Origin: Naegleria gruberi
Taxonomy: Eukaryota
Length of the DNA: 64,000 nt
NCBI GenBank assembly: GCA_000004985.1
Contig: GG738866.1
Reading direction: 5' to 3' (one strand)
In this document: one piece after another, positions 1 to 64,000 of the stretch
Numbering within the stretch: position 1 is the stretch's first letter
Layout of the letters: the number at the start of each line of letters is the position of its first letter
Notes under the pieces: model-generated
Told to the model about the DNA's origin: nothing
What the model saw: the letters and a program-made list of their open reading frames with translations, nothing else
Databases searched by the model: none
Position numbers and translations under genes: made by a program

Positions 1-973
1 TGTTGTCATTGTGGAGAATGCAAGTGTGGCCATCAATGCAATTTTCAGATCCATTCCATTCACAAAGAAGGACAAGATTATCTACTTTAATACTGCATAT
101 GGTATGGTTCAAAAGACTATTGCCTACATTCATGATTTCTATGGTACTGAGCTTGTTGAAGTAACGTTTACTTTGGAAGATTTACAATCGGTGGAATCAA
201 TTTTATCCAAGGTTAAAGAGGTTGCTCTTGCCAATAAGGAAAACACCACCATTGCTGTCTTTAGTCATATTGTTTCTACACCAGCAATTGTTTTACCAGT
301 CAAAGAACTCGTTCAATTTTTCAATACATTGAACGTTCCAAGTGTTATTGATGGTGCTCATGCCATTGGTAGTATTCCATTCAATGTTACTGAAATTGGA
401 TCTGATTATTATCTCAGTAATGCCCACAAGTGGTTGTTCACTCCAAAATCATCATGCGTTTTGTGGAAGAATCCAAATGCAAGATTCCAAATCCATCCAA
501 CAGTTATTAGTTATGGTTATACCACTACTCCAGTTCAAAGTTATCAAAAGGAATTTTCCTATGTTGGAACCAGAGATTACTCTGCCTATTTGTCTATCAA
601 GGATGCAATAGAATGGAGACAAAGAGTTTGTGGAGGTGAGGAAAATATTATGAAATATAATACTGAACTTGCAATTAAGATTGGTGAATTATATTCCCAA
701 ATATTTGGAACTCATTTATTGACAGAAGATAAACGACTCTGGTCAGGTTCTATGGCTAATATTAGACTCCCTTTCACTGATAATATGGACTTTTGGTACA
801 AGGTGAATCAAATAATTTATGAAAAGTTCAACTCTTTCCCAATCTTTTTTGAATTTGACAAGAAGGCATACATTAGAGTTTCAGCTCAAATTTACAACTC
901 TATTGAAGATTATCAAAAAATTGGTTTGGCTATTTATGAAACTGCCAAACAATTATTCAATGAACAAAAGTAA
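1..973 (+). CDS. PLP-dependent class V aminotransferase-fold enzyme (isopenicillin-N-epimerase/cysteine-desulfurase-like), 5' partial
   Basis: ORF is open to the window edge. Motifs IDGAHAIG and SNAHKWLF (S-x-HK PLP-lysine signature of the class V fold). Product length and conservation fit this family. Confidence 0.55.
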   Translation, partial: VVIVENASVAINAIFRSIPFTKKDKIIYFNTAYGMVQKTIAYIHDFYGTELVEVTFTLEDLQSVESILSKVKEVALANKENTTIAVFSHIVSTPAIVLPVKELVQFFNTLNVPSVIDGAHAIGSIPFNVTEIGSDYYLSNAHKWLFTPKSSCVLWKNPNARFQIHPTVISYGYTTTPVQSYQKEFSYVGTRDYSAYLSIKDAIEWRQRVCGGEENIMKYNTELAIKIGELYSQIFGTHLLTEDKRLWSGSMANIRLPFTDNMDFWYKVNQIIYEKFNSFPIFFEFDKKAYIRVSAQIYNSIEDYQKIGLAIYETAKQLFNEQK

Positions 974-1106
974 AACCTCTACCTATATTCCCATTTGATT
1001 GCAAAACAAGCTCAATACAAAATTCATTCCTCAACCAAAATTTCAAACCGTGTCGTTGAATTATTGAAATTGTGGCAAGATAGAGAATTTGTAAAACACC
1101 TTGTAG

Positions 1107-1537
1107 GTATTTATCTGGTTAAAAAATAGAGAAATTATTTTACACTTTATTAGAAAGTCCTATTATGCTGTCTTGTACTCTGGATTGCCTTCTTTTATGT
1201 ATGACTTTAGAAATGATAGAGAAGTCATGTTGGCATTTGTTCAAAAGTGGGGAGTTGGATTAGGTGGTGCTAGTTCAGAATTGAAGTTGTAATGGAAGCA
1301 GTTAAGCAAAATGGATGTGCTCGACGATATGCCTCTAAAGAATTGCAATCTGATAGACAAGTTGTAATGGCTGCTGTTTGTTCTAATGGTCATGTTTTGC
1401 AATATCTTTTACCTGAATTTAGAGATGACAAAGAAATTGTATTGAAAAATTATGATCTTGAGAATGCATCTGATAGACTGAAATCAGATAGAGAATTTGT
1501 AATGACAATGATTAAGCAAAAGGGAACCATCAAGTGA
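1107..1537 (+). pseudogene. DUF4116-like repeat gene remnant (frame break at 1290, no plausible start codon)
   Basis: Frame 0 reads ...DFRNDREVMLAFVQKWGVGLGGASSELKL* and stops at 1290-1292. Frame +2 continues with ...EVVMEAVKQNGCARRYASKELQSDRQVVMAAV... Both match the ~30-aa periodic motif of the neighbouring DUF4116-like genes. No GT-AG intron of sensible size restores the frame. Confidence 0.4.
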
Positions 1538-1627
1538 GGTAATGAGTGGTAATTTCTCAATATTGACTAATAGAAAATGTTCATTTCTTCTTCATTAAAC
1601 TATTTTACATGAAAATATCCAATTATT

Positions 1628-2803
1628 TCAATAAATAAAGTTGTAATACTTGTTTGTTGCAAGTTCTGGTATTTCCTTCAATAGGTCATTCATGTACTTT
1701 CTATTATTCAAATATTTAGGAGCTATAAATTTTTCCAATGACAGATTTTCCTTACACACTTGGTATGCCTTAACGAGTGACATTTTGAAAATTTCCTCAT
1801 CTTCTCTAAACCAAAAAGGAATCTCATAGATATATTTTGTTTTTTGAATGCATCTCTTAACAATTTCTTCATCCTTTCTAAACTCATAAGGAACAAGGAA
1901 TAGTGGCAAATTCATTCCAACTAATTGATATACCAATTCTCTATTTTCTCTCATTACTTTTGGAAGTTCAGAATAGGCAAAGTAGTTTCTCCTAACAACT
2001 TCCTTAACAAATGAGAAATCATGTTGCAATCTCTCACTAATATATCCAACATTATTTGGAGAGGAAATACATGCTGATAGAGCAATCTGTCTATCATCGA
2101 GCATTTCCTTAGGAAGTTTGTAATATAATATTTTCAATTCTCGAATTTTCACATACAATTCCACAACTTGCTTATCATTTAAATATATTTCTGGAAGTTT
2201 GAATTCAAAATTATGGAAATATGAACTAACACTCTTCAGTACTCTCATTACAATATCTCGATCATTCTTCATTTCATCTGAAAACAATTTATAACATCTC
2301 GGACAAGATGTCACAGCTTTAAGACACACCCTCTTATCCTTCTTCAATTCATCACTCAAATGTACATAAAAGTAACCAAATTGTGAAACTGCTCTAATAG
2401 CAATTCGAATACTATTTCTCAATCGTTCAGAAATTTGCAAAAAAGTGTTTTCACACCTAATAAACCTCAACATGTGCCAAGCCACCAACTCATTATCCAC
2501 ATATTCTTTCGGAATCGTATAGTATCGAGGTAATTTCTTATAAGTATGCTTTCGGAATGATTTTAAAAATTCATACGATTTCTCATAATCATGCAAAAAT
2601 CGTTCCGATGCTTGTTTCCAAATGTTTTTCAATAGATTGGAAAGATTATCTGAATCAGAATGTGTATACTCATCATGATCATTTTTATTTGATCGGGTTG
2701 TGGTGGTGGTGGTGGTGGGCGGTGATGGGAGAAAATCATAGAGAATGAGTTGGACCATTTTTTTTTGTAATGCAACTCGAATTTGCACTTTATATTGTGT
2801 CAA
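1628..2803 (-). CDS. DUF4116-like repeat protein (divergent)
   Basis: 391-aa ORF with repeated L..D+.I...A.....N..Y.S..L+.D..FV units (SDELKKDKRVCLKAV, SDEMKNDRDIVMRVL, LPKEMLDDRQIALSAC...ISERLQHDFSFVKEVV). Family call made from memory of the DUF4116 periodicity. Confidence 0.5.
   Translation of the reverse strand: MTQYKVQIRVALQKKMVQLILYDFLPSPPTTTTTTTRSNKNDHDEYTHSDSDNLSNLLKNIWKQASERFLHDYEKSYEFLKSFRKHTYKKLPRYYTIPKEYVDNELVAWHMLRFIRCENTFLQISERLRNSIRIAIRAVSQFGYFYVHLSDELKKDKRVCLKAVTSCPRCYKLFSDEMKNDRDIVMRVLKSVSSYFHNFEFKLPEIYLNDKQVVELYVKIRELKILYYKLPKEMLDDRQIALSACISSPNNVGYISERLQHDFSFVKEVVRRNYFAYSELPKVMRENRELVYQLVGMNLPLFLVPYEFRKDEEIVKRCIQKTKYIYEIPFWFREDEEIFKMSLVKAYQVCKENLSLEKFIAPKYLNNRKYMNDLLKEIPELATNKYYNFIY
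2698..2721. repeat. (GGT)n / (ACC)n microsatellite encoding a Thr7 run in the minus-strand gene
   Basis: ggtggtggtggtggtggtggg on the plus strand, translated as PTTTTTTT in the 1628..2803(-) protein. Confidence 0.8.
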
Positions 2804-3118
2804 TATTTATTTGAAACAATTTAAAGTCAAATGTGTTTTTGGTGTGAAAATCAATTTTTTGATTACCATTGATTCTGATAATGTTTAGTATTTTGAAATG
2901 GAAAAGGTTTATGGAGTGATACATGGAATGGTATTAGAATCTTGTGATTGGAATTTCATGAATTGTTACTCACAATTTCTTTCTTGCAAGTTCACACTTC
3001 TCACAGATTTATACTAGAAAGTTGAACCAACAGGTATTAATACATAATTTACATCTATCCCTCTTTAAAAATCATCCCTCAAAAACAACCAACCCAATCA
3101 AATACTTTACAAAAAAAA

Positions 3119-4043
3119 ATGAAACAAGATCAATGCACTGTTGCTCCTTCACCATCATCCTTGTGTGAAAGTGGTGGATTGTTTCCTGCAGAAATTTGGG
3201 TCCACATTCTTTCCTATCTACCTTCACCGTATATTCCGAATAGTGAGAATAATTCCGATCAAGAATTCAGAAAACAAGTTTTGGAATGGAATCAACTGAG
3301 AGAGAAATCATCCTCTATTTATTATGCTTGTAAATTTGCTATAATGGAGATGGATTTATCTTCATGGTTTCGTATGGATTTGAAAGAAATTGAGACGGCT
3401 TCCAAGTCAATTATACTACCTGGAGTAAAGAGAATAACTTATGAGGAAAATTTTCAAAAGAGATTTTCCAAAGAGAAAGGAGTTAATCCAATTTAATGCA
3501 ACTCAAATGGGTAAGATAATGATGAGACAGGAAAGTGCGTTTCAAATTATCTTGAATGGATTGGCTAATGGTTTTGCAAATGTGAAAAAGTTAAATCTCG
3601 ATGGATGGTACTTTTTGAAAGAGGAAGAATTGCAGAAAATTTGTGAAAATTTGAAATGTTTGGAGAGTTTATCCATTGTCAAATGTCAGAGAATTAGGGA
3701 TTTGGAATTGAGTAAGATTTCTAATCTGAATAATTTGAGAATTCACATCAATCAAATCAAATTAAGAATTAATATTGAAAGGAAAACAAGACAACAAAAT
3801 TTCAACATTGATATAGTTGATGGATTTTCCTTATTTTTCAAAACTTTGGATGGTTTTGGATTTTCAGAGCAATATCATTATTTATACTTTATTAAGGATA
3901 TGAAACCCTTATTGGAAAAGAGAATGGGAGTTTCATGGGAGAAGATTCGGTTCATCTTTGCTGGAAAGGAAATTGAGAATGAAAGAAGATTTGCTGATTA
4001 CTGTGTCTGCAAGGATAGTACCGTGCACGTTATTAAAAGGTAG
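3119..4043 (+). CDS. F-box-like / leucine-rich-repeat protein with C-terminal ubiquitin-like domain; putative 49-nt intron 3482..3530
   Basis: N-terminus AEIWVHILSYLPSP is F-box-like. The middle has LRR-type L..L.L...-L units. The C-terminus KIRFIFAGKEIENERRFADYCVCKDSTVHVIKR aligns to the second half of ubiquitin ([31 protein letters not shown]). Two ORFs in frames 2 and 0 overlap at 3441..3496. The only in-frame GT..AG join is GTTAAT...GACAG at 3482..3530 (length = 1 mod 3). Confidence 0.5.
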
Positions 4044-4148
4044 ATGAATTGTACATATCAAGCCCTATTTAATTTTGAATAAACCTGACTAATCTTTCAT
4101 AAGCGAAATTCGTTTCGAACAATCACAAAGTTAAAGTTTACAAAAAAA

Positions 4149-6099
4149 ATGAACTCCCATATCACCACTCTCATTCTCGTCGATTTCAAAATTGACACGA
4201 TCAACAACCAACTGCACAACTTGTTGAGGAATAAATTTTCCAATCAACAAAAAGGAAGACTTGTCTATTTAGAAAACAGAGAAAAATCATACAATTTTAT
4301 TCCGATAGAATTTACCAGAGATTTGGCATTTGTTTTGAAAATATTGGAAAGATTGAACGAGTATAATTCGTGTTGTACATTTGAAGAGTTGCTCAATCAT
4401 ATTCCGAATGGAATTTTACAAAATCCCAAAAGTTATTGCAAAATTATGTCAAATTTACATTGAAAAGTTTGGTTGTTTGGGAAATCAGTGGAATAATTTC
4501 ACACAATTATTTGCAAATAATAGAGAAATGGTCCTTGAAATTCTCAAATTGAATCCAAGTGCACTTCGATTTGTGTCGGCTGAATTTCAGAATGATTATG
4601 AGATTGTAATGACTGCTGTGAAAGTGAATGGATTTTCATTGAAATATGCTTCAGATATATTGAAGGGAAATAGACAAGTTGTAACTCAAGCTGTGATGAC
4701 TGATGGATTTGCACTTGATTTTGCATCTAGTGAATTGATGAATGATATAGATTTACAGAAAATGGCTATTCGAAACAATCCTAATATGTTTTCATGTCTT
4801 GTGAACAAGCTAACCATTTTTGAAATTGAAAATGAAGTTCTTGAACTTGCTCTTCATTTACATGGAAAATCCCTAGCTCTAATTCCAAACACTTTTCACA
4901 ATTACAGAGATCTTGTTTTACTAGCTGTCAAGAATGATGGTAAAGCTCTTTCACATGCCACAGAAACTTTGAAAGCAGATAGAGAAATTGTATGGGAAGC
5001 TGTATCTCAGAATGGCTTTGCATTATTCTATGCCTCTCCTGAACTCAAGAAGGATAGAGAAATTATTCTAAAAGCTCTAGAAACTTCGAGCACTTGCTAC
5101 CTCTCCTTGCCGATTGATTTTCAAGAAGATTTGGAAATTATTCAGCAAACTCTTCGGTATTTCCCCAATGCTCTTCAATTTATTCGTTCCACAAATTTGG
5201 ATATCCAATTCCTCACTTCTGTGGTAGAGAAAAATCCTCTCCTACTTAAGTATGCGTCTAGAGTGCGTAAGGATAAGAATTTAGTATTGAAATCAGTTGA
5301 ATTGGATGGCAATAATCTTCAGTATGCTGATTCGGAATTGAGACAAGATCCTGAATTGATCTTGAAAGCAGCTCAGCAAAATATTAAATCACTCGTATTT
5401 GCCAAAAATATGGGAAAGGAGCTCTTAATAGAGTTATCTGAAATGAATGGATTTTTACTTGATTATGTATGGAATCAACTTGGAGAATTAAAGACAGACA
5501 GAGATTTTATAATAGCCTGTCTCAAAAGAAATGGAAGGAACTTTATAGTTCTCGATCAATCAATGAGGGATGATAGAGAAATACTCAATATTGCATTAGA
5601 AACTTTTGGAACAGCCCTATACTATTCTGATAAGAGGTTTAGATATGAGTATGAGATGGTAAAGAAGGCGGTTCGAGATAGTCCCGATATTCATACCTCC
5701 ATTCCACGAGTTGTTATTGACAGAGAAATTGTCAAAACGATTCTTTCTGTAAAGGGGATTTTGTTTCATGAATTTTACAGGTTTAATAATGATATTGAGC
5801 TTGTCATGACAGCCGTCAAACAAAATGGGAAGAGTTTTAAATATGCCAGTGAAAATATAGTAAGGGATCCAGAGGTGCAGACGCTAGTTGTAAAAGAAAG
5901 TGGGTTTTGCTTTCAACCAAATGCAGAACTATTTCAATCACGAATGGAACATTGTTACTTTGGTGCTTATCAATATGAACATTTACCATTCTATCCATTC
6001 AATAATTATCCAATGGAATATTTCTACAGTTACAACACATACAATTCAGAAGTTAGATTACCAGATTACAGTGAACTTTTAAAACCTTTACAAAAATAA
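4149..6099 (+). CDS. large DUF4116-like repeat protein (~16 repeat units), probably one short intron near 4372-4432
   Basis: At least 15 tandem units of the type FQNDYEIVMTAVKVNGFSLKYASDILKGNRQVV. ORFs 4149..4463 and 4381..6099 overlap in different frames. GT..AG spans 4372..4432 (61 nt) or 4375..4432 (58 nt) join them in frame. Confidence 0.55.
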
Positions 6100-6130
6100 G
6101 TTTCTGATAAATGTATAGTTCAATATCTTT

Positions 6131-7751
6131 TCACTTTGATTGGTTTGTGATTTGATTCAAGTAATTATTGATAAAATTAATTTTACGCTTAATGGGACTT
6201 GTTTCCTTATATGAAGCACATTGTTTCATGACAGTTTGTGTTAACTGTTGTAAATTAGAGTTTTTCAAATAGAGTTGAAAGTTTTTCAGTCCAAGAACCT
6301 TTCTAATATTATTCATTCGCGATTCGAATTGTTCCACCTCTACATGTTGATAAACTAGACGAAAGCATTGAATTGTATCGTCATATTTGATAACCTTACT
6401 CCATATCTTGTCAAAAATACTTCCATTCTTACACATTTCCGTGAATGAGTCTTTATAATTCTTTCTTTGGAGTATAGATTCGAATGTATTGAAATGTATA
6501 GCCGTTTGAACAATTGAATCTTGAAAAAGCTCATTTTCCATCTCCAACCCGATTGCCTTAGTATTCATTGTCAACAAATGATCATAGATCTTGATAAATG
6601 ATTTGATGTCTTTCGAAAGAGAGTTCAATAATTTTACAATGGATAAAACTTCAATTATTGTAAAACTTCTCTCTGAAAAATTACTGTAAATTGAAATGAT
6701 TTCCAACATTTCCTTCAAACAATTTGGATCATTTTCAAAATAGTTATAAAAATAGTAAAATGCAGATATCATTTCTTTCACAGCCAAAAGAATTAGCTCT
6801 GCATCTTCATTTTCCAATAATAATTCCGAAAGCTCTCTAAGTTTTTTAAAATCCTTCTTTGCAAACAATGCTTGCACAACACAAAATTTGAAATCGCCAT
6901 CTCTTCCATATGGATTCTCAAATAAAAACTTTAAGATTGAAGAGGAAACATTTCTTCTTTCTTTCAAATTTGGTACAACACATGACGAAACTAAGCAATC
7001 AAATAAATCGTCGTCCATGTCTGTAACAAGTTCAATATAAGCTGCTAAATATTTCAAATTTAGCCAACCATCTGTTGATGAGATATCGATTCGTTTTCTA
7101 TTGAAAATTATTCGAATCAAATCCAACATGTTTTCATCCTTGAATGGATTTAACTTTTTTGTTTTGTGAATTGGAAATTTCAGTTGAATAATCAGTTTTC
7201 AATCTTTGAAGCCATTTTAGAATGTGGCTGAAATGACTAAAGTCTTGTGTTACTCCATGGATTCTATCCAGTCTCATTCGAAATGTTTCTAATTTCCGAT
7301 GGTTTGTGTAATTTGGATCTACTAAGAGATTTAAATAATTGCATGACATTGAACTATCCGAAAATTCACAAGTGCTAATGAACAGAGAGGCACTATTCAT
7401 CATGGAAATAAAATTCGAAACCTTTAGTTTACCCATCCTTCCATCATTTGCCAACTCTTTTCCTTTCTTTTCTCTATATATCAAATAACATGCTCCTGCA
7501 ATTCTACTCCATAATTCAAGGATTGGAACATATAATTCACTATCACCCACTAAAATATCATAAAACATTCGTTTTGAAATTAGAATATAATTTTGTAATT
7601 CTTCAAATGCTGAAAGAAATACAAGTTTTGATGATTTGTTGGTGAGTAGCTCTATGGGAATGATAAATTTCAAGATTTGTAATCTCATTTCAGATGGCAA
7701 GTCCAGTAAAGTTTGTTGATCTGAAAAATCTTCCATTTCAATTATCGACAT
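6131..7751 (-). CDS. F-box-like protein, interrupted: two ORFs (7751..7134 and 7129..6131) separated by TGA plus 4 nt
   Basis: N-terminal LLDLPSEMRLQILKFIIPIELL is F-box-like. The downstream ORF frame is already open through the upstream ORF's C-terminus. A +1 shift at the A6 run (AACAAAAAAGTT, plus 7153-7164) gives a continuous ...NSQNKKLNPFKDENMLDLIR... product. The alternative is a 100-nt GTAACA..AG intron. Confidence 0.45.
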
Positions 7752-8228
7752 TTTTTTGAAATATGAAAATCAACTTCAAAATTGAGAAATCAAAAATTCT
7801 TCTCAAGATGCATCATGATTTTTGATCAGGAAATTCCTTCAAAACTTAATAGCAAACACCTCATTCTTTCAATACCATTTCCAACCCATCACTCTCTTAA
7901 TGCTATTCTGAAAATATTACACCTCCTCTCCATTCAGAACACTTTACAATAAATATTTTCCAAGTGTTCATCATGTTCTTTTTTTCATTTGTGAGATGGA
8001 ACTTCACAAGTGAAGCTTCTGCTAATGGTGATGAACAAGTTTTCTCTCTCGCGATCAAAGTTAAAAATACACTCGCCGTGCTGAACATGCTTGCAAAAAT
8101 AATCAAGAAAAAATTGGTCGACGAGAACAAGCTATTTCCTCACAGTTTGAAGAAGCATACTTTAAAATCGTCATCATCATTAATTGTTGTACATTGTATT
8201 ATTATTTATTTGTTATATTACTTTGAAG

Positions 8229-9857
8229 ATGTCCTATATTCTCTCACCAATTTCACCATCACCTGTCGAATTTCCTGATGAATCAAAGTGGAAGGAAAGA
8301 CAAGATCGTCAATTGCGTTTGTGGGGAGTTCACGGTCAAGCTAGAATTGATTCTGCTCAAGTTTGTCTTTTGAATGCCACTGCTGTTGGTTGCGAAGTTT
8401 TGAAGAATATTGTTCTTCCAGGTTTTGGAAGCTTTTCTGTTGTTGATGCTCAAAAGGTCACTCCAAGAGATTTGGGAAGAAACTTTTACTTGAGAAAATC
8501 GGATTTGGAAAGAAATAGAGCTGAAGCTGTCTCTGAAATTATTGCAGAATTGAATCCAGAAGTTAAAGGTCAATTCCTTGCTGAAGATCCACTTGTTGTC
8601 ATTGAAAAATCACCAGAATTCTTTGATCAATTCAATTATATCATTGCTTCACAAATGCCTATGCATCACGTTGAAAAATTGGCCAAATATTGTCATGAAA
8701 AGAACAAGATCCTTGTTGCTGTTCGTTCATATGGTATGATCGGCTATTTACGTATCTTTACAAAGAGCCACACTATTGTTGAAGCTAAATTAGATACTCA
8801 AATTGATGATTTACGTATCACAAAACCATGGTTGGACTTTTTAAAGTTCTGTGATCTCCAAGAATTGGATGCTATGGATAATAATGCCCTCGCTCACACT
8901 GCCTACCCAATCTTGTTGGTCAAGGCTTTACAACAATGGAAATCATCTCACAATAACCAATTACCACAATCAAGAGCTGACAAGGAAGAATTCCAAAATA
9001 CTATCAAGGGTCTTTCCAAGTCATGGACCATGTTGACAAACTTTGAAGAAGCTTTAGATAAGGCTCACTTTTGTTATTCTGAACCACAAATTCCAGACTC
9101 TGTTAGTGCTGTTTTCAATGATGAACTTTGCACAAATTTGACAAAGGAATCTGATGATTTCTGGGTTATGGCTGCCTCTGTTAAAAAGTTTGTTGAAAAT
9201 GAAGGACAAGGTTTATTACCACTTCAAGGACGTGTTCCAGATATGCAATCTGATACTGAACGTTATGTTAAAATGCAATCACTTTTCAGAAAGAAGGCTC
9301 GTGCTGATATGGAAATTGTTAAAAAGTACATGAAGGAATTTTTGACACAAGTTGGTAGACCAGAAGATTCCATTCCAGAAATGGATCTTAAGGAATTCTG
9401 TAAAAATGCTTACTACTTGCGTGCAATTCATTTCAGATCTTTGGAACAAGAACTAAAGTCACCAAACAAGGAAGAAATTCAATCACACATGCAATGGAAT
9501 GAAGATTCAACCATGCCATTCTATGTCTGTTTCCGTGCCATTGATAGATTCTTGGAAAAGAAGGGATACTACCCAGGTCAAGAAGATGAAAATGTTGAAG
9601 CTGACACTGTTGAATTGAGAAAGATTGTTGATGAATTGCTTGTTGAATTTGGTGTTTCCGAATCTTGTCATGATATGGATAAGTATGTTGGTGAAATGGT
9701 CAGATATGGTGGTTGTGAACTCCATAATATTTCATCATTGATGGGAGGTGTTGCTGGTCAAGAATTGATCAAGTTGTGTACCAGACAACGTATTCCTGTT
9801 AATAATACTTGGGTCTTCTCTGGTATCAAGTCAATTTCGATTGCTTTTGAAGCATAA
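8229..9857 (+). CDS. NAE1: NEDD8-activating enzyme E1 regulatory subunit (APP-BP1 / ULA1)
   Basis: DRQLRLWGVHGQ...VCLLNATAVGCEVLKNIVLPGFGSFSVVD...LGRNFYL...NRAEA is collinear with NAE1 N-terminal ThiF-like fold. The C-terminal region FLGGVAGQELIKL is also conserved. No introns are needed. Confidence 0.85.
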   Translation: MSYILSPISPSPVEFPDESKWKERQDRQLRLWGVHGQARIDSAQVCLLNATAVGCEVLKNIVLPGFGSFSVVDAQKVTPRDLGRNFYLRKSDLERNRAEAVSEIIAELNPEVKGQFLAEDPLVVIEKSPEFFDQFNYIIASQMPMHHVEKLAKYCHEKNKILVAVRSYGMIGYLRIFTKSHTIVEAKLDTQIDDLRITKPWLDFLKFCDLQELDAMDNNALAHTAYPILLVKALQQWKSSHNNQLPQSRADKEEFQNTIKGLSKSWTMLTNFEEALDKAHFCYSEPQIPDSVSAVFNDELCTNLTKESDDFWVMAASVKKFVENEGQGLLPLQGRVPDMQSDTERYVKMQSLFRKKARADMEIVKKYMKEFLTQVGRPEDSIPEMDLKEFCKNAYYLRAIHFRSLEQELKSPNKEEIQSHMQWNEDSTMPFYVCFRAIDRFLEKKGYYPGQEDENVEADTVELRKIVDELLVEFGVSESCHDMDKYVGEMVRYGGCELHNISSLMGGVAGQELIKLCTRQRIPVNNTWVFSGIKSISIAFEA

Positions 9858-10295
9858 ATGTAGTATTAAAAAACCATGTAATAAAAACTAGATTATTTAT
9901 TTAAATTATTATTTAATAGTATCATGATATTGTTGTTTTGCTATTACTATTTTCTATTCCGAAAAGCAATGTGCAAATACATGTCTGTATGATGATTTGA
10001 ATAATTATATGTCAAGGTATTGAAAAACACTTTTCCGCAAAAGAATGCTACTACTAATGTTGTCCTTTTTGATTGTTAAGTTGATGAATTTCTTCATTAC
10101 TCTCTCAAGGTTACGACGTGAGTCCTCTTCATGTTTCCTTGTGGATTGTCATTGTGGTAGAGACAAGAAGCGCGTGGTGTAATTTCTTTGTGTTCTGCTG
10201 TGGAAAAAATATTTTGTAAACATTGATGTATGGTCGTCAACTAGAAATTTTATAAAATTTGTTCGAAAAAAAAACTACAAAGTCAGTTTCTGAAA

Positions 10296-10763
10296 ATGTT
10301 CATTCCAAGCGAAAGCCGTGTTGCTGTTATGCAATACTTGTTCAAGGAAGGTGTTGTCGTCGCCAAGAATGATTTGAGATTAAAGTCTCACCCACACATT
10401 GAAGGTGTTAAGAATTTGCACGTCGTCAAATTCATGCAAGGTTTCGCTGCTAGAGGTTTGGTTAAGCAACAATATGCTTGGAGACATTACTATTGGTTCT
10501 TGACTAACAATGGTGTCAACTTCTTGAGAGAATACTTGAACTTGCCAACCACTGTCGTCCCAGCTACCCACAAGATGACTGGTAAGAAGATCCAAATCAT
10601 CAGCACTGATAGACCAAAGAAGCAATTCAAGGCTGGCGAAAGACCACAATACAGAAATGACAGAAAGACTGCTCCAAAGGAAGGTGAAACCGCTGTCCCA
10701 CAAGGAACTGCTACTGAAAAGCCAAAGACTGGTGGTAGAGGTAAAGGATTCCAACAACAATAA
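10296..10763 (+). CDS. RPS10: 40S ribosomal protein eS10
   Basis: MFIPSESRVAVMQYLFKEGVVVAKND...YAWRHYYWFLTNNGVNFLREYLNLP with an RGG-type tail. Classic eS10. Confidence 0.9.
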   Translation: MFIPSESRVAVMQYLFKEGVVVAKNDLRLKSHPHIEGVKNLHVVKFMQGFAARGLVKQQYAWRHYYWFLTNNGVNFLREYLNLPTTVVPATHKMTGKKIQIISTDRPKKQFKAGERPQYRNDRKTAPKEGETAVPQGTATEKPKTGGRGKGFQQQ

Positions 10764-10930
10764 ATTTGCACCATAGAAAAAACATAAATTATAAAAAAAA
10801 CAATTAACAATATTTTTCTTGTAAGATTCTTAAGCAAAACAAAACTAGTAATTACTAATATTTAATTGATATTGTGATTTGATGATCTGAATAATACAAA
10901 GCGGATATGTAATCCATAATTTATTAAAAA

Positions 10931-12058
10931 ATGTTTCATTCCATCTTCTCATATTTGTGGTGGATTTTCCCAACCCGATCCGAAAATCTTTATGCATCTT
11001 TATTGAAGAATAGCATTGATGAGAATGACTTCAAAGCAGGAATATTGGAAAGTCTCTCATTGGATATTGTGATCGAGATTATATCCTTTCTCGATCGGTT
11101 TGAATTTATCAGATTGTTTTCAGGAGTGAATAAATCCTTCTATTCATTAACAGAGGATAAAAGATTCTGGTTAATATTAGACCGTCATGATGAGAAAATT
11201 CCTACTGTTACACAACCAAATTCAAACTTCCAACCAATACTATGTTTTTCAAGAATTGAAGAATATCTCAAATCTTCTGAAAAGACAAGTTTCAAAACCA
11301 TTTACAAGAACCTTCTCCTCTCCCCTACCCCACACGAATTGAATCCAGTCTTTAAAAATCGTTCTGCAATTTATAATGTTGACACAGATCTCATTCCTGA
11401 AACAAAGAAATATATTGCCCTCTTTGGACAATCAAATTCTGGAAAATATTCTCTGGGAATTTGCTCTACGAGAGGTTATTCAAGGCCTAGTGATCAGAAG
11501 AGTGTTATCAAGATGGATTTCTTCTTCAAAAGAGTACTGATCAAGATGGAAAATCTATCCTCTCATCATAATGGAAATATTAGTGGAATATGCCATACGA
11601 ATTTTGTAATTGAATGTTTTGGACATCCTGATTTTCATTTGAAATTTAGAAATAATGGAATGGTTAGCATGAATAGTTTATCACTGGGTAGTAGTCTTTC
11701 AATCATGTTTACAATTGATTTATCAGTGAAAAATAATTATTTTCTCTCTGATTTATCCAAAATTTTGAATCCTTTATTTCAAGTTGATATTTCCAAAGAT
11801 TCTCCTCAGAAAATTAGAAAGAAAATGGGTAATAATAGACTCTGTATAATTGGAACCAAGAGTGATATTAGACAATTGAGTGAACAATCTCTGGCAAGTC
11901 AACTGATGAAAGTTATTGACACAAGTTGTGAATTTTGGGATCAATCCATCATTTACATTGAAACAAGTTCCAAAAATCGTGAAAATATGGATCATCCCTA
12001 TCTATTCTTTTCTCAATCCAACATTCATTCCCAAATCCAACCAAACTCATCCCTGTAA
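10931..12058 (+). CDS. F-box-like protein fused to a degenerate Ras-superfamily GTPase-like domain
   Basis: F-box-like LDIVIEIISFLDRFEFIRLF...FW. Downstream are G1-like ALFGQSNSGKYSL, G3-region ECFGHPDF, G4-like IIGTKSD (NKxD with N to T) and G5-like ETSSKN. The order and spacing match a small GTPase. Confidence 0.45.
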   Translation: MFHSIFSYLWWIFPTRSENLYASLLKNSIDENDFKAGILESLSLDIVIEIISFLDRFEFIRLFSGVNKSFYSLTEDKRFWLILDRHDEKIPTVTQPNSNFQPILCFSRIEEYLKSSEKTSFKTIYKNLLLSPTPHELNPVFKNRSAIYNVDTDLIPETKKYIALFGQSNSGKYSLGICSTRGYSRPSDQKSVIKMDFFFKRVLIKMENLSSHHNGNISGICHTNFVIECFGHPDFHLKFRNNGMVSMNSLSLGSSLSIMFTIDLSVKNNYFLSDLSKILNPLFQVDISKDSPQKIRKKMGNNRLCIIGTKSDIRQLSEQSLASQLMKVIDTSCEFWDQSIIYIETSSKNRENMDHPYLFFSQSNIHSQIQPNSSL

Positions 12059-12329
12059 ATATAATCATCACTCCACAATCTCTTGGAATTCAATTTAACC
12101 TTAAGATTTTATCAGAAACTAACTCCCAACCAATCCAGTTATCAACTCCAACCCCTCAAAAACTCCAAAAATCCAATACTACTACCACCATCACCACTTT
12201 TTACAATATTCTTTTGTGTTCACACAAAACGCGAAAATTTCTCGCTCTCTTGAAGTTTCACGATTTTCAAAAGGTTGAAAAATTGTAGGCGCCTTCCGCT
12301 ATTGGCAAAAAGAATCAAAGAATAAAAAA

Positions 12330-14213
12330 ATGGCTTCATATCATGACGAAGAGGAGGATGATAATGTTGCTACCAAGTTACTTGTACCGACATCAGGTGG
12401 AAGTGGTACTACTAACACTGAAAGTTTGAATAAACAATCTGAAAATTCAGTAATGATGGGAAGTGGTGGTAATCAATCATCGTATGGTACTACTGGATAT
12501 GGTACTGGTAAAGGTGTTGAAAATGATGGTGGTGCTGGTGATGGTGAGACCAGGCTCTGCTACTTATTATGATGATGAGGCTATAAAACAAGTTTCACGA
12601 AAGAAGATTACTTGGAGACAAGTTTTTGATTTTTCTAAAAAGTGGTTGGCTCTTATTGTGGGTTGTTTGATGATGTTAGTTTCGGGAACACAATATACAT
12701 ATTCATCAATTAGTCCAACAATCAAGAGGTAGGTTAATTTTCAACATTTGTGTGTGAATAATTCCATTTTTCTAATTATGATATGATGAAATATTTGGGT
12801 TTAACAATTATTGGTGTGAAAACTAACATGCTACAGAACTTTGGACTATTCACAGACTGAGGTCACAACTATTGCAGCTTTTGCAAATCTTGGAACTTAT
12901 TTCAGTTTGCCAATTTCTCTGGTGAATGACTTTTTCGGAGCAAGAGTTTGTTCCATCGTTTCGGCATTCCTCTTCTTTGCAGGATACTTTTTATTTTTAC
13001 TCTTATATACTGGAATCATGCCAAATCACTACCTTGTGGCTGGTCTCTTCTTTATGATTATGGGTAGTGGTTCAGCTGGAGGTTATTTGGCTTCAATTTC
13101 AACAAATTTGAAGAACTTTTCAGAGAAGAATAGAGGATTGGTTGTTGGTGTGTTGGCTTCATGCTTTGGATTGTCAAGTTTCGTCTTTTCATCAATTTAT
13201 ACCTATGTCTTTTCAGGAGAATTGGAAGGATACTTGTATTTCACAGCAATTTTTGGAACTGTTGTCATTTTCTCTGGATGTATTTTCATGAATTCTATTG
13301 CAAAGAAGGAGGAACCTAAAAAGGAGGCAGAAAAAACTCTCTTGCCACCACCACAGGAAGAAATTCAAGATCAACAACAAGAGGAAGGTGCAGTTGTGAC
13401 CTATGAGGAAGCAGCTGAACCACAAGTAGAAAAGAAGGTATATGCTGATATTAGTGCAAACAAGTCATTGGAACCTCCAGTTAATAATCCTTTTGGAATG
13501 CTCATGACTCTGGACTTTTATATAATGTTTATTGTGTACATGATTGGATCAGGATGTGGTTTGGTTATTATCAACAATTTGGGAGCTATTGTCATTGCTT
13601 ATGGAGGTTACAATGGTCAACAAAATTTGATGGTTCAATTATTGTCAATCTTGTAAGTTTGAATAATTGATTGGATTTAACTGAATTATGATAATTTAGC
13701 AATTGTCTTGGAAGAATTGCGTTTGGATTTTTGAGTGATAAATTCCTTCTTCCAAAGTATCACCTTACCAGAGTTACCTTTTTCAATATTGCTGTATTGA
13801 TGATGGGTGTTATGCACTTTATTTTTGCTTGGGCTCCAGTCAATTCATTGTACTTTTTCATTTGTGTAATGGGTTTCTTCAATGGTGGTATTTTCTCACT
13901 TGCACCAAGTTTCTGTTCTGAAAGATTTGGAGCTAAATATTTTGGTATGAACTTTTCAATTATGAATTTGGCAGCTGCTTGTGGAAGTTATGGATTGGCA
14001 ACATTTGTCACTGGTCAATTATATCAAATTAATATTGATGCACCAAGAACTACCACATGTCATGGCCATGACTGCTTCCAATTGACATTCTTTATCACAT
14101 CATCATTGTGTGGTTTTGCTTTCATTCTAGGATTATTTTTACAATATAGAACGAGATGGGTGTATTGGATTTTCTTCAGAAGAAGAATTACCCAATCCAA
14201 GAAACAAGTTTAA
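12330..14213 (+). CDS. nodulin-like major-facilitator-superfamily transporter, 4 exons (12330..12543, 12593..12728, 12837..13652, 13700..14213)
   Basis: About 12 predicted TM helices and the GTQYTYSSIS nodulin-like N-terminal motif. Introns are 12544..12592 (49 nt, GTGAGA..AG), 12729..12836 (108 nt, GTAGGT..CAG) and 13653..13699 (47 nt, GTAAGT..TAG). Each joins overlapping ORFs in frame. Confidence 0.65.
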
Positions 14214-14242
14214 TCTCATTAAATTTAACTTATTTTTCCAAT

Positions 14243-14969
14243 TTATTTTCCAAATATCAGTTTTTCAATTAGAAAATTCCACAAAATTCCAAACAGAGTT
14301 ATTGAATTATCATTTCGAATATCCACACTTGTCGGCGATGATATCGATCCTGATCCAGTTGATGAAAAATCTTGCATCATCATGGTCGAATTGACAATTG
14401 TTCCATTCAAATTTCCAGAATCCATTCCCTCTGATTTTGAATCAGAAATATAAACTCCCAAGAAGAGAGCCATTGCCACCAAAATTGCACACGTATGCAA
14501 TGTAATAAATGTAAAGAAACCAATGACAAGTCTTTTCCTTGACATTCTCTGTCTTGTAGTAGGTGGTTTGATTCATCATGGAGGATGGATTTTCCTTTCC
14601 CTCCTCCATCATCATGACTAGATGATTACTATCTGAAAAGGAAACACCTGAAACTGATGATTTGGATGGTTCATTCGAATAATAATTTGCAATATCAATG
14701 TGATGATCGTGGGAATTTTGATCCAATTGTTGTTGATGGTGAATTTGAAGTGGAGGAATTGATGGCAGTTGTATACTTATTGGATTCGGAGAAGTTTCCA
14801 AGTCTTGTCCATGTTTCGAATATGATTGTGTATCAGAAAATGGTTGTTGTAAGAAAATTGAATCATTAGTTGGAGGTGAAAATGGAGAACATGCAACAAT
14901 ATTATTAAACCTTTCGTGAGGTTCACCACTTGGTGATGCTGTCAACGCAATTGTTGTTGGTTTTGACAT
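14243..14969 (-). CDS. small Ser/Pro/Gln-rich protein with one C-terminal TM helix; two overlapping ORFs, junction unresolved
   Basis: ORF 14969..14442 (Q/S/P-rich) and ORF 14545..14243 (MSRKRLVIGFFTFITLHTCAILVAMALFLGVYI TM segment) overlap in different frames. The join is a short intron or a frameshift that I could not place. Confidence 0.3.
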
Positions 14970-15764
14970 TCGAATAGTTTCGGGTTAGAAATGTGTTGAG
15001 TTTTTTTCTGCACTTTGTTTTTTAGCTAACAAGTGCAAAGTGACAGATGGGTTTTTTTCTGGTAGTGTTCCACTAAATGGTTCTTTGATGAGTGGAACTA
15101 AGCTTGATGATGATCACGTGATGTGCTGCAAAGTTGTGTGTAATTTTTTTTAAAGTTTCTTTCTTCTACTTTCTGCTAGTTTCCAATAGTTACAATCATG
15201 ACAATCCAGAATGGAAATTCAATGGTTTTCAAATTAGCCGAACAGTCTTTTGCTTGCCATATTTTTTAAATAATTCAATATTTTGGTTTTGTTTGTTCAA
15301 ATTTGGTGGCTTCTTATCTTGTTGATATCATCAAGACTTTACAAAATATTGATAATTGTTCAATGCACAGTTTCAGTTTTAGAAAGTTTGCTTTCGTTCT
15401 CTTTGAACTGGAAGTGTACTTATTGGAAATCAAGTTTAGAATTGAAAATATTTATTGGAAACCACAATCCTGTACGAAACCAAAGATTATTTATGAATTA
15501 AAACATTTTTCTTAATGGAGAGTTGATCTGAAAATAAGGAACTTAACTGCAAATTATTCCATAGCTGGGGGAAACTCTGGTCAAGGTGTTGAATGGTTTC
15601 TGATATTTTTGAAGTTTAGTTTTAATTATTTTAATGTTTCTTTTTAATTGGTTATTGTGGATTCTTTTGGAAATTGGTCGAATTGGGTTTATTATAATAG
15701 CATTTTGAAGTTAAGTTTGTGAAATAGTATTGGAACTAATGAACTTGTCAATTAGTGAAAAAAA

Positions 15765-16795
15765 ATGTCAAAACTTGAAAAACTTTCCTTTCAATTTTTT
15801 GATAAATTACCAGAAGAAATTTTGAGTGAAATTGGGAATTTTCTATTGCTTGGTGAATTTCACAAGTGGATGTTGGTGAATCGAATAGTATATCAGAAAC
15901 TTTGTTCCGATGCTTGTTATTCGAAATTTTATTGGAGGGAAATTAAGTATCATTGCAATGCAGATGAGAAGAAATATGTAATTTACAATCCAGTAACTTT
16001 AGAATATCACTCTAATGTGCATTCACTTTATTCTATTTATGGAAAAGTTTCGTCTAATTTTCGATATCATCTCTTGCAGTTTAAAAAGGAAATTTCGAAT
16101 AACAAACCCAACTTTTCATTCACTCCCATTGAGAACATGATGGAAATCAATCCAAAACTCCAAAAATCATTAGAAAAAGATGAATTTCCAGGATATGGAA
16201 AGATTTGCCTTATTGGAAACTCAACATGTGGCAAAACTTCACTTTATTGGAGAGTTCATACTCGAGAATTTCAAGAAACTTTTTGGTATACTTCAGATAA
16301 TCCCAATTTAGTGTATGAAAATTTTCTGATGTCATTGTGGGACCTTCCCTGTAGAGATGGGTAAGTTTCGTTTTATTTAGAATATTTTGAGATTAATCTC
16401 AATCAAGATATGATCAATTGAGAACTTTGTCGTATCCAGAAGCACACTTGGCTCTCGCTTGCTTTTCACTTGTGGACAGAGATTCATTCGATTCTATTCG
16501 AAACAAGTGGATTCATGAATTGAGATTCCACTTGAAAGATACTCCAATTATTCTGGTTGGTTGTAAACATGATTTAAGAGAAGAAATCATCAAATCATCA
16601 ACACATCAAGATAACCAATCAATTGTAACAAGTGAGGAAGCAGAGGAATTCGCCAAAAGTTTCGGATTTATATCCTATTGGGAGAATTCCTCTAAAAGTG
16701 GATTTGGGATGAAGAATTTTATGGAAATTTTAGTAAATGGGTGCACCTATCAACCGAATATTGTAAAACCAAAGAAAAAGTGTTTAATTCAATAA
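15765..16795 (+). CDS. F-box-like protein fused to a Rho-family pseudo-GTPase ending in a CaaX box; intron 16361..16407
   Basis: N-terminus LPEEILSEIGNFLLLGEF...YW is F-box-like. After removing the 47-nt GTAAGT..CAAG intron the protein reads ICLIGNSTCGKTSL...WDLPCRDGYDQLRTLSYPEAHLALACFSLVDRDSFDSIRNKW...PIILVGCKHDL...ENSSKSG...KKCLIQ*. This is collinear with RhoA (LVIVGDGACGKTCL...WDTAGQEDYDRLRPLSYP...CFS...VGNKKDL...CSAK...CLVL). Switch II DTAGQE is replaced by DLPCRD and NKxD by CKHD. Confidence 0.7.
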
Positions 16796-16880
16796 TAATT
16801 ATTAGAATTTAAATTTATTGTAAACTTGAAATTATTAGAAAGTGTTATTGTTGAACTAGAATCTGGAAAATTCAGAAAAA

Positions 16881-17732
16881 ATGTCACCACACAATGATTA
16901 CACTACCATTCCAATAGAAGAATCAGAGATTAATTTACATTACTCACAAACTAATTCTTCCGAAACATTAAATTCATCATTATTAAATCTCCCGCCAGAA
17001 TTATTAACATTAATTATTGAATATTTATCAAATGATAATGTTGCACTGCTGTCATTCGAATTACTCGGAATAACTGCACGAGAAGTAATGAATAATCAAG
17101 TGTGGGAAAAATTATTTAGAAATCAACAAATTTCGTCCAAGTTTTTGGGTTTCGACTGGTTTATTTTACCGAATCAGTATCTTGTTGAACTGGTCAAGAG
17201 AAAATCAGAAAATCCACACAAAATTGCATTTTATTATCATTTCTACATGAATGGAATTATTACACAATTTCTAGATTATGAAATTTCGGATATAATTTAC
17301 AATTTCAGATATTCGAATAGAAGTAACGTATTTCAAATTGAAAAATCATTAATCCCATTAAGGAAATATTTTGAAGAAATGAATAGGTTTCATTTCTATT
17401 CAAATAGAAGACCAATTAATATTTTACTTTACAAAACTCAATTAGAAATTGAAATGAAACGTTGGATTAATTTCAAGAAGAAACCAGGCGAAATACTTCA
17501 CCAATACCGTCGCCACACCTATACCTCTTGCTTTATCCTCCTAGTAGTAAGCCCAATTATTGGAATTGGCTCTTTAGGAATGATTTTGGTTGGTGGAATT
17601 AGTTTCAAATATCCAACGTTTAATTCAGAACTTGGCGCCATCTCACTCATCATTATTGGATGTTTCATTTTGTTGATATCAGTTGTGGGATTACTTGTTT
17701 CAACCAAGTACATTTGTTCTTACAGAGATTAA
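16881..17732 (+). CDS. F-box-like protein with C-terminal transmembrane anchor (two hydrophobic helices)
   Basis: LNLPPELLTLIIEYLSNDNVALLSF...VWEKLF is F-box-like. The C-terminus has FILLVVSPIIGIGSLGMILVGGISF and ISLIIIGCFILLISVVGLLV hydrophobic segments. Confidence 0.5.
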   Translation: MSPHNDYTTIPIEESEINLHYSQTNSSETLNSSLLNLPPELLTLIIEYLSNDNVALLSFELLGITAREVMNNQVWEKLFRNQQISSKFLGFDWFILPNQYLVELVKRKSENPHKIAFYYHFYMNGIITQFLDYEISDIIYNFRYSNRSNVFQIEKSLIPLRKYFEEMNRFHFYSNRRPINILLYKTQLEIEMKRWINFKKKPGEILHQYRRHTYTSCFILLVVSPIIGIGSLGMILVGGISFKYPTFNSELGAISLIIIGCFILLISVVGLLVSTKYICSYRD

Positions 17733-17747
17733 CTTCCATGAATTGGA

Positions 17748-19092
17748 CTAGACCTGATTACTTGATTGTTCTTGGTTTTTTGGTTCTTCATTAGTTTCTG
17801 GTAGATTAGGTAAATTGTCGCCAACAAGTTCCTCATCGTTCTTGTCTTTTGATTGATCTTGATTTGTAACCTCACTAGTTTCTGGTAGGGATGGTAAATT
17901 TTCTTCAATATTCGATTTGCATTTCGATAAACCCTCACTTGGTTCAATTGACTGAACTTTCATTTCACTCTTCTCTGATCGTTCTGATTTCTTAGCAGTA
18001 CTTCTTGCTGACTTGTGATCATGAGATGTGGTATCTAAATTCATCTCCTTAATAGCATGTTCTGCCCTCACAAAAAGTGGATAAAACATCAACAAGCTCA
18101 ACACTGCAAATATCAAAACTGCAAGACAACTGAAAAAGTGCCAAACAACTTTCAGAATTGACTTGTCAGAACCAACGGCAGATGCAACACCAGCTGCAAT
18201 TAATTGACATAGAATGCATAGGATTAATCCAACCAATAATCCAAAAGTTACAATGAATGGATTTGAATAATTTTCCTGTTTTTTAAGGTTTGGATTTCTT
18301 TGTAATTGAATCGTATTGTTTCGTCCAATTGTACGAATCACCACAACACCAGAATAGATGGCAAAGCAAGTATCGAAAATAAGCATTCCACCAGCAAAAA
18401 CAAAACAGATATAATAGGCAATATTAGAATTAGCTTTCGAAACGAAACCCATGTTATAGAGGAAGAATAAAAGAGCTGCAACTAACACTACAAGAAACAT
18501 TAACACAACAAAGAAGCCAAAGATGATATTGGAGAGAATGCTCACATGCTTGAATTGCTTTTTCGACATGGCTCTAATCATGACAGCTGTCTTCCAACTA
18601 CAAGTTTCGAATAATTTAGCATTAAAAGAGAAACTTACAAGATCATTTTGACGTAATATACAATAATGTACAAGACTACATAATTTGAAAACATTAAGAA
18701 TGTAGTCACTGATGCAAAAAAGTTCCAAACAATAAAGTATCCTCTATCGAATATTGTTTCTCCCTTCTCCAGTCGAAACCTCACATTAATATACATGATA
18801 TCAACCATTGTTCTTGAAAGTAGATTCAAGCATCCAATACCAACGAAAACACCGACCATCAGAAAGAGAATTTTTGCATTCCTTTTCAATTCAAGCTTAT
18901 TTCGAATAGTAATATAGTACAGCATTGTAAAGAAACTCATATAAAATATCGAATAGGCAAACAAGTACAATGTACTATTCCCTATCGAAACAGAATTGAC
19001 CCACACTGGTAAAACATAATCCACCGAGGTAATATGACATTCAGACCATCTGAAGTATATTCGAAAGGGAGTAAAGATAATGACGCCATTTT
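17748..19092 (-). CDS. multi-pass membrane protein with acidic Ser/Glu-rich tail, unknown function; at least 2 exons, junctions unresolved
   Basis: ORFs 19024..18635 and 18728..17748 overlap in different frames. At least 7 hydrophobic helices. A possible upstream ATG lies at 19092 (MASLSLLPFEY...). No recognisable conserved family. Confidence 0.35.
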
Positions 19093-19167
19093 TTTGAATT
19101 TGCTTGTCGAAGGGTCTTATTTTGAGTAATTGATGTCGTATGAATAAGAGAGATAAGTTGTTTTTCA

Positions 19168-19475
19168 GTCATGATGTGTTTCAGTATTGCGTGATGCTAA
19201 CTTGTTTTGGAAGTGTTGAGATTGGAAATTTTGGCATTTTTAATTTGCATCTCAAGCAATGGGCATTTTGTGCTGTTATTGGCAGTGGATGAGGGTTTTC
19301 TTTTTGGGAGTTTGGTAATTATTACCATTCCTTTATTCATTAAAACAGTCTGCTGCATTAATCAGTACGCAGACGGTGTAAAAACCACCATGATCGAGGT
19401 CAATCTTGACTCTGAAGGCTCTCTTTACTGAAAATGAGATATTTCATTAAGTTAAAATTTTCTTAATGAATATAA
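19168..19475 (+). repeat. conserved tRNA-Glu upstream module, copy 1 (carries a ~130-nt insertion relative to copy 2)
   Basis: ATGATGTGTTTCAGTATTGCGTGATGCTAAC...TTTTGTGCTGTTATTGG...GAGGGTT...TTTTTGG aligns to 25201..25385. The proximal 40 nt (ATGAATATAATCCCGTG) are also shared with copy 3. Confidence 0.6.
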
Positions 19476-19547
19476 TCCCGTGTAGTCCAATGGCTAGGAT
19501 ACCTGGCTTTCACCCAGGAGGTCCGGGTTCAATTCCCGGCATGGGAG
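19476..19547 (+). tRNA. tRNA-Glu (anticodon UUC)
   Basis: 72-nt cloverleaf TCCCGTGTAGTCCAATGGCTAGGATACCTGGCTTTCACCCAGGAGGTCCGGGTTCAATTCCCGGCATGGGAG. Anticodon loop is CTTTCAC. A T-run terminator follows (ATTTTG). Confidence 0.9.
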
Positions 19548-19641
19548 GATATTTTGCATTGAATTTTTAATTGTTGTTAAAGTTCAATACTTTATTTAAT
19601 TCTCATGTTATTTTACAGGTAATTAGAGAAAAATTTGTCAA

Positions 19642-20640
19642 CTATTTTACAAGTGGTTTGACGATTGGTTTTGTTGGCTTCTTACATGTCTTTCTCTTGA
19701 TACAAATCTTCTTCTTGATTGACTTGCAGCACTTCTTCTTTCCACCAACTAATTTGAATTTCTTACAAATCTTCTTTCCCTTTGAACGTTTCAAACACTT
19801 CTTATAATACTTCTTCTTGATACATCTTGGAGGAATGACAATTGACTTGGCACAATACTTCTTCTTGTTATATTTGACACATTTGGAGAGAGTCTTCTTG
19901 TGTTTACAGAATTTGATGGTCTTATGCTTGGCGCAGAAGAATTTCTTCTTAATGAGACAACACTTCTTGAAAGATTTTCTTTCCTTGCAGTATTTAACCT
20001 TCTTATACTTGGCACATTTCTTTGCCCAGGAGACAATCTTGCACTTTTTAACATATCTACATTTGGCAACCTTCTTATTGTAAGAATCAACAGTGTACTT
20101 GTCGCAGACCTTCTTCTTTTCACACTTCTTGATTGGAACCTTCTTGAATTTCTTACAGACCTTCTTGAAACCCTTCTTGAAGCACTTATTGATAATCTTG
20201 TGCTTGGCACAGAACTTCTTGAAACCCTTCTTGATGCAAATCTTCTTAGTTCCATAAGAATCACAAACTTTCCAATACTTCTTCTTGGCACATCCAACAA
20301 TCTTGTATGCATGCAAGACACACTTCTTTGTTGGCTTACTGTACTTGTCACATTTGGAATATTTCTTATGTTTAAGACATTTACCAGCACCGACAATTGC
20401 ATATTGATCACAGACCTTCTTTTGACCAACGAGTTTGTGTTTCAAACACTTCTTAATCCACTTGTGCTTTAAACATTTTCTCTTACAAATTCTTGGCTTG
20501 TGATACTTGTCAACTACTGGAGGATTGGTTTGATAGCTGTCACTTGCTTGAACTGAAAGGATTGCAAGCAAGAGTAGAATTGCAATTGAAAAGATTAGAT
20601 TTGCTTTCATTTTTTGTTTTTGTTGGATTGGATAGTTCAA
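19642..20640 (-). CDS. secreted Lys/Cys-rich repeat protein, no recognisable homolog
   Basis: Signal-peptide-like MKANLIFSIAILLLLAILSVQA. The mature part is about 35% Lys and 15% Cys, with KKCxKHK / CAKHK units recurring roughly every 8-10 residues. The ORFs on other strands and frames here are by-products of the nucleotide repetitiveness. Confidence 0.5.
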   Translation of the reverse strand: MNYPIQQKQKMKANLIFSIAILLLLAILSVQASDSYQTNPPVVDKYHKPRICKRKCLKHKWIKKCLKHKLVGQKKVCDQYAIVGAGKCLKHKKYSKCDKYSKPTKKCVLHAYKIVGCAKKKYWKVCDSYGTKKICIKKGFKKFCAKHKIINKCFKKGFKKVCKKFKKVPIKKCEKKKVCDKYTVDSYNKKVAKCRYVKKCKIVSWAKKCAKYKKVKYCKERKSFKKCCLIKKKFFCAKHKTIKFCKHKKTLSKCVKYNKKKYCAKSIVIPPRCIKKKYYKKCLKRSKGKKICKKFKLVGGKKKCCKSIKKKICIKRKTCKKPTKPIVKPLVK

Positions 20641-21011
20641 CCAGATGGTGCTAATTTAAACCATTTCGAATTGTTTTTCATTTGGGACAAGCTGAAAATA
20701 GTTGGATGTAAGGTTCCAAATTTGGATAGAAAACTGATTCAATTTACTATTCAAATATCAACTCAGCTTTCCAAAGTATTCTACTTAATTCATGTATTCG
20801 AATTTCATGAGAGAATACTGTTAAATGTTTAACAGAGAACATTTGATATTGTTTTGTGACCAATCGACAGTCTGGTTTTTTCAGTCATTTGTAAAAAAAT
20901 AGTCATTAAGAACAAGAAAATTCTAGGCATGGAGGATAATTTTTTATTTTTATGAAAATTGTTGGATAAATGATAATGAATTAATTGAGGAATGAAGAGT
21001 TTATGAGATTG

Positions 21012-22020
21012 TTAAAACATAGAATCTTGTTTTTGTGTGCGTCTGACTAAAATATTTGGATTGTGCTGAAAGAGTGAGGTTTCAAAATTTGTTTTTCTAT
21101 TTTGGTGGTTTTCAATATTTTCTGATTGGTCTTTCCTGTTTTGGTTCTCAATATCAAACTCACAACACAAGAAACACATGAAACAAATCGCAATAATGTT
21201 GATTGATATTACAATACCATTGATAATACTACAAGCTATAATAGCTCCATTTGGCTTTTTGTTTTTATCAACTGTTCCAAACACAGCTAACAATCCAAAA
21301 TCTACAAAAACTGCCAAGAATGAAAGAAGCACAATCCAATAATTATAAAAAAAACCCATTCTTTGTTTGTCCTTAGTTAAAAACTTGATAAAATCAGAAA
21401 CCCAATGAAGGATGAAAGTACCAACAATTGTCCATCCAAATATTGAACTAATTGATTCATTATACTGTATAAAATTATATGATAACTTGATGAGCCATCT
21501 ATTTGTAAACTCCATAAGAACCTAGTCAACCATATTCCAATTACAACAATATGAAGGTGAGGATTATTTTCTTTAAAGCCATCAAATTTCTTCTTATATT
21601 CCTCAAAGTGGTTTGAAATAACGTTTCGACAAACTTTTCGTCCTTTCTTTTGCAAAAGTGGAAAAAGAGCATGAAACACACTAATAGAACCAAAACATCA
21701 AAAATGACTGTTTCAAAATTGTAAATTGAAGAACCAAACCAAATAGCAGAATTGATAATTAGCATTACCAAGCAGCCATATCCAATCTTATGTGGGTGAT
21801 CATAATCAATACCTAGAAAGATAGTGAAAATAAAGAAAACAGTGAACAATAAACTAAAGATGGCACCCATACTGTCAGTAGAATCAATATTTTGCTGATC
21901 ACCACTTGCAATAATATTAAACAGATCCAAAATGGTTCTATTCTTCGGCTTGATATTTACAAGAACAACTGTAACACAATTAAGTGCTAGCATAATACTA
22001 GAGAAGGACGCTTTGCCCAT
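21012..22020 (-). CDS. multi-pass membrane protein, unknown function; 3 overlapping ORF segments (short introns, junctions unresolved)
   Basis: ORFs 22101..21541, 21679..21377 and 21515..21012 are each rich in hydrophobic helices. Likely start is MGKASFSSIMLALN (ATG at 22018-22020). Confidence 0.35.
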
Positions 22021-22605
22021 TTTTTTGTTATGGTTTACACGTGTTGTGTAGATGTAACGAAAATTTTCAGTGTTGATGCATGTGAATGATCCTCCACACA
22101 TGTTGTTGATGATTGTTATGGTGTAACAACGCCGCGGCTGCTATAAGAAATTACATTGCGTTAATGAAGAGTCGTTTTTTTACCATTTTTTTTCTTCATG
22201 AATTTTACAATTATTTTCACAATCGTATGAAAGAAGAGCGACAATTTTTATATGAATTGAAATTAAGGAATTACACCTGTTTTTAAGGGTACATACATTT
22301 GGAGAATCAACTTTAAGGTTTAATTTCGGAGGATCAAATACGATTGATTATTGATTCATTTGTTGAAGGAATGGCAGAACCAAAGAAGTGGTTCAGCAGC
22401 CATGAAAATTAAGGTTGTGGTTCCACCAGAGGGAAATCACTCTACATGAATTGGTACCTCGATCCTTGTGAGTCTTTCCACTTTTCAGTATATGTGGATA
22501 ACGAATGATACGTAAAGGCTGGTCCTTGCATTGCGTACAGAAAAGGTTTCTAACACCAACTTGGTTAATATCAACGAATTACAAAGTTTCTGACATGGTT
22601 TGAAA

Positions 22606-23817
22606 TCACTGGAATAGTTTTTTAAATACATCTATTAATTTTGAAAGCATATGAAGTGAATAATCGAGTAGATCATCGTGCACCTGCTCAATCTTTCTGT
22701 AATTGAAATTTTTTAGATGGGAGAATGAATGTTGAGAAATTGAGCAATGAAATCTACGAATATCATCTGCAGAGCTCAATTCAAATTGTAATTCTCTCAA
22801 ATTCTTGAAAACTTGCTTGCCTATCAGAATTTTAACATGATTCAATCTTAGTAGAACATTTCCAAACCTTAATACTTTTAACTGCTCTAAATTGTCCAAT
22901 TGATTGAGGAAAAGTTCAATAGATGTATAATTATTAGATACATTATATAAATTTTCAAGAGTAATTTCCTTCAATTTGGAAAATTTTGAATTACAAATAG
23001 TTTCCAATATTTGTAAATTAATATGATATGATAACTTCAATATTTCAATATTAGAACACAATTCAGACATTAGAGTATTTACAATTGATAAATCGCTATA
23101 AATATTGGCCAGTGATAATTTTTTAAGGTTTCCAAAATTGGAAAATGTATCTGAATTATTCCATTCATGAATAATACATGAATTCAAAGATAAACTTTCA
23201 ATATTTTTGAAACATTCTTTCTCTGATAATGATGATGAACTAAGCATAAAACTTCCAAGTTCCAGACGTTTTAAACTTGCTAAATAAGGACTATCAAACA
23301 TTTCAATATCGAAATAATGCTCTCCATAAACTTCATCTGAAATTATCAAAGTTTCAAGATTTTTCATTCGACTTCCAACAATCAATTCAATTCCGCACAT
23401 TGGATTTCTCCAATATTGATCATATGGATCGTGTGTTCTTAATTCCAAATAGTTCAATTCGAAAGTTTCAACAATCATTTTCAACAGTTTCGTATGAGTT
23501 GAATATCCAATGATTGTAACTCCTCTCACATTTCTACAATTCTCTCCTTTCAATTTTTCAATCCACTTATCGACAATTCTTTCGTCAACATCTTGTACTT
23601 CGCTATCGAACCAAACATACGAATCTTCCACATTAATCGTTAAAAACAGTGGAATTTTCAAAGAATGTGAGTACCAATTCTTATTCACACGATTACAATT
23701 TTTCAAAATTTGCTCTCCGCTCATGTAATTTAATATTAAATTTAATATTAAATCATCAAAAATTGCATCACCGGATTCAGGTGAACATTTCATGATGTAT
23801 GTTTTCATTTTTTCCAT
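22606..23817 (-). CDS. F-box-like / leucine-rich-repeat protein
   Basis: N-terminal FDDLILNLILNYMSGEQILKNCNRVNKNWY is F-box-like. The C-terminal half has LRRs (LKRLELGSF, IESLSLNSC, LKKLSLANI, IEILKLSYHINL, LKEITLENL). Confidence 0.6.
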   Translation of the reverse strand: MEKMKTYIMKCSPESGDAIFDDLILNLILNYMSGEQILKNCNRVNKNWYSHSLKIPLFLTINVEDSYVWFDSEVQDVDERIVDKWIEKLKGENCRNVRGVTIIGYSTHTKLLKMIVETFELNYLELRTHDPYDQYWRNPMCGIELIVGSRMKNLETLIISDEVYGEHYFDIEMFDSPYLASLKRLELGSFMLSSSSLSEKECFKNIESLSLNSCIIHEWNNSDTFSNFGNLKKLSLANIYSDLSIVNTLMSELCSNIEILKLSYHINLQILETICNSKFSKLKEITLENLYNVSNNYTSIELFLNQLDNLEQLKVLRFGNVLLRLNHVKILIGKQVFKNLRELQFELSSADDIRRFHCSISQHSFSHLKNFNYRKIEQVHDDLLDYSLHMLSKLIDVFKKLFQ

Positions 23818-23881
23818 TTAAAAATTCGAAATGAAACTAAATAAATTAATATTAAATTTTATTATAAGAAACCATATTTTC

Positions 23882-25039
23882 TTAATCACTGAAACATACA
23901 CTAGCGTGATATTCATAGAATTGATAAAGAACTACTTCGAAGGGATTTTCCATATTGTTGGGATTGACAATTAAGGAAATAATATAGCTATCAATGGCAT
24001 CACCTAAAAGTTGTGAATTGAAGGATCGTTCAACTTTCATAAATGTTGTGTAACTTGTAATGTTTGGATCTTCATTCCATTTCGCCTTTGTATTTTCATT
24101 AAATTCGTCCAAAATTTCCAAAGTGTTCAAGTTATAAGGACAACATTCAGCAATGTTATCGTAAAATGTAATTCGATGAAGATCATGCACATAGTAATTG
24201 ATTCGAAATAGAAAGTTCAACATCATTTGAAGAAGGTATTGATTGTGTAAAATTCCACATTCATGACATGTCAAAACTAGTTCTCTAATCCAATGAATGA
24301 AATTTTTAGCACCTTTCATTTGGTTTCCATTGGAAGGGGCAACTTCAAATTGATTATACGAAAGGCAAATTACATTTCTCACTAAATTGTGTTCGTATGA
24401 AGTGTCATCATTGGGGATGCCAACGAGCTCTGTACAATTCTCATTATGGTAGAAACCCTCTTCCAACTTTTGAATGAGAATATATTCAGAACGATTCTTT
24501 TTGTTTCTTCCTGTAAACAGTTGGTCAGCTGAGGAAAATTTTAATCCCAAATGATTACTATATCCTTCGTCATCACATTCCTGATGCCAAACCATTGAAT
24601 AATCTGCAAAATAATTTAAATTACCTATCTCTACATCCTTAGAATTATTCCTCTTGGTCACATTAATGCAATCACAAAGTATCCACTTGCTCATTTGAAA
24701 AATCTTATCATTTTCTATATTGAATGAAGGTTTACATTTGTAAAACTTGAATTCATAACGAGGAATCATCATTCCTTCATTAATAGCTGCAACACATTTA
24801 GAAAGAAACACAATAAATGGCATTGCACGTTGGTAATCAATCAAATGATGATCAATCTTCAAGTTTTCTGAGTGAGAATTATTCAAACTCTTGTTTAAAT
24901 GTTGAAAGTACAAATAAAAGTGTTTTGTAATTAAATCTCTCCATTCTGTGCACACGAATTTGCAATTTAAAATTTGTTTCCATGATAAATAGCCATCAAA
25001 TAGAATGGTCAGCAGAATGTCCTGATTGTTGGCTATCAT
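23882..25039 (-). CDS. F-box-like domain protein with unknown C-terminal domain
   Basis: DILLTILFDGYLSWKQILNCKFVCTEWRDLI at the N-terminus. The remaining ~330 aa is Cys/His/aromatic-rich with no match I can name. Confidence 0.45.
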   Translation of the reverse strand: MIANNQDILLTILFDGYLSWKQILNCKFVCTEWRDLITKHFYLYFQHLNKSLNNSHSENLKIDHHLIDYQRAMPFIVFLSKCVAAINEGMMIPRYEFKFYKCKPSFNIENDKIFQMSKWILCDCINVTKRNNSKDVEIGNLNYFADYSMVWHQECDDEGYSNHLGLKFSSADQLFTGRNKKNRSEYILIQKLEEGFYHNENCTELVGIPNDDTSYEHNLVRNVICLSYNQFEVAPSNGNQMKGAKNFIHWIRELVLTCHECGILHNQYLLQMMLNFLFRINYYVHDLHRITFYDNIAECCPYNLNTLEILDEFNENTKAKWNEDPNITSYTTFMKVERSFNSQLLGDAIDSYIISLIVNPNNMENPFEVVLYQFYEYHASVCFSD

Positions 25040-25200
25040 AGTGAAGTTGCAACAATTAACAGTCTATACTGTGAAGATATTTTTTTCAGGAGTGTGTAAC
25101 CTCTAAAGATTGAGTCAATAGATATTTAATTAGCATCTTCAATACTGTTTTAAAAAAGGGGATACTACATACTTTTTAATTTCATTAAGGAAATGTGAAT

Positions 25201-25385
25201 GTAATGATGTGTTTCAGTATTATGTGATGCTAACACTTGTTTGGAAATTTTGGCAATTTTGATTTGTGTCTTGTTTTGTGCTGTTATTGGTTATTGGTGA
25301 GGGTTGACTTTTTGGAATTTTGGATTTTACAATCTCGTTCTGAATCATAAATTTCATGAGGGTCAAAGTTTCATAATGAATGTAA
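25201..25385 (+). repeat. conserved tRNA-Glu upstream module, copy 2
   Basis: AATGATGTGTTTCAGTATTATGTGATGCTAACACTTGTTTGGAAATTTTGGCAATTTTGATTTG...TTTTGTGCTGTTATTGGTTATTGGTGAGGGTTGACTTTTTGGAATTTTGG. About 80% identical to 19168..19330 with indels. Confidence 0.6.
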
Positions 25386-25457
25386 TCCCGTGTAGTCCAA
25401 TGGCTAGGATACCTGGCTTTCACCCAGGAGGTCCGGGTTCAATTCCCGGCATGGGAG
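25386..25457 (+). tRNA. tRNA-Glu (anticodon UUC)
   Basis: Identical 72-nt sequence to 19476..19547. Followed by AATTTTTG. Confidence 0.9.
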
Positions 25458-25899
25458 GATAATTTTTGTTGCAAAGTTATTTGTGATTGTTTATTGGGGT
25501 ATTATTGGGTACTTTTTTATGATTTCCTCTTCACTACAATTCTCAAATATGTTTGCTTGCAAGAAAATGTATTGCCTTAATTCCAATAATTTTCGAATTT
25601 TTGAAGAGAATTTACAATTTCTTCTTCATGAATGATATACGATTCGGTATTGGATAGCCTATCACGTTTTGGCACAATATTGTGCTGTTTCTGCTTCTAT
25701 AAAATTATTACGCACCAAAAGTTTTGAAATTTAGATTGTAAAGTCTAATTCTACATTTACTAAAAAAACTCCATATTAGCATCATACTACTATTAGTTAA
25801 TACCATCTCCAAAATAGGACCTCATCAAAAAATACTAATTCAAAACAATAACAATCATTCTTAAAATAAACTTTAAAAAATACATCAACTTCTCACATA

Positions 25900-27537
25900 A
25901 TGAAACCACCAAGTATTGGTATTTCAATCACCAATCTCTCCTTGAATTTTGATAAAAAGATCATATTTGAGGATTTGGATTTTTCACTCTCTGTTGGAGA
26001 TAAGGTTACAATTGTAGGTGATAATGGTAGTGGAAAGACAACTTTTTTACGATTGTTGAGTGGCACTGTCGATTATTCATATTCGGGCACTGTTGAAATT
26101 GAGGGAAGAATTGGATATTTGCCTCAACATTTTGAGGACATAATGAGTGATGAGCCGACCATTGTTACCATTCTACGATATTTGAATGATGCTAATATTA
26201 ATCAATTTCTTGAACAATCCAATTGTGAAAAGCTATCTTCGGAATGGTATCAAGAATTGAATTCTTTGGGAGGATACGAGATATTTAAACATGCACATTT
26301 GATTGGATTGACAAATAATTTATTGGAGGAACCTTTTAATCAGTTGAGTGGTGGAGAAAAGACGAAAACAATGTTGTGTGCATTGAGTATTATTGAGACT
26401 GATATTTTACTGTTGGATGAGCCGACTAATCATTTAGATAGAAAGGGAATTGAGTGGCTGGAAGACTTTTTGAAGGAATATGATGGATCTGTAATCATGG
26501 TTACTCACGATAGAAGTCTAATTAATGCAGTTTCTAATAGAATTTCCGAACTATCTCCACATACTAAAAAGTTTGCGCACTTTAGAGGAGGATATGATAA
26601 TTATCTGATGCAGGAAGAAAAGAAACGTTTAAGATCTATTCAAGAACGTGAGCATCAAGATAAGGAATTGAAAGCTCTTAAACAAAAGGCAACTCAACTC
26701 AAATCTAATATGAAAGAAAAGAAAATTAGAGAAAGTTGGGATAGAGACAAGATTAGTCACAACAATCAAGAACAAAGAGTTCAAAAGGGAACATCTAAAG
26801 CATTTAATCGTTTCACTAGGAAACAAGAAAGCATCACAGAAAACATGGTTGAAATTATTCCAGAAAGAGCCAAAATTTCATTTGAATTTGATGACAGCAA
26901 TATTACAACCAATCTTCATATTCTAGTTTCGAATCTTTCGAAATCGTTTGGAGATAAATTGCTGTTTCGTGACTTGTCCTTCACTTTGGTGAGTGGTGAT
27001 AGAATGATTGTTCAAGGACCGAATGGTTCTGGTAAGACTACTCTATTTCGAATTATTATGGACTTGATAAAACCTGATGAAGGCACAAAGCAGGTCAGTA
27101 ATTCTGCTAGGATTGGATATTTGGATCAAGAGCAAGAAAGTTTACCATTGGACAAAACTGCAGTGGAACTGCTTATGGAAGATCCATTAATCAATGCCTC
27201 AAAGAAACAGGCTATTAATAATTTGTGTAATTATGGTGTCTATACATGGCAAGATTTGAATAATACCTTACGTGACTTGAGTATTGGATGTCGTAGAAAG
27301 GTACAATTGTGTCAAATTGTCATGAGAAAATGCTCAATTCTTTTATTGGACGAACCAACAAACCACATTGATTTTCCAAGTTTGGAAGTAATAGAGGAAG
27401 CATTGATGAATTTCCCTGGTGTTATCATTGCAGCCACCCATGACAGATACTTTATTGAAAAGGTTGGAACAGAAATAATTAACTTGACAGATTATAATGG
27501 GTCTAAAAAAGAGGAAGAAGACAATGATATTGAATAA
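25900..27537 (+). CDS. ABC-F family ATPase (two nucleotide-binding domains, no TMD)
   Basis: NBD1 has Walker A GDNGSGKTT, signature LSGGEKTK and Walker B LLLDEPTNHLD. NBD2 has Walker A GPNGSGKTT, a degenerate signature LSIGCRRKV and Walker B LLLDEPTNHID. A charged linker lies between them. Confidence 0.85.
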   Translation: MKPPSIGISITNLSLNFDKKIIFEDLDFSLSVGDKVTIVGDNGSGKTTFLRLLSGTVDYSYSGTVEIEGRIGYLPQHFEDIMSDEPTIVTILRYLNDANINQFLEQSNCEKLSSEWYQELNSLGGYEIFKHAHLIGLTNNLLEEPFNQLSGGEKTKTMLCALSIIETDILLLDEPTNHLDRKGIEWLEDFLKEYDGSVIMVTHDRSLINAVSNRISELSPHTKKFAHFRGGYDNYLMQEEKKRLRSIQEREHQDKELKALKQKATQLKSNMKEKKIRESWDRDKISHNNQEQRVQKGTSKAFNRFTRKQESITENMVEIIPERAKISFEFDDSNITTNLHILVSNLSKSFGDKLLFRDLSFTLVSGDRMIVQGPNGSGKTTLFRIIMDLIKPDEGTKQVSNSARIGYLDQEQESLPLDKTAVELLMEDPLINASKKQAINNLCNYGVYTWQDLNNTLRDLSIGCRRKVQLCQIVMRKCSILLLDEPTNHIDFPSLEVIEEALMNFPGVIIAATHDRYFIEKVGTEIINLTDYNGSKKEEEDNDIE

Positions 27538-28403
27538 ATATCACAAAAACCTTAATGCTACATATTGAAGATTTTGGTCTCATAATGCTATTAAGATACC
27601 ATCTATATCACATATTCGATCAGAATTACAGGAATTGCTTGATTTATTGAGTTTTAACGGATTTAAACTTGTGGAAACATTGGTTTATAATACTAGTAAT
27701 ATTGACAAACGTTTGTTGTAAACCTCAAATTGATAATTTCCTAATTACTCAATCTCTTAATAAAAATGTTGTTGGCGCCAAAAAAATCAAACACTTCCAA
27801 GTACTCTTTCTCAATAAAGATGATAAGAGCAAACAGAATTTAAACAAGTAAATTATTCCACAAATATTCATCATCGTGGCATTGTTAAATTCCCCGAAGA
27901 TCATCATCTACTACACATGTGAAGAATAAACAAGAATCCTTTGAAAATTCCAACTTTTCCAAAACTTGTCATTTTGCTGCTATTTTCCAATAATCATCAC
28001 AAGCTTCACAACAAAAAATTGGCTCAACATTCACCACGCCATTTTCAGAGAGAATTTTTGAAAGCCTTTTTGCTTTGAGTAGTAGTAGCAGCTCGGACAC
28101 GTGTACTATTCATAACAATTATAATATATTCTAGATTTTTGGACAATAAGCTGGAAATCAAGTAATATACAAGAGTTTCGGAAAGCCTTTTTTTCTTTGG
28201 ACACAAGAGAATCCATCAACATTGTGTTTTTTATTAGAAAAACAAACAATAATCACTATTTGGAGAACACAACACTGTAATTCAACCAACCGTTAGAAAA
28301 GGTCTATTTTTAATATTCTCTTCAATCAATCTCCATATGCAATCATTTTAGTGCAACCTCATCAACAACATCAACATAAAAGAATTAGAACAACATCATC
28401 AGA

Positions 28404-30603
28404 ATGAAAGTATGCCAAGCAGAAGATGGAACTCTGCTGTTGGATACAAAACAATTCTTACCAACTACACCAACAACAACAATAACTGATAATGTCGGAG
28501 ACAATGTACCAAACATTTATACAATCTTTCAACTCAAACAAGTTTTGGAAAAATCAACGAACATTTCTATTGAGAATCAAATATTATTGGATTCAAAAGG
28601 AGCAAAAGTAGACAATGAACAAACTATTGCAGACTTTGATGATGATGAGAATTTGTATCTTTTTGATAGAATGTCCTTTTCATCAAAATCAAAGGCTCAA
28701 GTGTTATTAAAAATTATTTCCGATGAATTTGGACAGTTAGAGTTACGAGAAATCAATCCTACAAATATTATTCTACCAGAGGAAATTCAGAAAAAGATTA
28801 AGAACAATGAACTATTCAAATATGTTCAACAATTTTACATTCAATTATTACAGGCTGAGGTAGGTTGTGATTGATGATTTTAATTATTTATTCTTGTTCT
28901 ATAGAACATTGCCAAGACTACTCAGAATAGGATGAATTATTGTGTTGTGAAATTGGACCAAATGAAAATTCAGAACGAGTCGATAAGTGTTGCCCTCCTC
29001 AATCTTGAAGGACATACGAAAGGTAGTTCAGCCTCATTAAAAAGATTTAAGGAAAGGTAAGAGTTTCATTATTACTTTATGCTTATTATTTAATATTAGA
29101 TTCGATAAGATTGATACCAAATATATGGATATTATACTAACTCTCGATTCAGATATGGAAAAGGTAAGTTTAAAGTGAATTATCAGTTAATAACGATCAA
29201 TCAAACAGTTAAGTTCAATCGAACTGCATCCAACCATTCAAACATCATCAAGGCGTACACTTCAAGATTGCATTCCAATACAGCAAATCAAATTGTGGGC
29301 CACCAGATGTTCACAAGATTTGTCTACCTTTAAAGAAAAGGTAATTCAGACCATTGCTTTATCCCAACAAATTGATAGGGATGTTGACACTCAACTGTTA
29401 CTCATTGTCCCACCAGTCAAGTAAGTATAATTTGTCAATCAATTTCAATTTACAATTTTAAATAGTTTTTCAATGTTATCCAAACTTTGTACTGAATCGG
29501 AAAACATTGTAAATAATCAAAAAGAACTTGTAAATAATATTAACCGTAACTTCCAATCCCTTCTACAAATGGCATCCAAATCCGAGAGTCATAAGGATGT
29601 AACAGTTATTGTCCAACTCATTGAAACACATCAACATGATCTTATTCAATTGAGAGATTTTGAAAATGGCATGAAAGTGACGTGTGAGAAGATTGCCCAG
29701 TCCAAAGTCATGCTAACTAAATACTTACTCGAAAAGTTAAAGGTTATTTCTACCATTCAGTATAGTATTCTCAAATTGAATAAGAAAGTACAAACCTTTG
29801 TAAGCGTATTGAAGAATATCATGTCCAAATTCCACCACGTCTCAATTCCAAAATACCTTCCTGGAGCCTATTTTATGGCACTTTTGGAAATTATTAGACG
29901 AAGGGCCTACATTAGAAAATTCGATGCTGAAGTTATCAGAGCATCAGAAATCATTCAAGAACTCAGGGATGAAGAGACAAGAAATAGAAAGAACTTTTTC
30001 AAAGCATTTGGAAAATTCTTGCCACCTCAACTCATTGACAAGATTAATGAATTGCCTGGAAGTGGAGATGAAATTTTGAACCTCATTGGCTCTTATTCAC
30101 AAACTGAAATGAACAAACTTCCAAACATTTCCAGTCTCGATGGAATGGAAAATATTGTAAAAATGGAAGAAATTGAAAAGACTTTTAACGATGCAGTCTA
30201 CTTTGGAGATTCTGGATCGAGCAAGTTGGAATTTAAATTATACTCCAAGTTGTTGGATGAAAATAATCTATTCCACCAAATGAACGAGAAGAATATGATT
30301 TCCTCCTCAATCAATTTTGATTTCGATAGAGTTAGTATTGCAGATAGTGATACAGAGATTCATGGATCCTCTGCTAGTAGTTCACCAAGATCCTACACAA
30401 AAGCAAAAACAGCCAATATTGAGGAATACGAAAGGAGAATGGAGGATTTAGATATCATGGAGAATCAATTGAAATCCATATCAGTCAGAGCAACCCCTAG
30501 TACACCTTCTGATATTGACCAATTGAGAGAAGAAAATTTTATGCTCAAACAACAAGTATTGCAATTGCAGAGAGAACTCGAACAATTAAAGCAAAATAAA
30601 TAA
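28404..30603 (+). CDS. FIP200/Atg11/Atg17-like coiled-coil scaffold with N-terminal ubiquitin-like fold; 5 exons (28404..28859, 28905..29056, 29100..29163, 29209..29420, 29466..30603)
   Basis: N-terminal MKVCQAEDGTLLLD...IFQLKQVLEKSTNISIENQILLDSKGAKVD...NLYLFDR resembles the FIP200/RB1CC1 UBL. Introns are 28860..28904 (45 nt), 29057..29099 (43 nt), 29164..29208 (45 nt) and 29421..29465 (45 nt), with GTAGGT/GTAAGA/GTAAGT donors, and all keep the frame. The C-terminal part is coiled-coil-rich. Confidence 0.45.
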
Positions 30604-30888
30604 TATTGTTGTTTGAAATCATCACCAAAATTGATTGAATTTTCCGTAAAAATCCAAATACCTCATCTCCTTCCTCAATAATTATTATTGCTGTATAAAA
30701 TTAAAGGTTGTTATTGTTTGTGTAGGTTTTATGATGAACTATTACTATCACAGAGAATATATCTACTATTAATTCCATCAATTGACTATCCAGTACTCCA
30801 ATTTTCCATCATCCACTTTAAATAATTTTGTTTTATTAAATCCGCGAACGTGAGTAGTAGAAAAACTTAGATGATGTGTTGATGATGA

Positions 30889-31137
30889 TTATTGGTTACG
30901 AGCTGAGAATTTACCAAATTCATTACCGAAGGCAGTGTATGAGTGTTTCTTAAAGTAATCATTACTACGATTGACGCAAACCATGAATTTAGTATACAAT
31001 CCGAGACATTTTTCTGGTGTTCTAGCATGTAAACAAGCAAACAGAGCTTCATATTCGTTATCGCATTGGTCAGCGTCCAAACGCTCTACAATACTCTTGA
31101 TGATTTTGTCGTTGACGACCTTGTTGCCTATTCTCAT
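30889..31137 (-). CDS. twin Cx9C (CHCH-domain) small protein, probable mitochondrial intermembrane-space protein
   Basis: CDNEYEALFAC and CLGLYTKFMVC are two C-x9-C motifs about 10 residues apart. 82 aa. Confidence 0.55.
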   Translation of the reverse strand: MRIGNKVVNDKIIKSIVERLDADQCDNEYEALFACLHARTPEKCLGLYTKFMVCVNRSNDYFKKHSYTAFGNEFGKFSARNQ

Positions 31138-31400
31138 TTTTTCAACAGAAAAAAGTTTATTTAATTTTTATTTTTTTAAAAAATTTATTGTTATTTTGCT
31201 TGGACCTTCTTTTGGTGAGTTTCGAATGTTATGTAAAAGATAATTGCTGCCAATGTGAATGTAGTATTCAGAATGTTTAGAATCATGATTGAATAATTTT
31301 AAATTTTTTATTAAATGTATTTTAAAAATTTATAAATAATAGATAATTAAATCAATTAAGGACAAATGCTTTACAGATATAAAGCGATAGGTATAATGTC

Positions 31401-32992
31401 TTAATGATAAACATCTTCTTCGTCATCAAAGGCGTTCTTGTTCTTCTTTCTATTGAAAGATGGCAAGAATGACCAACAATAATTGTACGCTTTAAGAAGT
31501 GGGTCGTTACTTTCAGCAACCTTTTCAGTTGTAAGAGAATAAATAATAATACCCAAAATCAAAATAACAAGGGCAATAATATCAAATGGACTCAAAGCAG
31601 CAAGGTAAGCTTCACCAGCAAGGAACTTAATCAAGAAACCAAAGTTGGAGAGAGCCAAACGAGCAACTGAGGCAACTACAGCAAGTGTTGAACTACCTCT
31701 CTTGAAAACAATCAACAATAAAATATTGTAGGTCATGTTGAAACAAATGAAAATCATAAAGACAGCCCAGAAGTATTCACATTGATCAGACAAGACAGAA
31801 TTGAAACCAAAGAAACACTTGATACCACTCCAGATATATTCATACAAATTGGCTGGATTAACATAGGATGTACCACCTGAACCATCTGGAAGAGGAATGA
31901 AAACTGTAAAGGCAGACATGAGACCAAAAATGAATTGATAAAGAGCTACCCAAGAGTTCAAATAAAAGACATCCAAATTAGCTTCCTTCAAATACTTTTC
32001 CTTATAAACTAATGGATTCATAAATTTTAGAAATTTGTGTGAAATAGTTCACTTACCATTGGAAGCAGCAGCTGGAATGTTAGCAACGAACAAGAGTAAA
32101 ATCCACAACCAAGCATTTGGATCATCACCTCCAGCACTATTGGCAAACATTGGGAAAATATCAATAATAATACCAATCATGACAAGCAAAACACCTCCGA
32201 TGTGATAAACATTGTAACGGAAATGTAAAAAGAAGAAACTGGCAACCATGTTAATAAAAACGACACTTTGACTCATCAAAACGTTGACAGGTCCACTCAC
32301 AAGTGCTGATGGAATTGTAGAAATCAATGTGTTCAAACTGTCCATAATACCCATAACAATAAACTTATAGGATGGGAATGTACGCATTTCCTTGCTGATA
32401 GTTCCTCTGTACATTTTGAACCACTAAAGATGTGTTAAATAAACACAATCATCATTTGTTACTTCTTCTATTACTATAGGGAGTGAAAAAACTTACAGTC
32501 ACTGGCCAAGATACGAAACAAAATCCCAAACTCAGGAAAACATCGGCCAACATGTATCTAATAAAGAATATCAATTCAATTCATCAACATCAACATCATA
32601 TTATTCACAAGAGAATTATTTCACGCCAACAAAAAGAATCATTCGATCGGAATACATTATTTTCACAAGTCATCATCATCACTATGGTCATCATCATTAT
32701 AAAAACAAAACAACACCTACTCGTAATTTCTCATCTTTTTAGTCATTCTCACATAGAGTACAAAATCGACACTTCTTGCCAAAACCATGACTACAGTCGC
32801 AACGTACAACAAAATTGATTCTTTAAACTTTGATTGTTTGCTTTTATCATTGTCATCATGAGTTAACTCGGTCAAATTTGCTTCATCATTTTGAAATTGG
32901 GATGGGTCATACGGAGAAGCCTCTGTACTATAGTATGATTGAATGGCGTGATTGTTGCCACCACCACTCGATGTTAATCGTTGTGTACTCAT
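31401..32992 (-). CDS. CRT-like (chloroquine-resistance-transporter family) membrane transporter, 4 exons (32992..32721, 32557..32497, 32423..32057, 32008..31401)
   Basis: Ten hydrophobic helices. ...FKRGSSTLAVVASVARLALSNFGF... is typical of CRT/CLT proteins. Introns are 32558..32720 (163 nt, GTAGGT), 32424..32496 (73 nt, GTAAGT..CTTTAG) and 32009..32056 (48 nt, GTAAGT..CATTAG). Splice phases are consistent. Confidence 0.65.
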
Positions 32993-33337
32993 TTTTTTTG
33001 TTGTTGTAAAGAGAAAGTTTTTGGCGGAGAGTTGTGGAGTTGAAAACTCCTGGAGAATCTTTGATGGTTGGAATTTTCATGAATTTTTGAATTGTCGTTT
33101 AAGAATTCGATTCATTAAGGAATTTAATGATGGTAAGAGAGAATTTAAACGAGCTAGCAACATTAATTTCAAAGTGAGTTGGTATTTTTAGTCCAAATAT
33201 TCTGTTCACATTCTTCTCTACAAAGTTCACTTGTTTTTATGAGTAGTCCAAAGTGTGAACAGCAGTTCTTCAAACGAAATCTTGACATAATTAGGCCTGT
33301 TTCGGTTATGCATGAAAATTAAAATTTCTTAAAAAAA

Positions 33338-34690
33338 ATGATTGCACTTTCTGTGGTTGGTGATGGTCATGGTTCTTCACCGGGTGGCTTTCATCCAGAT
33401 CATTCCGTATCTTACAGTTTAGATTCACTGGCGAGTAGTTTTATAGGAAACGAAATTAACGAAACGGACGAAAGTAAGAAAATTAACAAATATGAACTCC
33501 CTTCCTATTCATCGAGTATTCATGATAATTCCTTTTCAAAAATTGAATCTTTTACGAATAGAATGAAAAAGAATTTTCACAAGAAGAAGGCAAAAAATCA
33601 AATAGATTTAATCAAGTCAATTGAATCTTACGAAAAAGCTTTGGAATTTTGTTTGAAAACGAATGATAATGCGAGTGCTGCTGGAAAGTTACATGTATAT
33701 ATAGGAAATTTGTATATGAAAAGATATTTAGAAAGGTTTCAGAAGGCATCTCAGAGGAAGTGGAATAATTTGGAAGATTTGGGTTTGAATCGTCCTTTTA
33801 AAAATGAAAGTCCTGAAAAGGAATATTGTGTGGAAGAGATTATTACATTAATTTCGGATAGATCTTTCATTATGAATCAGTTTATTTCATATGAGAAGGA
33901 TTTACTCTTATTTTCAGAGACTCTTTCGAATACGATCACATTAGAAAGAAATGAGCTAGCTTACACAGCACTGCATCACTATTTAAAGGGCCTCTCCAAT
34001 TTTCCTTTGAATATCAATTCATACTTGGGAATGGCTAAATTATTCTCCCTCTATGGAATGTATTTCTATTCGATTCCTCTTTTTAAGAGATGCATTGACA
34101 TGGTGAGAGCTTGTCGAAAGAAGAAAAACCCAAAACTTTTCAAATTCATCACTGAAGAATCATATACCAGTGCAAGTGAGGAGTTAGCTAAATGCTATCT
34201 CAATATTGGAAATTACAAGAACAGTGTCTACCTCTTCAAGAAGGCACTAAGTAAGAAGGAATTCAAAGATAGTTCACTACTTGGTTATCTTGCCATTTCA
34301 CTCTTTGAACTGAATCCAACCAAGAATAGAGCTGAAAGTTTACATTGTCTCAAGTTGGCCATTACCAACAGTCCAGATTTAGGTTTCCCATATGCATGTC
34401 TTGCATTTATTAATTATGAAATTCCTGAGCAACCTAAAGATGATATTCTCGATCTTTTCATTTCTTCCCTCGAAAAATCAACCAATGATCCAATTGTAAA
34501 CCATTACTATTCCAAATACCTGATGAATGAGAAGAGATTTGACAAGGCATTCAATCTATTAAGAGATGCCTATATGAATTCACCTCCAAACATTGAACTT
34601 TACATATCCCTTTCCAAATCTCTTGAGCTGATAGGTCAGTCATCAAGTTTCCTACAGGAAAAAATCAAATCCATCCAAGTGCTCACTTGA
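33338..34690 (+). CDS. TPR-like helical repeat protein, unknown function
   Basis: 450-aa ORF with TPR-like A..Y...G.Y..A...F.+AL units (AKCYLNIGNYKNSVYLFKKALSKK, HCLKLAITNSPDLGFPYACLAFINYEI). Confidence 0.35.
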   Translation: MIALSVVGDGHGSSPGGFHPDHSVSYSLDSLASSFIGNEINETDESKKINKYELPSYSSSIHDNSFSKIESFTNRMKKNFHKKKAKNQIDLIKSIESYEKALEFCLKTNDNASAAGKLHVYIGNLYMKRYLERFQKASQRKWNNLEDLGLNRPFKNESPEKEYCVEEIITLISDRSFIMNQFISYEKDLLLFSETLSNTITLERNELAYTALHHYLKGLSNFPLNINSYLGMAKLFSLYGMYFYSIPLFKRCIDMVRACRKKKNPKLFKFITEESYTSASEELAKCYLNIGNYKNSVYLFKKALSKKEFKDSSLLGYLAISLFELNPTKNRAESLHCLKLAITNSPDLGFPYACLAFINYEIPEQPKDDILDLFISSLEKSTNDPIVNHYYSKYLMNEKRFDKAFNLLRDAYMNSPPNIELYISLSKSLELIGQSSSFLQEKIKSIQVLT

Positions 34691-34924
34691 ATTTCTAGTA
34701 ATTTTTCTCATTGTAAAACAAGTTCTTCATTGTTGTAAAATTTTACTGCAATTCCAAAAAAACAACCCAAATTCTAAATTTAAAAAAATACAGCAATTCA
34801 ATCCGTACGGAATTTGTTCTTTTTGAATTTCGGAAGAGACACGTTTGTTTTCCAGTTAGTAAAAATCATCAGCAAGAGGAGCTCATCTAGAAATTTAGTT
34901 TAATAATTTACATATTAAATAAAA

Positions 34925-35932
34925 ATGTCTTCAGGACACAACGATAGTAATAACATCAATTTATTAGATAATAATTTAGAAACAACATTAAATACAGTGG
35001 GATCATCATCAGCGTTTGGAACCAGTATGCAAACTTTACAAGATAGTGACGTCTTTGATGACGAAATGGATGAAATTTTAGCTTCCTATAAACAAGAATT
35101 TGATTTGGAAGCAAGTGCTTTGAAGGAATTGGAAGAAGGATCACCAACATCAGACATTGAAAATGTCAATGGTCCTAACAATTTGGATTATTCATTAGAT
35201 GAAGTACCAGTTGATGATGGTGAGCCAAAGTTTGTTTGCGACACAACAATTCCTGGAGTTGCCAAACATTTGAGAATGCTTGGAATTGACACTCTTCATC
35301 ACGATAACTTTTCCCAAAATTATATTCTCTACTTGGCTAGAACTCAACACAGAACTATTCTAACATTTAGTATGAAATTACAAAAAAATATTGACCAAAT
35401 TTTAAACAATTACAAAAAGAAAAAGGAACGAGTTGAAGAATTGAAAAAGAAATTGAATGAACTACAAGTTGAAGATGAAACAAAGCCACAAATAAGTAAT
35501 AGTTCAGCTACTACTTCTACTCCTTACAATAAGTGGAAAGAAACTAAGGAAAAGATTCAAACAAGAATTGAACAATACGAAATGGACTTGAGTGATCCAA
35601 TTTTGAGCTACCCTTACAAATATTATTTGTTAAAGACCAAAGGAAGATATAATCAAATTAACGAAGTTGTAAATACATTCAAAATCAGATACATCCCAGA
35701 GAAGATGTTTACTAGATGTGCATCTTGCAGTGGAACTTTACGAAAGATTCCAAACAAGGAAGAAGTCAAGCACTTGCTTGAACAAAATACCTACAATGAC
35801 AATGATCATTATTCTATGTGCAATAGATGTAAGCAATTGTTCTGGGGAATTCACATTGAAAATCCAGCCCAAAGAGAAGCTGTCGAAAAAGCCATAGCGT
35901 TCTGTGAAGAATATTCCTACAAGGGTGATTAA
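34925..35932 (+). CDS. Mut7-C (PIN-like) nuclease-domain protein with C-terminal zinc ribbon
   Basis: KFVCDTTIPGVAKHLRMLGIDTLH matches the Mut7-C/DUF82 core (FlxDxMLG+LARWLRLLGYDT). C-terminal C-x2-C...C-x2-C (CASCSGTL...CNRCKQLFWGIH). Confidence 0.55.
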   Translation: MSSGHNDSNNINLLDNNLETTLNTVGSSSAFGTSMQTLQDSDVFDDEMDEILASYKQEFDLEASALKELEEGSPTSDIENVNGPNNLDYSLDEVPVDDGEPKFVCDTTIPGVAKHLRMLGIDTLHHDNFSQNYILYLARTQHRTILTFSMKLQKNIDQILNNYKKKKERVEELKKKLNELQVEDETKPQISNSSATTSTPYNKWKETKEKIQTRIEQYEMDLSDPILSYPYKYYLLKTKGRYNQINEVVNTFKIRYIPEKMFTRCASCSGTLRKIPNKEEVKHLLEQNTYNDNDHYSMCNRCKQLFWGIHIENPAQREAVEKAIAFCEEYSYKGD

Positions 35933-36024
35933 ATAAATAAGTTAGTGTAGATTTTATATACATCATCTAAAGTTACAAGAATGTCACAGATATTGATCTA
36001 TTTCAAAAATAATTGTTGGTCAAC

Positions 36025-36835
36025 TTAATAGTAACCACCACCATATGGTGGATATCCCATTGGTGGAGGAACACCATAGGCTTGTTGTTGTGGATATCCA
36101 GTAGTATAAGTTGTTGATTGAGTCATCATTGGTTGTTGCATCATTGGTTGCATCATAGGTTGAGTTTGAACCATTGGCATCATTGTTGGATGCATCATTG
36201 GTTGCTGCATCATAGGTTGTTGCATCATTGGTTGTTGCATCATCATTGGCTGTTGCATCATTGGTTGTTGCATCATTGGTTGCATCATCGGCTGTGACAT
36301 CATGGCTTGACCAAAATCAAGAGCATTCAATTCAACCATCAAAACTCCTGATCTAGCTCCCATTAAATTCAATGTCATTCTTTCTGGAACTCCTCTTCTC
36401 AAAGTATTCAATTGAACAACAGCAGATCCCAATGGATCATCATTACTAATTAAATCCTTGTCATATAAATCAAAAGTGACAGATTCTCTCATAGGATCCA
36501 TAACACTGACAGTGAAACTTTCAAACCAGGCAGGATTCAAAGTCATAGGCTTGGTAGAAGTACGATGTTTAGCACGTCCACATTTAATAATACAATATCT
36601 ATTTATCAAATTTCCAATCAAGTCCGAAATATTCATCATTAAAATATTCGAAAATTTTCATGATGATTTTTTTAATATATTGTTATTATTATATAATTAT
36701 TTAAATTAATAAAATTGATGAAAACAATGATAAACATTTTAATAGACAATATAAAACATACGGATCACTAGTACCTGTAATATCTTTTGCGACAAGATTA
36801 TGTGCACTCAAAACGGTAATATTCAAGGTTGGCAT
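36025..36835 (-). CDS. C2-domain protein with Met/Gln/Pro-rich repeat tail; 2 exons (36835..36762, 36598..36025)
   Basis: Exon 1 is MPTLNITVLSAHNLVAKDITGTSDP. A 163-nt intron (GTATGT...AAATAG, plus 36599..36761) joins it to YCIIKCGRAKHRTSTKPMTLNPAWFESF. Together these give a canonical C2 beta-sandwich core (SDPY...RT....NP.W.E.F). The C-terminus has (PMMQQ)n and ends GYPPYGGGYY. Confidence 0.65.
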
Positions 36836-37329
36836 TGCGTGAAGATAGATGGCCTTGGTGTGGAGGTAATTTTTTGGTTTTATTTTGTTATTGGGTGACC
36901 ACATCAAATCGATCAAGGCGTCAGAGTTTCGTTTTGTTCCGTTGTCCGATTATTAATAGAATTTAAGTTATTGTGGTGTTGTAAACAAGAAAATATTTTA
37001 ATTGGAAGGGGTGGTTGAAAAGGAAAAGAAGCGACGCTCTTGAATCTTATGGTAATACAGTGAAGTATTAGATTGAACCTTAAAGATCATTATTATTCAA
37101 TTAAAAGTAATGAGAATGGTTTTGCTCACGGTGGTTGTTGGACACATGTCAAAAAGACTTTTTTTGACTAGAAAATATCTTCACAAACCACAACCATGAT
37201 CCTCGAAAATCTACCGAACAGATACAGAATAAGAATTCTGATCAATCTTTCATTTTGTGAGACTCGTTCCTAAACATCACCGTTCAGTTGGGCAGAATTG
37301 GAATAGTATCAAAATTTAAGGTTGTTTGT

Positions 37330-37700
37330 CTTATTTCTGGACCTTAAAAAACATGAATAAGAAGGAAAATCCATTTTAATTACCAGATTTACTCAAACAA
37401 AGTCACAAAACCAACTATCGGTGTTGAATACGGTGCTAAATCTATTGAATATGATGGTGTTTCTATCAAGGGTCAAATTTGGTTACGTACATAACGTTTT
37501 ATTCATGGAAACATCTTTTGATAGTCTAACGTAGATGAAGCTTTCACCACACTTTTGAAGGAAATTAACAAGACTCATTTGATTGAAGAATGCTCTCAAT
37601 GTTTGTCCACCAATTACCAAGAAGGTATTAAACGAAAATGGAGTTTGCATTCAATGCTAAAATTGGAGGAAACTATTAGAAATTGATTTGGAAAAAGTTT
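37330..37700 (+). pseudogene. Rab-family GTPase pseudogene (in-frame stops, P-loop lost)
   Basis: KPTIGVEYGAKSIEYDGVSIKGQIWLRT* aligns to Rab [29 protein letters not shown]. Downstream VDEAFTTLLKEI resembles Rab NVEEAF..LA+EI. The upstream segment KFKVVCLISGP* lacks GxxxxGKS/T. Stops are at TAA 37493-37495 and elsewhere. Confidence 0.45.
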
Positions 37701-38307
37701 GGTTGGTGTTTAAATATGCTCAATGTAATTCTGTTCTTGCTACGTGGATTGATTTGACTGATGATTCAATGATTACGGCTTTGGGAGATTCTATGGTAAA
37801 CAAGATATTTCTGAAGGCTGTGTGGAAATCTGCCGATATTTTGAATCAAAGTTTTAAAGCTTTGAAACAATTGTTACATGTAAACAAATTCATTAAGACT
37901 CACTCTCAAGAAAATTCAACAAACAATTTCACAACTTAAACTACGGTTTGTTAATTAATCGTAAATCCATAACACCATCTATAAGTGCGCCATGATGTAA
38001 ACATGCAGTGAAGATCTACTGAATTTCCATAGAACAATTTTCATGCTGATCTACACATTCATCATGATTTACACTTGTCAATCTACATGCAGCTTTAGTA
38101 ATACTTTAGTTGAAAGTGGTCCATTGGAATATCTACCCATTTTTGAGCAACCAATTTACTGTGAGTAATGAGTGTATGCAGATAGATGACACTCAAAGGT
38201 CAATAAATGATTATCTGCTACTCAATTTCATCTTCATCTAAAACACATGCACAACACTTCTCAAAACTCTCGCAAATAATTTTATTCACACTCTAGATTA
38301 CAAATAT

Positions 38308-39219
38308 TTACAAATTTTGCTTGAAAGCAATATTCAAAACAGCTAAAGTAATTTGATCCATAAAATTAGCTTCCAAATCACTTGAATTTAACACATAGGA
38401 CAATTCAGCCTTTCTACCTGATGAAACTGAACCATTTGAATTGGAACTCGACGACGATCTATCATCAATGTGTTGAGTGAAATGATGATGAACAGTATTC
38501 GATGTAGAACCACATACAAGTCCAGGCCATCTTCCCATGTTTAATTCGTAAAATCTTCTTTTCAGAGTTGACAAGGAAATTCCCAATTCTTTAGCAGCAA
38601 CAGTTTGTGGAAGTGGCATGACTCGAATTAAATCAGAAACAGTTACACTAATCTTACTCTTCTTCTTATTGGAGGAAGGTGAAGATGCATGTGATGATTT
38701 TTTGCTATTATTTGATTCTCTCTTTCTCTTTTGAATGCCTCGAGCAGATGGAGAGGATGAAGAATTGTTGTGTTGGTGATGTTGGTTATTTGAAGAGGAT
38801 TTACTGGATGTATGACTGAGTGGAGATGAGGTTGTGTTTCTATTGGTATGGCTGTGACTTGTGGATCTGTTTTTGGTTGTGGATGTTGGTTGAGTGGTAG
38901 TAATGTGGTGGTTGGAGGTTTGTTGGGCTGTGGAGTTCATCATCATTGGTGTTGTATATGGGTTAGAAGAAGCTGGGAAGGAGGATATGATTGGGCATGG
39001 TCTTGTAGCAGTTGGGACAGGTTTCGAATAGTTAGAAATGAGATTAGTTTGTTGTTTATCCTCAAACATGTTTGAAGGTGAAGAAGAAGTGCTTGTTGGA
39101 TAAATATTATGTGTATTTTGGAACATGTGGCTTTCAGATGGATAATGACAAAGCATATTGGTTGAGATGATTAGTTTGTTTTTTTTGTTTATGGAAATCT
39201 GAGAATGAGACCTAAACAA
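38308..39219 (-). CDS. RWP-RK domain transcription factor (NIN/MID-like), Ser/Asn/His-rich low-complexity N-terminus
   Basis: ISVTVSDLIRVMPLPQTVAAKELGISLSTLKRRFYELNMGRWPG matches the RWP-RK domain (...AAKELGV..TTLKR.CR..GI.RWP.RK). Confidence 0.6.
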   Translation of the reverse strand: MFRSHSQISINKKNKLIISTNMLCHYPSESHMFQNTHNIYPTSTSSSPSNMFEDKQQTNLISNYSKPVPTATRPCPIISSFPASSNPYTTPMMMNSTAQQTSNHHITTTQPTSTTKNRSTSHSHTNRNTTSSPLSHTSSKSSSNNQHHQHNNSSSSPSARGIQKRKRESNNSKKSSHASSPSSNKKKSKISVTVSDLIRVMPLPQTVAAKELGISLSTLKRRFYELNMGRWPGLVCGSTSNTVHHHFTQHIDDRSSSSSNSNGSVSSGRKAELSYVLNSSDLEANFMDQITLAVLNIAFKQNL

Positions 39220-40522
39220 TGTTTAATACGAAACTCATGAAGTGAATATGGAGGACAACTACTGAACGCACATTTAACCCCTCTCTAATTCTAATAACTT
39301 TTTGTTGAAACTCTCGACTCAGGACCTTGTTGAATGTTCGCTTTGGAGAACAAGGTCAAGAAAAGAATCAACAATATATTTCAAACTGAAGGATTTATTA
39401 ACAGGTTGTGATGGGTGGAGTTTTCGAAGAAATGCCCAGCATAGCTCAAGTTTCCCACCAATTTATTCAAAGCTAAATTGAACAGTAATGATTTGGAGAG
39501 GATGCTGGTGTTTTGGAAGGAACAGGCCTAAGAACAACAATGAGGTGCGAAAGTGTTCAAATGAGGACCACTAATGAAGGCTATTTTGTTGGTACACTTT
39601 ACTTTTTGGAGGTTAACGAGACATTTAGCCGCAGGAATAGGAATTATTGACAGTTGCCTTTTGATTGATGTATTGAGGATGGATTTGATTCAACTAATAC
39701 CTAAAACTCCACTAAACATCTCAATAATTCTTAATGTTCTACAGTAAAAACTCATTGAACAACTTGATTGGGAATTTCAAAGATTGATTATTTACAGTGA
39801 TTTGAATGGTTTATTGCAATCACCTATAACTTGAATCAATGCTCAGTTCTTGTGCATACCACAATGGCAAACAAGTGATAAGGCTCACTTCAATTAGAGG
39901 TTACAATTCGAAACACAAAGGTTCCTTCATTGGATAATTGGAATGTGCCACTTGGAATGCGTGTTCAGTCAAGGACTTTGTTTGTTCCTCAACTAGAACT
40001 GCAGCTGTTCTTTGATTTTTTAACATTGTTTTACGTTGTTCTGGCATCAGAAAATAAATTCTCTTCACATGCTCCACTTAAACTTGATTGTCAAAATGAT
40101 TGTTCACATGTGTAGGCTAGACAATGAATACAAATGAAAATTGATGGATAAGTTTGCTGCTACACATGTGAAAATCAGTTTCACTATCTATTAAATATTA
40201 TCTTTCCACATGAATACATGCACTATAATTTCTAACATGGATGAATTGAAAAACAGGAACTGAAATATTACATTCATGGATAAAAATGATATAAACACAA
40301 TTCAACAATTATAGGAAGTAGCTTGCTATGATTGGATCGAAATATGTTACAAAGTCTGATGCATGCTGATATTTGAAAAGGCACAGATATTGAATGAATA
40401 ATATTGCAAGGTTTTTCATAAAATTGATAATATTGAGCTTATTAAAATCTCTGTGGATCTATCGCTTCCACATTTCATTTTGGCTAATTTCACAATCCAC
40501 TTTTGTTGGAATATTCCAACCT

Positions 40523-41044
40523 CTAATCTTCTTCATAATTTACAATAAATCCAACATCTTGAAAAGTGAAATCCTTCTTATACAAGTGATCCTTCCTCAT
40601 ATGTTCGTCTCTCTGTTCACTTGTTCTAAATTTTGCATTACAAATAGATTTATCCTCAACCAAACATTGATAACAATCCTTTTTGAGTGCCATAACACTA
40701 AAGAATGAATCATGATTTTCCTCTAAATGCACCGATAAGAGAAATGCACTCGGAAACACTCTACTACATTCCGTACAGACATGTTTATGAAGACTTTCCA
40801 AATGATGCTCAAATTCGAAATTATTTCCAACATATTGACCACATAAATCACAATTAAATCCTTCCTCAGTTGTTGCTTCATCTGTACAATTACTATCCAA
40901 GTACTCTTCAATTGATGATGTTTCATTTGAATCATCATGAGCCATGATGGTAGAATCAAGGAATGTCGAAGAACAACTCCCAACACAAAAAAATGAATCA
41001 ATCGGAGAGATAATTCTCTTCAATCGAGGGAATGCATTTTTCAT
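40523..41044 (-). CDS. C2H2-type zinc-finger protein
   Basis: FNCDLCGQYVGNNFEFEHHLESLHKH, HVCTECSRVFPSAFLLSVHLEENH and CNAKFRTSEQRDEHMRKDH are three C2H2-like units. Confidence 0.5.
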   Translation of the reverse strand: MKNAFPRLKRIISPIDSFFCVGSCSSTFLDSTIMAHDDSNETSSIEEYLDSNCTDEATTEEGFNCDLCGQYVGNNFEFEHHLESLHKHVCTECSRVFPSAFLLSVHLEENHDSFFSVMALKKDCYQCLVEDKSICNAKFRTSEQRDEHMRKDHLYKKDFTFQDVGFIVNYEED

Positions 41045-41166
41045 CTTTCTATTTTTTTAATATTTTGTTAATATTTTCTCAGAATATTTTGTAATGGTTA
41101 CCAAACTCCGAATTCCCCTCCTTTCAAGAAATAATTCAATTAAAAAACAAATATTTAAAAAAACAA

Positions 41167-43559
41167 ATGGCAAGAACAAGACAAACGGCGAGAGCCTTCC
41201 ACAACAGCAGACCAGAAGAACCCTGCTTTACCAATGATGTTCAACAAACAGAATTATTCAGCAAATTGTTGAGAGAAAATTGTCAAGCTTTACGTTCGGA
41301 TGATGATAAATCTTTGCACTCGAGACTTGCCCAATACAAGAATTGTACCAAACTTGCCCAATTGTGGATGTTGGAAGATATGATGAAGAGTGAGAATGAT
41401 CATGATCAATCAATCAATGATGTAGAATATTTGAAACAATTACCGGAAGAATTAAAGATTGAAATTGTTTCTTTTATTCCAACATACAGCAGATATCCTT
41501 CCGTGTCTACCATTCTCGAATGTTACAGCGTTGGTGGAGGAGAACTTGCCTCTGTTCCAGAGGTTGAATATTTGGATGTTTGGTTCATGACCTTTATGAA
41601 ATATAGATTGGTGTCAAAATCCTTTAAAGTTGCTATGGAAAACTTGTTATTCAAACCTTGTCTAACAATGGACTTGATATTACTGGTTTTGTTATGAAAT
41701 GTTTCCTCTCAATTGATAGGAGAATTTGGTTTGTTTACTCATTGTTGGAATCTCACAATAGATTTATTCAAGGTGAATGGGATGGCAAGTTCAACTTGGT
41801 TGAATATCCTTTTTCACATCCTCAAAATGATTACGATTATGCAACACAATTTGGTGGCTCATTTACTTTTGGAAATAATGAGAATAATTCAACTAAATTT
41901 GAATCAACTAATAATAATCTTGATTTGAGCTCTATTGATTTTAATTCAATCAAATCCATTGAGGAAGAATTAATTACAAAGAATGAATTCTCTCTCGAAA
42001 CACCATTTGATATTACTTGTCAGTCTAAGGAGAAACAAGTTGTTGATCTAGTAGCGAAACAGAGTGTGAGAATTGCACAAGTCTACAATCAATTCAGCCA
42101 TACAAATATGTCTGCAAGAAGCGACTTTTCCAATAATTGCATCAATGGTTCTATTAAAACCCTTGCAATTTCACTCTCAAGTACTACATTTGTGAGTGGA
42201 ATACTTGATCTACTTCCTAACATTGAGCATCTTACCATTATTCTTTATGACAGTTTGGAGCTATACCATAGTTTGGCCAATTTAAGATTGACGAGCAGAA
42301 CTAATTTACAATCAGTGAACGTAATAGCACTAAAAAATCTTATATGGAGCGATTTTGCAGGATTTTTTCCTCCTAAGATTACTACTTTTTACACTTTCCT
42401 ACAAGATGGGCCATTAAATCAGTATCATGGTTTAGAGATGTATCTCGACGGTAAGCTAATGCAAAACGAATTTACCCAACAAATTGCAACTGATCCCTCT
42501 TTGATTACACCGAAACTCTTTTTCAAATCATGTGACTTTAAATTTTTCAAAGAAATAGCTCACAAGTACACGCTCTTCCCATTTATATCAGGAATTAGCT
42601 TTTTCTTTAGGGTTAGCAAATTTACTTCTTTGGAAGAACAAAAATCCTTTACAAACTTTATTGCCAAAAACTATCCACTGGAGGGTAAGTATCATTTTCA
42701 TTTCGATTAACACGTAGAAGATTTTGCATTATTTTTTGCAGGAATGCAAAGAAGTAATGACATGAAAGATCTCAGTTGGAAACAATACTTGATATACCTT
42801 TCAAATAGTTATCACAATGGTAGAGTAATGACTGACTCATCAAATGTACCTCATTTACTATACTATGGATTGGATTTAACAAACAATATACTCAAACTAA
42901 GTTTTCCAAATGGTAATCTTGCAGCTTTATTATTGGCTCATTTGAAATTTTTGAAAGAAAAGAATTTGTATCAGATAGATGTGTTTCCATTGAAGCAATG
43001 TTTTATTCGTCATCATAAAACAAAACCGTGGATGGAGCAAGCTTTGAAATTATTGTTCTTTGCCTGTGAAAATTTAACAGAGGTTGAAAAATTAGACTTC
43101 TTTGGAGACTTTAAGTGTTCTCATTATAGTTTCAGTATTGTTCATATAATAATAATAGGATTTCAAGTGGATGACTACATTTTCCAATCTTTAATTAAGC
43201 ATATTCCAACTCAATCCCTTCTTGTAAAGACTTCAAATATTTCTGTTAGCAATACCTTCTTTCATACCCTACATATTGCCATGAAAAACCCACAGTTAAG
43301 TAATGACACCATTTTAAAATTAATAGAAAAAGAGCCAGCATTGGTATTACAAGTGGATAATGAAAATCTCACACCCCTTCATTATGCCTGTAGTGGTAGT
43401 AGTAATAGATGGCCTCTTATTCCACACTTAGAGAAGATTGCTGGTCCAAATTGTTGGTTTGCATTAGATTCAAATCAAAATTCACCTCTTGATTATGTAA
43501 AACTTGTTACGGGATCTTTCAGTCATCTCTTTCCATACGGACCTAGCCAACTGTTATAG
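41167..43559 (+). CDS. F-box-like protein with C-terminal ankyrin repeats and a histone-H3-like N-terminal octapeptide; at least 3 exons (intron 42685..42741 verified; junction near 41650-41775 unresolved)
   Basis: N-terminus MARTRQTAR...; F-box-like LKQLPEELKIEIVSFIP. The 57-nt intron GTAAGT...TTTTTTGCAG joins ...KNYPLEG to MQRSNDMKDLSW in frame. C-terminal TPLHYACSGSS / NSPLDYV are ankyrin-type. Confidence 0.5.
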
Positions 43560-43731
43560 ATTTAGGATTCAGAAACCAAATCATTCAAATGTTGCACAGA
43601 ATCCTTAAATGCCGAAACGTGTGGTCTCTCAGGTCGTTATTGATACAAGAGACATTAATAAACTTACTTTTATTTAGAATTCAGAAACTGGGTAACTCGT
43701 AATATTTATAATTCGCCAAGTTGAGTTGGAG

Positions 43732-44877
43732 TTAGAAACATTTTCTGTGCACAATGCAAGGGCCAGCCTCTTCGTATTCTTCATTCGTTATCCACATATG
43801 TTGAAAGGTTGAAAGACTCGCCAGGATCGAGCCACCAATCCAGTTAGAGTACTTTCTCTCTGGTGGAGCCACAACCTTAATTTTCATGGCTGTTGGGCTG
43901 AGAGCTACCACTTCTTTGGTCAATCTTTCTGCCATTCCTTCTGTTAACGATAAACCACCTCCAATTAATAAATTTCCATATAAATCCTTTCTATTGTCAT
44001 TGTCAGTTGCTGCAATGGAATTAAAAAATATTTCACCAATTCCTGGTATTTCTTTCCCAATTATTGTGGGATTGAATAATATTTCTGGACATGCAAACCG
44101 TTCGTGAGATAGATTCAACACTTGACCATCTGGTAGTTCATATTCCATATCTAATTCACTAGAACATTGAGTTTTTTCATACTCTTTATCATAATCCAAT
44201 GCTATATAACAAACTTTCTTAATCATTTCCTCCACAATTGATCTTTGATTTGTTAAATTCATTCCCTTACTCTCCTTCAACAAATGAATCATATAATCAA
44301 CCATATTTGATCCTCCGAAATTAAATCTTAAAGTTGATTCTGCAAATGTATATCCCTGAAAAACAGGTTGAATTTGAATTACACCATCTCCTAAACACAT
44401 ACTCAATGCTGTTCCTCTCCCAGATGCATAAACAGCAAGAACAGGAGCTGGTGTCTTGTGAACTCCTCTCATTTCAAACTTTTCAAAACAATATTCCACT
44501 AGTTTTTCAGAATTAGAATTTGGATTCATTACTGCATCTGAAAATAAAACATTACTTCCACGAATATGCTCTTGACTTAATTTCAATTCATTAAAAAACG
44601 TAAATTCCAATAATATATCCATCAAATCCCAATTTTTAACAATTCCATTCTGAATAGGATAGTGAAGATTTAATATTCCTCTTCTACTGTGATTCTTTGC
44701 TTCATCACCAATATAGGTTGATCGTTGACTTGGACAGATCATGGCTGGTAAATATTTTGCTGTCCCGATACAAGAAGAAAAGACTGCACGTGGAGCATCA
44801 TCTCCTGCAAAACCTGCTTGAATAGACGAGCTGCCACAATCTAGAACAAGGTTCAGAGGTTCATCTACTACTGACAT
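43732..44877 (-). CDS. actin-related protein (divergent Arp, actin fold)
   Basis: LVLDCGSSSIQAGFAGDDAPRAVF...GIVKNWDLMDIL...LTEGMAERLTKEV...PERKYSNWIGGSILASLSTFQHMWITNEEYEEAGPCIVHRKCF is collinear with actin over 381 aa but diverges at the ATP- and hydrophobic-plug regions. Confidence 0.75.
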   Translation of the reverse strand: MSVVDEPLNLVLDCGSSSIQAGFAGDDAPRAVFSSCIGTAKYLPAMICPSQRSTYIGDEAKNHSRRGILNLHYPIQNGIVKNWDLMDILLEFTFFNELKLSQEHIRGSNVLFSDAVMNPNSNSEKLVEYCFEKFEMRGVHKTPAPVLAVYASGRGTALSMCLGDGVIQIQPVFQGYTFAESTLRFNFGGSNMVDYMIHLLKESKGMNLTNQRSIVEEMIKKVCYIALDYDKEYEKTQCSSELDMEYELPDGQVLNLSHERFACPEILFNPTIIGKEIPGIGEIFFNSIAATDNDNRKDLYGNLLIGGGLSLTEGMAERLTKEVVALSPTAMKIKVVAPPERKYSNWIGGSILASLSTFQHMWITNEEYEEAGPCIVHRKCF

Positions 44878-44945
44878 TTTTTTAAGTTCACTTGTCTTGG
44901 TGTTTGGTTACTGCAAGACAGTTTTCTTTTAAAAATAAAATTATC

Positions 44946-45017
44946 CTCCCATGCCGGGAATTGAACCCGGACCTCCTGGGTGAAAGCCAGGTATCCTAGC
45001 CATTGGACTACACGGGA
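44946..45017 (-). tRNA. tRNA-Glu (anticodon UUC)
   Basis: Reverse complement is identical to the other two copies. On the minus strand it is followed by a T-rich run (GATAATTTTATTTTTAAAAG). About 40 nt of upstream sequence are shared with the other copies. Confidence 0.9.
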
Positions 45018-45143
45018 ATACATTCAAATTGAAAATATTACCCTCATCAAAATTATTTTTAATTTACATTGTGAATTGATTAGTTATTTTTTGATGGTTA
45101 TTATTGGTGGATACTTCTTTAATCACACAAAATCTTAATTTTA

Positions 45144-48100
45144 TTAAGCATAATAGGAAGGAGAGCTGGTTTGGAATAGGTCATGAAGAGTTCTTAATTG
45201 ATCCTCAGTGAATTTCATTTCATGAATTTGCCACATATCTGAATGGCATTTGATAAATTCTTGGAATGTCTTTTTAACAGTTTCTCTAATAGATTGAACA
45301 CTATCATTGGAGAACTTGGCCAAAAAGACGAGCATTTCTGGCATAAAATCAGGAATGGAATATGGGAATGCCAAAGCAACAGCGCTCAACCCAAGGATAC
45401 CACTGTGACGATCAATACTTTCCTTTGGGAGTTTGTCATTGGTTGTCTTCTTTGGTTTGGTTGCCTTTTCTTGGAATTCAGGAATCAACTTTTTCGAATA
45501 GTCAGTGCTGCTGATCTTTAAGAAACCTGAGAGCGTAATAGAGGCCATTTGTCTAACTTCTGGCTGAGAGTCTCTGAGCATTGCTGTAATAATTTCAAAT
45601 AATTTTGGAAGCTTTTCTTGCAAGAAGAATTGTTGTCTATAAGCAAATATTTGTAAACATTCCAAAAGTGCGCTTCTAATAGACCAATTAGCAAAGTTGG
45701 AACATTCCTTGGTTACAATTTCATCATACAAAAAGTCAATCAATTCATTGGCCAAACGAGAAGTGAATGCATATCCAGAAAGGATAATGATATCATTTTG
45801 GCAAATAACTTGTAAATCCTCATCATGAGAAGTTGTATGTTCATAAATCTTGGATACCAATTTGATATGATTCATTATTTCTCCAGATCCACAGTGAGGA
45901 GAACTTGAGTTGAACAAACTAGCAACAAAGCACAAGACAGTCTTGCTGAGATTCTTAAAGTCAGAGTATTGACGTTCGAATTGTGGGCTCTCTGAAGGAA
46001 GTGATCTTAAAGACTTTTCCATTGATTCAAGTGATCCATAAACCTTGAGGTTGAATTTCCTGAGGAATTCATGTTGTGATTCGTCAGTGGAAGCATTCAC
46101 CAAACCAAATGTTGGAAGATTGTTATGTTCCAATCTTCTTGGATGCCATAAGGATTTAAAGATAAAGGAAATAAACAGTCCTACGTATTCTCTAACTTGT
46201 TCAGAGTGATGAGAAAGAGAAATTGAAAATATATCTTCCAACAATTGTTTCATAATGGTTGGACTTCTCCAACTGATTTCACCAACAATACCATACAAAT
46301 ATTTCAAATATCTAACTTGAGCGTTGCTGTCAGCTTCATTATCCTTCTTTTCGAGGGCAGCTCTGGTCTTCTTAGCAATAAAATCTACAATCCATCCAAT
46401 ACGTCTGATATCTTTATCACAGACAGCAAACTCAAATCCTTCACACAATTCAGAAATACAACTCATAGAACAATTTTCCAAGACTTTTTCAAATATTTCT
46501 GGAATGATGAATTCGTGGATGGCTTTAACCTGTTGATCATAATCCCAGTGTTTCATACCTCTGATTAATCCTCCCATAATTTCAGAAATTAAAGCCACAT
46601 GGTGAGTTTCTTCAGTTTTACCTGTTCCAATAGTTGGCATTAAAAGTGATTGAATGTAAGGTTTACACATATCAAGAATACCAACACTACCAGCTTCACA
46701 TGGGAAAACCTGGAACAAACCCTTAAATAATTGAGCATTAGATTCATTGAAACCATCATCTCTAATACTCAATAACTCAATAAAGTTTTGTACGAAATCC
46801 TCTTCTATTACTGTTGAATAAATTTCCTTTTTGAAAATATTATGTTGCGTGGTATCTTTTGGAGCAGAATAGTCATAAACTTCGACTTTAGAAGGTAAAT
46901 TAAACCATCCAAAGTAGTTCTTCTCATAAAACTTGGCATTCTTGAACTCTTCAGCAGAATTTAAATTGGTACCCAATGCAACCCAATCAAGAGTATTGTG
47001 TTTGGTCTTTGGTTCAGGTTCAACCATTTTCGTTGGTTGTCTTGGCTTGTATTGGCTCAAAATTAAATTGACTGCTTCGTACGAAATTATTCTAGTCTTT
47101 TCTAAATCACTAATCATTTGTCTAATTGTAAATTTAGCAGCTTCAATAGGGAATACTTGATCTGGTCTAATCATTAACATTAAGAAACTGCTGACAAGAG
47201 TTTGGTATTTCCAATGCCATCCTCCATTCATTTTGGCAAGATCTGAAACATTAATGATTAAACTTCTATATTTTTCTCTATCTTGATCAGTTGCAATTTG
47301 AATATGATAGAATGCATTGAAATAGGTTTCATAGAGTTGTGCCAAACGTTGTTGGATACTTTGCTTTTCAATATGGCTGGTTTGACAAAGAATCATAATA
47401 AGTTTAGAACACAAATCCCAATCTCTGATAACACATGAAACTGCAAATGGTTTTTCCAAAATGAAAATAGCACCTGTTCTTTGTTCATCAGTTGAATTCT
47501 TGTCTGCAAGAACATCAATGAGCAGTGGTAAGAAACTCTTAATTACTTTGTCAGAAAACTTATTAATACATGACATTAATACAGATTGAGCACGTTTTCT
47601 AACTTCAGAGTAAGAGTGGAGTGAGAGACGGAACAAATCATCGAGTAATCTTTGATGAGATTTGGTGTAAGGAATAGACTCATTATGTATAACACATCTG
47701 ACTTTGTATTCCAATAGGGCTTGGATTAAAAGTAAATATCTTGGATACTTGTTTGGAGTCTTTGTAAAAACATCCTTATAACTGTGTTGTTTTACAAAAT
47801 CATGAGAAGATTTCTTCTTCTTGTATCTGTATCTAGTGTTACCACCTCTCATAGCTATCATTGGGAAGAATACTTTACAAACCTTTCCAATAAGATTTGG
47901 ATCCTTATCAGATCTATGTTCGAGAATAATAGTAGTAAGTTCATGAAGAGTATCACAAACTTGTTCATATCCCACAGTCAGAGGTACATCAGGACAACGT
48001 TTAGCAACACACAACCCAGCTTCAATCAGTCTAGAGTTTGGATATTGATTCATATCCTCTAGAATATCCTTATCAAATTCTGGGAATAAAGTATTACCAC

Positions 48101-50732
48101 CTCTCATCACATATCTGATAAATATTAAACTATTTTTCAGTTTTTGAATATCAGGAATGTTACCTTCCTTCTCTTTCATAACTTTTACACATGTTTTTAC
48201 ACAATCCAGAGATAAATTGAGATAAGTATTGCAAAGTTCATTAGCAAACCTCAACTCTTCTTGAGATGGAATATGCCAATTAATTTCAAAATCATCCAGT
48301 GAAATAAATTCTCCCCATGAGCTCCAATGAGAATGTTTTTTAAATTCTTCAGTATTCCATTGGCTAGCATTCACAGACTTGAGTTCCATCAAGTAATATT
48401 TTGTAAGAGAACGAAGAATATTTCTGAATAATTTTCCACTTGTCTTGACAACCTTTCTCTTGTCGCTTACATAGCATAAAGATATAATTGTTTCAAGTTG
48501 AGATCTGTACTTTAAGAGGTGATGGCCTGTTCTGTAACAAACCTGTCCTAGGATTTGTAAATAATATTGTGTTTCCATCTCGGTTAAATTCTTAAGCGAT
48601 TTTCCATCTCTATTTACAAGTTTATGATAGAGCATTGGAATAAACATTGCCAATGTCTGTTCAGGATATGCATAACTTAGTGAGGAGCACATGTGTGCAA
48701 TATTCTTTCTTGCATTAATTAAAAAGTTGGTTTCTACAAATTTGTAAATTCTCTTCAAGCAAATATCCAACAAGTCAGTAGACATTTGATTAAACAGTAA
48801 ATCACAAAGACCCCAGAACATACTAGGAGATATTATATCTGAATCACCTTGGTTTGCCTTTGGATCTTGTTGATGAGATAAGACATTGAAGATTCTTTCT
48901 AAAAGTTCAATACTCCACTCTTCGAAAATTCTAATAACCTCAGGAGGTGTTCTATCTCCAATTGAGGAACCTGTTGTACATAATGGAACACAAACCAAGA
49001 GGGAAGTATAGAATTTGAAAGTGGAGAAGGTTTTTGTTGGATCATTTACATCAATGCCAGGCAGTGTTAATTGGAGTAAATTTGAAAGATAATTTGCACC
49101 TTCAGGATAAATAGAATACTTAAGGAGAGGGAAAACAACCAAAGAAAGGGTTTCTAAAGCAGAAATAGTTTGATGAGTACTCGTTAAAGTTTCTAATGCA
49201 TAAAAACTTCTTTCCATTAATGAAGGAAAGACTTCTTCAGGAGAAATGTAAGCCAAATGCTTGAGTGAGTGATTGGCACATGTGGTCATTTGACTACTCT
49301 TTGAGAATAATGATGTCATAGCTAAAGGTTGAACTATTTGAACAAATGCTTTACAGTCATCACTGCTTAATCTATATTCCTCTGGAATCCAAGAATATCC
49401 TCCATTCTTTGAAGGAATATAATTATTCTCAGAGAATTGATTCATACCTCTTTCAATATCCAATCTCTTACCAAATTTTGTACATAAAATGAGAAGGAAA
49501 TCGGCACATTTTGTTGTCCATTGTCCTTCGTTTGAAGGCTGATAAAAGTTGGAGATGGATTTGATTAATTGTTTCAAATATTTAAGGGTATTTGAATTTT
49601 TAGAAATCATCCAAACAATTAATTTAGCTGAATTTGCTAAAAGTAAATTTTTAGCAATATCAAATGGTGTAATTAAATTAAGTTCATCTGATGGATATTC
49701 ATCATAATTCGATGGTAATGGAGTGTTACCAATAGGTAAATCAAAGCATTTCATGACTTTAGTGAAAATATATTCCAAATATGGATCCCAGTTAATATAA
49801 CCAGATTGATCTTGTGACAAATTAGCAAACAGTAAAAAGAAGCTCAAGTCCCAAGTTGGATAAACACCAATCCAATCCCAGATACCCAAAAATTCATCCA
49901 TCCATTTTCCATAGTGATTATTTTTGAATACCTCCTGACTTTTGTTGTCATTTCCTTCCAATCTTGTTGGTAAAAATATACTTAAGAAGGATTGGGCTTT
50001 GAATATTTTGTGATCATTAATACATAACATTGGTCTGAAAAATTCTAGCATTTCTTCAGTAGAATTAGTGGAGAAATACCTCTTGATTTTTCTAACCAAG
50101 TCAATTAGAGCAGCACCATGTTCTCTTGGACTATAGGTAGAAATACGAAATTTCTTGAAATATGTTTGGTCAAGAATATCATAAACTACTCTCCAATCAA
50201 AAGTAATATCGAGTACTTCTCCTTTTTTAATGAGAGAAGACAATCCATAACAACATTTTGCTTGAGTTGAAAAATCAACACTATAGATATTCTTACTAGC
50301 AATCTTTAGGATGTTGTATAATATTAAACACAATTCCTCCTTTTCCTTGATTAGTAGAGGATATTTAATCTCGGTATATCTTTTTAATAAAAGAAGAGAA
50401 TAATCTAAATGTTCCCAGTTAATATTTTCTACACAAAGATCATTTGGAGTATACATTCTAAAATGTTGAAACAATTCCTTCCTCCATTCATCACTTTCCT
50501 CTGGAATTACTTTACTAATCTCAGGTGGAAGGAATTTATGATATTTATACAACATTCTTTCTGTCTTTACTTTTTTGTTTTTGTTTTCTTCATTGTTTGG
50601 TAATTCTGCAATTATGGAACCTGAATCGGATGACAGTGTTGATGATGGTACAATCTCTTTATGAGTGGCATCGTCTTCCTCGTAGGTACGCTTCATTTTT
50701 TTATAGTCTGCTTTTGAATGGAAATTATGCAT
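45144..50732 (-). CDS. PSME4: proteasome activator PA200 / Blm10
   Basis: Intronless 1862-aa HEAT/ARM-like solenoid. The C-terminus ...SSPSYYA* carries the Tyr-Tyr-Ala tail, which I recall docks Blm10/PA200 into the 20S alpha ring. Size and repeat architecture fit. Confidence 0.7.
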   Translation of the reverse strand: MHNFHSKADYKKMKRTYEEDDATHKEIVPSSTLSSDSGSIIAELPNNEENKNKKVKTERMLYKYHKFLPPEISKVIPEESDEWRKELFQHFRMYTPNDLCVENINWEHLDYSLLLLKRYTEIKYPLLIKEKEELCLILYNILKIASKNIYSVDFSTQAKCCYGLSSLIKKGEVLDITFDWRVVYDILDQTYFKKFRISTYSPREHGAALIDLVRKIKRYFSTNSTEEMLEFFRPMLCINDHKIFKAQSFLSIFLPTRLEGNDNKSQEVFKNNHYGKWMDEFLGIWDWIGVYPTWDLSFFLLFANLSQDQSGYINWDPYLEYIFTKVMKCFDLPIGNTPLPSNYDEYPSDELNLITPFDIAKNLLLANSAKLIVWMISKNSNTLKYLKQLIKSISNFYQPSNEGQWTTKCADFLLILCTKFGKRLDIERGMNQFSENNYIPSKNGGYSWIPEEYRLSSDDCKAFVQIVQPLAMTSLFSKSSQMTTCANHSLKHLAYISPEEVFPSLMERSFYALETLTSTHQTISALETLSLVVFPLLKYSIYPEGANYLSNLLQLTLPGIDVNDPTKTFSTFKFYTSLLVCVPLCTTGSSIGDRTPPEVIRIFEEWSIELLERIFNVLSHQQDPKANQGDSDIISPSMFWGLCDLLFNQMSTDLLDICLKRIYKFVETNFLINARKNIAHMCSSLSYAYPEQTLAMFIPMLYHKLVNRDGKSLKNLTEMETQYYLQILGQVCYRTGHHLLKYRSQLETIISLCYVSDKRKVVKTSGKLFRNILRSLTKYYLMELKSVNASQWNTEEFKKHSHWSSWGEFISLDDFEINWHIPSQEELRFANELCNTYLNLSLDCVKTCVKVMKEKEGNIPDIQKLKNSLIFIRYVMRGGNTLFPEFDKDILEDMNQYPNSRLIEAGLCVAKRCPDVPLTVGYEQVCDTLHELTTIILEHRSDKDPNLIGKVCKVFFPMIAMRGGNTRYRYKKKKSSHDFVKQHSYKDVFTKTPNKYPRYLLLIQALLEYKVRCVIHNESIPYTKSHQRLLDDLFRLSLHSYSEVRKRAQSVLMSCINKFSDKVIKSFLPLLIDVLADKNSTDEQRTGAIFILEKPFAVSCVIRDWDLCSKLIMILCQTSHIEKQSIQQRLAQLYETYFNAFYHIQIATDQDREKYRSLIINVSDLAKMNGGWHWKYQTLVSSFLMLMIRPDQVFPIEAAKFTIRQMISDLEKTRIISYEAVNLILSQYKPRQPTKMVEPEPKTKHNTLDWVALGTNLNSAEEFKNAKFYEKNYFGWFNLPSKVEVYDYSAPKDTTQHNIFKKEIYSTVIEEDFVQNFIELLSIRDDGFNESNAQLFKGLFQVFPCEAGSVGILDMCKPYIQSLLMPTIGTGKTEETHHVALISEIMGGLIRGMKHWDYDQQVKAIHEFIIPEIFEKVLENCSMSCISELCEGFEFAVCDKDIRRIGWIVDFIAKKTRAALEKKDNEADSNAQVRYLKYLYGIVGEISWRSPTIMKQLLEDIFSISLSHHSEQVREYVGLFISFIFKSLWHPRRLEHNNLPTFGLVNASTDESQHEFLRKFNLKVYGSLESMEKSLRSLPSESPQFERQYSDFKNLSKTVLCFVASLFNSSSPHCGSGEIMNHIKLVSKIYEHTTSHDEDLQVICQNDIIILSGYAFTSRLANELIDFLYDEIVTKECSNFANWSIRSALLECLQIFAYRQQFFLQEKLPKLFEIITAMLRDSQPEVRQMASITLSGFLKISSTDYSKKLIPEFQEKATKPKKTTNDKLPKESIDRHSGILGLSAVALAFPYSIPDFMPEMLVFLAKFSNDSVQSIRETVKKTFQEFIKCHSDMWQIHEMKFTEDQLRTLHDLFQTSSPSYYA

Positions 50733-51204
50733 TTCGAGGCAATGGGTAGTGGCAATGTGATGGAGTGCTTTGTGCGTTCATGTTGTGTGCTTGATTCAAC
50801 CTTTAGCTTCGCTGCTGAAAAATATTGAAGTCTTAAAATTAAGATTATTATTCCGGAAGGCACAAACAACTAAAAATACTTGTATTATTACTTGCATTAT
50901 ATAATTCCAAATAATCATTTAGATGATCTAATTGGACCATTACAATACTAATAAATCATATTCTTGTTCGTTTGATGTTTGGAATTAGATCATTTGTTAT
51001 TCTCATGTCTTCAAAATATTCTATCCAGATAGCCTGGTTGAGAATCTTTCTTGAGGTGTTGGAAATATTCTTGTCGTGTTCAAACTTGTTGAAGAAGGTC
51101 ACCACAAAACACTTAAAGCGAAGGGGTGATAAACTGCATATTCAATAAAATAATAGATTTTCGAATCGAAAAAAAACAATACAACTACTAGACGGCATTT
51201 AACA

Positions 51205-52812
51205 ATGAGAGAACAAAACAACTATTTCAAACCACAACAAAGCCGTTATCAACCATACGACCGTAATGGTGGTGGTAGTGGGGGATACAATAATCAAAGA
51301 GGTGGCGGTGGTGGCCGTTATGGAGGTGATAACGAATTCAGAAACGATAGAGGTCCAAGATCATTCAACGATAATGAAGCAAGTGCTGGTCCAGCACACA
51401 TCAGAGAAGATGAACCAGAAGAAGATTTATTCAATAAGAGAAACACTGGTATTAACTTTGAAAAGTATGAAAATATTCCTATTGAAGTTTTTGGTAGAGA
51501 TCCTCCAACTCCACTCGCCACTTTTGAAGAAGCCGATTTACATGAACTTTTAATGACTAACGTTAAGAAGAGTGGTTATACTAAACCAACACCAATTCAA
51601 AAGCACTCTATGCCTGCTATTGTTACTTCAAAGAGAGATATGATGGCTTGTGCTCAAACTGGTTCCGGTAAGACTGCTGCTTTCCTCTTGCCAATTATTA
51701 ATGCTCTCTTAAAATCAGGAATTCACAAGGATAAGAGAAGATTTGCTCCAAACAAGGGTAATCCAAAGGCTGTCATTCTTGCTCCAACTAGAGAATTGTG
51801 TCAACAAATTTATGATGAATGTAGAAAGTTCATCTTCCAAACTTATTTGAAGACTGTAGTTGTTTATGGTGGTGCTTCAAGTGGTTATCAAATGAAACAA
51901 TTAGAAAGAGGTGTTGATATTCTTGTTGGTACTCCAGGTAGAATGAATGACTTTATTCAAAGAGAAAAGCTCGACATGTCTGGTGTTCAATATTTGGTTT
52001 TGGATGAAGCTGATAGAATGTTGGATATGGGTTTCGAACCACAAATTAGATCTATTGTCGAAGGTAGTGGAATGCCACCAAAGGGTGATCGTTTAACTTT
52101 ATTATACAGTGCTACCTTCCCTAAGGAAACACAAAAGTTAGCTCTCGACTTTTTACATGATGAATTGTTTGTTCAAGTTGGTATTATTGGTGGTACTACT
52201 GATAACATTACACAAAGTTTCTATCAAGTTGACAGACGTGGTAAACAAGATAAGCTTGTTGAAGTTTTGACTGAAAAGAAGGAAGAAAGAGAAAAGACTC
52301 TTGTCTTTGTCCAACAAAAGAGTACTTGTGATCGTATTTATGAATTGTTGACTCCTCTTGGATTCAAATGTTCAGTTATTCACGGTGATAAGGATCAAAG
52401 ATCTAGAGAAAGATCATTGAGACAATTCAAGGATGGTTATACTAATATTCTTGTTGCTACTGATGTTGCTGCTAGAGGTTTGGATATTGAAAAGGTAGCT
52501 CACGTTATCAATTATGATTTGCCAAAGGAAATTGATTCATACATTCACAGAATTGGTAGAACTGGTCGTGTTGGTAACTTGGGTATTGCTACTGCTTTCT
52601 TTGATCCATCTGAAGATGGTAAATTGTGTAGAGAATTGGTTAAGATTTTGAAGGATGCCAATCAAGAAATTCCAGAATTTATTGAAAATGCTGCTTACAA
52701 TCCATTTGGCGGTAGAGGTGATGGTGGTTTCAGAAGAGGAGGCGGTGGCTTCAGAGGAGGTAGAGGTGGTGGTAGAGGTGGATTCGGTGGTGGATTCAAC
52801 AAGAGATGGTAA
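51205..52812 (+). CDS. DEAD-box ATP-dependent RNA helicase, DDX3/Ded1/Belle subfamily
   Basis: Q-motif region, AQTGSGKT, PTRELCQQI, VLDEADRMLDMGF, SAT, HRIGRTGR. RGG/GGY-rich N- and C-termini are typical of Ded1/DDX3. Confidence 0.9.
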   Translation: MREQNNYFKPQQSRYQPYDRNGGGSGGYNNQRGGGGGRYGGDNEFRNDRGPRSFNDNEASAGPAHIREDEPEEDLFNKRNTGINFEKYENIPIEVFGRDPPTPLATFEEADLHELLMTNVKKSGYTKPTPIQKHSMPAIVTSKRDMMACAQTGSGKTAAFLLPIINALLKSGIHKDKRRFAPNKGNPKAVILAPTRELCQQIYDECRKFIFQTYLKTVVVYGGASSGYQMKQLERGVDILVGTPGRMNDFIQREKLDMSGVQYLVLDEADRMLDMGFEPQIRSIVEGSGMPPKGDRLTLLYSATFPKETQKLALDFLHDELFVQVGIIGGTTDNITQSFYQVDRRGKQDKLVEVLTEKKEEREKTLVFVQQKSTCDRIYELLTPLGFKCSVIHGDKDQRSRERSLRQFKDGYTNILVATDVAARGLDIEKVAHVINYDLPKEIDSYIHRIGRTGRVGNLGIATAFFDPSEDGKLCRELVKILKDANQEIPEFIENAAYNPFGGRGDGGFRRGGGGFRGGRGGGRGGFGGGFNKRW

Positions 52813-53068
52813 AAATCCTCTATAGTTTTTTGCGAGCACAATAAATTGTGGCTCACAAGCGCGGTAGGAATAAGTGAAATAGAGATCTAGTTCAGGTAGT
52901 TAAATTGCTAATTGCAATTTTCAATGCAATGTGAACTGTTTAGAGCTAGATTTTGAAGAAACATGTGTTGTCTATCGTGCTTGCGCAGCTTGTAAATATT
53001 ATTAATAACTGAGTACCCTAGGCTATTTAAGGCCAATTTTGTTTCTAAGGCAACTAACTGAATATTTT

Positions 53069-53110
53069 GTGATGCGATTTTTTGGTTAATAAAATGATTA
53101 ATCGCATCAC
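53069..53110. other. perfect 11-bp-stem hairpin (GTGATGCGATT...AATCGCATCAC) with nested TTAAT/ATTAA palindrome in the loop
   Basis: Seen directly at 53069-53079 and 53100-53110, in the 450-bp spacer between the helicase stop and the hydrolase start. Confidence 0.7.
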
Positions 53111-53264
53111 ATTTTTATGAATTAGTTGAGTTAGTATGTGAACATTGTTTCGTTTTTCAAAAATATCAAGTTCTCTTTCAATGTCTAATAATATTTCTAT
53201 TCTTCAAGAAAAGATAAATTTTAAGAGTCCGTATCAGTGCTATTAGGAAAATTAAGAAAAAAAA

Positions 53265-54171
53265 ATGACAACAACTAAACTTTCAAATCCTACAACCAAA
53301 CACGATCTTTGTGTCTACGAATGGAACGACACATTCAATGATGAAGCAACAAAACCTGAAAAATTAGTTTGTATTTTTCACGGAGCTGGTAAGTGACAAT
53401 TTTGAAAATTGATAAAAAATCGAATGTTAAAAAGGAGGAAGAGGATTGCAGTTTGAAAAAACATGCGAAATTTTAGCTAAAAACCATCCAGATTGGCATT
53501 TTGTCACGTTTGATCAAGTTGGTCATGGAGGATCTTTTTCAAGTGATATTTCATACCAGTGGTCTGATTTTGAATTTGATTCACTCTACTCAAATGCAGA
53601 ATTCATTGTAAATCATTTCAGAAATAAGTATCAACAAAAAGATCACAAAATTGAACTGTGTATTGCTGCTCATAGTGTGGGCAGTGGATTGGCTATGCGT
53701 TACTGCATCAATCATAGAGACATTGTGTCAAAATTAATTTTACTTGGAACAAAACCTGAGGCTCCAGGAAAATCACCTGTTTGGGTATTTCCTTCTTTAT
53801 TTTTGGAATTAATTCGAGGTGTTTTCTCTGCATCATTTGCCAAGCTGGCATATCATGAGTCAACTCCAATAGAAGTGAAAGAAGCCGAGTCAGAACACAC
53901 TAAAAACAATACCATGTACATGATGAAAGCTATTTGCACACAACTCATATGGCCAACTCAGGAGGAAATTGCTACTATTAAGGTAAAGACACTAGTCATT
54001 TCAGGAGAAACAGATGGTTTAACACAACCTGAACGTGGTAAAGTAGTGCATGAACTCATTGAAAATAGTCAATTCTGCATTATTGAAGGTGCCTCTCACA
54101 ACATGATGATTGAAAAGCCATCCATTCTAGCAGAGAAAATTGAACAATTCTTCATTGCAAATGAACAATAA
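53265..54171 (+). CDS. alpha/beta-hydrolase-fold protein (Ser nucleophile AHSVGSG); 2 exons with a 46-nt or 49-nt intron at 53389..53434/53437
   Basis: Exon 1 is MTTTKLSNPTTKHDLCVYEWNDTFNDEATKPEKLVCIFHGAG, then donor GTAAGT. Exon 2 is ...FEKTCEILAKNHPDWHFVTFDQVGHGGS...AAHSVGSGLAMRY...GASHNMMIEKP (HG oxyanion region, GxSxG elbow, C-terminal His). Confidence 0.6.
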
Positions 54172-54408
54172 AGTTTACAATCCATTGTGTTTAACTGTTG
54201 CAACCGAAACTTTTGCCAACTTTTCTCGAACGGAAATAGTCTAATAAGGAAGACTTTCCCTTAGATGGATCTTTTGAAAAATGTCAAAGAAGAGCGGCAA
54301 AATAATTAATACAAAGCAATCGGTGCAGTAGAGACAACAGAAGGTGATATATTTTTTAGCTGCCTCATTAATGATTGCCACAGAGATAACAGAACGACCA
54401 AAAAATAA

Positions 54409-56193
54409 ATGACAACGCTACTCACTGAAGTGCCTCCTCGGATTTCTCTTGAGGATAGCTTGATTTTGAATAAGGAAGAAGAGATTGAGGATGAAGGGGA
54501 GATGAATCATCATCAACAACAAATACAAGAATATAGGCGGAATAGCCAACAACATTTCTCTCCAATTTATATCAAGCAGGATGCAGAGGAAAAGAGTTCA
54601 AAAGGGTCATCATTTCATTCGGGGAAGAAGAGGAGTGCTTCATCATCATCAAAGCGATTTCTAACCCACAAGAATAGCATTAAGAGTATGAGCAAATATT
54701 CAGTTTCTGGGGATACTAATTTTTCTCCTAAAAAACTTCCATCAATACATATCGCCATACGACTAAAAAGTCACCCTCGGATTTTACTCCAATCAATTCA
54801 TCACTAGGATTGCAATTCTCTCCTGTACCAACAAGTTCTACTCTCTTAATGAAAATACATTGCTCATTTTTCTGTAGAGGAACACTTTGTAAACATGAGG
54901 ATTATCTAAGAACTGTACAATCAGAACATCAAAAGAAGGAAATGTCTTCATCAGTCACCTCTCCTAAAAGAATTAGAAAGTATTATGCTATTGAGGGGCT
55001 GAATTCTCATCATGTTACTAATAATGTAATTGCTTCTCAAAGATTATCGAGTCGATTAATCAAAAAGTTTGATATTATAGGACAATTTAAACACTACAAT
55101 GTAGTATCTGTTGTAAATTTACAGGAGAGAGGAGAACATGCTTATTGTGGAGATGGAATTTTGGAAAAGAGTGGATTTTCATATGATCCTGAGGAGGATT
55201 TAATGAAACATAAGAGTATGTATAATATTGTCTTTAGATTTGAATTTTTGAATTTCTATCAGTTCAATACTATAGTTATGCTTTCCAAGACATGTCAATA
55301 CCAGATTTAAACTTGATGATTAGTGTAGTAAAAACAATGAAATTGGATTCAGAAAAAGGAAGGATACTTGTACATTGTCACGCTGGTTTAGGAAGAACTG
55401 GACTTGTGATTTGTTGCTTTCTGATTTATTGTAAATATTTTCATAATCCAACAAAAGCTATACTATTTGTGAGAAGTAGAAGACCTGGAAGTATTCAAAC
55501 GAAATCTCAGGTTCAATTTGTTTCTCAATTTTATAATTTTTTGACAAGGAGTAGAACATTTTTTCATTCGGCCACATTAAAACTTGCAATGGAAAAGCAA
55601 AGAGCAATCTGTAAGTAATAATTTCCATTCTGAAAATCCTAAAAGTTATGTTTTAAGGTTGTGGTACAGAATATATAATTCTAAGGAGAACTCCCAAATT
55701 AGTTTTCGAGATTTGCCAACAATTATCAAACATTTTATTTGCTTCGAATAATTTACCTCAATTATTAACAAATTTCTTCCTGTTTAGTCCTGACACAATA
55801 ACACGAGATTTGGACGCTTACAAGAGCAAAATCAATATCGATGACTGGTCAAGCCTGAGGAGGTGTAATAATTTCCCAACTCTCACCTACTTACTGTTTG
55901 ATTGGTTGGAAGGATTCGACCCTCCAATCCTTGATCAAACCCTTGATTTTGACCCAAATGAAGATTTGGGGTGGAATTTAAAAGTAAGAGGAATGGTTTT
56001 AGAGGTGGAAATTGTTAACGTCCTTGTTCGAACTCTATCACAAATGTTTAGAAGATTAATTGATCAATCATTGGCCGAATCGTTTGTTTTGTTATTCCTG
56101 TATAAATTGTGTAAGACAACCCTAGGTGCAGAGGAAGACATTGTTAGATCTTTTATTCGTCAAATGAAAAGAGGATCAACCACAAAATGTTAA
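54409..56193 (+). CDS. PTPDC1-like protein tyrosine phosphatase (multi-exon, junctions not resolved)
   Basis: VNLQERGEHAYCGDGILEKSGFSYDPE (compare PTPDC1 INLQRPGEHASCG...ESGFTYLPE), the catalytic loop VHCHAGLGRTGLVICCFLIY (CX5R) and ILFVRSRRPGSIQTKSQVQF. Four consecutive ORFs in different frames are linked by short introns. Confidence 0.6.
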
Positions 56194-56311
56194 TAAACAA
56201 TATTTTCACTATTTGAATTGGGAGTAGTTTGTTTCTTGTTATCTTCACCTTTCATTAACTTTGGCTATGTGTTTATAAACCAGTGTGACATTGAAATCAT
56301 CAATCAAAAAA

Positions 56312-59300
56312 ATGTCAGGAGAGCAGTAAGTCATTTAAAAATCTTTGCACCATCGATCTAATCACAATAACAACAACAACAATAGCCACTTGATTATATA
56401 CGATTTTGAAGCGACCAATGAAGGTGAACTAACAGTAAAAGAAGGTGAAATTATTGAAGTTATGGAAGTTTACGATGATGGTTGGAGTTTATGTAAACGA
56501 CAAAAACAAAAAGGTTTAATTCCCTCATCGTATTATGATGAAAATCCATGTGATGGAGCAAATACACCAGGAGCTTCATCACTCGCATTTTCTCTCAATT
56601 CGAATAATTTAAATTTAAACGAACTTCAAATTGATGATAAATCAGCCATTTCGGCCAACAAACATGTGAGCATTTCGGCTGGAGGAATTAAAATTGTTAG
56701 AAAGGATTTGGGAAATGCCTCATCTTCCAATTCTAAACTTTATTCACCAACCGGTCCAATGGTAAGTTTTTACAAATTTTTATTGTAATTGACATTTATT
56801 ATTACAATTGTTAATTATTAATATTTAATAACAATTATTTAATATTAATGTGATCTTTATATAAATTGATAGAAACACTCAAAAACTGAAGCCTTTGCTT
56901 TGATTACAAAATTCATTACACAATCTGCCAAACGTAAGAAACTTCGTGATTGGATGTCAATTAAGGAAAATAGAAGTTTCCGTAAACGTAATGAATTAGT
57001 TAGAGAATTATTACAGACTGAAGAAAGTTATGTTCAGTCACTTCGTTTATTTGTAAATTCCTATGCTAAACCAGCAAAAGCAAATACTCAATTATTATCT
57101 GAAAAGAAATCAAAAATCATCTTTTCAAATATTGAACAAATTTTGGGTATTAATGAAACTGTATTGGCTAGTTTACAAGCAGCTATTATGAAATGGCCTT
57201 CAAAGAATGAATTGGGTGAAACATTTAATAGAATGGCACCTTTTTTCAAGGCCTATGTAACTTATATTAACAATTATGATGCAGCTTTTGAATTATTGGA
57301 AAGATGTGAAAAGAAAAAGAACAAATTCTTCCAATACATGTCAGATCAAACTGCTAAAAACCCAACAGAACACGGTTTGAGATCACTTTTGATTATGCCA
57401 GTTCAAAGGTTTGTAATTTTTAATTGTTGATTTTTACAAAATATTGAACTTTTTTCATGAATTATGTACTTCTACTATTTTGATAATGAATAGAATTCCA
57501 CGTTACAAAATGTTATTGGAACAAATTCTTGCATCAACACCTCAAGAACATGTTGAATATAAACACTATGAAACTGCATTAAAGACCATCAGTGATGTTG
57601 CTGTATTCGTGAACGAGAGAAAGAGGCAAGAAGATGATTCCAACGTCATCTTCACAGATTTAAAGACCAAATTGAGCAAACACTACAAGGCACTTGTAAA
57701 ACCAACAAGAAAAGTTATTAGAGATTATGTTTTCAGAATGAGAACAAGGGAAAAAGTTGAAAAGGAAGAATATAGAGGATATATTTTCACAGATGCAATG
57801 ATTATCTTACAGGAACAAAGTGGTTTATTCAATCTTTCAAAGAAATCATTCATGTTTGTTTACTTTTCATTCACAAAACTTCTTGGAAGAAATGGAGCTG
57901 AAATCAAGTTGAGTTACATTAACGGAGGCAAGGAAACAGACTTTTCCTTGATTGCAGCATCAGAGGAGGATGCCAAAGCTCTCTATGAAACATTCGACGA
58001 AAGAATCAAGAGTATTGAAGAAAGTCAAAGTTTCAAGAATATGAAACTCGATAGAGATTGTTACTCTGTCGGTAGAGAAAGAGCTAGTTTGGCTGAGAAG
58101 AGAGATGAAACTAAAGCTAAATTGGAAGCCAATGTAAAGCAATTCCATTCATCTGAAAAGAAATTGAAGAAATTGGATCAATCATTACAAAATCATGAAC
58201 AAGAATTGAAAAAGCTTGTTGAACTCATTTGTAGGGAACGAGAAGAAAAGAGTAACACTATCAAGGAAATGGAAGGAATCCAAGTTCAATGTGCAGATAT
58301 TCAAGTTCAACTCAAGAATAATTTGGAGGAAATCAAACAACGTGATGAAATTCTCTTTGATAAGATGTTACACAATGTTGGAGAGGACTTTGGTCTCGTT
58401 TTTGGTGAAGACAACCTTGTAGACGTACCTTCTGAATTGAAGAAAGCTCCAATCAATAATACTGTCTATATGAACTCGAGCAGTTCATACAAGCACATTG
58501 ATATTCAAGCCATTCTGAAAGAGGTTTCCAAAGTGGATGTCTCCATTGGTACAAGACTTGATTTTGAGAGTGATTCACCTGCAAGGTCAACACCAGTCAG
58601 TAGTAGCAGTAATATTTCACCTCAAAATATCAGTTCATTCACAGACAATTCTCCAAATACTCCAACAACTACTTCTCGTCCTAAACACATTCTTCCTCCA
58701 CCTTCTGAACTCAGAAAGTCCATGAATGGTACAAGTGATTTGGGTTTGGCAGCAGCTAAAATGAATTTCAATAATCCACAACCTCCACCACGTCCACCAC
58801 CATCCAAAACTCCAATCAACAAGCCAAGTGTTTCACCTCCTTCCACTACCAACTCACCAACTACGAGCTCTTTTGGAACTGGTAAACTATTGCCACCACC
58901 AAAACCAAGTGGCTCACCAACAACAGCAGTTCCACCACCTCCTTCAACTCAACCACCACCTCCAAAGAAACCCAACATTATCTCCACTCCTCCAAGTACC
59001 ACTGGAAATAACTCTTTCAAAACAGCTGCCTCTAAATTCGGCAATGATTTATCATCTCCAGGAAAGACCAGTACAACCACGTCACCATTCGGATCTTCAA
59101 CAAATTCAAATAGTTCCTCTTCATTGAGAATTGGTGGATTTAACAAGCTTAATACTCCATCATCAAATACTCCATCATTACCTTCTCCAAGAGACAAACC
59201 ATTACCGAAACCTGTTCCTCAAGTTCCACAAACTCAGTCAGTTACTAGCAACAGCAATGGCAGTACTCCAACACTTGTGAAGAAAACTCCTCTTCCACCT

Positions 59301-59315
59301 CCCAAAAAACTATAA
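56312..59315 (+). CDS. Rho guanine-nucleotide exchange factor: N-terminal SH3, DH (RhoGEF) domain, coiled coil, Pro/Ser/Thr-rich tail; 4 exons (56312..56325, 56386..56760, 56872..57408, 57494..59315)
   Basis: 14-nt first coding exon (ATGTCAGGAGAGCA), donor GTAAGT and a 60-nt intron. SH3 is LIIYDFEATNEGELTVKEGEIIEVMEV.DDGWSLCKR...GLIPSSY. DH is ELLQTEESYVQSLRL...LLIMPVQR|IPRYKMLLEQIL, split by an 85-nt intron at 57409..57493. A 111-nt intron lies at 56761..56871. Confidence 0.65.
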
Positions 59316-59641
59316 ACTATTTTCTCTTGTACTTTAGAATAATACTCAATCATCAACACTGCTCTTCATAATGAATTCAATCCATCTCATTTGGGTATCT
59401 TCATTAAGAAAAAGATGAAGGAACCTGCTCTTATCAAATTATTATGGAAGTTTATTGCTACTACTAATCCATTCAATATCTATTTTAGATGCCACATGTT
59501 TGTATTGTTAAAATAAATACAAATATTGTATGAGTACTTGGTGCTTAAATTTTGCGCCATTTTGTATTACACAAAAATTTAAAATACAAAAAAAAGACAA
59601 CACTCAACAACGTGCCTCTTTTCCCCCTCATATAAAACACA

Positions 59642-60407
59642 ATGTTAAAGTCAAGTGGTAGGTTTTTATATTGTTTGAAGAGGATTAGTGATACATTGAT
59701 GCTGATTAGGATTTTTTACTGACCAAGATAAGGCTAATGCTGCTAACGCTTTTGAATTTGCTACCAAATCGCTGGTGGAAAAGAAGGCCAGAGAAAATAT
59801 TAAAGCAGAAGAGGACAAGAATAAACCAAGATATGTACAACGAGATGTTTTCATTAAAGATAGTAGTTCCGGATTGAGGGAAGATAGACCAAAGGAAGAA
59901 AAGAAAAAAGACGAAGATGATGAATATGACTATCTTCTTGAGGAAGATGATGATGAAGAATTGAGATCACTCAGAGAACGAAGACTTCAAATTTTGAAGG
60001 AAGCAAACTCAAAGAAAATGGAATTGATTAATACACGCCAACACGGTAAATATGTGGAAGTTGAGGAAGGAGCATTTTTGGATACCGTGCTCAAGAGCAA
60101 GTATTGTGTTTGTCACTTTTTCCATAATGACTTTGAAAGATGTAAAATTGTTGATAAGCATTTAGGAACTCTCTGTCAAAAGTATTGGCAAACCAGATTC
60201 TTCAAGGTTAATGCTGAAAAGGCTCCATTTTTCATTTCTAAACTCCAAGTCAGAATGCTTCCAGCAGTTATTTGTTTTAAGGATGGTGTAATGGTGGACA
60301 GATTTGATGGTTTTGAGGAATTGGGAGGTGCTGATGATTTCCCAACAGTTAAAATGGATATGAGATTAATCCAATCGAAATGTGTTGGAGCTGACTTGCA
60401 ATTGTAA
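59642..60407 (+). CDS. phosducin-like / TXNDC9-type thioredoxin-fold protein; 2 exons (59642..59657, 59728..60407)
   Basis: 16-nt first exon ATGTTAAAGTCAAGTG, donor GTAGGT, 70-nt intron and acceptor ...TTTTTTACTGACCAAG. The thioredoxin-like C-terminal half lacks CxxC (KYCVCHFFHNDFERCKIVDKHL...RMLPAVICFKDGVMVDRFDGFEELGG), preceded by an acidic coiled coil. Confidence 0.5.
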
Positions 60408-60457
60408 ATTATTAAATATTTAACTAACTTATTTTCAAAATCTATTTAAACTTTAAT

Positions 60458-62799
60458 TTAAGGTGTTGTGCTTTCTTGTGAAGATTCAGTAGTTTCTGTT
60501 GATTCAGTCTTTTCCTCAACGATTGTGGATTGTTCTTGTGGTGGAACTTCAGTTACTTGCTCTTCTGGTTGACTTGTTGGTTCCTCGTTAGTTGATTGTT
60601 CTGTTTGTTCAACTGTTTCCTTAGTTTCTGTTTCGGTTGTTTGTTCAGTTTGGGTGGTGGTAGTTTCCTTAGATTCCTTTTGGGCTTTCTCTTGTTTTTC
60701 TTTAGCACGTTGTTCCACAATTTGCTTTTCCTTTTCAATTATTTCCACGACAGCCTTCACTTTCTCTTCTGTTTCACCAAAGACAGTGATGGAAGAATCC
60801 TTTAAATTGACCTTAACGATAGTATCAGTTTCTGTTTGAATTTTAGATCTTTGTTTGTTAATATTCCTAGCAACCTTAACATCAACCCTCAAAACTTGTT
60901 TGTGTTGAGTTTTTCTTTCATGTTCAAGTTCTTTAGAAATGATGGCTTCAACTTGAGATTTGGCCTTTTGGACTTCATCTTGTTTGTATCCTGTAATCTT
61001 GATAGTGTTTGATTTCTTCACAACAGTTACCCGTGTGTTAGTTTCCTTTTGAATCTTTTGGGAGGCTTCAATAATTACTTCTCCATGAGCTGGCTTTTGG
61101 AGTGGAATTTCAGCAATTGAGGCATCCTTCATGAGTTGTGCAACATGCTTGATAGCAACATCAGCACCTGATCCAGTTCCTGAAATTTTAACTACGTTAG
61201 CCTTCTTGTCGATAACTGTATTGACAACTCCGTCAAGATTTTGAATCTTTTTGAGGTTTTCTCCTTTCAATCCAAACAAGAGATCGATCATATCTTCGTG
61301 AGATTGACCAAGTTTGGTGATTTGAATTGTCTTTTCTTGGAGACCCTTTTCCAAGAATTCGTTAATGAGCTTTCTGGCAGCCTTAATTTGTTCAGTTGAG
61401 CCAGTTATTTTACAAGAACCTTCGAGCTTGTCTACGAAAATATCAGCTCCGGTTTCCTTCTTCCATTGAGAAACAACTCTGGTGAGTGGAACAAACATTT
61501 CCATCTTGAAACGAATTGAAGTTGATTCAGTCTTCTTTTTGGTGGTGAATAACTTTTCAATTAATTCCTTAGCTACAGCAACAGTTTCTGGAGTACCCTT
61601 AATAACAACTTGACTCAACTCCTTATTGATATTGACATCAGATCCAGATTTTTCTCTGATACTCTTAATGGTGGCACCCTTTTTACCAAAAACTTTTCCA
61701 ATCATTTCTGGATCAATGTTCATCTTTTCTGTGTGAACAAACTTTGAGAGACTATCAACTTCTTCTTGGATTTGCAATCTCTTGAGAGTGAGTTCTGTAA
61801 TTTCATTTTTAATGTCTGATCCAGTAACAACAGCTTCTCTGCTCTTGGTATCAATTAATTCAAGCAATTCCTTTCTTTCCTTCTTGAGCTGAGCAATTTG
61901 CTTTCTAGCCTTGGTGATGAATTTCTTCAATTCGTCAGATCCAGTGACTGATTCAGAAGCCTCTACAAGCATTGGTTCGTATTGTTGTTTAGCTCTCTTT
62001 AAAGCCTTCTTCTTTTCTGAAATTTCCTTTTCAGCCTTTTGGAAATTATTAACAACAATTTGGTATCGTTTGTGAACATCGTGTTGTTTGACAAGTATAT
62101 TCTCATATTCGTCGTATAATCTTTTAGCATCTCTCAACTTGTTGAATTTTGTCTTGAGTTGTTTCAATTCAGATTCTGGTGTTTCCTTAGATTCAAGTTT
62201 AGCCTCAACCTCACTCATAGCCTTGTTGTATGCAGCTACAGTAGAGTATGGCAAAGAAGATTTCTTAGCAATAATAATTTCTTTCTATTTTGAGAAAGAT
62301 CCAAATAATTCCGAAATGAATATGTTATGTAAAATGTTGTACATACCAATGAAGCTCTTTCATTATCTATTGCTCCCTTTTCCTCTTCAAGATTTTGTTT
62401 GTTTACCAAAGCAGTATCATAATCAACTTCGAATGATCTCAACTTGGATTTAATTAAATTCTTCTTTTCTCTTTCCAATTTATTTTCCTCAAGTTTTGAT
62501 TCAGCTTCAGCCAATTTTTGTTTGATTTCACTTTCAATTTTATCAATTTGTTGATTGAGACTCTTTACACGTTCTCTAGTTTCACTCAACTCTTTGTTAC
62601 TCAACACGGAAGATTCCTTGAGTGTTTTAGAAAGATTACTAGTATGAGATTTAATTAACTTGTTGATTTCACTGAGACGCTTCTTCTTTTCCTTTTCAAT
62701 ACGGATTACATCATCAAGAGTCAAGGAGACTTGTGGTGCTGTTGTTGTATTCCCTTCTTCAATAAAAGTTGGTTCTTCTTCCGTAGGTTGTGAAAGCAT
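60458..62799 (-). CDS. multi-KH-domain RNA-binding protein with N-terminal coiled coil and acidic Thr/Glu-rich C-terminus; at least 2 exons
   Basis: KH GxxG cores: VFGKKGATIKSIREKSG, LFGLKGENLKKIQNLDGV and ITGSTEQIKAARKLI. The upstream exon (start ATG at 62797-62799, MLSQPTEEEP...) joins through an intron of about 70 nt (GTATGT...AAATAG near 62285-62355) to ...KEIIIAKKSSLPYSTVAAY.... Confidence 0.5.
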
Positions 62800-63144
62800 T
62801 TTTTCTATTATGAAAATTCGGAAGCCTTTCAAATGATGAATTTTGAGCGCGAAAAGTCCAAGTTGCAACTTCATGCAGACGATCAAGTCATTTTACAAGT
62901 GTTGTCATGATGATTGTTTTTAATGAATTTCGGAATTTTAAAAATGATCATTTCCCAAGGAGGAACATTATCTTCTAATTTGAATCTTTTTCCTTCCAAC
63001 AACATAACTTATTTATCAACACTGATGAATTATTAATATTAATTTTATCACAATTGTTCCAGTGGATAAGGAATTAGAACAATGCAAATGTTACAACTTC
63101 CAAGTAAAAAACAATAACTATAACACATCAATTTTAAAAAAAAA

Positions 63145-63798
63145 ATGAGAAGACTTTTCGGAGGAAGTAAGGACAAGGCACCAACTGTTACTCTCGATGA
63201 TACAAGCAAGAGACTGGAAGATCGTCAGGAAGTGCTCGGAAAAAAGATCAAACAGCTGGAGGCAGAGCTGGCCAAGTTGAGGGATCAAATTAAAAAGACT
63301 CCGAATCAAATGATGCAAGAAAGATTAAAGCAAAAAGCTATGCAAGTATTAAAACAAAAGAAAATGTATGAAAAACAACAAGAATCATTGATGGGACAAC
63401 AATGGAATGTGGATCAAACTAATTTTACAGTCAATACTGTCAAGGATTCTGTTGATACAATTAATGCAATGAAGTACGCATCTAAAACTTTGAAGAAACA
63501 ATTCAAAGAAGTTAACGCCGATAAAGTTGAAGATTTATATGATGATATTGCGGATCAAATGGAAGATGTGAATGATTTACAAGAAATCATGTCACGATCA
63601 TATCAAACACCTGAGGAAGTTGATGATAATGATTTGATGGCAGAACTGGATATGCTTGAAGGTGATATGGTTGCAGAAGATGATTCTTATTTGGATATTG
63701 ATGTGGATGTTCCTAGCAAGAATATTAGCACTGGCAAGCTCACTAAAAAGCAACAAGAGGATGCTGATTTGGAAAGAGAACTCGGTCTGCTACAATAA
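63145..63798 (+). CDS. ESCRT-III subunit, Snf7/CHMP4 (Vps32) family
   Basis: MRRLFGGSK... N-terminus, basic helix 1-2, then an acidic C-terminal half ending DLMAELDMLEGDM (MIM2-like). 217 aa. Confidence 0.8.
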   Translation: MRRLFGGSKDKAPTVTLDDTSKRLEDRQEVLGKKIKQLEAELAKLRDQIKKTPNQMMQERLKQKAMQVLKQKKMYEKQQESLMGQQWNVDQTNFTVNTVKDSVDTINAMKYASKTLKKQFKEVNADKVEDLYDDIADQMEDVNDLQEIMSRSYQTPEEVDDNDLMAELDMLEGDMVAEDDSYLDIDVDVPSKNISTGKLTKKQQEDADLERELGLLQ

Positions 63799-64000
63799 GG
63801 TCATTTAATGATTCTAAAATTTTGCTTGCGTTGTTTTGTACATAAGTTACTTGTATATTAATTAAATTGATTTCAATTCATTTTCTGTCAACTAATTAAC
63901 AGTGTACATTTGTTTTGATGTATTTTAAAAAGAAAGTGATCTCTAATTCAGTAAACGATTCAATAAATCTCCAATGGTCATACCATCTCTTTCTAACCAT

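Follow-up and report, generated by a model that had tools for sequence, protein, structure and literature searches.

Why do eight genes within 41 kb of the Naegleria gruberi genome begin with an F-box-type motif, and does this density reflect a local expansion? The F-box is the handle that joins a protein to an SCF ubiquitin ligase. The window, a 64,000-nucleotide stretch of nuclear DNA from the amoeboflagellate N. gruberi NEG-M, had been read in a preliminary description as holding a rapidly evolving, lineage-specific set of F-box-like genes with diverse C-terminal fusions. We obtained partial confirmation of the observation and partial support for its interpretation. Judged from the sequences, the 41-kb stretch carries eight genes with an F-box-type motif at the N-terminus that are otherwise unrelated. 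The reading that we prefer, with a probability of about 0.7, is that these are eight separate F-box or F-box-like genes, likely SCF receptors, belonging to a genome-wide Naegleria-specific proliferation.

For each of the eight candidates, an ORF start or end was present where the preliminary description had placed it. For the motif itself, we built a profile HMM (hereafter, the outside HMM) from the N-termini of 11 published F-box-flagged Naegleria GTPases plus Skp2, which is independent of the eight. The window has 72 ORFs with a length of 100 aa or more, and among these the candidates took ranks 1 to 8, with scores from 22.4 down to 7.4 bits; the ninth-ranked ORF reached 3.9 bits. Residue-shuffled ORFs gave a mean of 0.14 matches per replicate at 7 bits or more, and none of 7,200 scored 10 bits or more. 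In a second approach, the eight N-termini were pooled into one profile, with three loop insertions taken out by hand, and searched against PDB. Almost only F-box proteins were matched, with Skp2 as the best (E 1.9e-7), followed by KDM2A, FBXW8, FBXO42, FBXL17/5/2, beta-TrCP, TIR1, and Cdc4. F-box clan models matched six of the eight at E <= 1, and among 59 control ORFs no F-box family had two or more matches. The motif in the eight N-termini exceeds chance. However, seven of the eight fell below the Pfam gathering cut-offs, only g10931 passing, and the Pfam F-box search returned no match for g7751, g15765, and g22606. A scan of the window for additional F-box-like ORFs found none beyond the eight. 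The differing C-terminal modules were as previously described, gene by gene. F-box assignment is well supported for g10931, g15765, g22606, and g23882, probable for g41167 and g16881, and weak for g3119 and g7751.

Two of the well-supported genes are GTPase fusions. The g10931 gene (10931..12058, + strand; XP_002677508.1, UniProt D2VEA6) harbors a canonical F-box at nt 11045-11173 (Pfam F-box 23.5 bits, cut-off 20.5) and is an exact match to an N. gruberi protein named 'F-box domain-containing protein' in UniRef. It also retains a degenerate Rab-like GTPase remnant at nt ~11810-12001, with a P-loop-like GQSNSGKY, a G4 TKSD, and a G5 ETSSK (Pfam Ras 15.4 bits). The C-terminal half matched Rab43 best in PDB (E 0.1), over G4-G5. 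This protein is not significantly similar to the F-box-Rab clades already described and is absent from Table S8 of Herman et al. (2021, BMC Biol 19:142). The g15765 gene (15765..16795, + strand; XP_002677510.1, corrected model) carries an F-box at nt 15795-15929 and, from about nt 16200, a Rac-like GTPase with a CaaX box (CLIQ) and a degenerate DxxGQ motif (WDLPCRDG). Removal of a 47-nt intron (16361-16407, GTAAGT) yields exactly the published corrected protein, and exon 2 scored 60.5 bits against Pfam Ras. We counted this gene as F-box in spite of the missing Pfam match because it shares 43% identity over its full length (E 1e-80) with XP_002676320.1, which is F-box-flagged in Table S8; the outside HMM gave 21.7-22.4 bits. 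Table S8 lists it as XP_002677510.1* in the Rac group, with the F-box flag missing (PMC8296547). In its set of F-box-Rac-like paralogs, no orthologs were flagged outside Heterolobosea.

The adjacent g22606 and g23882 genes lie on the - strand. In g22606 (22606..23817), the F-box at nt 23650-23760 is without the LP dipeptide and is followed by a leucine-rich-repeat-like body, for which the support is weak (Pfam LRR_At5g56370, 17 bits). Its F-box gave an hhalign P of 1.6e-4 over 27 columns and 11.8 bits with the outside HMM; a single-sequence AlphaFold model of low confidence (pLDDT 39) had no fold match. The g23882 gene (23882..25039; F-box nt 24902-25027) scored 21.5 bits (E 2e-4) against Pfam F-box-like, just under the 24.3 cut-off, and ends in a Naegleria-specific domain. 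A profile of this pair with their relatives retrieved F-box proteins alone from PDB (16 of 16 matches), which rescues both assignments. The RefSeq model of g23882 (XP_002677594.1) begins at Met73, leaving the F-box out. When 1.84 billion representatives were scanned in full with HMMER, its family occupied only three clusters, all from Naegleria. One is its own truncated model, another is the N. gruberi paralog XP_002673080.1, and the third is XP_044553921.1 of N. lovaniensis, a protein that UniRef calls F-box domain-containing. The paralog model is shortened in the same way, and the ENA ORF P0012 gives back its F-box-like N-terminus.

The two probable members differ in layout. The g16881 gene (16881..17732, + strand) has an F-box-like motif at nt 16971-17129 and a putative C-terminal membrane anchor of two hydrophobic helices by Kyte-Doolittle (aa 214-241 and 247-280; nt 17520-17720). 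Each of its Pfam scores is below cut-off (F-box-like_2 15.3, F-box 13.4, and F-box-like 10.7 bits), the outside HMM gave 7.4-9.7 bits, and the sequence alone had no match in PDB. The protein collection has no entry identical to this ORF, and the RefSeq numbering appears to leave no slot for it. The g41167 gene (41167..43559, + strand) consists of three ORF pieces. Helix 1 of its F-box-like motif (nt 41428-41484) is separated by a ~36-aa insertion from helices 2/3 (nt 41593-41643); an LRR-like middle part and two ankyrin repeats (nt 43215-43448) follow, and exon 3 retrieved ankyrin proteins from PDB (best E 6.6e-4). Pfam F-box scored 16.2 bits (E 0.01), and the outside HMM 16.4-18.6 bits.

In the remaining two genes, helix 1 alone is recognizable, followed by an insertion of 18-30 residues, and their membership in the F-box family is uncertain for this reason. 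The g3119 gene (3119..4043, + strand) has the helix-1 motif LFPAEIWVHILSYLPSP at nt 3179-3229, then an insertion of ~25 aa, an LRR at ~nt 3552-3758 (LRR_EndoS 22.4 bits), and a C-terminal ubiquitin-like domain at nt 3834-4037 (Pfam ubiquitin 32.6 bits, over the cut-off). Its motif scored 12.7 bits against Pfam F-box-like, covering profile positions 5-18 only, and hhalign against outside F-boxes gave P 4.7e-5 over 20 columns. The g7751 gene (6131..7751, - strand) has helix 1 LLDLPSEMRLQILKFI, an insertion of ~18 aa, and then ELQNYILISKRMFYDIL (nt 7551-7709); its 332-aa C-terminal part is helical, without a known domain. The native sequence had no Pfam F-box match, and removal of the insertion gave 15.5 bits against F-box-like over profile positions 2-31. 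The hhalign match (P 0.0023) is confined to helix 1, and the outside HMM scored 10.2 bits.

These matches limited to helix 1 also fit a different explanation, in which g3119, g7751, and possibly g41167 and g16881 carry an unrelated amphipathic helix that happens to fit LPxEIxxxILxYL and does not bind Skp1. A profile of the three insertion-bearing motifs (g3119, g7751, and g41167) retrieved no F-box protein from PDB, nor did single-sequence PDB searches, and the low-confidence AlphaFold model of the g7751 N-terminus (pLDDT 58) had no Foldseek match, F-box or other. However, no shuffled ORF reached 10 bits with the outside HMM, and in g41167 the helix 1 and helix 2/3 pieces are co-linear, with 17.5 bits over Pfam positions 2-40 after removal of the insertion. 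By inspection, the layout of helix 1, insertion, and '...NFQSxxK' recurs in at least ten N. gruberi Ras-like GTPases, and one protein of that layout without the insertion, XP_002668120.1, reads as a contiguous F-box. We consider a chance helix in some of these genes less likely than not.

Were the eight genes produced by local duplication? The preliminary description had compared them to the F-box expansions of plants and nematodes, and this comparison failed. All-pairs BLASTP among the eight gave E > 0.3 in every case, and leave-one-out profiles barely recognized the omitted member. Since the eight share no detectable pairwise similarity, they are not a tandem array of the plant or nematode kind. 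Within the window, none is a recent duplicate of another; old local duplication would have left at most faint traces, in g22606/g23882 and g7751/g41167. Restriction to Naegleria was found, at the level of sequence, for at least two families, those of g23882 and g15765.

The clustering may then be mere chance: if N. gruberi has many F-box genes, eight unrelated ones could fall within 41 kb without this meaning anything for evolution or function, and such a window is what a scan of the genome is likely to select. The lack of detectable similarity beyond the short motif fits this account, and so does the abundance of the motif, as the examined parts 1-3 of Table S8 contain at least 29 F-box-flagged N. 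gruberi GTPases and many more unflagged ones that look F-box-like. Annotated F-box counts are too low, because in the g23882 family the F-box is missing from the reference models of both checked members. A binomial estimate is not genome-wide significant if F-box genes exceed ~3-5% of genes, whereas the corrected probability is at most ~0.01 if they make up 3% or less, a fraction that is assumed. Moreover, 8 of the ~24 genes that lie at 3.1-43.6 kb have the motif, against 0 of ~18 elsewhere in the window, and the F-box cores of the adjacent g22606 and g23882 are reciprocally nearest among those in the window. Chance clustering is a serious contender, at somewhat less than even odds.

The preliminary description had also taken frame breaks as signs of birth-and-death turnover. 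Breaks occur in four genes at five junctions, and two of the five are canonical introns, that of g15765 and the second of g41167 (42685-42741, 57 nt, GTAAGT...GCAG). The first break of g41167 (~41646-41719) has no good intron. In g7751, the break at ~7136-7200 lies beside an A4/A6 run, with both frames open across it and no good donor. The g3119 ORF breaks between 3425 and 3530, where the donors are weak (GTAAAG at 3425 or GTATGG at 3372), and none of its guessed spliced models was present in the protein collection. In a second strain (ENA contig L001, 98.6% identical), g22606 has a 2-bp deletion in GAGAGA at 23541-23542, a frameshift that ends the ORF after ~89 aa; this is a gene that had been taken for intact. 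Some copies may be non-functional, given the g7751 break without a plausible intron and the g22606 frameshift in the second strain.

In its extreme form, birth-and-death would make the region a graveyard of decaying F-box pseudogenes. The breaks without good introns (g7751, the first of g41167, and possibly g3119), the g22606 frameshift, and the degenerate catalytic motifs of both GTPase fusions point that way, as do the disrupted copies reported in F-box-bearing Rab-like clades (Herman et al., PMC8296547). Against it, the intact ORFs span 283-403 codons despite a genome GC of 33%, and the two canonical introns remove part of the apparent damage. Between strains, the N-terminal 105 aa of g7751 differ by one residue (Sd 3 / Nd 1), and exon 3 of g41167 is free of indels, with Sd 6 / Nd 3. 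For four of the eight genes taken together (Sd 11 / Nd 9), pN/pS is ~0.2, which indicates constraint between strains, not decay. Wholesale decay is improbable; turnover may account for some of the frame breaks, and the g22606 frameshift lends it partial support.

Under the preferred reading of separate F-box genes in a Naegleria-specific proliferation, the eight proteins are most likely substrate receptors of SCF (Skp1-Cul1-Rbx1) ubiquitin ligases, as far as sequence can suggest. The F-box would dock on Skp1, and the C-terminal module would choose the substrate or position the ligase. A CaaX lipid (g15765) or transmembrane helices (g16881) may place the complex at membranes, the ubiquitin-like tail of g3119 could dock on the proteasome, and through the GTPase-like domains nucleotide state would govern binding or the turnover of the protein itself.

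Among known systems, FBXL-type SCF receptors (Skp2, FBXL2/5/17) share the order of N-terminal F-box and then LRR with g22606, g3119, and the middle of g41167, and Skp2 is also the top PDB match of the pooled profile. FBXL2 is targeted to membranes by a CaaX lipid, which resembles the predicted CaaX of g15765. However, the LRR parts are without detectable sequence homology, and orthology is not established. FBXO7, like g3119, has both an F-box and a ubiquitin-like domain on the same chain. In FBXO7 the latter is N-terminal, whereas in g3119 it is C-terminal, after the LRRs, and the g3119 F-box can be recognized in helix 1 only. The tandem F-box genes of plants (FBA/FBD/kelch) and nematodes (FTH/DUF38) are likewise numerous, lineage-specific, and in part disrupted; those arrays contain recognizable paralogs with the same C-terminal domain, whereas here the motif alone is common and the modules differ. 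In TbFRP (FYVE-F-box-GTPase; PMC3593210) of trypanosomes, which like Naegleria belong to Discoba, an F-box is also joined to a GTPase of the Ras superfamily, although with an N-terminal FYVE domain. The TbFRP paper reports that N. gruberi has no ortholog (PMC3593210), and the trypanosome and Naegleria fusions therefore appear independent.

Another comparison is with the F-box-GTPase fusions of Naegleria itself. The F-box is the commonest extra domain of Naegleria GTPases (Herman et al. 2021, Additional files 4, 10; PMC8296547), and the F-box-bearing Rab-like clades show lineage-specific expansion with birth-and-death (PMC8296547). The g15765 gene is listed there, and g10931 has the same layout of N-terminal F-box and then divergent Rab-like domain. 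Because this proliferation is already published for the GTPases, our finding is a modest one. The region adds to it, in that six of the eight genes have non-GTPase C-termini and lie outside that paper (PMC8296547).

All eight genes that were proposed to begin with an F-box-like motif were found as ORFs at the positions given for them (3119, 7751(-), 10931, 15765, 16881, 22606(-), 23882(-) and 41167; these coordinates serve as gene names), and the start of each resembles an F-box by eye (LPxEIxxxILxYL ... VxKxW). The preliminary description expected these N-termini to score as F-boxes in profile searches. This failed at the Pfam gathering cut-off, which one of the eight passed, but held for profiles built independently of the candidates. 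For the Pfam search, the F-box clan was considered (PF00646 F-box, PF12937 F-box-like and PF13013 F-box-like_2), and matches were judged by the curated gathering cut-off. Only 10931 exceeded it (F-box, 23.5 versus 20.5 bits), and 23882 fell just below (F-box-like, 21.5 versus 24.3 bits, E 2e-4). Sub-threshold clan matches were obtained for 41167 (16.2 bits), 16881 (15.3/13.4 bits) and 3119 (12.7 bits), and the clan gave zero matches to 7751, 15765 and 22606. PF00646 and PF12937 each matched four of the eight candidates at E ≤ 1; in a control set of 59 other window ORFs, every F-box family matched at most one at this level.

Because circularity was to be avoided, we built an HMM without the candidates from the Skp2 F-box and 11 N-termini flagged as F-box in Naegleria GTPases (Herman et al. 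2021). Run on the 72 ORFs in the window that are 100 aa or longer, this outside HMM placed the candidates at ranks 1 to 8 (22.4 to 7.4 bits), and the ninth ORF scored 3.9 bits. In the shuffle control (100 residue shuffles of the 72 ORFs), the average number of ORFs at 7 bits or more was 0.14, and none reached 10. With candidate-independent profiles, the similarity to bona fide F-boxes is beyond chance. A pooled profile of the eight motifs was also confronted with the PDB; nearly all matches were F-box proteins, with Skp2 at the top (E 1.9e-7).

The F-box observation, judged from sequence comparison, is real yet uneven over the eight genes. All three helices (helix 1, LPxEIL..IL.yL; helices 2/3, ..L..l..VcK.W..l) align in 10931, 15765, 22606 and 23882, and a subgroup profile that joins 22606 and 23882 to two relatives of the latter retrieved only F-box proteins from the PDB (16 of 16 matches). 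An F-box assignment is well supported for these four genes. The motif is a probable F-box in 41167, where co-linear helix pieces flank an insertion of about 36 aa, and in 16881, where the match is mainly to helix 1. For 3119 and 7751, with a match confined to helix 1, an F-box is possible only. The profile of the three genes with an insertion of 18-36 residues after helix 1 (3119, 7751 and 41167) retrieved no F-box protein from the PDB. AlphaFold2 was run on 22606 as a single sequence (pLDDT 39) and on the N-terminus of 7751 with an 8-sequence alignment (pLDDT 58); both models were too low in confidence for a fold to be read, and Foldseek returned no match for them.

The eight genes were further said to carry different C-terminal modules, and that list holds except for 10931, whose C-terminus had been called unknown and which retains a Rab-like G4/G5 remnant (Ras, 15.4 bits; best PDB match Rab43, E 0.1). 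In the product of 3119, LRRs are joined by a ubiquitin-like domain (Pfam, 32.6 bits); 15765 has a Rac-like GTPase (Ras, 60.5 bits) with the C-terminal CaaX box CLIQ, 16881 two terminal hydrophobic helices, 41167 two ankyrin repeats, and 23882 a domain restricted to Naegleria. Weak evidence points to an LRR-like module in 22606, and the tail of 7751 had no match to any known domain. The DxxGQ motif of 15765 (window 16340-16370) has decayed to DLPCR, and the P-loop of 10931 (window 11400-11470) reads GQSNSGKY, which is degenerate; both proteins may be pseudo-GTPases serving as scaffolds.

Two of these genes touch on a published family. According to Herman et al. 2021 (PMC8296547), the F-box is the commonest extra domain in Naegleria Ras-superfamily GTPases (Rab, Rho and Ran, and also G-alpha), and at least 29 N. 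gruberi GTPases are flagged F-box in Table S8. Over its full length, the product of 15765 shares 43% identity (E 1e-80) with XP_002676320.1, one of the F-box-flagged entries there, and it has the architecture of the Naegleria F-box-GTPase fusion (N-terminal F-box, then Ras-superfamily GTPase, in a Naegleria-specific paralog group); Table S8 lists it as XP_002677510.1* without an F-box flag. In 10931, the F-box passes Pfam and the GTPase part is only the G4/G5 remnant; a tie to the published F-box-Rab clades was considered and dropped, as the similarity was not significant. The other six candidates fall outside the fusion family, and 23882 has an N. lovaniensis relative bearing an F-box protein name in UniRef. 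Word-indexed homology searches gave a single match for the short motif alignment and none for 22606 or for a 2,576-aa concatenation of the candidates; as they also missed collection proteins identical or 97% identical to parts of the queries, they do not mark any of the genes as orphans. F-box proliferation in general is already published for GTPase fusions. Our literature search found nothing on Naegleria non-GTPase F-box genes or on a genome-wide F-box total.

Table S8 also contains Ras-like GTPases of N. gruberi, at least 10 of them, that begin with LPxEI..ILSF followed by a 15-30 residue insertion and then ..NFQS(L/I)xK, and it gives them no F-box flag (PMC8296547). One of them, XP_002668120.1, is free of the insertion and reads as a contiguous F-box. 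The insertion-bearing motifs of the window were compared with these 'split' N-termini, and an equivalence was rejected since the similarity is limited to helix 1.

The gene models in the window call for some care. The GC content is 30-37%, and the encoded eukaryotic genes include RPS10, the NEDD8-activating enzyme regulatory subunit, an actin-like gene, a DEAD-box helicase, PA200 and CHMP5. Five ORF products are letter-exact N. gruberi NEG-M proteins, all from one 469-kb scaffold; among them is the product of 10931, XP_002677508.1 (UniProt D2VEA6, 'F-box domain-containing protein'). A bacterial or viral source is ruled out by RPS10, the NEDD8 E1 subunit, the actin-like gene, PA200 and these exact matches, and the 'bacterial-style' ORF list must therefore be read allowing for introns.

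Frame breaks in several copies had been taken as a sign of birth-and-death turnover. The breaks exist, at five junctions in four genes, but two of them are canonical introns. That in 15765 is a 47-nt GTAAGT intron (16361-16407), whose removal reproduces the published corrected protein exactly, and the second in 41167 is a 57-nt GTAAGT...GCAG intron (42685-42741). Similar introns of 47-85 nt, with GTAAGT, GTATGT or GTTTGT donors, occur in other window genes. The three remaining junctions (3119, 7751 and the first of 41167) are without such donors: the options are only GTAAAG or GTATGG in 3119 and GTTATT in 41167. In 7751, both frames are open across the break, which lies beside an A4/A6 run, so an intron fits less well than an assembly error or a frameshift of 1 nt. 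A search for second-strain contigs spanning these three junctions found none, and none of the guessed spliced or alternative-start models of 3119, 7751, 16881, 22606 and 41167 was present in the protein collection.

The second strain is an N. gruberi-like one, with contigs in the ENA metagenome ERZ929261 that are 98-98.6% identical to the window. Its contig over 22606 (L001, 98.6% identical) lacks 2 bp of a GAGAGA run (window 23541-23542); this deletion frameshifts the gene, and the ORF stops after about 89 residues. This is direct evidence that the 22606 allele of the second strain is disrupted. Disrupted copies may lie beside intact ones; the observations are this one verified strain-specific frameshift, the three junctions that lack good donors and the two breaks that are introns. 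For both 7751 and 10931, the N-terminal part with the F-box differs between strains at a single residue, and exon 3 of 41167 has six synonymous and three non-synonymous changes with no indels. Pooled over four genes, the counts are small (Sd = 11, Nd = 9, pN/pS about 0.2), and they speak against general decay.

Reference annotation was affected as well. The RefSeq model XP_002677594.1 of 23882 (23882-25039, -) begins at Met73, and so without the F-box; XP_002673080.1, its paralog, also starts at an internal methionine, and the ENA ORF P0012 restores the motif. As both RefSeq models of this family omit the F-box, the N. gruberi reference proteome yields F-box counts that are too low. With 16881 apparently unannotated (RefSeq numbering has no free slot for it) and 15765 unflagged, this under-reporting matters for comparative ubiquitin-system gene counts in protists and for work on Legionella F-box effectors mimicking amoebal hosts.

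The F-box genes have further proteostasis genes between them or next to them, namely the NEDD8-activating enzyme regulatory subunit (8184-9857, +), the proteasome activator PA200/Blm10 (45144-50732, -) and an ATG17/ATG11-like gene (28404-30603, +). The NEDD8-activating enzyme is required for cullin activation; the proximity may be coincidence. Directly downstream of 22606, at 22269-22561 (+ orientation), are two fragments of the actin-like gene (43732-44877) that align to 43724-44374; identity is 90% across 103 nt for one and, with the 3' end of the gene included, 80% across 218 nt for the other. They resemble a partial pseudogene copy that arose by duplication; an insertion of 22606-23882 into an actin-like pseudogene does not fit the order of the flanking fragments. 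An intergenic repeat of about 120 bp (about 90% identity) occurs at 19433-19555, 25343-25466 and 44937-45056 (inverted), and two of the copies are 60-300 nt upstream of a minus-strand gene start, in one case that of 23882 and in the other that of the actin-like gene. The repeat may be a small mobile element or a regulatory element that genes share. Two genes carry DUF4116 repeats, five at 1628-2803 (-) and twelve at 4149-6099 (+); the latter has an ORF break at 4381-4463 without a canonical GTAAGT/GTATGT donor. A 332-aa ORF at 19642-20640 (-) has a signal-peptide-like start and a repetitive, extremely Lys/Cys-rich body (CxKHK and KKC motifs), and long ORFs of the opposite strand and of other reading frames overlap it, as is typical of low-complexity coding sequence.

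In characterised F-box proteins, the N-terminal motif docks on Skp1. For most of the eight genes, a role as F-box substrate adaptors is a reasonable proposal, within a repertoire specific to the lineage; Skp1 would be bound by the N-terminal motif, and the C-terminal module would bring substrates to Cul1-Rbx1. The ligase would be anchored by lipid (15765) or by transmembrane helices (16881), and the ubiquitin-like tail would couple 3119 to the proteasome. The GTPase-derived parts of 15765 and 10931 would act as nucleotide-state-dependent or pseudo-GTPase scaffolds, and substrates might be bound through the LRR (22606) or ankyrin (41167) modules. If these are real SCF receptors, the wiring of Naegleria F-boxes to signalling modules reaches beyond GTPases, with the ubiquitin-like tail, the membrane anchor and the lineage-specific domain as new partners; the understanding of SCF ligases themselves is unchanged.

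We consider it unlikely that the Naegleria F-box repertoire is far larger and more varied than annotated, with the window as a hot spot where an F-box 5' module was joined again and again to unrelated C-termini. Reference models may often omit the F-box-encoding 5' end, as both members of the 23882 family that were checked do. Moreover, a class with an enlarged helix 1-2 loop may escape domain databases, with 3119, 7751, 41167 and the unflagged Ras-like GTPases (at least 10 in Table S8) as candidates. If such a hot spot were true, SCF receptors would be gated by GTPase state, membrane-anchored or proteasome-coupled.

From 3.1 to 43.6 kb, about 8 of 24 genes have the motif, versus none of about 18 in the rest of the window. 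In a conditional binomial estimate, corrected for about 640 windows and with an assumed genome-wide F-box share, this clustering is significant if F-box genes make up no more than about 3% of genes, and significance is lost at about 5%. A local expansion of F-box genes did not hold: all-against-all BLASTP gave no pair at E < 0.3, and leave-one-out profiles hardly recognised the omitted member. Such leave-one-out HMMs are too weak for classifying members and show strong motif divergence. Traces of shared ancestry are confined to short cores; for the F-box core of 22606, the nearest ones are those of the adjacent gene 23882 and of the 23882 paralog, and 7751 and 41167 have cores that come close to being reciprocal best matches. 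Individual genes have paralogs in other parts of the genome (Table S8 for the 15765 family, and another scaffold for the 23882 paralog). Together with the absence of local paralogy, they point to a genome-wide, dispersed expansion, and a tandem expansion with birth-and-death at this locus is largely unsupported. In tandem F-box arrays of the plant and nematode type, neighbours are recognisable paralogs from local duplication, whereas the window genes are not.

What the first reader, a model, noticed from the sequence alone, without database searches (positions are those of the whole stretch)
10931..16795. F-box domain fused to Rho/Ras-like pseudo-GTPases: a possible SCF counterpart of RhoBTB
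Two nearby genes (10931..12058 and 15765..16795) start with an F-box-like motif and continue into a small-GTPase fold. After removing a 47-nt intron, the second gene is collinear with RhoA from the P-loop to a C-terminal CaaX box (CLIQ). Its catalytic signatures are altered: switch II DTAGQE is replaced by DLPCRD (the catalytic Gln is lost), and NKxD by CKHD. The first copy is more degenerate. A GTPase fold coupled to a cullin adaptor is known from RhoBTB (Rho plus BTB, Cul3). Swapping BTB for F-box (Cul1) is an architecture I do not recognise as described. The nucleotide-binding residues are degenerate, so the Rho fold may serve as a prenylated, membrane-targeted substrate-recognition module. 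Alternatively, GTP binding could gate SCF assembly.
Basis: partly seen in the sequence, partly recalled or inferred. Interest (0 to 1): 0.75.

Follow-up and report, generated by a model that had tools for sequence, protein, structure and literature searches.

The report
Naegleria F-box–GTPase fusion genes, already catalogued
Both genes really do join an F-box (a ubiquitin-ligase docking module) to a small-GTPase domain, but this design was already reported for this amoeba, Naegleria gruberi, in 2021, and one of the two genes is listed there residue for residue.

Summary
The window is Naegleria gruberi NEG-M.

**Gene 2** (15765..16360 + 16408..16795, 47-nt GT..AG intron) encodes a 327-aa protein:
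- It has a firm Rho-family G domain and a CaaX box (CLIQ).
- Switch II is degenerate: DLPCRD in place of DTAGQE.
- Its N-terminus fails Pfam F-box. It is nonetheless homologous along its whole length to paralogues whose F-box passes Pfam, and the family's N-terminal profile hits F-box proteins in the PDB.

**Gene 1** (10931..12058) has a Pfam-significant F-box and a strongly degenerate G domain. That domain resembles Naegleria's divergent F-box Rab-like clade more than Rho.

**The novelty claim fails.**
- Herman et al. 2021 (BMC Biol 19:142, supplement) state that F-box is the most frequent extra domain on Naegleria Rab, Rho, Ran and Gα GTPases, and they propose GTPase-dependent ubiquitination.
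- Their Table S8 contains the exact gene 2 protein, with the same intron, as a corrected "Rac" model.
- TbFRP of trypanosomes is an earlier F-box–GTPase.

**Corrections and additions.**
- CKHD is not a defect; fungal Rho1 uses CKxD.
- Gene 2 is under purifying selection (dN/dS about 0.12 against a related strain).
- Gene 1 is absent from the published table. It has a metagenomic homologue with the same degenerate motifs.

SCF-adaptor function remains untested.

The parts
10931..12058 (+). Gene 1 CDS (375 aa; XP_002677508.1 / EFC44764.1 / UniProt D2VEA6, annotated 'F-box domain-containing protein'): an F-box plus a degenerate Rab-like G domain, with no CaaX box
   Evidence: Single ORF. Exact match to the N. 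gruberi protein. Not listed in Table S8 of Herman 2021.
11045..11170 (+). Gene 1 F-box (residues 39-80, LESLSLDIVIEIISFLD...KRFW)
   Evidence: Pfam PF00646, E 5e-5, 23.5 bits against a cut-off of 20.5. Conserved in homologue P0067, whose F-box scores 30.1 bits.
11426..11449 (+). Gene 1 P-loop-like motif GQSNSGKY (GxxxxGK followed by Tyr where Ser/Thr is expected)
   Evidence: Aligns to the P-loop of the F-box-Rac and F-box Rab-like profiles. P0067 has GIEKSGKF at the same place.
11612..11626 (+). Gene 1 probable G3 remnant ECFGH (ExxG in place of DxxG)
   Evidence: hhalign places it opposite the 'Wd~~g~~rf' of the Rab-like clade. 'EC.G' is conserved in P0067. An earlier MAFFT run put G3 at IDLSV instead, so the assignment is tentative.
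11855..11974 (+). Gene 1 G4 (TKSD, 11855..11866) to G5 (TSSK, 11963..11974)
   Evidence: This is the stretch that Pfam Ras, the F-box-Rac HMM and hhalign all align. 'GTKSD' and 'IIYIETS[SA]K' are identical in P0067.
15765..16360 (+). Gene 2 exon 1 (residues 1-198 plus two bases of codon 199)
   Evidence: ORF listed. Splice model. Identical to the corrected XP_002677510.1 model in the published Table S8.
16361..16407 (+). Gene 2 intron, 47 nt, GTAAGT...AG
   Evidence: Removal restores the frame; only this register gives GT..AG. Length and splice sites are conserved in the related-strain contig L001, with 1 substitution and no indel. The published curated model uses the same junction. No transcript data were available here.
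16408..16795 (+). Gene 2 exon 2 (residues 199-327 plus the stop codon)
   Evidence: F-box-Rac profile scores 142.8 bits on this ORF.
15795..15935 (+). Gene 2 F-box-like module (residues 11-57, FFDKLPEEILSEIGNFL...KFYW)
   Evidence: No Pfam hit. Against a family N-terminal profile built without gene 2 and without its closest paralogue, residues 1-70 score 19.8 bits; the best of 1000 shuffles scores 9.2. The region aligns with the F-box of XP_002676320.1, which scores 23.7 bits in Pfam. The family N-terminal profile hits FBXO3, Skp2, KDM2A/B, beta-TrCP and other F-box proteins in the PDB.
16053..16097 (+). Family-specific linker motif SNFRYHLLQFKKEIS (consensus N[YF]RxxLxxxK) between the F-box and the G domain
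   Evidence: Conserved column block in alignment A1. It contributes to the 51-bit score of the gene 2 N-terminus against the leave-out profile. Function unknown.
16200..16735 (+). Gene 2 Rho-type G domain (residues 146-308; interrupted by the intron)
   Evidence: Pfam Ras, E 2.9e-25. Best PDB matches are Rho1, Rac1, Cdc42 and RhoA. Alignment to Rho1 shows at most a one-residue gap across the Rho-insert region.
16215..16238 (+). Gene 2 P-loop GNSTCGKT (GxxxxGKT intact; Ser at the position of Rac/Ras Gly12)
   Evidence: Read from the sequence; alignments.
16341..16358 (+). Gene 2 degenerate switch II, DLPCRD in place of DTAGQE (the A59, G60 and Q61 equivalents are all changed)
   Evidence: The same residues are present in the related strain (P0001 ends ...WDLPCRDG).
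16562..16573 (+). Gene 2 G4 motif CKHD
   Evidence: Same CKxD form as fungal Rho1 structures and most family members. It is not a degeneration.
16766..16792 (+). Gene 2 polybasic stretch KPKKK plus CaaX box CLIQ
   Evidence: The Cys is invariant across the 12-member family alignment. By the general CaaX rule, X = Q points to farnesylation (established knowledge, not tested here).

Best explanation
Both genes belong to Naegleria-specific expansions of Ras-superfamily GTPases that carry an N-terminal F-box.

Gene 2 is the curated 'Rac' XP_002677510.1. Its layout is F-box, then a family-specific N[YF]R linker, then a Rho-type G domain, a polybasic stretch and a CaaX box. Gene 1 (XP_002677508.1) is a highly diverged relative of the F-box Rab-like clade and has no lipid anchor.

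Proposed mechanism (inferred, not shown):
- The F-box docks Skp1-Cul1-Rbx1.
- The G domain supplies the partner- or substrate-binding surface.
- The protein therefore acts as an SCF substrate receptor. For gene 2 this would occur at a membrane, through a farnesylated C-terminus.

Predicted nucleotide behaviour of gene 2:
- It keeps the nucleotide-binding motifs G1 (GxxxxGKT), G4 (CKHD) and G5 (SSK).
- It has lost the Gly12, Ala59, Gly60 and Gln61 equivalents.
- It should therefore hold nucleotide but neither hydrolyse it nor switch normally. That makes it a constitutive module, like the atypical Rho proteins, rather than a cycling one.

Gene 1 and its homologue keep G4 and G5 but have GK[Y/F] in the P-loop, which suggests a pseudo-GTPase.
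For: Shown:
- The organism and both genes are identified.
- Gene 2 has a Rho-type G domain.
- Gene 2 is 43% identical over residues 12-327 (E 1e-80) to XP_002676320.1, which has a Pfam-positive F-box, DTAGQ, CKYD and CLIQ.
- The family's N-terminal profile hits F-box proteins in 35 of 38 PDB matches, and 9 of 13 members hit PF00646.
- The leave-out profile test supports the gene 2 N-terminus.
- Gene 2 is under purifying selection against a strain 97.7% identical in DNA: 10 synonymous and 5 non-synonymous changes, dN/dS 0.12, binomial p 8.5e-5. The coding sequence diverges 1.5-1.8%, the flanks 4.7-5.2%.
- DLPCRDG is retained in that strain.
- The CaaX Cys is invariant in the family.
- Gene 1 has a Pfam F-box and a full-length homologue, P0067 (34% identity), with the same motif blocks.
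- hhalign to the Rab-like F-box clade gives probability 97.9% over 271 columns.

The published inference of GTPase-dependent ubiquitination comes from Herman et al. 2021.
Against: - No experiment or structure supports Skp1 binding, prenylation or nucleotide binding for either protein.
- The gene 2 F-box is below Pfam detection. Most of the family has LN or LS where the canonical F-box has LP.
- Both structure predictions were unusable, with pLDDT 31.7 and 44.5.
- The selection test rests on only 15 substitutions.
- The family affiliation of gene 1 is not clean. An F-box-Rac HMM scores it at 27.7 bits, while an HMM of the Rab-like clade gives only two weak stretches of 3-4 bits. Profile-profile comparison and the whole-library hits point the other way.
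- Presence of Skp1 and Cul1 in N. gruberi was assumed from general knowledge and not checked here.
Confidence: 0.55

Rival explanations
1. The F-box works in cis as a turnover handle. It brings the GTPase itself to SCF, or drives autoubiquitination, so that the level of a Rho or Rab-like signal is kept low or pulsed. On this view the G domain is the regulated cargo, not a substrate receptor.
For: This role was proposed for the F-box of TbFRP, which turns over and is cleaved rapidly (PMC3593210). F-box proteins are commonly autoubiquitinated (established knowledge). Several family members keep a canonical DTAGQ and look like working switches.
Against: In gene 2 and gene 1 the catalytic and switch residues are lost, so there is little cycling signal left to tune. 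Nothing in the sequence separates this reading from the receptor model.
Confidence: 0.25
2. The N-terminal modules descend from F-boxes but no longer bind Skp1. They act as a helical targeting, dimerisation or autoinhibitory extension of an atypical GTPase.
For: Gene 2 gives no Pfam F-box hit. Many family members lack the conserved Pro of the LPxE motif. The conserved N[YF]R linker points to a family-specific function beyond Skp1 docking.
Against: Gene 2 itself keeps LPEEIL..I..FL. Nine of 13 N-termini hit PF00646 at E<=1, and gene 1 and the closest paralogue of gene 2 score above the Pfam cut-off. The profile aligns to the Skp1-binding F-box of Skp2 and FBXO3.
Confidence: 0.15
3. Gene 1 is a decaying relic of the birth-and-death evolution described for these clades. 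It is not a functional protein.
For: It has almost no detectable relatives: only itself in the word-indexed search, and 4 other hits among 1.84 billion representatives. Its G motifs are degenerate. It is absent from the curated GTPase table. Herman et al. note pseudogenes in these clades.
Against: The 375-codon ORF is intact. Homologue P0067 shares 34% identity along the full length, and the conservation is concentrated in the F-box, P-loop, G4, G5 and C-terminal blocks. That pattern indicates constraint rather than drift.
Confidence: 0.1

Closest known systems
Naegleria F-box-Rac/Rho proteins (Herman et al. 2021, BMC Biol 19:142, Additional Files 4 and 10)
   Same: Gene 2 is one of them. The exact sequence is listed as a corrected 'Rac' model. 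It shares the F-box, N[YF]R linker, Rho G domain and CaaX layout with 11 aligned paralogues.
   Different: The published row for gene 2 carries no F-box flag. Its switch II is DLPCRD, whereas its closest paralogue keeps DTAGQ.
Naegleria divergent F-box Rab-like subgroups (same paper)
   Same: Gene 1 plus P0067 align along the full length to this clade. Matching blocks are the F-box, the P-loop, 'FCFDLS'-type beta4, 'LGxKxD', 'YFELSSK' and the C-terminal '[FH]P[FY]x[FY]'. Two library hits to gene 1 (P0068, P0069) are related to each other; P0069 has an F-box plus WDTAG..RF, TIGLEF and YYRG motifs and aligns with this clade.
   Different: Gene 1 is not in the published table. It has lost the Rab-type switch motifs, has GKY in the P-loop, and carries an insertion of about 25 residues that P0067 lacks.
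RhoBTB (Rho domain plus tandem BTB; Cul3 adaptor)
   Same: A Rho-type, GTPase-deficient G domain is fused to a cullin-adaptor module. The analogy is functional (established knowledge of RhoBTB; cited by Herman et al.).
   Different: Neither gene has a BTB domain. The adaptor sits at the N-terminus and is of the Skp1/Cul1 type. Gene 2 has a CaaX box. N. gruberi also has separate true RhoBTB genes.
TbFRP (FYVE-F-box-Ras-like GTPase of Euglenozoa; Adung'a & Field 2013, PMC3593210)
   Same: An F-box lies upstream of a Ras-superfamily G domain in a discoban protist. A link to ubiquitylation and turnover was proposed.
   Different: TbFRP has a FYVE domain that binds PI3P for membrane targeting, where gene 2 has a CaaX box. 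The authors found no orthologue in N. gruberi. The G domains belong to different subfamilies.
Rab40 (Rab plus SOCS box; Cul5 adaptor) and FBXL2 (F-box/LRR protein with a CaaX box)
   Same: Rab40 is another GTPase fused to a cullin-adaptor motif (own knowledge). FBXL2 shows that a prenylated, membrane-targeted F-box receptor exists; prenylation of FBL2 is predicted in PMC1847700.
   Different: Rab40 uses a C-terminal SOCS box, and FBXL2 uses LRRs as its receptor. Neither combines an F-box with a G domain.

Membership tests
Rho family GTPase (gene 2) | Ras-superfamily G domain that matches Rho, Rac and Cdc42 better than other subfamilies | tested here: met
   Pfam Ras scores 89.2 bits against a cut-off of 21.6. 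The 60 best PDB sequences shown are all Rho-family proteins, E 1e-27 to 1e-22.
Rho family GTPase (gene 2) | Rho insert between G4 and G5 | tested here: met
   At most a one-residue gap against Rho1 across DLREEIIKSSTHQDNQSIVTSEE. Length is comparable to Rac1 and RhoA in the alignment.
Rho family GTPase (gene 2) | Catalytic switch II motif DxxGQ | tested here: not met
   The motif is DLPCR; both the Gly and the Gln are replaced. The protein is therefore a Rho-family member by descent but not a canonical cycling GTPase.
Rho family GTPase (gene 2) | G1 GxxxxGK[ST], G4 [NTC]KxD, and a C-terminal CaaX box | tested here: met
   GNSTCGKT, CKHD (the form found in fungal Rho1) and CLIQ.
F-box domain (PF00646) | Score above the Pfam gathering threshold | tested here: met
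   Gene 1: 23.5 bits against 20.5, E 5e-5.
F-box domain (PF00646) | Score above the Pfam gathering threshold (gene 2) | tested here: not met
   No F-box family is reported for gene 2, even at E<=10 or E<=1 for the N-terminus alone.
F-box domain (PF00646) | Homology of the gene 2 N-terminus to proven F-box sequences through family profiles | tested here: met
   The leave-out profile scores 51 bits on residues 1-145 and 19.8 bits on residues 1-70; shuffles reach at most 9.6. The family profile hits FBXO3 (E 7.8e-7) and Skp2 (E 1.2e-4). The region aligns to the Pfam-positive F-box of XP_002676320.1.
F-box domain (PF00646) | Binds Skp1 | not testable with these tools
   This needs a binding assay or a confident complex model. 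Both AF2 models were unusable.
Naegleria F-box-Rac family (Herman 2021, Table S8) | Listed in the curated N. gruberi Ras-superfamily table | tested here: met
   Gene 2: exact 327-aa string under 'Rac', XP_002677510.1*. Gene 1 (XP_002677508) is not listed.
Naegleria F-box Rab-like clade (gene 1) | Full-length collinear homology, from the F-box through the G domain to the C-terminal motif | tested here: met
   hhalign probability 97.9%, E 4.1e-13, 271 columns. Against the F-box-Rac family only the F-box aligns.
Naegleria F-box Rab-like clade (gene 1) | Rab-type switch motifs (TIGxEF, WDTAGQERF, YYRG) | tested here: not met
   Gene 1 has ECFGH and no recognisable RabF motifs. A single-clade HMM gives only two weak stretches of 3-4 bits. 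It resembles the clade, but membership is not proven.
RhoBTB | Tandem BTB domains C-terminal to the Rho domain | tested here: not met
   No BTB family appears in the Pfam scans of either protein. Gene 2 ends at the CaaX box immediately after the G domain.
TbFRP | N-terminal FYVE domain | tested here: not met
   No FYVE hit. The authors also report no N. gruberi orthologue.

The most novel reading that the evidence does not exclude
The Naegleria F-box-GTPase fusions, including these two, could be working SCF substrate receptors in which the G domain is the recognition module. Members with intact motifs would be gated by nucleotide state, and members such as gene 2 and gene 1 would be locked. 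That would be a large, lineage-specific class of ubiquitin ligases built on GTPase domains. Gene 1 and P0067 would define a conserved pseudo-GTPase branch that the published catalogue missed. The idea is already in print as a one-sentence inference, but no one has tested it.
Probability: 0.4. Interest if true: 0.55.

Novelty: already known. Interest (0 to 1): 0.22.

Why it matters
If the fusions work as proposed, Naegleria would couple dozens of GTPase domains directly to Cul1 ligases. That would be a natural test bed for nucleotide-gated or membrane-anchored protein degradation, and a parallel to RhoBTB-Cul3 and Rab40-Cul5.

The architecture and this inference are already published for this organism, so this window adds only details:
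- evidence that the unflagged N-terminus of gene 2 is an F-box;
- evidence that gene 2 is under selection despite its broken switch II;
- one uncatalogued degenerate member (gene 1), which has an environmental homologue.

Tried and rejected
- **AlphaFold2 on gene 1** (single sequence): pLDDT 31.7.
- **AlphaFold2 on the gene 2 N-terminus** (3-row alignment): pLDDT 44.5. Neither model was usable, so no fold search was run.
- **Word-indexed homologue search.** Three runs failed to return N. gruberi's own paralogues. Family members were therefore taken from the published table and analysed locally.
- **First MAFFT alignment.** It placed gene 1's G3 at IDLSV. I rejected this after the P0067 alignment and hhalign showed that block to be the beta4 'FCFDLS' region, with ECFG the likelier G3.
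- **Gene 1 as a Rho-type relative of gene 2 or a tandem duplicate.** Rejected. Pairwise BLASTP gives E 0.16, and only the F-box aligns to the Rac family profile.
- **CKHD as a loss of function.** Rejected.
- **N. fowleri orthologue of gene 2.** String searches of Table S8 for WDLPC, KCLIQ and QCLIQ matched only the two N. gruberi proteins, gene 2 and XP_002676320.1. Rows that give an accession without a sequence cannot be excluded.
- **Literature search for Naegleria Skp1 or cullin.** Nothing useful came back.
- **Other GTPase ORFs.** None was found in the window.

Full report
**Source and setting.** The window is AT-rich (about 33% GC) eukaryotic DNA with short GT..AG introns. Exact look-ups identify it as Naegleria gruberi NEG-M. 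The ORF at 10931..12058 equals XP_002677508.1 / EFC44764.1 (UniProt D2VEA6, 'F-box domain-containing protein'). The upstream ORF equals ribosomal protein S10, XP_002677507.1. Both lie on a 469,335-bp contig. Between the two genes of the finding lie a nodulin-like/MFS transporter gene with introns (12330..14213, +) and a minus-strand ORF. No other GTPase ORF is present in the 64 kb.

**Checking the observation, gene 2.** Removing 16361..16407 (GTAAGT...AG, 47 nt) joins 15765..16360 to 16408..16795 in frame and gives 327 aa.
- Pfam Ras matches residues 146-308 at E 2.9e-25.
- The 60 best PDB sequences shown are all Rho1, Rac, Cdc42, RhoA or RhoD, with E down to 1.2e-27. The alignment to Rho1 shows at most a one-residue gap across the Rho-insert region.
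- One claim needs correcting. CKxD is the normal G4 of fungal Rho1 ('vgckkdlr', 'vgckvdlr'), and it is the majority form in this Naegleria family. It is not evidence of decay.
- The real departures from a working switch are Ser at the Gly12 position and the changes at the Ala59, Gly60 and Gln61 equivalents. The effector loop is also shortened and divergent, and the closest paralogue shares that feature.

**Is the gene 2 N-terminus an F-box?** Pfam says nothing, even at E<=10. Other evidence supports it.
- Gene 2 is 43% identical over residues 12-327 (E 1e-80) to the paralogue XP_002676320.1. That protein's aligned N-terminus scores 23.7 bits on PF00646, above the cut-off of 20.5.
- I aligned 12 family members taken from the published table (A1) and their N-termini plus gene 1 (A2).
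- The N-terminal profile finds F-box proteins in 35 of 38 PDB matches, among them FBXO3 (E 7.8e-7), Skp2 (E 1.2e-4), KDM2A/B, beta-TrCP, GID2, Cdc4 and FBXW7. Each is aligned at its F-box.
- Nine of the 13 N-termini hit PF00646 at E<=1.
- A profile built without gene 2 and without its closest paralogue scores the gene 2 N-terminus at 51 bits, and residues 1-70 alone at 19.8 bits. The best of 1000 shuffles reach 9.6 and 9.2.
- Gene 2 itself keeps the LPxEIL..I..FL start.
- Downstream of the F-box, the family shares a conserved N[YF]RxxL linker motif of unknown function.

**Checking the observation, gene 1.**
- The F-box is Pfam-significant (residues 39-81, 23.5 bits).
- Pfam Ras is only sub-threshold (15.4 bits, over G4-G5).
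- The word-indexed search found only the protein itself.
- A full HMMER scan of 1.84 billion representatives found four other proteins. P0067 is 331 aa, E 6.9e-19, from a 1,482-bp JGI metagenome contig of 35.8% GC. P0068 and P0069 are related to each other; P0069 has an F-box and a Rab-type G domain with WDTAGDQRF, TIGLEF and YYRG. The fourth is an unrelated ant protein that matches only at the F-box.
- Gene 1 and P0067 are 34% identical along their full length. Identity is concentrated in the F-box, SGK[YF], [ST]RGY, EC.G, DLS..N..F, R[IL]C..GTKSD, and FW...IIYIETS[SA]K.R.N.D.P.L.
- A profile of the two aligns to the Rab-like F-box clade over 271 columns (hhalign probability 97.9%, E 4.1e-13). 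Against the F-box-Rac family only the 41-column F-box aligns.
- Gene 1 also lacks the Rho insert and the CaaX box.
- One discordant result must be stated. An F-box-Rac HMM scores gene 1 at 27.7 bits (shuffles at most 6.9), whereas an HMM of the Rab-like clade gives only two weak stretches of 3-4 bits. I put gene 1's Rab-like affiliation at about 0.7.
- Gene 1 and gene 2 are not recent duplicates of each other (BLASTP E 0.16).

**Prior art.**
- Herman et al. 2021 (PMC8296547), Additional File 4, state that both Naegleria species have many novel GTPase architectures. [quoted passage not shown] - They also describe three divergent Rab-like subgroups with N-terminal F-box extensions, one of which has a CaaX box, evolving by birth and death.
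- Their Table S8 flags 14 N. gruberi 'Rac' rows as F-box, some also with Kelch or BTB, and lists four RhoBTB genes.
- The table contains the exact 327-aa gene 2 protein, with the same splice junction, as the corrected model of XP_002677510.1. That row has no F-box flag. Gene 1's accession is absent from the table.
- TbFRP, a FYVE-F-box-Ras-like GTPase of Euglenozoa, was described earlier still (PMC3593210).

**Is gene 2 functional?** An ENA metagenome contig (L001, 1,804 bp) is 97.7% identical in DNA to 15421..17220.
- Across the gene 2 coding sequence there are 10 synonymous and 5 non-synonymous differences. dN/dS is 0.12. The binomial p is 8.5e-5 against the expected synonymous fraction of 0.19.
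- Exons diverge 1.5-1.8% and the flanks 4.7-5.2%.
- The intron keeps its length and GT..AG. The variant strain keeps WDLPCRDG.
- Gene 2 is thus a maintained gene with a fixed, non-canonical switch II. The sample is small, at 15 changes.
- Degenerate G3 motifs recur in other family members: LIDVS, FIDLS and WDTAIH.

**Mechanism.**
- Shown: the domain composition, the motif states, the conservation and the selection.
- Inferred from established knowledge of F-box proteins, atypical Rho proteins (Rnd, RhoH, RhoBTB) and CaaX rules: the F-box recruits Skp1-Cul1-Rbx1, and the G domain is the partner-binding module. In gene 2 that module probably holds nucleotide (G1, G4 and G5 intact) but neither hydrolyses it nor switches, and it sits on a membrane through a farnesylated CLIQ plus a polybasic patch.
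- Gene 1 and P0067 keep the guanine-specificity motifs but have an aromatic residue where the Mg-binding Ser/Thr should be. That suggests a soluble pseudo-GTPase receptor.
- Rivals: the F-box acts as a cis turnover handle, as proposed for TbFRP. The N-terminus is an ex-F-box that no longer binds Skp1. Gene 1 is a relic.
- None of these rivals can be excluded by sequence alone. Structure prediction gave no usable models.

**Verdict.** Novelty is 'already known' for the architecture and for gene 2. Gene 1 is at most a new, uncatalogued member of a known kind. Interest is low, at 0.22. What remains open is experimental, because nobody has tested whether these fusions assemble SCF ligases.

Noticed in passing
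window 16881..17732 (+): The gene directly downstream of gene 2 (283 aa) has a sub-threshold F-box-like N-terminus ('LLNLPPELLTLIIEYL'; Pfam F-box-like_2 E 0.02, F-box E 0.078) and hydrophobic C-terminal segments. It may be a membrane-anchored F-box protein. Its first 340 nt differ by only 0.9% from the related-strain contig L001.
   Followed up: partly
window 3441..4040 (+): A 200-aa ORF combines an LRR-like segment with a C-terminal ubiquitin-family domain (PF00240, 32.6 bits, above the cut-off). This is another ubiquitin-system fusion in the same window.
   Followed up: no
window 23885..25039 (-) and 22609..23817 (-): Two adjacent ORFs have F-box-like N-termini. The first hits F-box-like at E 2e-4, just below the cut-off. 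The second has only a weak plant-type F-box-associated LRR hit. F-box genes appear to be dense in this genome region.
   Followed up: no
window 1631..2803 (-) and 4381..6096 (+): Two DUF4116 repeat proteins (111.8 and 359.3 bits; 5 and 12 repeats). This domain also appears fused to a Rab5 in the published N. gruberi GTPase table.
   Followed up: no
L002 157..1152 (JGI metagenome 3300002220): P0067 is the closest relative of gene 1 found in 1.84 billion representatives. It comes from a 35.8% GC environmental contig. Its F-box is stronger than gene 1's (30 bits), and it shares the same GK[F/Y] P-loop and the TKSD and IIYIETSAK motifs. The source organism is unknown, presumably a heterolobosean.
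   Followed up: partly
L001 (ENA ERZ929261) = window 15421..17220: A metagenome contig 97.7% identical to this N. gruberi locus shows that a close strain or sister species occurs in an environmental sample. P0029 is likewise a near-identical variant of another N. gruberi F-box-Rac (the ACER01000199 model).
   Followed up: partly
alignment A1 columns about 140-160; gene 2 window 16053..16097: A conserved N[YF]RxxLxxxK motif lies between the F-box and the G domain in all 12 aligned F-box-Rac proteins. The parts of the literature I read do not mention it. Its function is unknown.
   Followed up: partly

What the first reader, a model, noticed from the sequence alone, without database searches (positions are those of the whole stretch)
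19168..19547. Three tRNA-Glu(UUC) genes share upstream sequence; two carry a ~160-nt homologous upstream module
Copies at 19476(+), 25386(+) and 44946(-) are identical and end in T-run terminators. All share about 40 nt immediately upstream (ATGAGGGT.A...TGAATGTAATCCCGTG). Copies 1 and 2 also share a distal block of about 160 nt that begins ATGATGTGTTTCAGTAT..GTGATGCTAAC and contains TTTTGTGCTGTTATTGG...GAGGGTT. Copy 1 has an extra ~130-nt insertion. This could be a conserved Pol III upstream promoter, or a small RNA co-transcribed with the tRNA. The module begins with a C-box-like UGAUGU and contains CUGA motifs, although the terminal-stem pairing is poor. A third possibility is a tRNA-linked dispersed repeat or retroposon footprint.
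Basis: seen in the sequence. Interest (0 to 1): 0.5.

Follow-up and report, generated by a model that had tools for sequence, protein, structure and literature searches.

The report
Duplicated tRNA-Glu genes sharing flanks
Three identical glutamate tRNA genes in this Naegleria gruberi segment share upstream DNA most likely because they are short copies of one ancestral gene, so the finding is real but ordinary.

Summary
The window is Naegleria gruberi nuclear DNA. There are three identical tRNA-Glu(UUC) genes with T-run terminators. About 40 nt of 5' flank is shared by all three. A distal block upstream of copies 1 and 2 is shared at 82% identity over 123 aligned positions, with two short indels inside it. 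A further ~100-nt insertion in copy 1 lies between that block and the proximal region.

The distal block has no Rfam match and no stable or conserved fold on either strand. It has no exact C box, no D box at a conserved position and no conserved reading frame. It carries 6-7 sense-strand T-runs, which should stop Pol III before the tRNA. Its identity matches that of an actin pseudogene lying between copies 1 and 2, so neutral decay is enough to explain it. The genes flanking copies 1 and 2 are unrelated, so these are short dispersed duplicates rather than a large segmental duplication. A truncated fourth tRNA-Glu and the actin pseudogene show duplication and decay at work in this region.

The proximal -40..-1 region may be a Pol III upstream element specific to this tRNA family, but copy 1 has lost its TGAGGGT core. 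No other N. gruberi tRNA locus could be reached, so a genome-wide count is still needed.

The parts
19476..19547 (+). tRNA-Glu(UUC) copy 1. The A box (TAGTCCAATGG) and B box (GGTTCAATTCC) are intact, and the trailer is ATATTTTGCATTGAATTTTT.
25386..25457 (+). tRNA-Glu(UUC) copy 2, identical to copy 1. The trailer is ATAATTTTTG.
44946..45017 (-). tRNA-Glu(UUC) copy 3, identical to copies 1 and 2. The trailer is ATAATTTTATTTTT. It lies between the PA200/Blm10 gene (45144-50732, -) and an actin-like gene (43732-44877, -).
19168..19331 (+). Distal upstream module, copy 1. It holds three blocks homologous to copy 2 and contains TGAGGGT at 19290. Two indels relative to copy 2 (14 nt and 11 nt) lie inside it.
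25201..25330 (+). Distal upstream module, copy 2. It contains TGAGGGT at 25298 and is preceded by TGAATGTAA (25195-25203), the same 9-mer that precedes the tRNA.
19332..19443 (+). Insertion of about 100 nt found only in copy 1. It is G+C-richer than its surroundings and contains hairpins (the 19316-19440 stretch folded has z = -2.1). It is flanked by the direct repeat TTCATTAA (19338-19345 and 19444-19451) and matches nothing else in the window.
   Evidence: the direct repeat was read from the sequence
19433..19475 (+). Proximal 5' flank of copy 1. It is homologous to copies 2 and 3, but the TGAGGGT core is replaced by TTAAGTT.
   Evidence: (D2)
25343..25385 (+). Proximal 5' flank of copy 2: TTCATGAGGGTCAAAGTTTCATAATGAATGTAA, with TGAGGGT at -29.
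45018..45056 (-). Proximal 5' flank of copy 3: TTGATGAGGGTAATATTTTCAATTTGAATGTAT, with TGAGGGT at -29. The homology to copy 2 ends near -43.
   Evidence: (I1, I2)
20919..20962 (+). Truncated fourth tRNA-Glu. Only the last ~22 nt of the gene and a trailer related to that of copy 3 remain.
   Evidence: I7; score 45; shuffle maximum 33
22269..22561 (+). Actin pseudogene fragment, 80-90% identical to the actin-like gene next to copy 3. It is frameshifted, has an internal deletion and lacks the 5' half. It sits in the same order and orientation relative to the tRNA remnant as in the copy 3 locus.
   Evidence: (I3, I4)

Best explanation
The three loci, plus a truncated fourth, are paralogous copies of one N. 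gruberi tRNA-Glu(UUC) gene. They were spread by copying short pieces of DNA, each holding the tRNA, part of its 5' flank and about 20-30 nt of trailer.

Copies 1 and 2 are the most closely related pair. Their shared piece ran from about -185 to +27 in copy 2 coordinates. It has since been eroded by substitutions (18% of positions), two small indels and a ~100-nt insertion in copy 1. On this reading the distal ~130-160-nt module is leftover flanking homology with no function of its own.

The genes themselves are ordinary type-2 Pol III units, with internal A and B boxes and a T-run terminator. The ~40 nt just upstream is where TFIIIB and the start site would lie. Its retention in all three copies is probably due partly to shared ancestry and partly to mild selection on a family-specific upstream or leader sequence.

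Shown here: the identities, the homology boundaries, the absence of RNA-gene features, the unrelated flanking genes, and the decayed tRNA-actin duplicate. Inferred: the copying mechanism, and any promoter role for the proximal region.
For: Organism and background. The window is N. gruberi: the actin-like ORF is 100% identical to NAEGRDRAFT_48860. This genome is reported to carry 924 tDNAs (PMC2888827), so many recent paralogues are expected. Three tRNA genes in 64 kb fits that density.

Extent of homology. The genes flanking copies 1 and 2 are not paralogues. No other DNA similarity surrounds them. Each pair of copies has different homology limits: 1-2 from -308/-185 to +27, and 2-3 from about -43 to +18. 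The remnant shares about 28 nt of trailer with copy 3.

Neutral benchmark. The module is 82.1% identical with 25 gap columns. A clearly non-functional actin pseudogene in the same region is 80-90% identical to its parent gene.

Duplication and decay in the region. A tRNA-Glu 3' remnant (20919-20962) and the actin pseudogene (22269-22561) repeat the tRNA-then-actin order of the copy 3 locus on the other strand.

Turnover of position. The PA200 orthologous loci in N. lovaniensis, Willaertia magna and a metagenomic Naegleria contain no tRNA gene.

No independent gene in the module. There is no Rfam match and fold z-scores range from -0.7 to +0.6. There is no proper C/D architecture. The reading frames differ between the two copies (read). 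Six to seven sense-strand T-runs are present.
Against: The proximal 40 nt is still 75% identical between copies 2 and 3, although all similarity stops abruptly beyond about -43 and +18. This would be odd for pure neutral decay of an old duplicate, and it hints at constraint or at a very short copied unit.

Four of the six TGAGGGT heptamers in the window (both strands) lie upstream of tRNA-Glu genes in the sense orientation. Two of them are at exactly -29.

In copy 2 the 9-mer TGAATGTAA directly precedes both the module and the tRNA. This is unexplained.

No genome-wide census was possible. The module could be present at many more loci than the two seen here.
Confidence: 0.6

Rival explanations
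1. The proximal motif TGAGGGT-N(17-18)-TGAATGTA(A/T), with TGAGGGT starting at -29 and the second element ending at -1, is a functional upstream element for Pol III on this tRNA family or on N. gruberi tRNA genes in general. It would be a TFIIIB-binding, start-site or leader element. The upstream TGAGGGT in the distal module could be a second, auxiliary copy.
For: The 40-nt identities are far above chance. TGAGGGT lies at exactly -29 in copies 2 and 3, and four of the six occurrences in the window lie upstream of tRNA-Glu. The similarity between copies 2 and 3 is confined to about -43..+18, as expected if only the functional parts survive. Upstream motifs specific to tRNA genes that read the same codon are described for animals, and TATA/CAA motifs for plants (PMC3082873).
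Against: Copy 1 lacks the proximal TGAGGGT (it reads TTAAGTT), yet its tRNA gene is intact. Between copies 1 and 2 the proximal region (75%) is no better conserved than the distal block (82%). The distal TGAGGGT sits at -88 in copy 2 and at -186 in copy 1, so its spacing is not kept. No other N. gruberi Pol III gene was available for comparison.
Confidence: 0.25
2. The module is the footprint of a mobile element that targets tRNA genes, or part of a mobile tRNA-carrying cassette: a solo LTR, a 5'-truncated non-LTR element or a SINE-like unit. Such an element could help explain the 924 tDNAs.
For: The duplicates are short and dispersed, with unrelated flanking genes. The 5' boundary of the copy 1-2 homology is sharp. 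The copy 2 module is bracketed by an exact TGAATGTAA repeat. The three copies share their tRNA-proximal end but extend to different lengths on the 5' side. The position of copy 3 is not conserved in related species.
Against: Copy 1 has no matching direct repeat around the module. There is no poly(A) tail, no TG...CA termini with a consistent target-site duplication, and no ORF remnant. Only two module copies occur in about 125 kb of Naegleria-lineage DNA examined. The homology limits differ for every pair, unlike an element with fixed ends. The similarity between the pre-module sequence and the proximal region is not significant.
Confidence: 0.08
3. The module encodes a small RNA. Either it is a C/D-box snoRNA or other RNA co-transcribed with the tRNA, or it is a divergently transcribed small RNA that uses the tRNA's A and B boxes as its promoter, as in kinetoplastids.
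For: C-box-like AUGAUGU and GUGAUGC lie at the module's 5' end, and CUGA motifs lie downstream. The antisense strand has few T-runs. Naegleria and the kinetoplastids both belong to Discoba (own knowledge).
Against: There is no Rfam match on either strand at E<=10. MFE z-scores are -0.16, +0.59, -0.13 and -0.73. Every C-like motif has a mismatch, the D boxes lie 140 nt versus 245-261 nt away at non-homologous positions, and no terminal stem is conserved. Six to seven sense-strand T4-T5 runs, including an internal T5 in copy 1, would terminate Pol III. The module-to-tRNA spacing differs by 123 nt between the copies, which does not fit a promoter that depends on spacing. The indels fall inside the supposed RNA.
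Confidence: 0.04

Closest known systems
Upstream motifs shared by tRNA genes that read the same codon, described for animal genomes (Zhang et al. 2011, PMC3082873)
   Same: Paralogous tRNA genes with the same anticodon share sequence in the ~50 nt upstream, where TFIIIB binds. The mature tRNA sequences are identical.
   Different: Only three genes from one region were seen here, so shared ancestry cannot be separated from selection. One of the three lacks the core motif. There are no functional or genome-wide data for Naegleria.
Rapid turnover and relocation of eukaryotic tDNAs by duplication and rearrangement (Bermudez-Santana et al. 2010, PMC2888827)
   Same: N. gruberi is reported there with 924 tDNAs. 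Here the tDNA position is not conserved in sister taxa, and a truncated tRNA remnant and a linked pseudogene record duplication and decay.
   Different: That study did not examine flank homology in Naegleria. The copied units here are very short (about 135-300 bp) and dispersed, and the mechanism is unknown.
Retrotransposons that target tRNA genes (Ty3 and Ty1 in yeast; TRE5-A and DGLT-A in Dictyostelium; PMC6101501, PMC5006619)
   Same: Repeated DNA found immediately upstream of tRNA genes in a gene-dense protist genome.
   Different: No LTR termini, no consistent target-site duplication, no poly(A) tail and no ORF remnants were found. The shared sequence abuts the tRNA at -1, whereas those elements insert about 15-50 bp upstream. 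Only two copies were seen.
Kinetoplastid small RNA genes (U6, U3, 7SL) that depend on a divergent upstream tRNA gene (own knowledge; no paper consulted here)
   Same: A tRNA gene with a conserved neighbour about 100-200 bp upstream, in a member of Discoba.
   Different: No small RNA family was detected on either strand. The spacing is not fixed (123 nt difference) and there is no conserved fold.
Dicistronic tRNA-snoRNA genes in plants (own knowledge)
   Same: The idea of a snoRNA physically linked to a tRNA gene.
   Different: In plants the snoRNA lies downstream within one Pol III transcript. Here the module is upstream, interrupted by T-runs, and lacks canonical C/D boxes.

Membership tests
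Type-2 Pol III tRNA gene | Cloverleaf scoring above the Rfam/ARAGORN thresholds, with a UUC anticodon | tested here: met
   RF00005 scores 67 bits against a gathering threshold of 29 at all three loci. ARAGORN agrees.
Type-2 Pol III tRNA gene | Internal A box and B box, and a T-run terminator just downstream | tested here: met
   TAGTCCAATGG and GGTTCAATTCC can be read in the sequence. T4/T5 runs lie within 4-20 nt of the 3' end.
C/D-box snoRNA | C box RUGAUGA near the 5' end and D box CUGA near the 3' end, at homologous positions in both copies | tested here: not met
   Only one-mismatch C-like motifs are present. The D boxes lie 140 nt (copy 2) versus 245-261 nt (copy 1) away, in non-homologous sequence.
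C/D-box snoRNA | Terminal stem of 4-6 bp that brings the C and D boxes together | tested here: not met
   The best contiguous pairing is 2-5 bp. It differs between the copies and is not conserved.
C/D-box snoRNA | Guide of 10-21 nt complementary to rRNA or snRNA, upstream of D or D' | not testable with these tools
Any curated RNA family (Rfam 15) | Covariance-model match | tested here: not met
   Nothing but the tRNA reached significance in 19000-19600 or 25050-25500 at E<=10, on either strand.
Structured non-coding RNA in general | Fold more stable than shuffled sequence, and conserved between the copies | tested here: not met
   Z-scores range from -0.73 to +0.59. The one long hairpin in copy 1 depends on the 14-nt insertion found only in that copy.
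Pol III upstream promoter element (plant TATA/CAA type, or anticodon-specific motif) | Conserved motif at a fixed position within about -50..-1 in the gene family | tested here: inconclusive
   TGAGGGT lies at -29 in two of the three copies, and TGAAT(G/A)TA(A/T) at -9..-1 in all three. The sample is too small and is confounded by common descent.
Pol III upstream promoter element | Recurrence at other Pol III genes of the genome, and an effect on transcription | not testable with these tools
   No other N. gruberi tRNA locus could be retrieved.
Footprint of a retrotransposon that targets tRNA genes (solo LTR or non-LTR) | Constant element ends with a target-site duplication, and LTR TG...CA termini or a poly(A) tail | tested here: not met
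   A 9-nt repeat flanks the copy 2 module only, and none flanks the copy 1 module. There is no poly(A) tail.
Footprint of a retrotransposon that targets tRNA genes | Many genomic copies, and related full-length elements that encode RT or IN | not testable with these tools
   Only 64 kb of N. gruberi DNA was available, and it holds two copies.
Kinetoplastid-type tRNA-dependent small RNA gene | Divergent small RNA gene at a fixed distance of about 95-100 bp from the tRNA A box | tested here: not met
   The conserved blocks lie at -185..-63 in copy 2 and at -308..-161 in copy 1. No snRNA or 7SL match was found.
Dispersed short DNA duplicates (paralogous flanks) | Collinear homology blocks broken by indels, identity similar to local neutral DNA, and unrelated surrounding genes | tested here: met
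   Searches give 82% identity with 25 gap columns. The pseudogene benchmark is 80-90%. The flanking proteins are unrelated.

The most novel reading that the evidence does not exclude
N. gruberi's unusually large tDNA complement (924 genes) may have been built by the spread of short, self-contained tRNA cassettes. Each cassette would carry its own upstream Pol III element (TGAGGGT at -29, and TGAATGTAA at -9..-1) and its own terminator. The module upstream of copies 1 and 2 would then be the longer form of such a cassette, present at many tRNA-Glu loci across the genome. That would point to a lineage-specific, family-specific Pol III promoter and a dedicated way of copying tRNA genes in a deep-branching eukaryote.
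Probability: 0.12. Interest if true: 0.55.

Novelty: new member of a known kind. Interest (0 to 1): 0.18.

Why it matters
As it stands this is a routine case. Paralogous tRNA genes keep some flanking similarity after duplication, and there is a possible family-specific upstream motif of a kind already described in animals and plants.

It would matter modestly if a whole-genome survey showed that the proximal motif is a general feature of Naegleria Pol III genes, because nothing is known about Pol III promoters in Heterolobosea. It would also matter if the short tRNA cassettes turned out to have constant ends. That would suggest a mechanism behind the expansion to 924 tDNAs.

The local record is a tidy example of tDNA turnover. 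It comprises three intact copies, one truncated copy and a linked actin pseudogene, and the tRNA gene is absent from the orthologous locus in sister taxa.

Tried and rejected
- **More N. gruberi tRNA-Glu loci.** Two JGI metagenome scans, one with an exact and one with a degenerate tRNA-Glu pattern, gave 0 hits. Two IMG/VR scans, for the tRNA and for the module, gave 0 hits.
- **Spurious ORFs as a handle on other loci.** I used the antisense ORF that spans the copy 2 module as a protein query, hoping gene callers had called it on other assemblies. No candidate was found. The sense-frame ORF across the tRNA, searched against 1.84 billion representatives, gave 117 hits. The 25 whose sequences I fetched are spurious ORFs over tRNA-Glu genes of other organisms, and none of those 25 carries the Naegleria peptide.
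- **Orthologous loci.** The PA200 orthologues in N. lovaniensis, Willaertia and a metagenomic Naegleria contain no tRNA gene, so no cross-species comparison of the flanks was possible.
- **Close strain.** An ENA/Logan sample (ERR1078381) holds N. gruberi-like DNA. Look-ups of the F-box ORF, the ABCF ORF, an ORF near the window's left edge (3441-4043) and two spurious ORFs found nothing on record.
- **Larger segmental duplication.** Rejected: the neighbouring proteins are unrelated.
- **Module as a degenerate tRNA or an internal duplicate of the proximal region.** The local alignments were not significant.
- **Module as coding sequence.** Rejected: the frames differ between the copies and the indels are not multiples of three.
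- **Literature.** Searches found nothing on Naegleria Pol III promoters or tRNA-linked repeats.

Full report
**Source and setting.** The window is AT-rich (about 33% G+C) and densely packed with long open reading frames. The actin-like ORF at 43732-44877(-) is 100% identical to NAEGRDRAFT_48860 of Naegleria gruberi, on a 469-kb contig. The finding therefore concerns nuclear tRNA genes of a heterolobosean amoeba. A published survey credits this genome with 924 tDNAs, against 65-91 in kinetoplastids (PMC2888827). That is about one per 44 kb, so three in 64 kb is unremarkable.

**The observation.** ARAGORN and Rfam agree on three tRNA-Glu(UUC) genes, at 19476-19547(+), 25386-25457(+) and 44946-45017(-). 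They are identical over 73 nt, carry normal A and B boxes, and are followed by T4/T5 runs.

The 40 nt immediately upstream are 30/40, 30/40 and 25/40 identical without gaps for copy pairs 1-2, 2-3 and 1-3. Random 40-mers from the window average 12 matches and never exceeded 25 in 20,000 draws. Copies 2 and 3 both read (C/G)ATGAGGGT...TTTCA...TGAATGTA(A/T), with TGAGGGT starting at exactly -29. Copy 1 keeps TTTCAT...TTTC...AATGAATATAA but has TTAAGTT where the others have GAGGGT.

Further upstream, copies 1 and 2 share three collinear blocks at 91%, 87% and 82% identity, with blastn E-values of 2.5e-7, 2.4e-4 and 1e-3. Overall there are 123 aligned positions at 82.1% identity, plus 25 gap columns. 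The extra length in copy 1 totals 123 nt and is made up of three indels:

- A 14-nt indel. Read from the sequence, it looks like a slippage duplication around TTGGAA.
- An 11-nt indel.
- A G+C-richer insertion of about 100 nt (19332-19443), bracketed by the direct repeat TTCATTAA.

**Is it part of a larger duplication?** No. The proteins encoded on either side of copy 1 show no similarity to those on either side of copy 2. No other DNA similarity links the two neighbourhoods. The copy 2-copy 3 similarity is even shorter, about -43 to +18. These are short dispersed duplicates of roughly 135-300 bp.

**A local record of duplication and decay.** At 20919-20962(+), between copies 1 and 2, lies a truncated tRNA-Glu. 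Only the last ~22 nt of the gene survive, followed by a trailer related to that of copy 3 (alignment score 45, shuffle maximum 33).

About 1.3 kb further along the same strand (22269-22561) is a frameshifted, internally deleted fragment of the actin-like gene that follows copy 3. It is 80% identical over 218 nt and 90% over 103 nt. The tRNA-then-actin order and orientation match the copy 3 locus on the opposite strand. This is most simply read as a decayed copy of that block.

The pseudogene gives a local benchmark. DNA with no function here still shows 80-90% identity to its parent, the same range as the upstream module (82%). Neutral decay after duplication is therefore enough to explain the distal module.

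**Position is not conserved across species.** The PA200/Blm10 gene next to copy 3 (Pfam) has orthologues in N. lovaniensis (74% identity), a metagenomic Naegleria (71%) and Willaertia magna (65%). The 6-25 kb around each contains no tRNA gene at all. This fits the rapid tDNA turnover described by Bermudez-Santana et al..

**Is the module an RNA gene?** Nothing supports this:

- Rfam finds only the tRNA, even with permissive filters at E<=10 on both strands.
- Minimum-free-energy z-scores for the module are -0.16 and +0.59 (sense) and -0.13 and -0.73 (antisense).
- The one long hairpin predicted in copy 1 depends on the 14-nt insertion found only in that copy.
- The C-box-like motifs (AUGAUGU, GUGAUGC) each carry a mismatch.
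- CUGA motifs lie 140 nt away in copy 2 but 245-261 nt away in copy 1, in non-homologous sequence.
- No terminal stem is conserved.
- The sense strand carries seven T4-T5 runs in copy 1 and six in copy 2 between the module start and the tRNA. These include an internal T5 in copy 1.

The tRNA genes themselves terminate at T4/T5 runs, so Pol III could not read from the module into the tRNA. A full-length Pol III transcript of the module is also unlikely.

A kinetoplastid-style divergent small RNA gene driven by the tRNA's internal boxes (own knowledge) is contradicted by the 123-nt difference in spacing between the copies. The module is not coding either: the open frames differ between the copies and the indels are not multiples of three.

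**Is it a promoter?** For the distal module there is no positive evidence. For the proximal 40 nt the question stays open.

In favour:

- It occupies the region where TFIIIB and the transcription start lie in other eukaryotes.
- It is the only flank shared by all three copies.
- TGAGGGT is at -29 in two copies.
- Four of the six TGAGGGT heptamers in the window (both strands) lie upstream of tRNA-Glu in the sense orientation.

Upstream motifs specific to tRNA genes reading the same codon are documented in animals, and general TATA/CAA motifs in plants (PMC3082873). Such an element would therefore be a new instance of a known kind.

Against:

- Copy 1 has lost the heptamer although its gene is intact.
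- Between copies 1 and 2 the proximal region (75%) is no better conserved than the presumably neutral distal block (82%).
- Three genes related by descent cannot separate ancestry from selection.

**Is it a mobile-element footprint?** The copies are short and dispersed, and the copy 1-2 homology begins abruptly. In copy 2 the 9-mer TGAATGTAA precedes both the module (25195-25203) and the tRNA (25377-25385). This looks like a target-site duplication. However, copy 1 has no counterpart, and the wider similarity between the pre-module sequence and the proximal region is not significant. There is no poly(A) tail, LTR-type end or ORF remnant, and every pair of copies has different homology limits. 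I keep this as a minor rival, and the repeat in copy 2 stays unexplained.

**What could not be done.** The decisive test is a count of the module and the proximal motif across all N. gruberi tDNAs, and it was out of reach. These routes failed:

- Metagenome and viral scans.
- Two searches that used spurious ORFs over the locus as protein handles.
- Exact-protein look-ups.

One further look-up did find a near-identical strain, present in ENA/Logan sample ERR1078381. It differs from the window by 7 mismatches and 3 indels in 1.7 kb. No look-up reached its versions of the tRNA loci.

**Verdict.** The most likely explanation is ordinary: recently duplicated, dispersed copies of one tRNA-Glu gene that still carry decaying flanking homology. 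The -40..-1 stretch may also serve as a family-specific Pol III upstream or leader sequence. The snoRNA or co-transcribed small RNA idea is rejected. The mobile-cassette idea is unlikely but cannot be excluded without the whole genome.

Scores:

- Best explanation: about 0.6.
- Functional proximal promoter as the main reason for the conservation: about 0.25.
- Mobile-element footprint: about 0.08.
- Small RNA gene: about 0.04.
- Interest: low (about 0.18).
- Novelty: a new member of a known kind.

Noticed in passing
window 20919-20962 (+): A truncated tRNA-Glu gene. Only the last ~22 nt survive (AATTCTAGGCATGGAGGATAA), followed by a trailer homologous to that of copy 3. The breakpoint falls inside the T-loop.
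   Followed up: partly
window 22269-22561 (+): An actin pseudogene fragment, 80-90% identical to the actin-like gene at 43732-44877(-). It is frameshifted, has lost about 330 nt internally and lacks the 5' half. Together with the tRNA remnant it repeats the tRNA-then-actin order of the copy 3 locus. Two ORFs on the opposite strand (21012-21515 and 21541-22101) lie between the two remnants.
   Followed up: partly
window 19332-19443 (+): An insertion of about 100 nt present only in copy 1. It is G+C-richer than its surroundings and contains several hairpins (for example GTCTGCTGC...GCAGAC). The 19316-19440 stretch folded gives z = -2.1. It is flanked by the 8-nt direct repeat TTCATTAA and has no other copy in the window or the fetched loci. 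Its origin is unknown.
   Followed up: partly
window 25195-25203 and 25377-25385 (+): The exact 9-mer TGAATGTAA (10 nt if the following T is counted) immediately precedes both the distal module and the tRNA in copy 2. Copy 1 has no equivalent repeat. This could be chance, a target-site duplication or a repeated start-site motif.
   Followed up: partly
window 45144-50732 (-); L001, L002, L003: A PA200/Blm10 proteasome activator gene (1862 aa). Synteny downstream of it breaks in N. lovaniensis and Willaertia magna. Neither has the tRNA-Glu or the divergent actin-like gene there.
   Followed up: partly
window 43732-44877 (-): A divergent actin-like protein (NAEGRDRAFT_48860). The next-best hits in the protein database are only about 50% identical. 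No close orthologue from another Naegleria species appeared among the top 120 hits.
   Followed up: no
window 62365-64000; L004, L005: ENA/Logan sample ERR1078381 (PRJEB11402) contains DNA nearly identical to this N. gruberi segment: 7 mismatches and 3 indels over 1.7 kb, including an identical Snf7 protein. A very close strain is therefore present in that data set.
   Followed up: partly
window 36109-36315: A run of 15-nt tandem repeats (CATCATTGGTTGTTG-like, 10 overlapping 48-nt copies) inside the ORF at 36025-36639(-). It is presumably a coding low-complexity repeat.
   Followed up: no
window 19642-20640 (-): A Lys/Cys-rich repetitive ORF (332 aa, no Pfam match) just downstream of copy 1. 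Long ORFs overlap it on both strands (19791-20429(-) and 19900-20472(+)), and it contains internal CTTCTTGAA-type repeats.
   Followed up: no

What the first reader, a model, noticed from the sequence alone, without database searches (positions are those of the whole stretch)
19642..20640. Secreted Lys/Cys-rich repeat protein without recognisable homologs
The 332-aa product has an N-terminal signal-peptide-like segment followed by about 35% Lys and 15% Cys. Short units (KKCxKHK, CAKHK, GFKKxC) repeat about every 8-10 residues. This composition is reminiscent of cationic Cys-stabilised antimicrobial or DNA- and polyanion-binding proteins, and of cyst-wall or extracellular-matrix proteins. The gene lies between a tRNA-Glu gene and a membrane-protein gene. 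The ORFs predicted on other strands and frames here (19791..20429, 19817..20083, 19900..20472) are artefacts of the repeat.
Basis: partly seen in the sequence, partly recalled or inferred. Interest (0 to 1): 0.6.

Follow-up and report, generated by a model that had tools for sequence, protein, structure and literature searches.

The report
Naegleria lysine-rich disulfide-ladder hairpin protein
An unannotated Naegleria gruberi gene encodes a secreted, extremely lysine-rich protein whose 32 cysteines are laid out as a mirror image, which predicts a single ~40 nm two-stranded rod stapled by about 15 disulfide rungs; it belongs to an uncharacterised Naegleria-specific family and is most likely an extracellular (cyst-wall-type) building block.

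Summary
With a eukaryotic ATG start, the CDS is 19642..20610 (-) and encodes 322 aa. It has one N-terminal signal-like segment. Lys is 33-35%. Cys is about 10% (32 residues), not 15%, with a strict 9-residue period (z=7.9).

The window is N. gruberi NEG-M itself, yet this protein is missing from its protein set. Homologs do exist: an 89% identical second copy (a chimeric model, NAEGRDRAFT_76199), at least 6 further N. gruberi paralogs, and N. fowleri and N. lovaniensis proteins. All are labelled "hypothetical". There are no Pfam, NCBIfam or PDB matches. An ortholog gives dN/dS 0.145.

Function is inferred only. The best guess is a cross-linkable, glycan- or polyanion-binding rod of an extracellular matrix such as the cyst wall. 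A cationic antimicrobial role is the main rival. No expression data were found.

The parts
19642..20610 (-). Complete single-exon CDS: 322 codons plus the stop codon at 19642-19644. Not represented in the N. gruberi NEG-M protein set.
   Evidence: ORF. First in-frame ATG. Homologs align only in this frame. dN/dS is 0.145 against the L002 ortholog. The exact sequence is absent from the protein collection, while neighbouring ORFs are exact NEG-M proteins.
20545..20610 (-). Signal peptide, residues 1-22 (MKANLIFSIAILLLLAILSVQA). Predicted cleavage is VQA|SD.
   Evidence: This is the only hydrophobic segment (KD 2.49, residues 5-23). All full-length family members have an equivalent N-terminus. 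The cleavage site follows the -3/-1 rule and is an inference; SignalP was not run.
20488..20544 (-). N-terminal tail, residues 23-41 (SDSYQTNPPVVDKYHKPRI), with two D-x-Y motifs. Predicted disordered.
   Evidence: pLDDT <50 for residues 21-41. D-x-Y motifs.
20104..20487 (-). Left arm of the hairpin, residues 42-169, with 15 rung cysteines (42, 46, 55, 67, 78, 87, 97, 107, 116, 125, 134, 143, 152, 163, 169). Four C-D-x-Y motifs.
   Evidence: AF2 strands 46-61, 64-73, 78-90 and 94-169. Cys positions. Mirrored gaps. Segment table.
20062..20103 (-). Hairpin tip, residues 170-183 (DKYTVDSYNKKVAK).
   Evidence: Non-strand stretch 170-183 between the mirrored strands. The best palindrome centre is the 169-184 gap. 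The 'long' subfamily carries its extra ~40 residues, with extra paired Cys, here.
19684..20061 (-). Right arm of the hairpin, residues 184-309, with 15 rung cysteines (184, 190, 199, 208, 217, 226, 235, 244, 253, 263, 272, 282, 294, 303, 309). Two spare Cys sit in CC doublets (218, 295).
   Evidence: AF2 strands 184-259, 263-275, 279-288 and 291-306 mirror the left arm with i+j of about 352-353.
19645..19683 (-). C-terminal Lys/Pro tail, residues 310-322 (KKPTKPIVKPLVK).
   Evidence: pLDDT <50 for residues 312-319. Paralogs carry (K)VD(T/S)YKPP(K)K repeats at this position.

Best explanation
This is a genuine protein-coding gene of Naegleria gruberi NEG-M under purifying selection, and it was missed by the genome annotation.

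It encodes a secreted, ~35 kDa protein with a net charge of about +104. It belongs to a Naegleria-restricted, uncharacterised family.

The mature chain is predicted to fold back on itself once, forming a single two-stranded antiparallel β-ribbon. Each arm has ~128 residues, about 42 nm if extended. Fifteen intramolecular disulfide 'rungs' hold the ribbon together, one every 9 residues. The unit is φ-C-φ-K-(Y/H/K)-x-x-x-K.

Two spare cysteines lie in CC doublets. D-x-Y motifs (with Lys/Pro nearby) sit in both terminal regions of the open end and at the tip.

Inferred mechanism: the rod is an extracellular building block. It binds wall glycans or polyanions along its length, using Lys for charge and Asp plus Tyr for sugar contacts. 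Its spare thiols and Tyr/Lys-rich ends cross-link it into an insoluble matrix, most plausibly the cyst wall.

Shown here: the gene, the selection, the family, and the Cys periodicity, palindrome and co-variation. Predicted: the hairpin fold. Inferred by analogy: the matrix or cyst-wall role.
For: Gene:
- Neighbouring ORFs are exact NEG-M proteins (NAEGRDRAFT_79633, _67221, eIF4A, _67209). This protein is absent from the collection.
- The ortholog on L002 has 243/314 identical residues, dS ~1.0, dN/dS 0.145, and keeps 30 of 32 Cys.
- Codon bias is the strongest in the window: AAG 76% against 49% pooled, and C-ending Y/F/I codons 48% against 28%.

Family:
-. Only ~20 true members were found among 1.84 billion representatives, and every named one is a Naegleria protein.
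- All members have a signal-like N-terminus, pI of at least 9.2, a modal Cys gap of 9, and usually 32 Cys.

Fold:
- The AF2 model rose from pLDDT 46.7 (9 sequences) to 80.1 (24 sequences), with 136 residues above 90.
- Strand breaks are mirrored at i+j of about 352-353.
- The Cys-gap series is palindromic, including the irregular gaps (6|6, 10|10, 12|12). P<0.0005 against permuted gaps, and the same holds in 11 of 13 other members.
- Mirrored Cys co-vary. C163 and C190 are present together in 6 sequences and absent together in 11. C42 and C309 are both lost in P0003. Extra tip Cys appear in sets of 4 or 6.
- Paired segments resemble each other when read N to C (CLKHKLVGQKKVC against CKKFKLVGGKKKC). 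Arm-versus-arm z is 3.7 with the Cys held fixed.

Function (indirect):
- The rung number is conserved (15 in both subfamilies) while Lys content ranges from 13% to 33%. This points to a defined-length structural element rather than a purely charge-driven effector.
- All 7 Asp lie in D-x-Y (shuffle mean 0.42, maximum 4 in 2000). The motif is enriched 4-6 fold in paralogs.
- Paralogs end in YKPP-type repeats.
- Spare Cys recur.
- Cyst-wall proteins of other amoebae are likewise multigene, secreted, Cys-rich and sometimes Lys-rich (PMC6541295).
Against: - No transcript, proteomic or localisation data were found for any family member. PMC9928731 states that stage-specific expression data for Naegleria are very limited.
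- The fold rests on a shallow alignment (24 sequences), pTM is 0.26, and I could not inspect the coordinates.
- A 9-residue (odd) spacing would put alternate rungs on opposite faces, and on H-bonded as well as non-H-bonded pairs. Cross-strand disulfides normally use only non-H-bonded pairs (my knowledge). Bulges or a strong twist must therefore be assumed.
- K2-K7 cross-strand pairs would repel each other.
- L002 has lost C42 and C295 rather than a mirrored pair, so the pairing at the open end is uncertain.
- The cyst-wall assignment is analogy only, and a charge of +104 would suit an antimicrobial role equally well.
Confidence: 0.45

Rival explanations
1. The protein is a cationic antimicrobial or bacteria-binding effector. 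The polycationic rod is secreted, or delivered to phagosomes, and binds, agglutinates or permeabilises anionic bacterial envelopes. It would act as a giant analogue of disulfide-stapled β-hairpin peptides.
For: - It has a signal peptide, a net charge of about +104 and a pI of 10.2.
- The predicted disulfide-bridged antiparallel hairpin is formally the same design as protegrin, tachyplesin and θ-defensin (my knowledge).
- Naegleria feeds on bacteria.
- The family is multigene and lineage-specific.
- Codon bias is compatible with high expression.
Against: - Rung number and rod length are conserved while charge is not. P0024 and P0026 have only 13% Lys and pI 9.2.
- No amphipathic membrane-active pattern was demonstrated.
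- The size is about 15 times that of known hairpin AMPs.
- Spare Cys and YKPP-type ends suggest cross-linking.
- No activity data exist.
Confidence: 0.2
2. The protein is a cell-surface or substrate adhesive, or a glycocalyx or mucus-organising protein of trophozoites. The Lys/Tyr-rich rod would glue the amoeba to anionic surfaces or condense secreted acidic polymers, independently of the cyst.
For: - Lys/Tyr/Pro motifs (D-x-Y, and YKPP repeats in paralogs) recall Tyr-Lys-Pro adhesive and wall proteins (plus my knowledge).
- The protein is secreted and has no membrane anchor.
Against: - The window protein itself has no tandem YKPP repeats.
- There are no data on trophozoite secretion.
- The sequence evidence is the same as that used for the wall model, so this rival is not discriminated from it.
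Confidence: 0.12
3. The hairpin model is wrong. The cysteines form local small knots or mainly intermolecular bonds, and the protein is an intrinsically disordered polycation. The AF2 β-ribbon would then be a low-complexity artefact.
For: - The 9-sequence model was poor (pLDDT 46.7).
- pTM is 0.26.
- There is an odd-spacing geometry problem (my knowledge).
- L002 lost a non-mirrored pair, C42 and C295.
Against: - The palindromic gaps (P<0.0005) and the co-gain and co-loss of mirrored Cys do not depend on AF2.
- Insertions in the long subfamily sit at the predicted tip.
- Pro- and Gly-containing irregular segments are mirrored.
Confidence: 0.15
4. The ORF is a non-functional low-complexity ORF or pseudogene, or the true gene lies in another frame or on the other strand.
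For: - The gene is not annotated in NEG-M.
- Overlapping ORFs exist in other frames.
- The L002 ortholog carries one in-frame TGA.
Against: - dN/dS is 0.145 overall and 0.10 downstream of the TGA, with dS of about 1.
- Thirty of 32 Cys are conserved.
- Homologs across three Naegleria species align only in this frame.
Confidence: 0.03

Closest known systems
Unnamed Naegleria 'predicted protein' family (NAEGRDRAFT_76199 C-terminal half, _67458, _64508, _48501, _64980, _71888, _74241; N. fowleri FDP41_004030 and FDP41_003065; N. lovaniensis C9374_000273)
   Same: These are true homologs: 89% identity over the C-terminal half to _76199, 45% full-length to _67458, and ~31-37% to the rest. They share the signal peptide, ~30-32 Cys with a modal spacing of 9, the same mirrored gap pattern, and D-x-aromatic motifs.
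   Different: - The window protein is the most Lys-rich member (33% against 13-25%).
- It lacks the ~40-residue tip extension of the 'long' subfamily.
- It lacks the terminal VDTYKPP repeats.
- It has no gene model.
- None of the family has a described function, domain entry or structure.
Cystine-ladder cationic β-hairpin peptides (θ-defensins, protegrins, tachyplesins, arenicins)
   Same: They share the design principle of two antiparallel strands bridged by parallel disulfides with a strong positive charge. This rests on my knowledge plus the prediction.
   Different: Those peptides have 16-25 residues, 2-3 disulfides and an even spacing on one face. This protein has ~270 residues, ~15 rungs and a 9-residue spacing. 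There is no sequence relationship, and activity is untested.
Protist wall proteins with periodic or modular cysteines (Cryptosporidium/Toxoplasma oocyst wall proteins; Entamoeba Jacob; Acanthamoeba Leo and the Thr/Lys/Cys-rich region of Jonah)
   Same: They are secreted, multigene, Cys-rich and often lineage-specific. Some have Lys-rich segments. They bind wall glycans and become insoluble (PMC6541295; my knowledge for COWP).
   Different: There is no detectable homology (no Pfam hit at E≤10). Those proteins are strings of compact 6-8-Cys domains, not a single hairpin. Wall localisation of the Naegleria family is unproven.
Tyr-Lys-Pro structural and adhesive proteins (plant PPVYK proline-rich wall proteins, mussel foot protein decapeptides)
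   Same: Paralogs end in (K)VD(T/S)YKPP(K)K repeats. The window protein has D-x-Y-x-K-P and K-P-rich tails. In those systems Tyr and Lys serve oxidative cross-linking (my knowledge).
   Different: Here the motifs are confined to short tails and the tip. There are no tandem decapeptide arrays in the window protein, and no evidence of oxidative cross-linking.
Very long β-hairpins of β-pore-forming toxins (lysenin, aerolysin, anthrax protective antigen)
   Different: Those hairpins exist only within oligomeric barrels, have no disulfide rungs and are amphipathic for membranes. TM-scores are ≤0.11.

Membership tests
Naegleria palindromic-Cys secreted family (unnamed; NAEGRDRAFT_67458 / FDP41_004030-like) | Significant full-length sequence similarity to family members | tested here: met
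   The single-sequence search gave E=1.1e-57 to P0003 and 6e-68 to P0002. Profile searches recover the family and essentially nothing else.
Naegleria palindromic-Cys secreted family (unnamed; NAEGRDRAFT_67458 / FDP41_004030-like) | N-terminal signal peptide and no other hydrophobic segment | tested here: met
   by hydropathy and the -3/-1 rule only. SignalP was not available.
Naegleria palindromic-Cys secreted family (unnamed; NAEGRDRAFT_67458 / FDP41_004030-like) | About 30-32 Cys with modal spacing 9 and a mirror-symmetric gap series | tested here: met
   32 Cys, with 14 gaps of 9. 10 of 14 mirrored gaps are equal, P<0.0005.
Cystine-ladder cationic β-hairpin antimicrobial peptides | Two antiparallel strands linked by parallel disulfides | tested here: inconclusive
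   Predicted by AF2 and supported by the Cys palindrome and co-variation. There is no experimental connectivity.
Cystine-ladder cationic β-hairpin antimicrobial peptides | Small size (about 16-25 residues, 2-3 disulfides, even Cys spacing) | tested here: not met
   The mature chain is 300 residues, with 15 predicted rungs at a spacing of 9.
Cystine-ladder cationic β-hairpin antimicrobial peptides | Antimicrobial activity | not testable with these tools
   Needs recombinant protein and MIC or agglutination assays.
Known cyst/oocyst-wall protein domains (CBM49, chitin-binding 6-Cys/8-Cys, CAA, COWP-type repeats) and any other Pfam/NCBIfam family | Match to a curated domain model | tested here: not met
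   0 Pfam families at E≤10 for the window protein. Nothing meaningful for 24 family members. 0 NCBIfam families. 0 PDB sequences matched the family profile at E≤10.
Known cyst/oocyst-wall protein domains (CBM49, chitin-binding 6-Cys/8-Cys, CAA, COWP-type repeats) and any other Pfam/NCBIfam family | Encystation-specific expression and wall localisation | not testable with these tools
   No paper or supplement held mentions the locus tags.
Tyr-Lys-Pro repeat wall/adhesive proteins (plant PRPs, mussel foot proteins) | Tandem arrays of a Tyr-Lys-Pro-containing peptide repeat | tested here: not met
   The window protein has isolated D-x-Y motifs and a K/P tail only. Short VDTYKPPKK arrays (3-4 copies) occur in paralogs P0005, P0008 and P0019.

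The most novel reading that the evidence does not exclude
The family represents a previously undescribed protein architecture. A whole ~300-residue polypeptide forms one two-stranded β-ribbon about 40 nm long, zipped by ~15 evenly spaced disulfide rungs with local dyad symmetry. This suggests origin from a self-pairing repeat strand. Naegleria would use it as a defined-length, polycationic strut or ruler of its cyst wall or other extracellular matrix. Alternatively it could be a new class of giant β-hairpin antimicrobials.
Probability: 0.45. Interest if true: 0.75.

Novelty: new variant of a known kind. Interest (0 to 1): 0.6.

Why it matters
Structure: if the prediction holds, this is an extreme and so far unseen use of the cystine-ladder hairpin principle. 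It would be a monomeric, nanometre-scale rod of fixed length, of interest to structural biologists and to designers of protein materials.

Biology: almost nothing is known about the proteins of the Naegleria cyst wall or secretome, including those of the pathogen N. fowleri, which has two or more family members. A lineage-specific, abundant extracellular protein would be a candidate diagnostic or cyst-targeting antigen.

Practical points:
- The gene is missing from the reference annotation.
- With Lys every 2-3 residues, only 7 tryptic peptides are ≥7 aa (22% of residues). Standard shotgun proteomics would largely miss it, which may explain why the family has gone unnoticed.

Tried and rejected
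- Tandem Repeats Finder found no DNA repeat that explains the periodicity; it reported only a 33-nt, 12-nt-period stretch.
- Genomic context is uninformative: F-box, LRR, MFS, ABC and multi-TM ORFs in a eukaryotic genome.
- The look-up of encoding contigs found nothing for P0002, P0003 or the window protein. The P0024 contig gave no taxonomic or functional clue.
No paper names the locus tags or the family, no Naegleria cyst-wall proteome was found, and no cyst-wall composition data were retrievable. The preprint I checked for expression tables holds no supplements.
- Profile hits P0035-P0038 were rejected as unrelated proteins that merely share 9-11-residue Cys-periodic repeats.
- The first AF2 run, with 9 sequences, was too poor to use.
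- A β-solenoid reading of the 9/18-residue period was considered and rejected, because it would not require mirrored irregular gaps.

Full report
**1. What is in the sequence**

The ORF listed at 19642..20640 (-) exists. Its TTG start is an artefact of the bacterial-code ORF rule. The first in-frame ATG is at 20610, which gives 322 aa, and orthologs start at the same MK.

The product has the following properties:
- It has one N-terminal hydrophobic segment (residues 5-23, ending VQA|SD) and no other.
- Lys is 33.2% of the precursor and 35.3% of the mature chain.
- Cys is 9.9% (10.7% mature), that is 32 residues.
- The mature protein is ~35 kDa, with pI 10.2, a net charge of about +104 and no N-glycosylation sequon.
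- Fourteen of 31 Cys gaps are exactly 9 residues. The lag-9 autocorrelation has z=7.9, with harmonics at 18, 27 and 36.
- The unit consensus is φ1-K2-(Y/H/K)3-x4-x5-x6-K7-φ8-C9, in this protein and in 178 units from paralogs.
- No DNA-level tandem repeat underlies this pattern, so selection on the protein maintains it.

tRNA-Glu(UUC) lies 95 nt downstream of the stop codon, and multi-TM ORFs flank the gene. Homologs align only in this frame, so the other-frame ORFs are by-products.

**2. Organism, annotation status and homologs**

Five other ORFs of the window are exact N. gruberi NEG-M proteins on a 469,335-bp scaffold: NAEGRDRAFT_79633, _67221, _79635, _67209 and eIF4A. The window is therefore NEG-M itself.

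This protein is nevertheless not in the 15-billion-sequence collection, and no ~100% hit appeared. The gene is unannotated.

Homologs do exist:
- NAEGRDRAFT_76199 is 89% identical over the C-terminal half. Its model is fused to SAM/PB1 domains that are not in this window, and it sits on a 39.8-kb scaffold. It is either a second copy or a haplotig.
- NAEGRDRAFT_67458 is 45% identical.
- Five further N. gruberi paralogs are 31-37% identical.
- N. fowleri has FDP41_004030 and FDP41_003065, and N. lovaniensis has C9374_000273.
- A few members come from metagenomes.

A profile scan of 1.84 billion representatives found only 24 hits. About 20 are true members. The rest are unrelated Cys-periodic repeats. 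Every named member is called 'predicted' or 'hypothetical'.

Pfam, NCBIfam and a PDB sequence profile gave nothing.

An ortholog on Logan contig L002 has 243 of 314 aligned residues identical, dS of about 1.0 and dN/dS of 0.145, and it keeps 30 of 32 Cys. The gene is therefore real and constrained. Its codon bias is the strongest in the window: AAG is 76% against 49% pooled. This is compatible with high expression, which is an inference.

**3. The structural finding**

Read outward from the 169-184 gap, the Cys gaps are:
- left: 6, 11, 9, 9, 9, 9, 9, 10, 10, 9, 11, 12, 9, 4
- right: 6, 9, 9, 9, 9, 9, 9, 9, 10, 9, 10, 12, 9, 6

Ten of 14 are equal, including the irregular 6, 10 and 12. No permutation of the gaps out of 2000 does as well. 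Eleven of 13 other members show the same mirror pattern. In the long subfamily, for example, 9, 17, 9... faces 9, 18, 9....

Mirrored Cys are also gained and lost together:
- C163 and C190 are both present in 6 sequences and both absent in 11.
- C42 and C309 are both missing in P0003.
- Extra Cys at the centre come in fours or sixes.

AlphaFold2 reached this arrangement from the alignment. With 9 sequences it gave pLDDT 46.7. With 24 sequences it gave pLDDT 80.1, with 136 residues above 90. Strands 46-61, 64-73, 78-90 and 94-169 are mirrored by 291-306, 279-288, 263-275 and 184-259, with i+j of about 352-353. This is one giant antiparallel hairpin with its tip at residues 170-183. Its three kinks fall in Gly- or Pro-containing segments on both arms.

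Paired segments resemble each other when read N to C, for example CLKHKLVGQKKVC against CKKFKLVGGKKKC. The arm-versus-arm score has z=3.7 with the Cys held fixed. This indicates local dyad symmetry. An origin from a self-pairing repeat is an inference.

Each arm of ~128 residues would span about 42 nm. Thirty Cys form 15 rungs. C218 and C295, in CC doublets, are spare, and spare Cys recur at other positions in paralogs.

Caveats:
- The alignment is shallow and pTM is 0.26.
- I could not view the coordinates.
- An odd spacing puts successive rungs on alternate faces and on alternate pair types. Regular cross-strand disulfides do not do this (my knowledge), so bulges or a strong twist are required.
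- L002 lost C42 and C295, which is not a mirrored pair, so the pairing at the open end is uncertain.

**4. How it probably works**

What is shown is a secreted, constrained, polycationic protein with mirrored, co-varying cysteines. What is predicted is a rigid, disulfide-laddered rod.

The inferred role is that of an extracellular structural element that binds glycans or polyanions and is cross-linked into a matrix, most plausibly the cyst wall. The reasons are:
- Rung number is conserved (15) while Lys content varies from 13% to 33%. This argues for a defined-length strut rather than a purely charge-driven effector.
- All seven Asp lie in D-x-Y (shuffle mean 0.42), and paralogs are enriched 4-6 fold in the motif. 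An Asp plus an aromatic residue on one β-face is a typical sugar-contact pair (my knowledge).
- The N-terminal tail and the tip carry D-x-Y motifs, and both tails are Lys/Pro-rich. Paralogs carry VD(T/S)YKPP(K)K repeats there. These recall the oxidatively cross-linked Tyr-Lys-Pro wall proteins.
- Spare thiols could form intermolecular bonds.
- Cyst-wall proteins of other amoebae are secreted, multigene, Cys-rich, lineage-specific and sometimes Lys-rich (PMC6541295).

The main rival is an antimicrobial or bacteria-binding polycation. An adhesive or glycocalyx role cannot be separated from the wall model on sequence alone. No expression or localisation data exist.

**5. Comparison with known systems and novelty**

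The gene is a new, unannotated member of an existing but uncharacterised Naegleria family. By design it resembles cystine-ladder β-hairpin peptides, but it fails their size and spacing criteria. By context it resembles protist wall proteins, but it shares no domain with them.

I rate it a new variant of a known kind: disulfide-stapled cationic hairpins, or periodic-Cys secreted wall proteins. There is a fair chance (about 0.45) that the architecture is new in its own right.

**6. Verdict**

- Interest: 0.6
- Confidence that the gene and family are real: above 0.95
- Confidence in the hairpin fold: about 0.75
- Confidence in a matrix or cyst-wall role: about 0.4

Noticed in passing
window 19476-19547 (+), 25386-25457 (+), 44945-45018 (-): There are three identical tRNA-Glu(UUC) genes within 26 kb. 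They share a conserved ~35-nt upstream element (TTTCATGAGGGTAAAATTTTCATAATGAATGTAAT-like) and a T-run downstream, and their flanks are otherwise unrelated.
   Followed up: partly
P0002 = NAEGRDRAFT_76199 (39.8-kb NEG-M scaffold), against window 19654-20109: The annotated N. gruberi model fuses an N-terminal SAM/PB1 protein to the C-terminal half of an 89%-identical copy of this gene. The SAM/PB1 part is absent from the window. It is probably a chimeric gene model on a haplotig or a recent duplicate.
   Followed up: partly
L002 632-634 (Logan contig SRR32051688_570309), aligned to window residue G106: The ortholog in a related Naegleria has a single in-frame TGA (GGA to TGA) just before a rung Cys. 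The 198 codons after it still show dN/dS 0.10. This could be a sequencing error, a very recent nonsense mutation or read-through.
   Followed up: partly
window 12058-25900: Only two protein accession numbers (EFC44765 and EFC44766) fit between the annotated genes at 10931-12058 and 25900-27537. Yet this stretch holds at least 6 long ORFs (16881-17732, 21012-21515, 21541-22101, 22606-23817 LRR-like, 23882-25039 F-box, and the gene studied) with no exact match in the protein collection. The region looks under-annotated, or is annotated with different exon models.
   Followed up: partly
P0036, P0037, P0038, P0035 (profile hits): These are unrelated proteins with long arrays of 9-11-residue Cys-periodic repeats, such as CDRHKLIGAGH about 25 times in P0036 and HEFCGDTQP arrays in P0037. 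They hit the profile weakly. They share the Cys period but show no mirror symmetry or homology.
   Followed up: no
L001 3836-5977 (P0024, ENA metagenome contig): This is a distant, much less Lys-rich family member (13.6% Lys). It carries an extra ~375-residue N-terminal region full of C-P motifs (such as KCPAGKK and ECPAVDQ) ahead of the hairpin module. It is the only multi-module architecture seen in the family.
   Followed up: no
window 19642-20610 (-): Trypsin would cut the mature protein into 108 peptides. Only 7 are ≥7 aa (22% of residues), and several of those contain Cys. The family is therefore likely to be nearly invisible in standard tryptic shotgun proteomics.
   Followed up: yes
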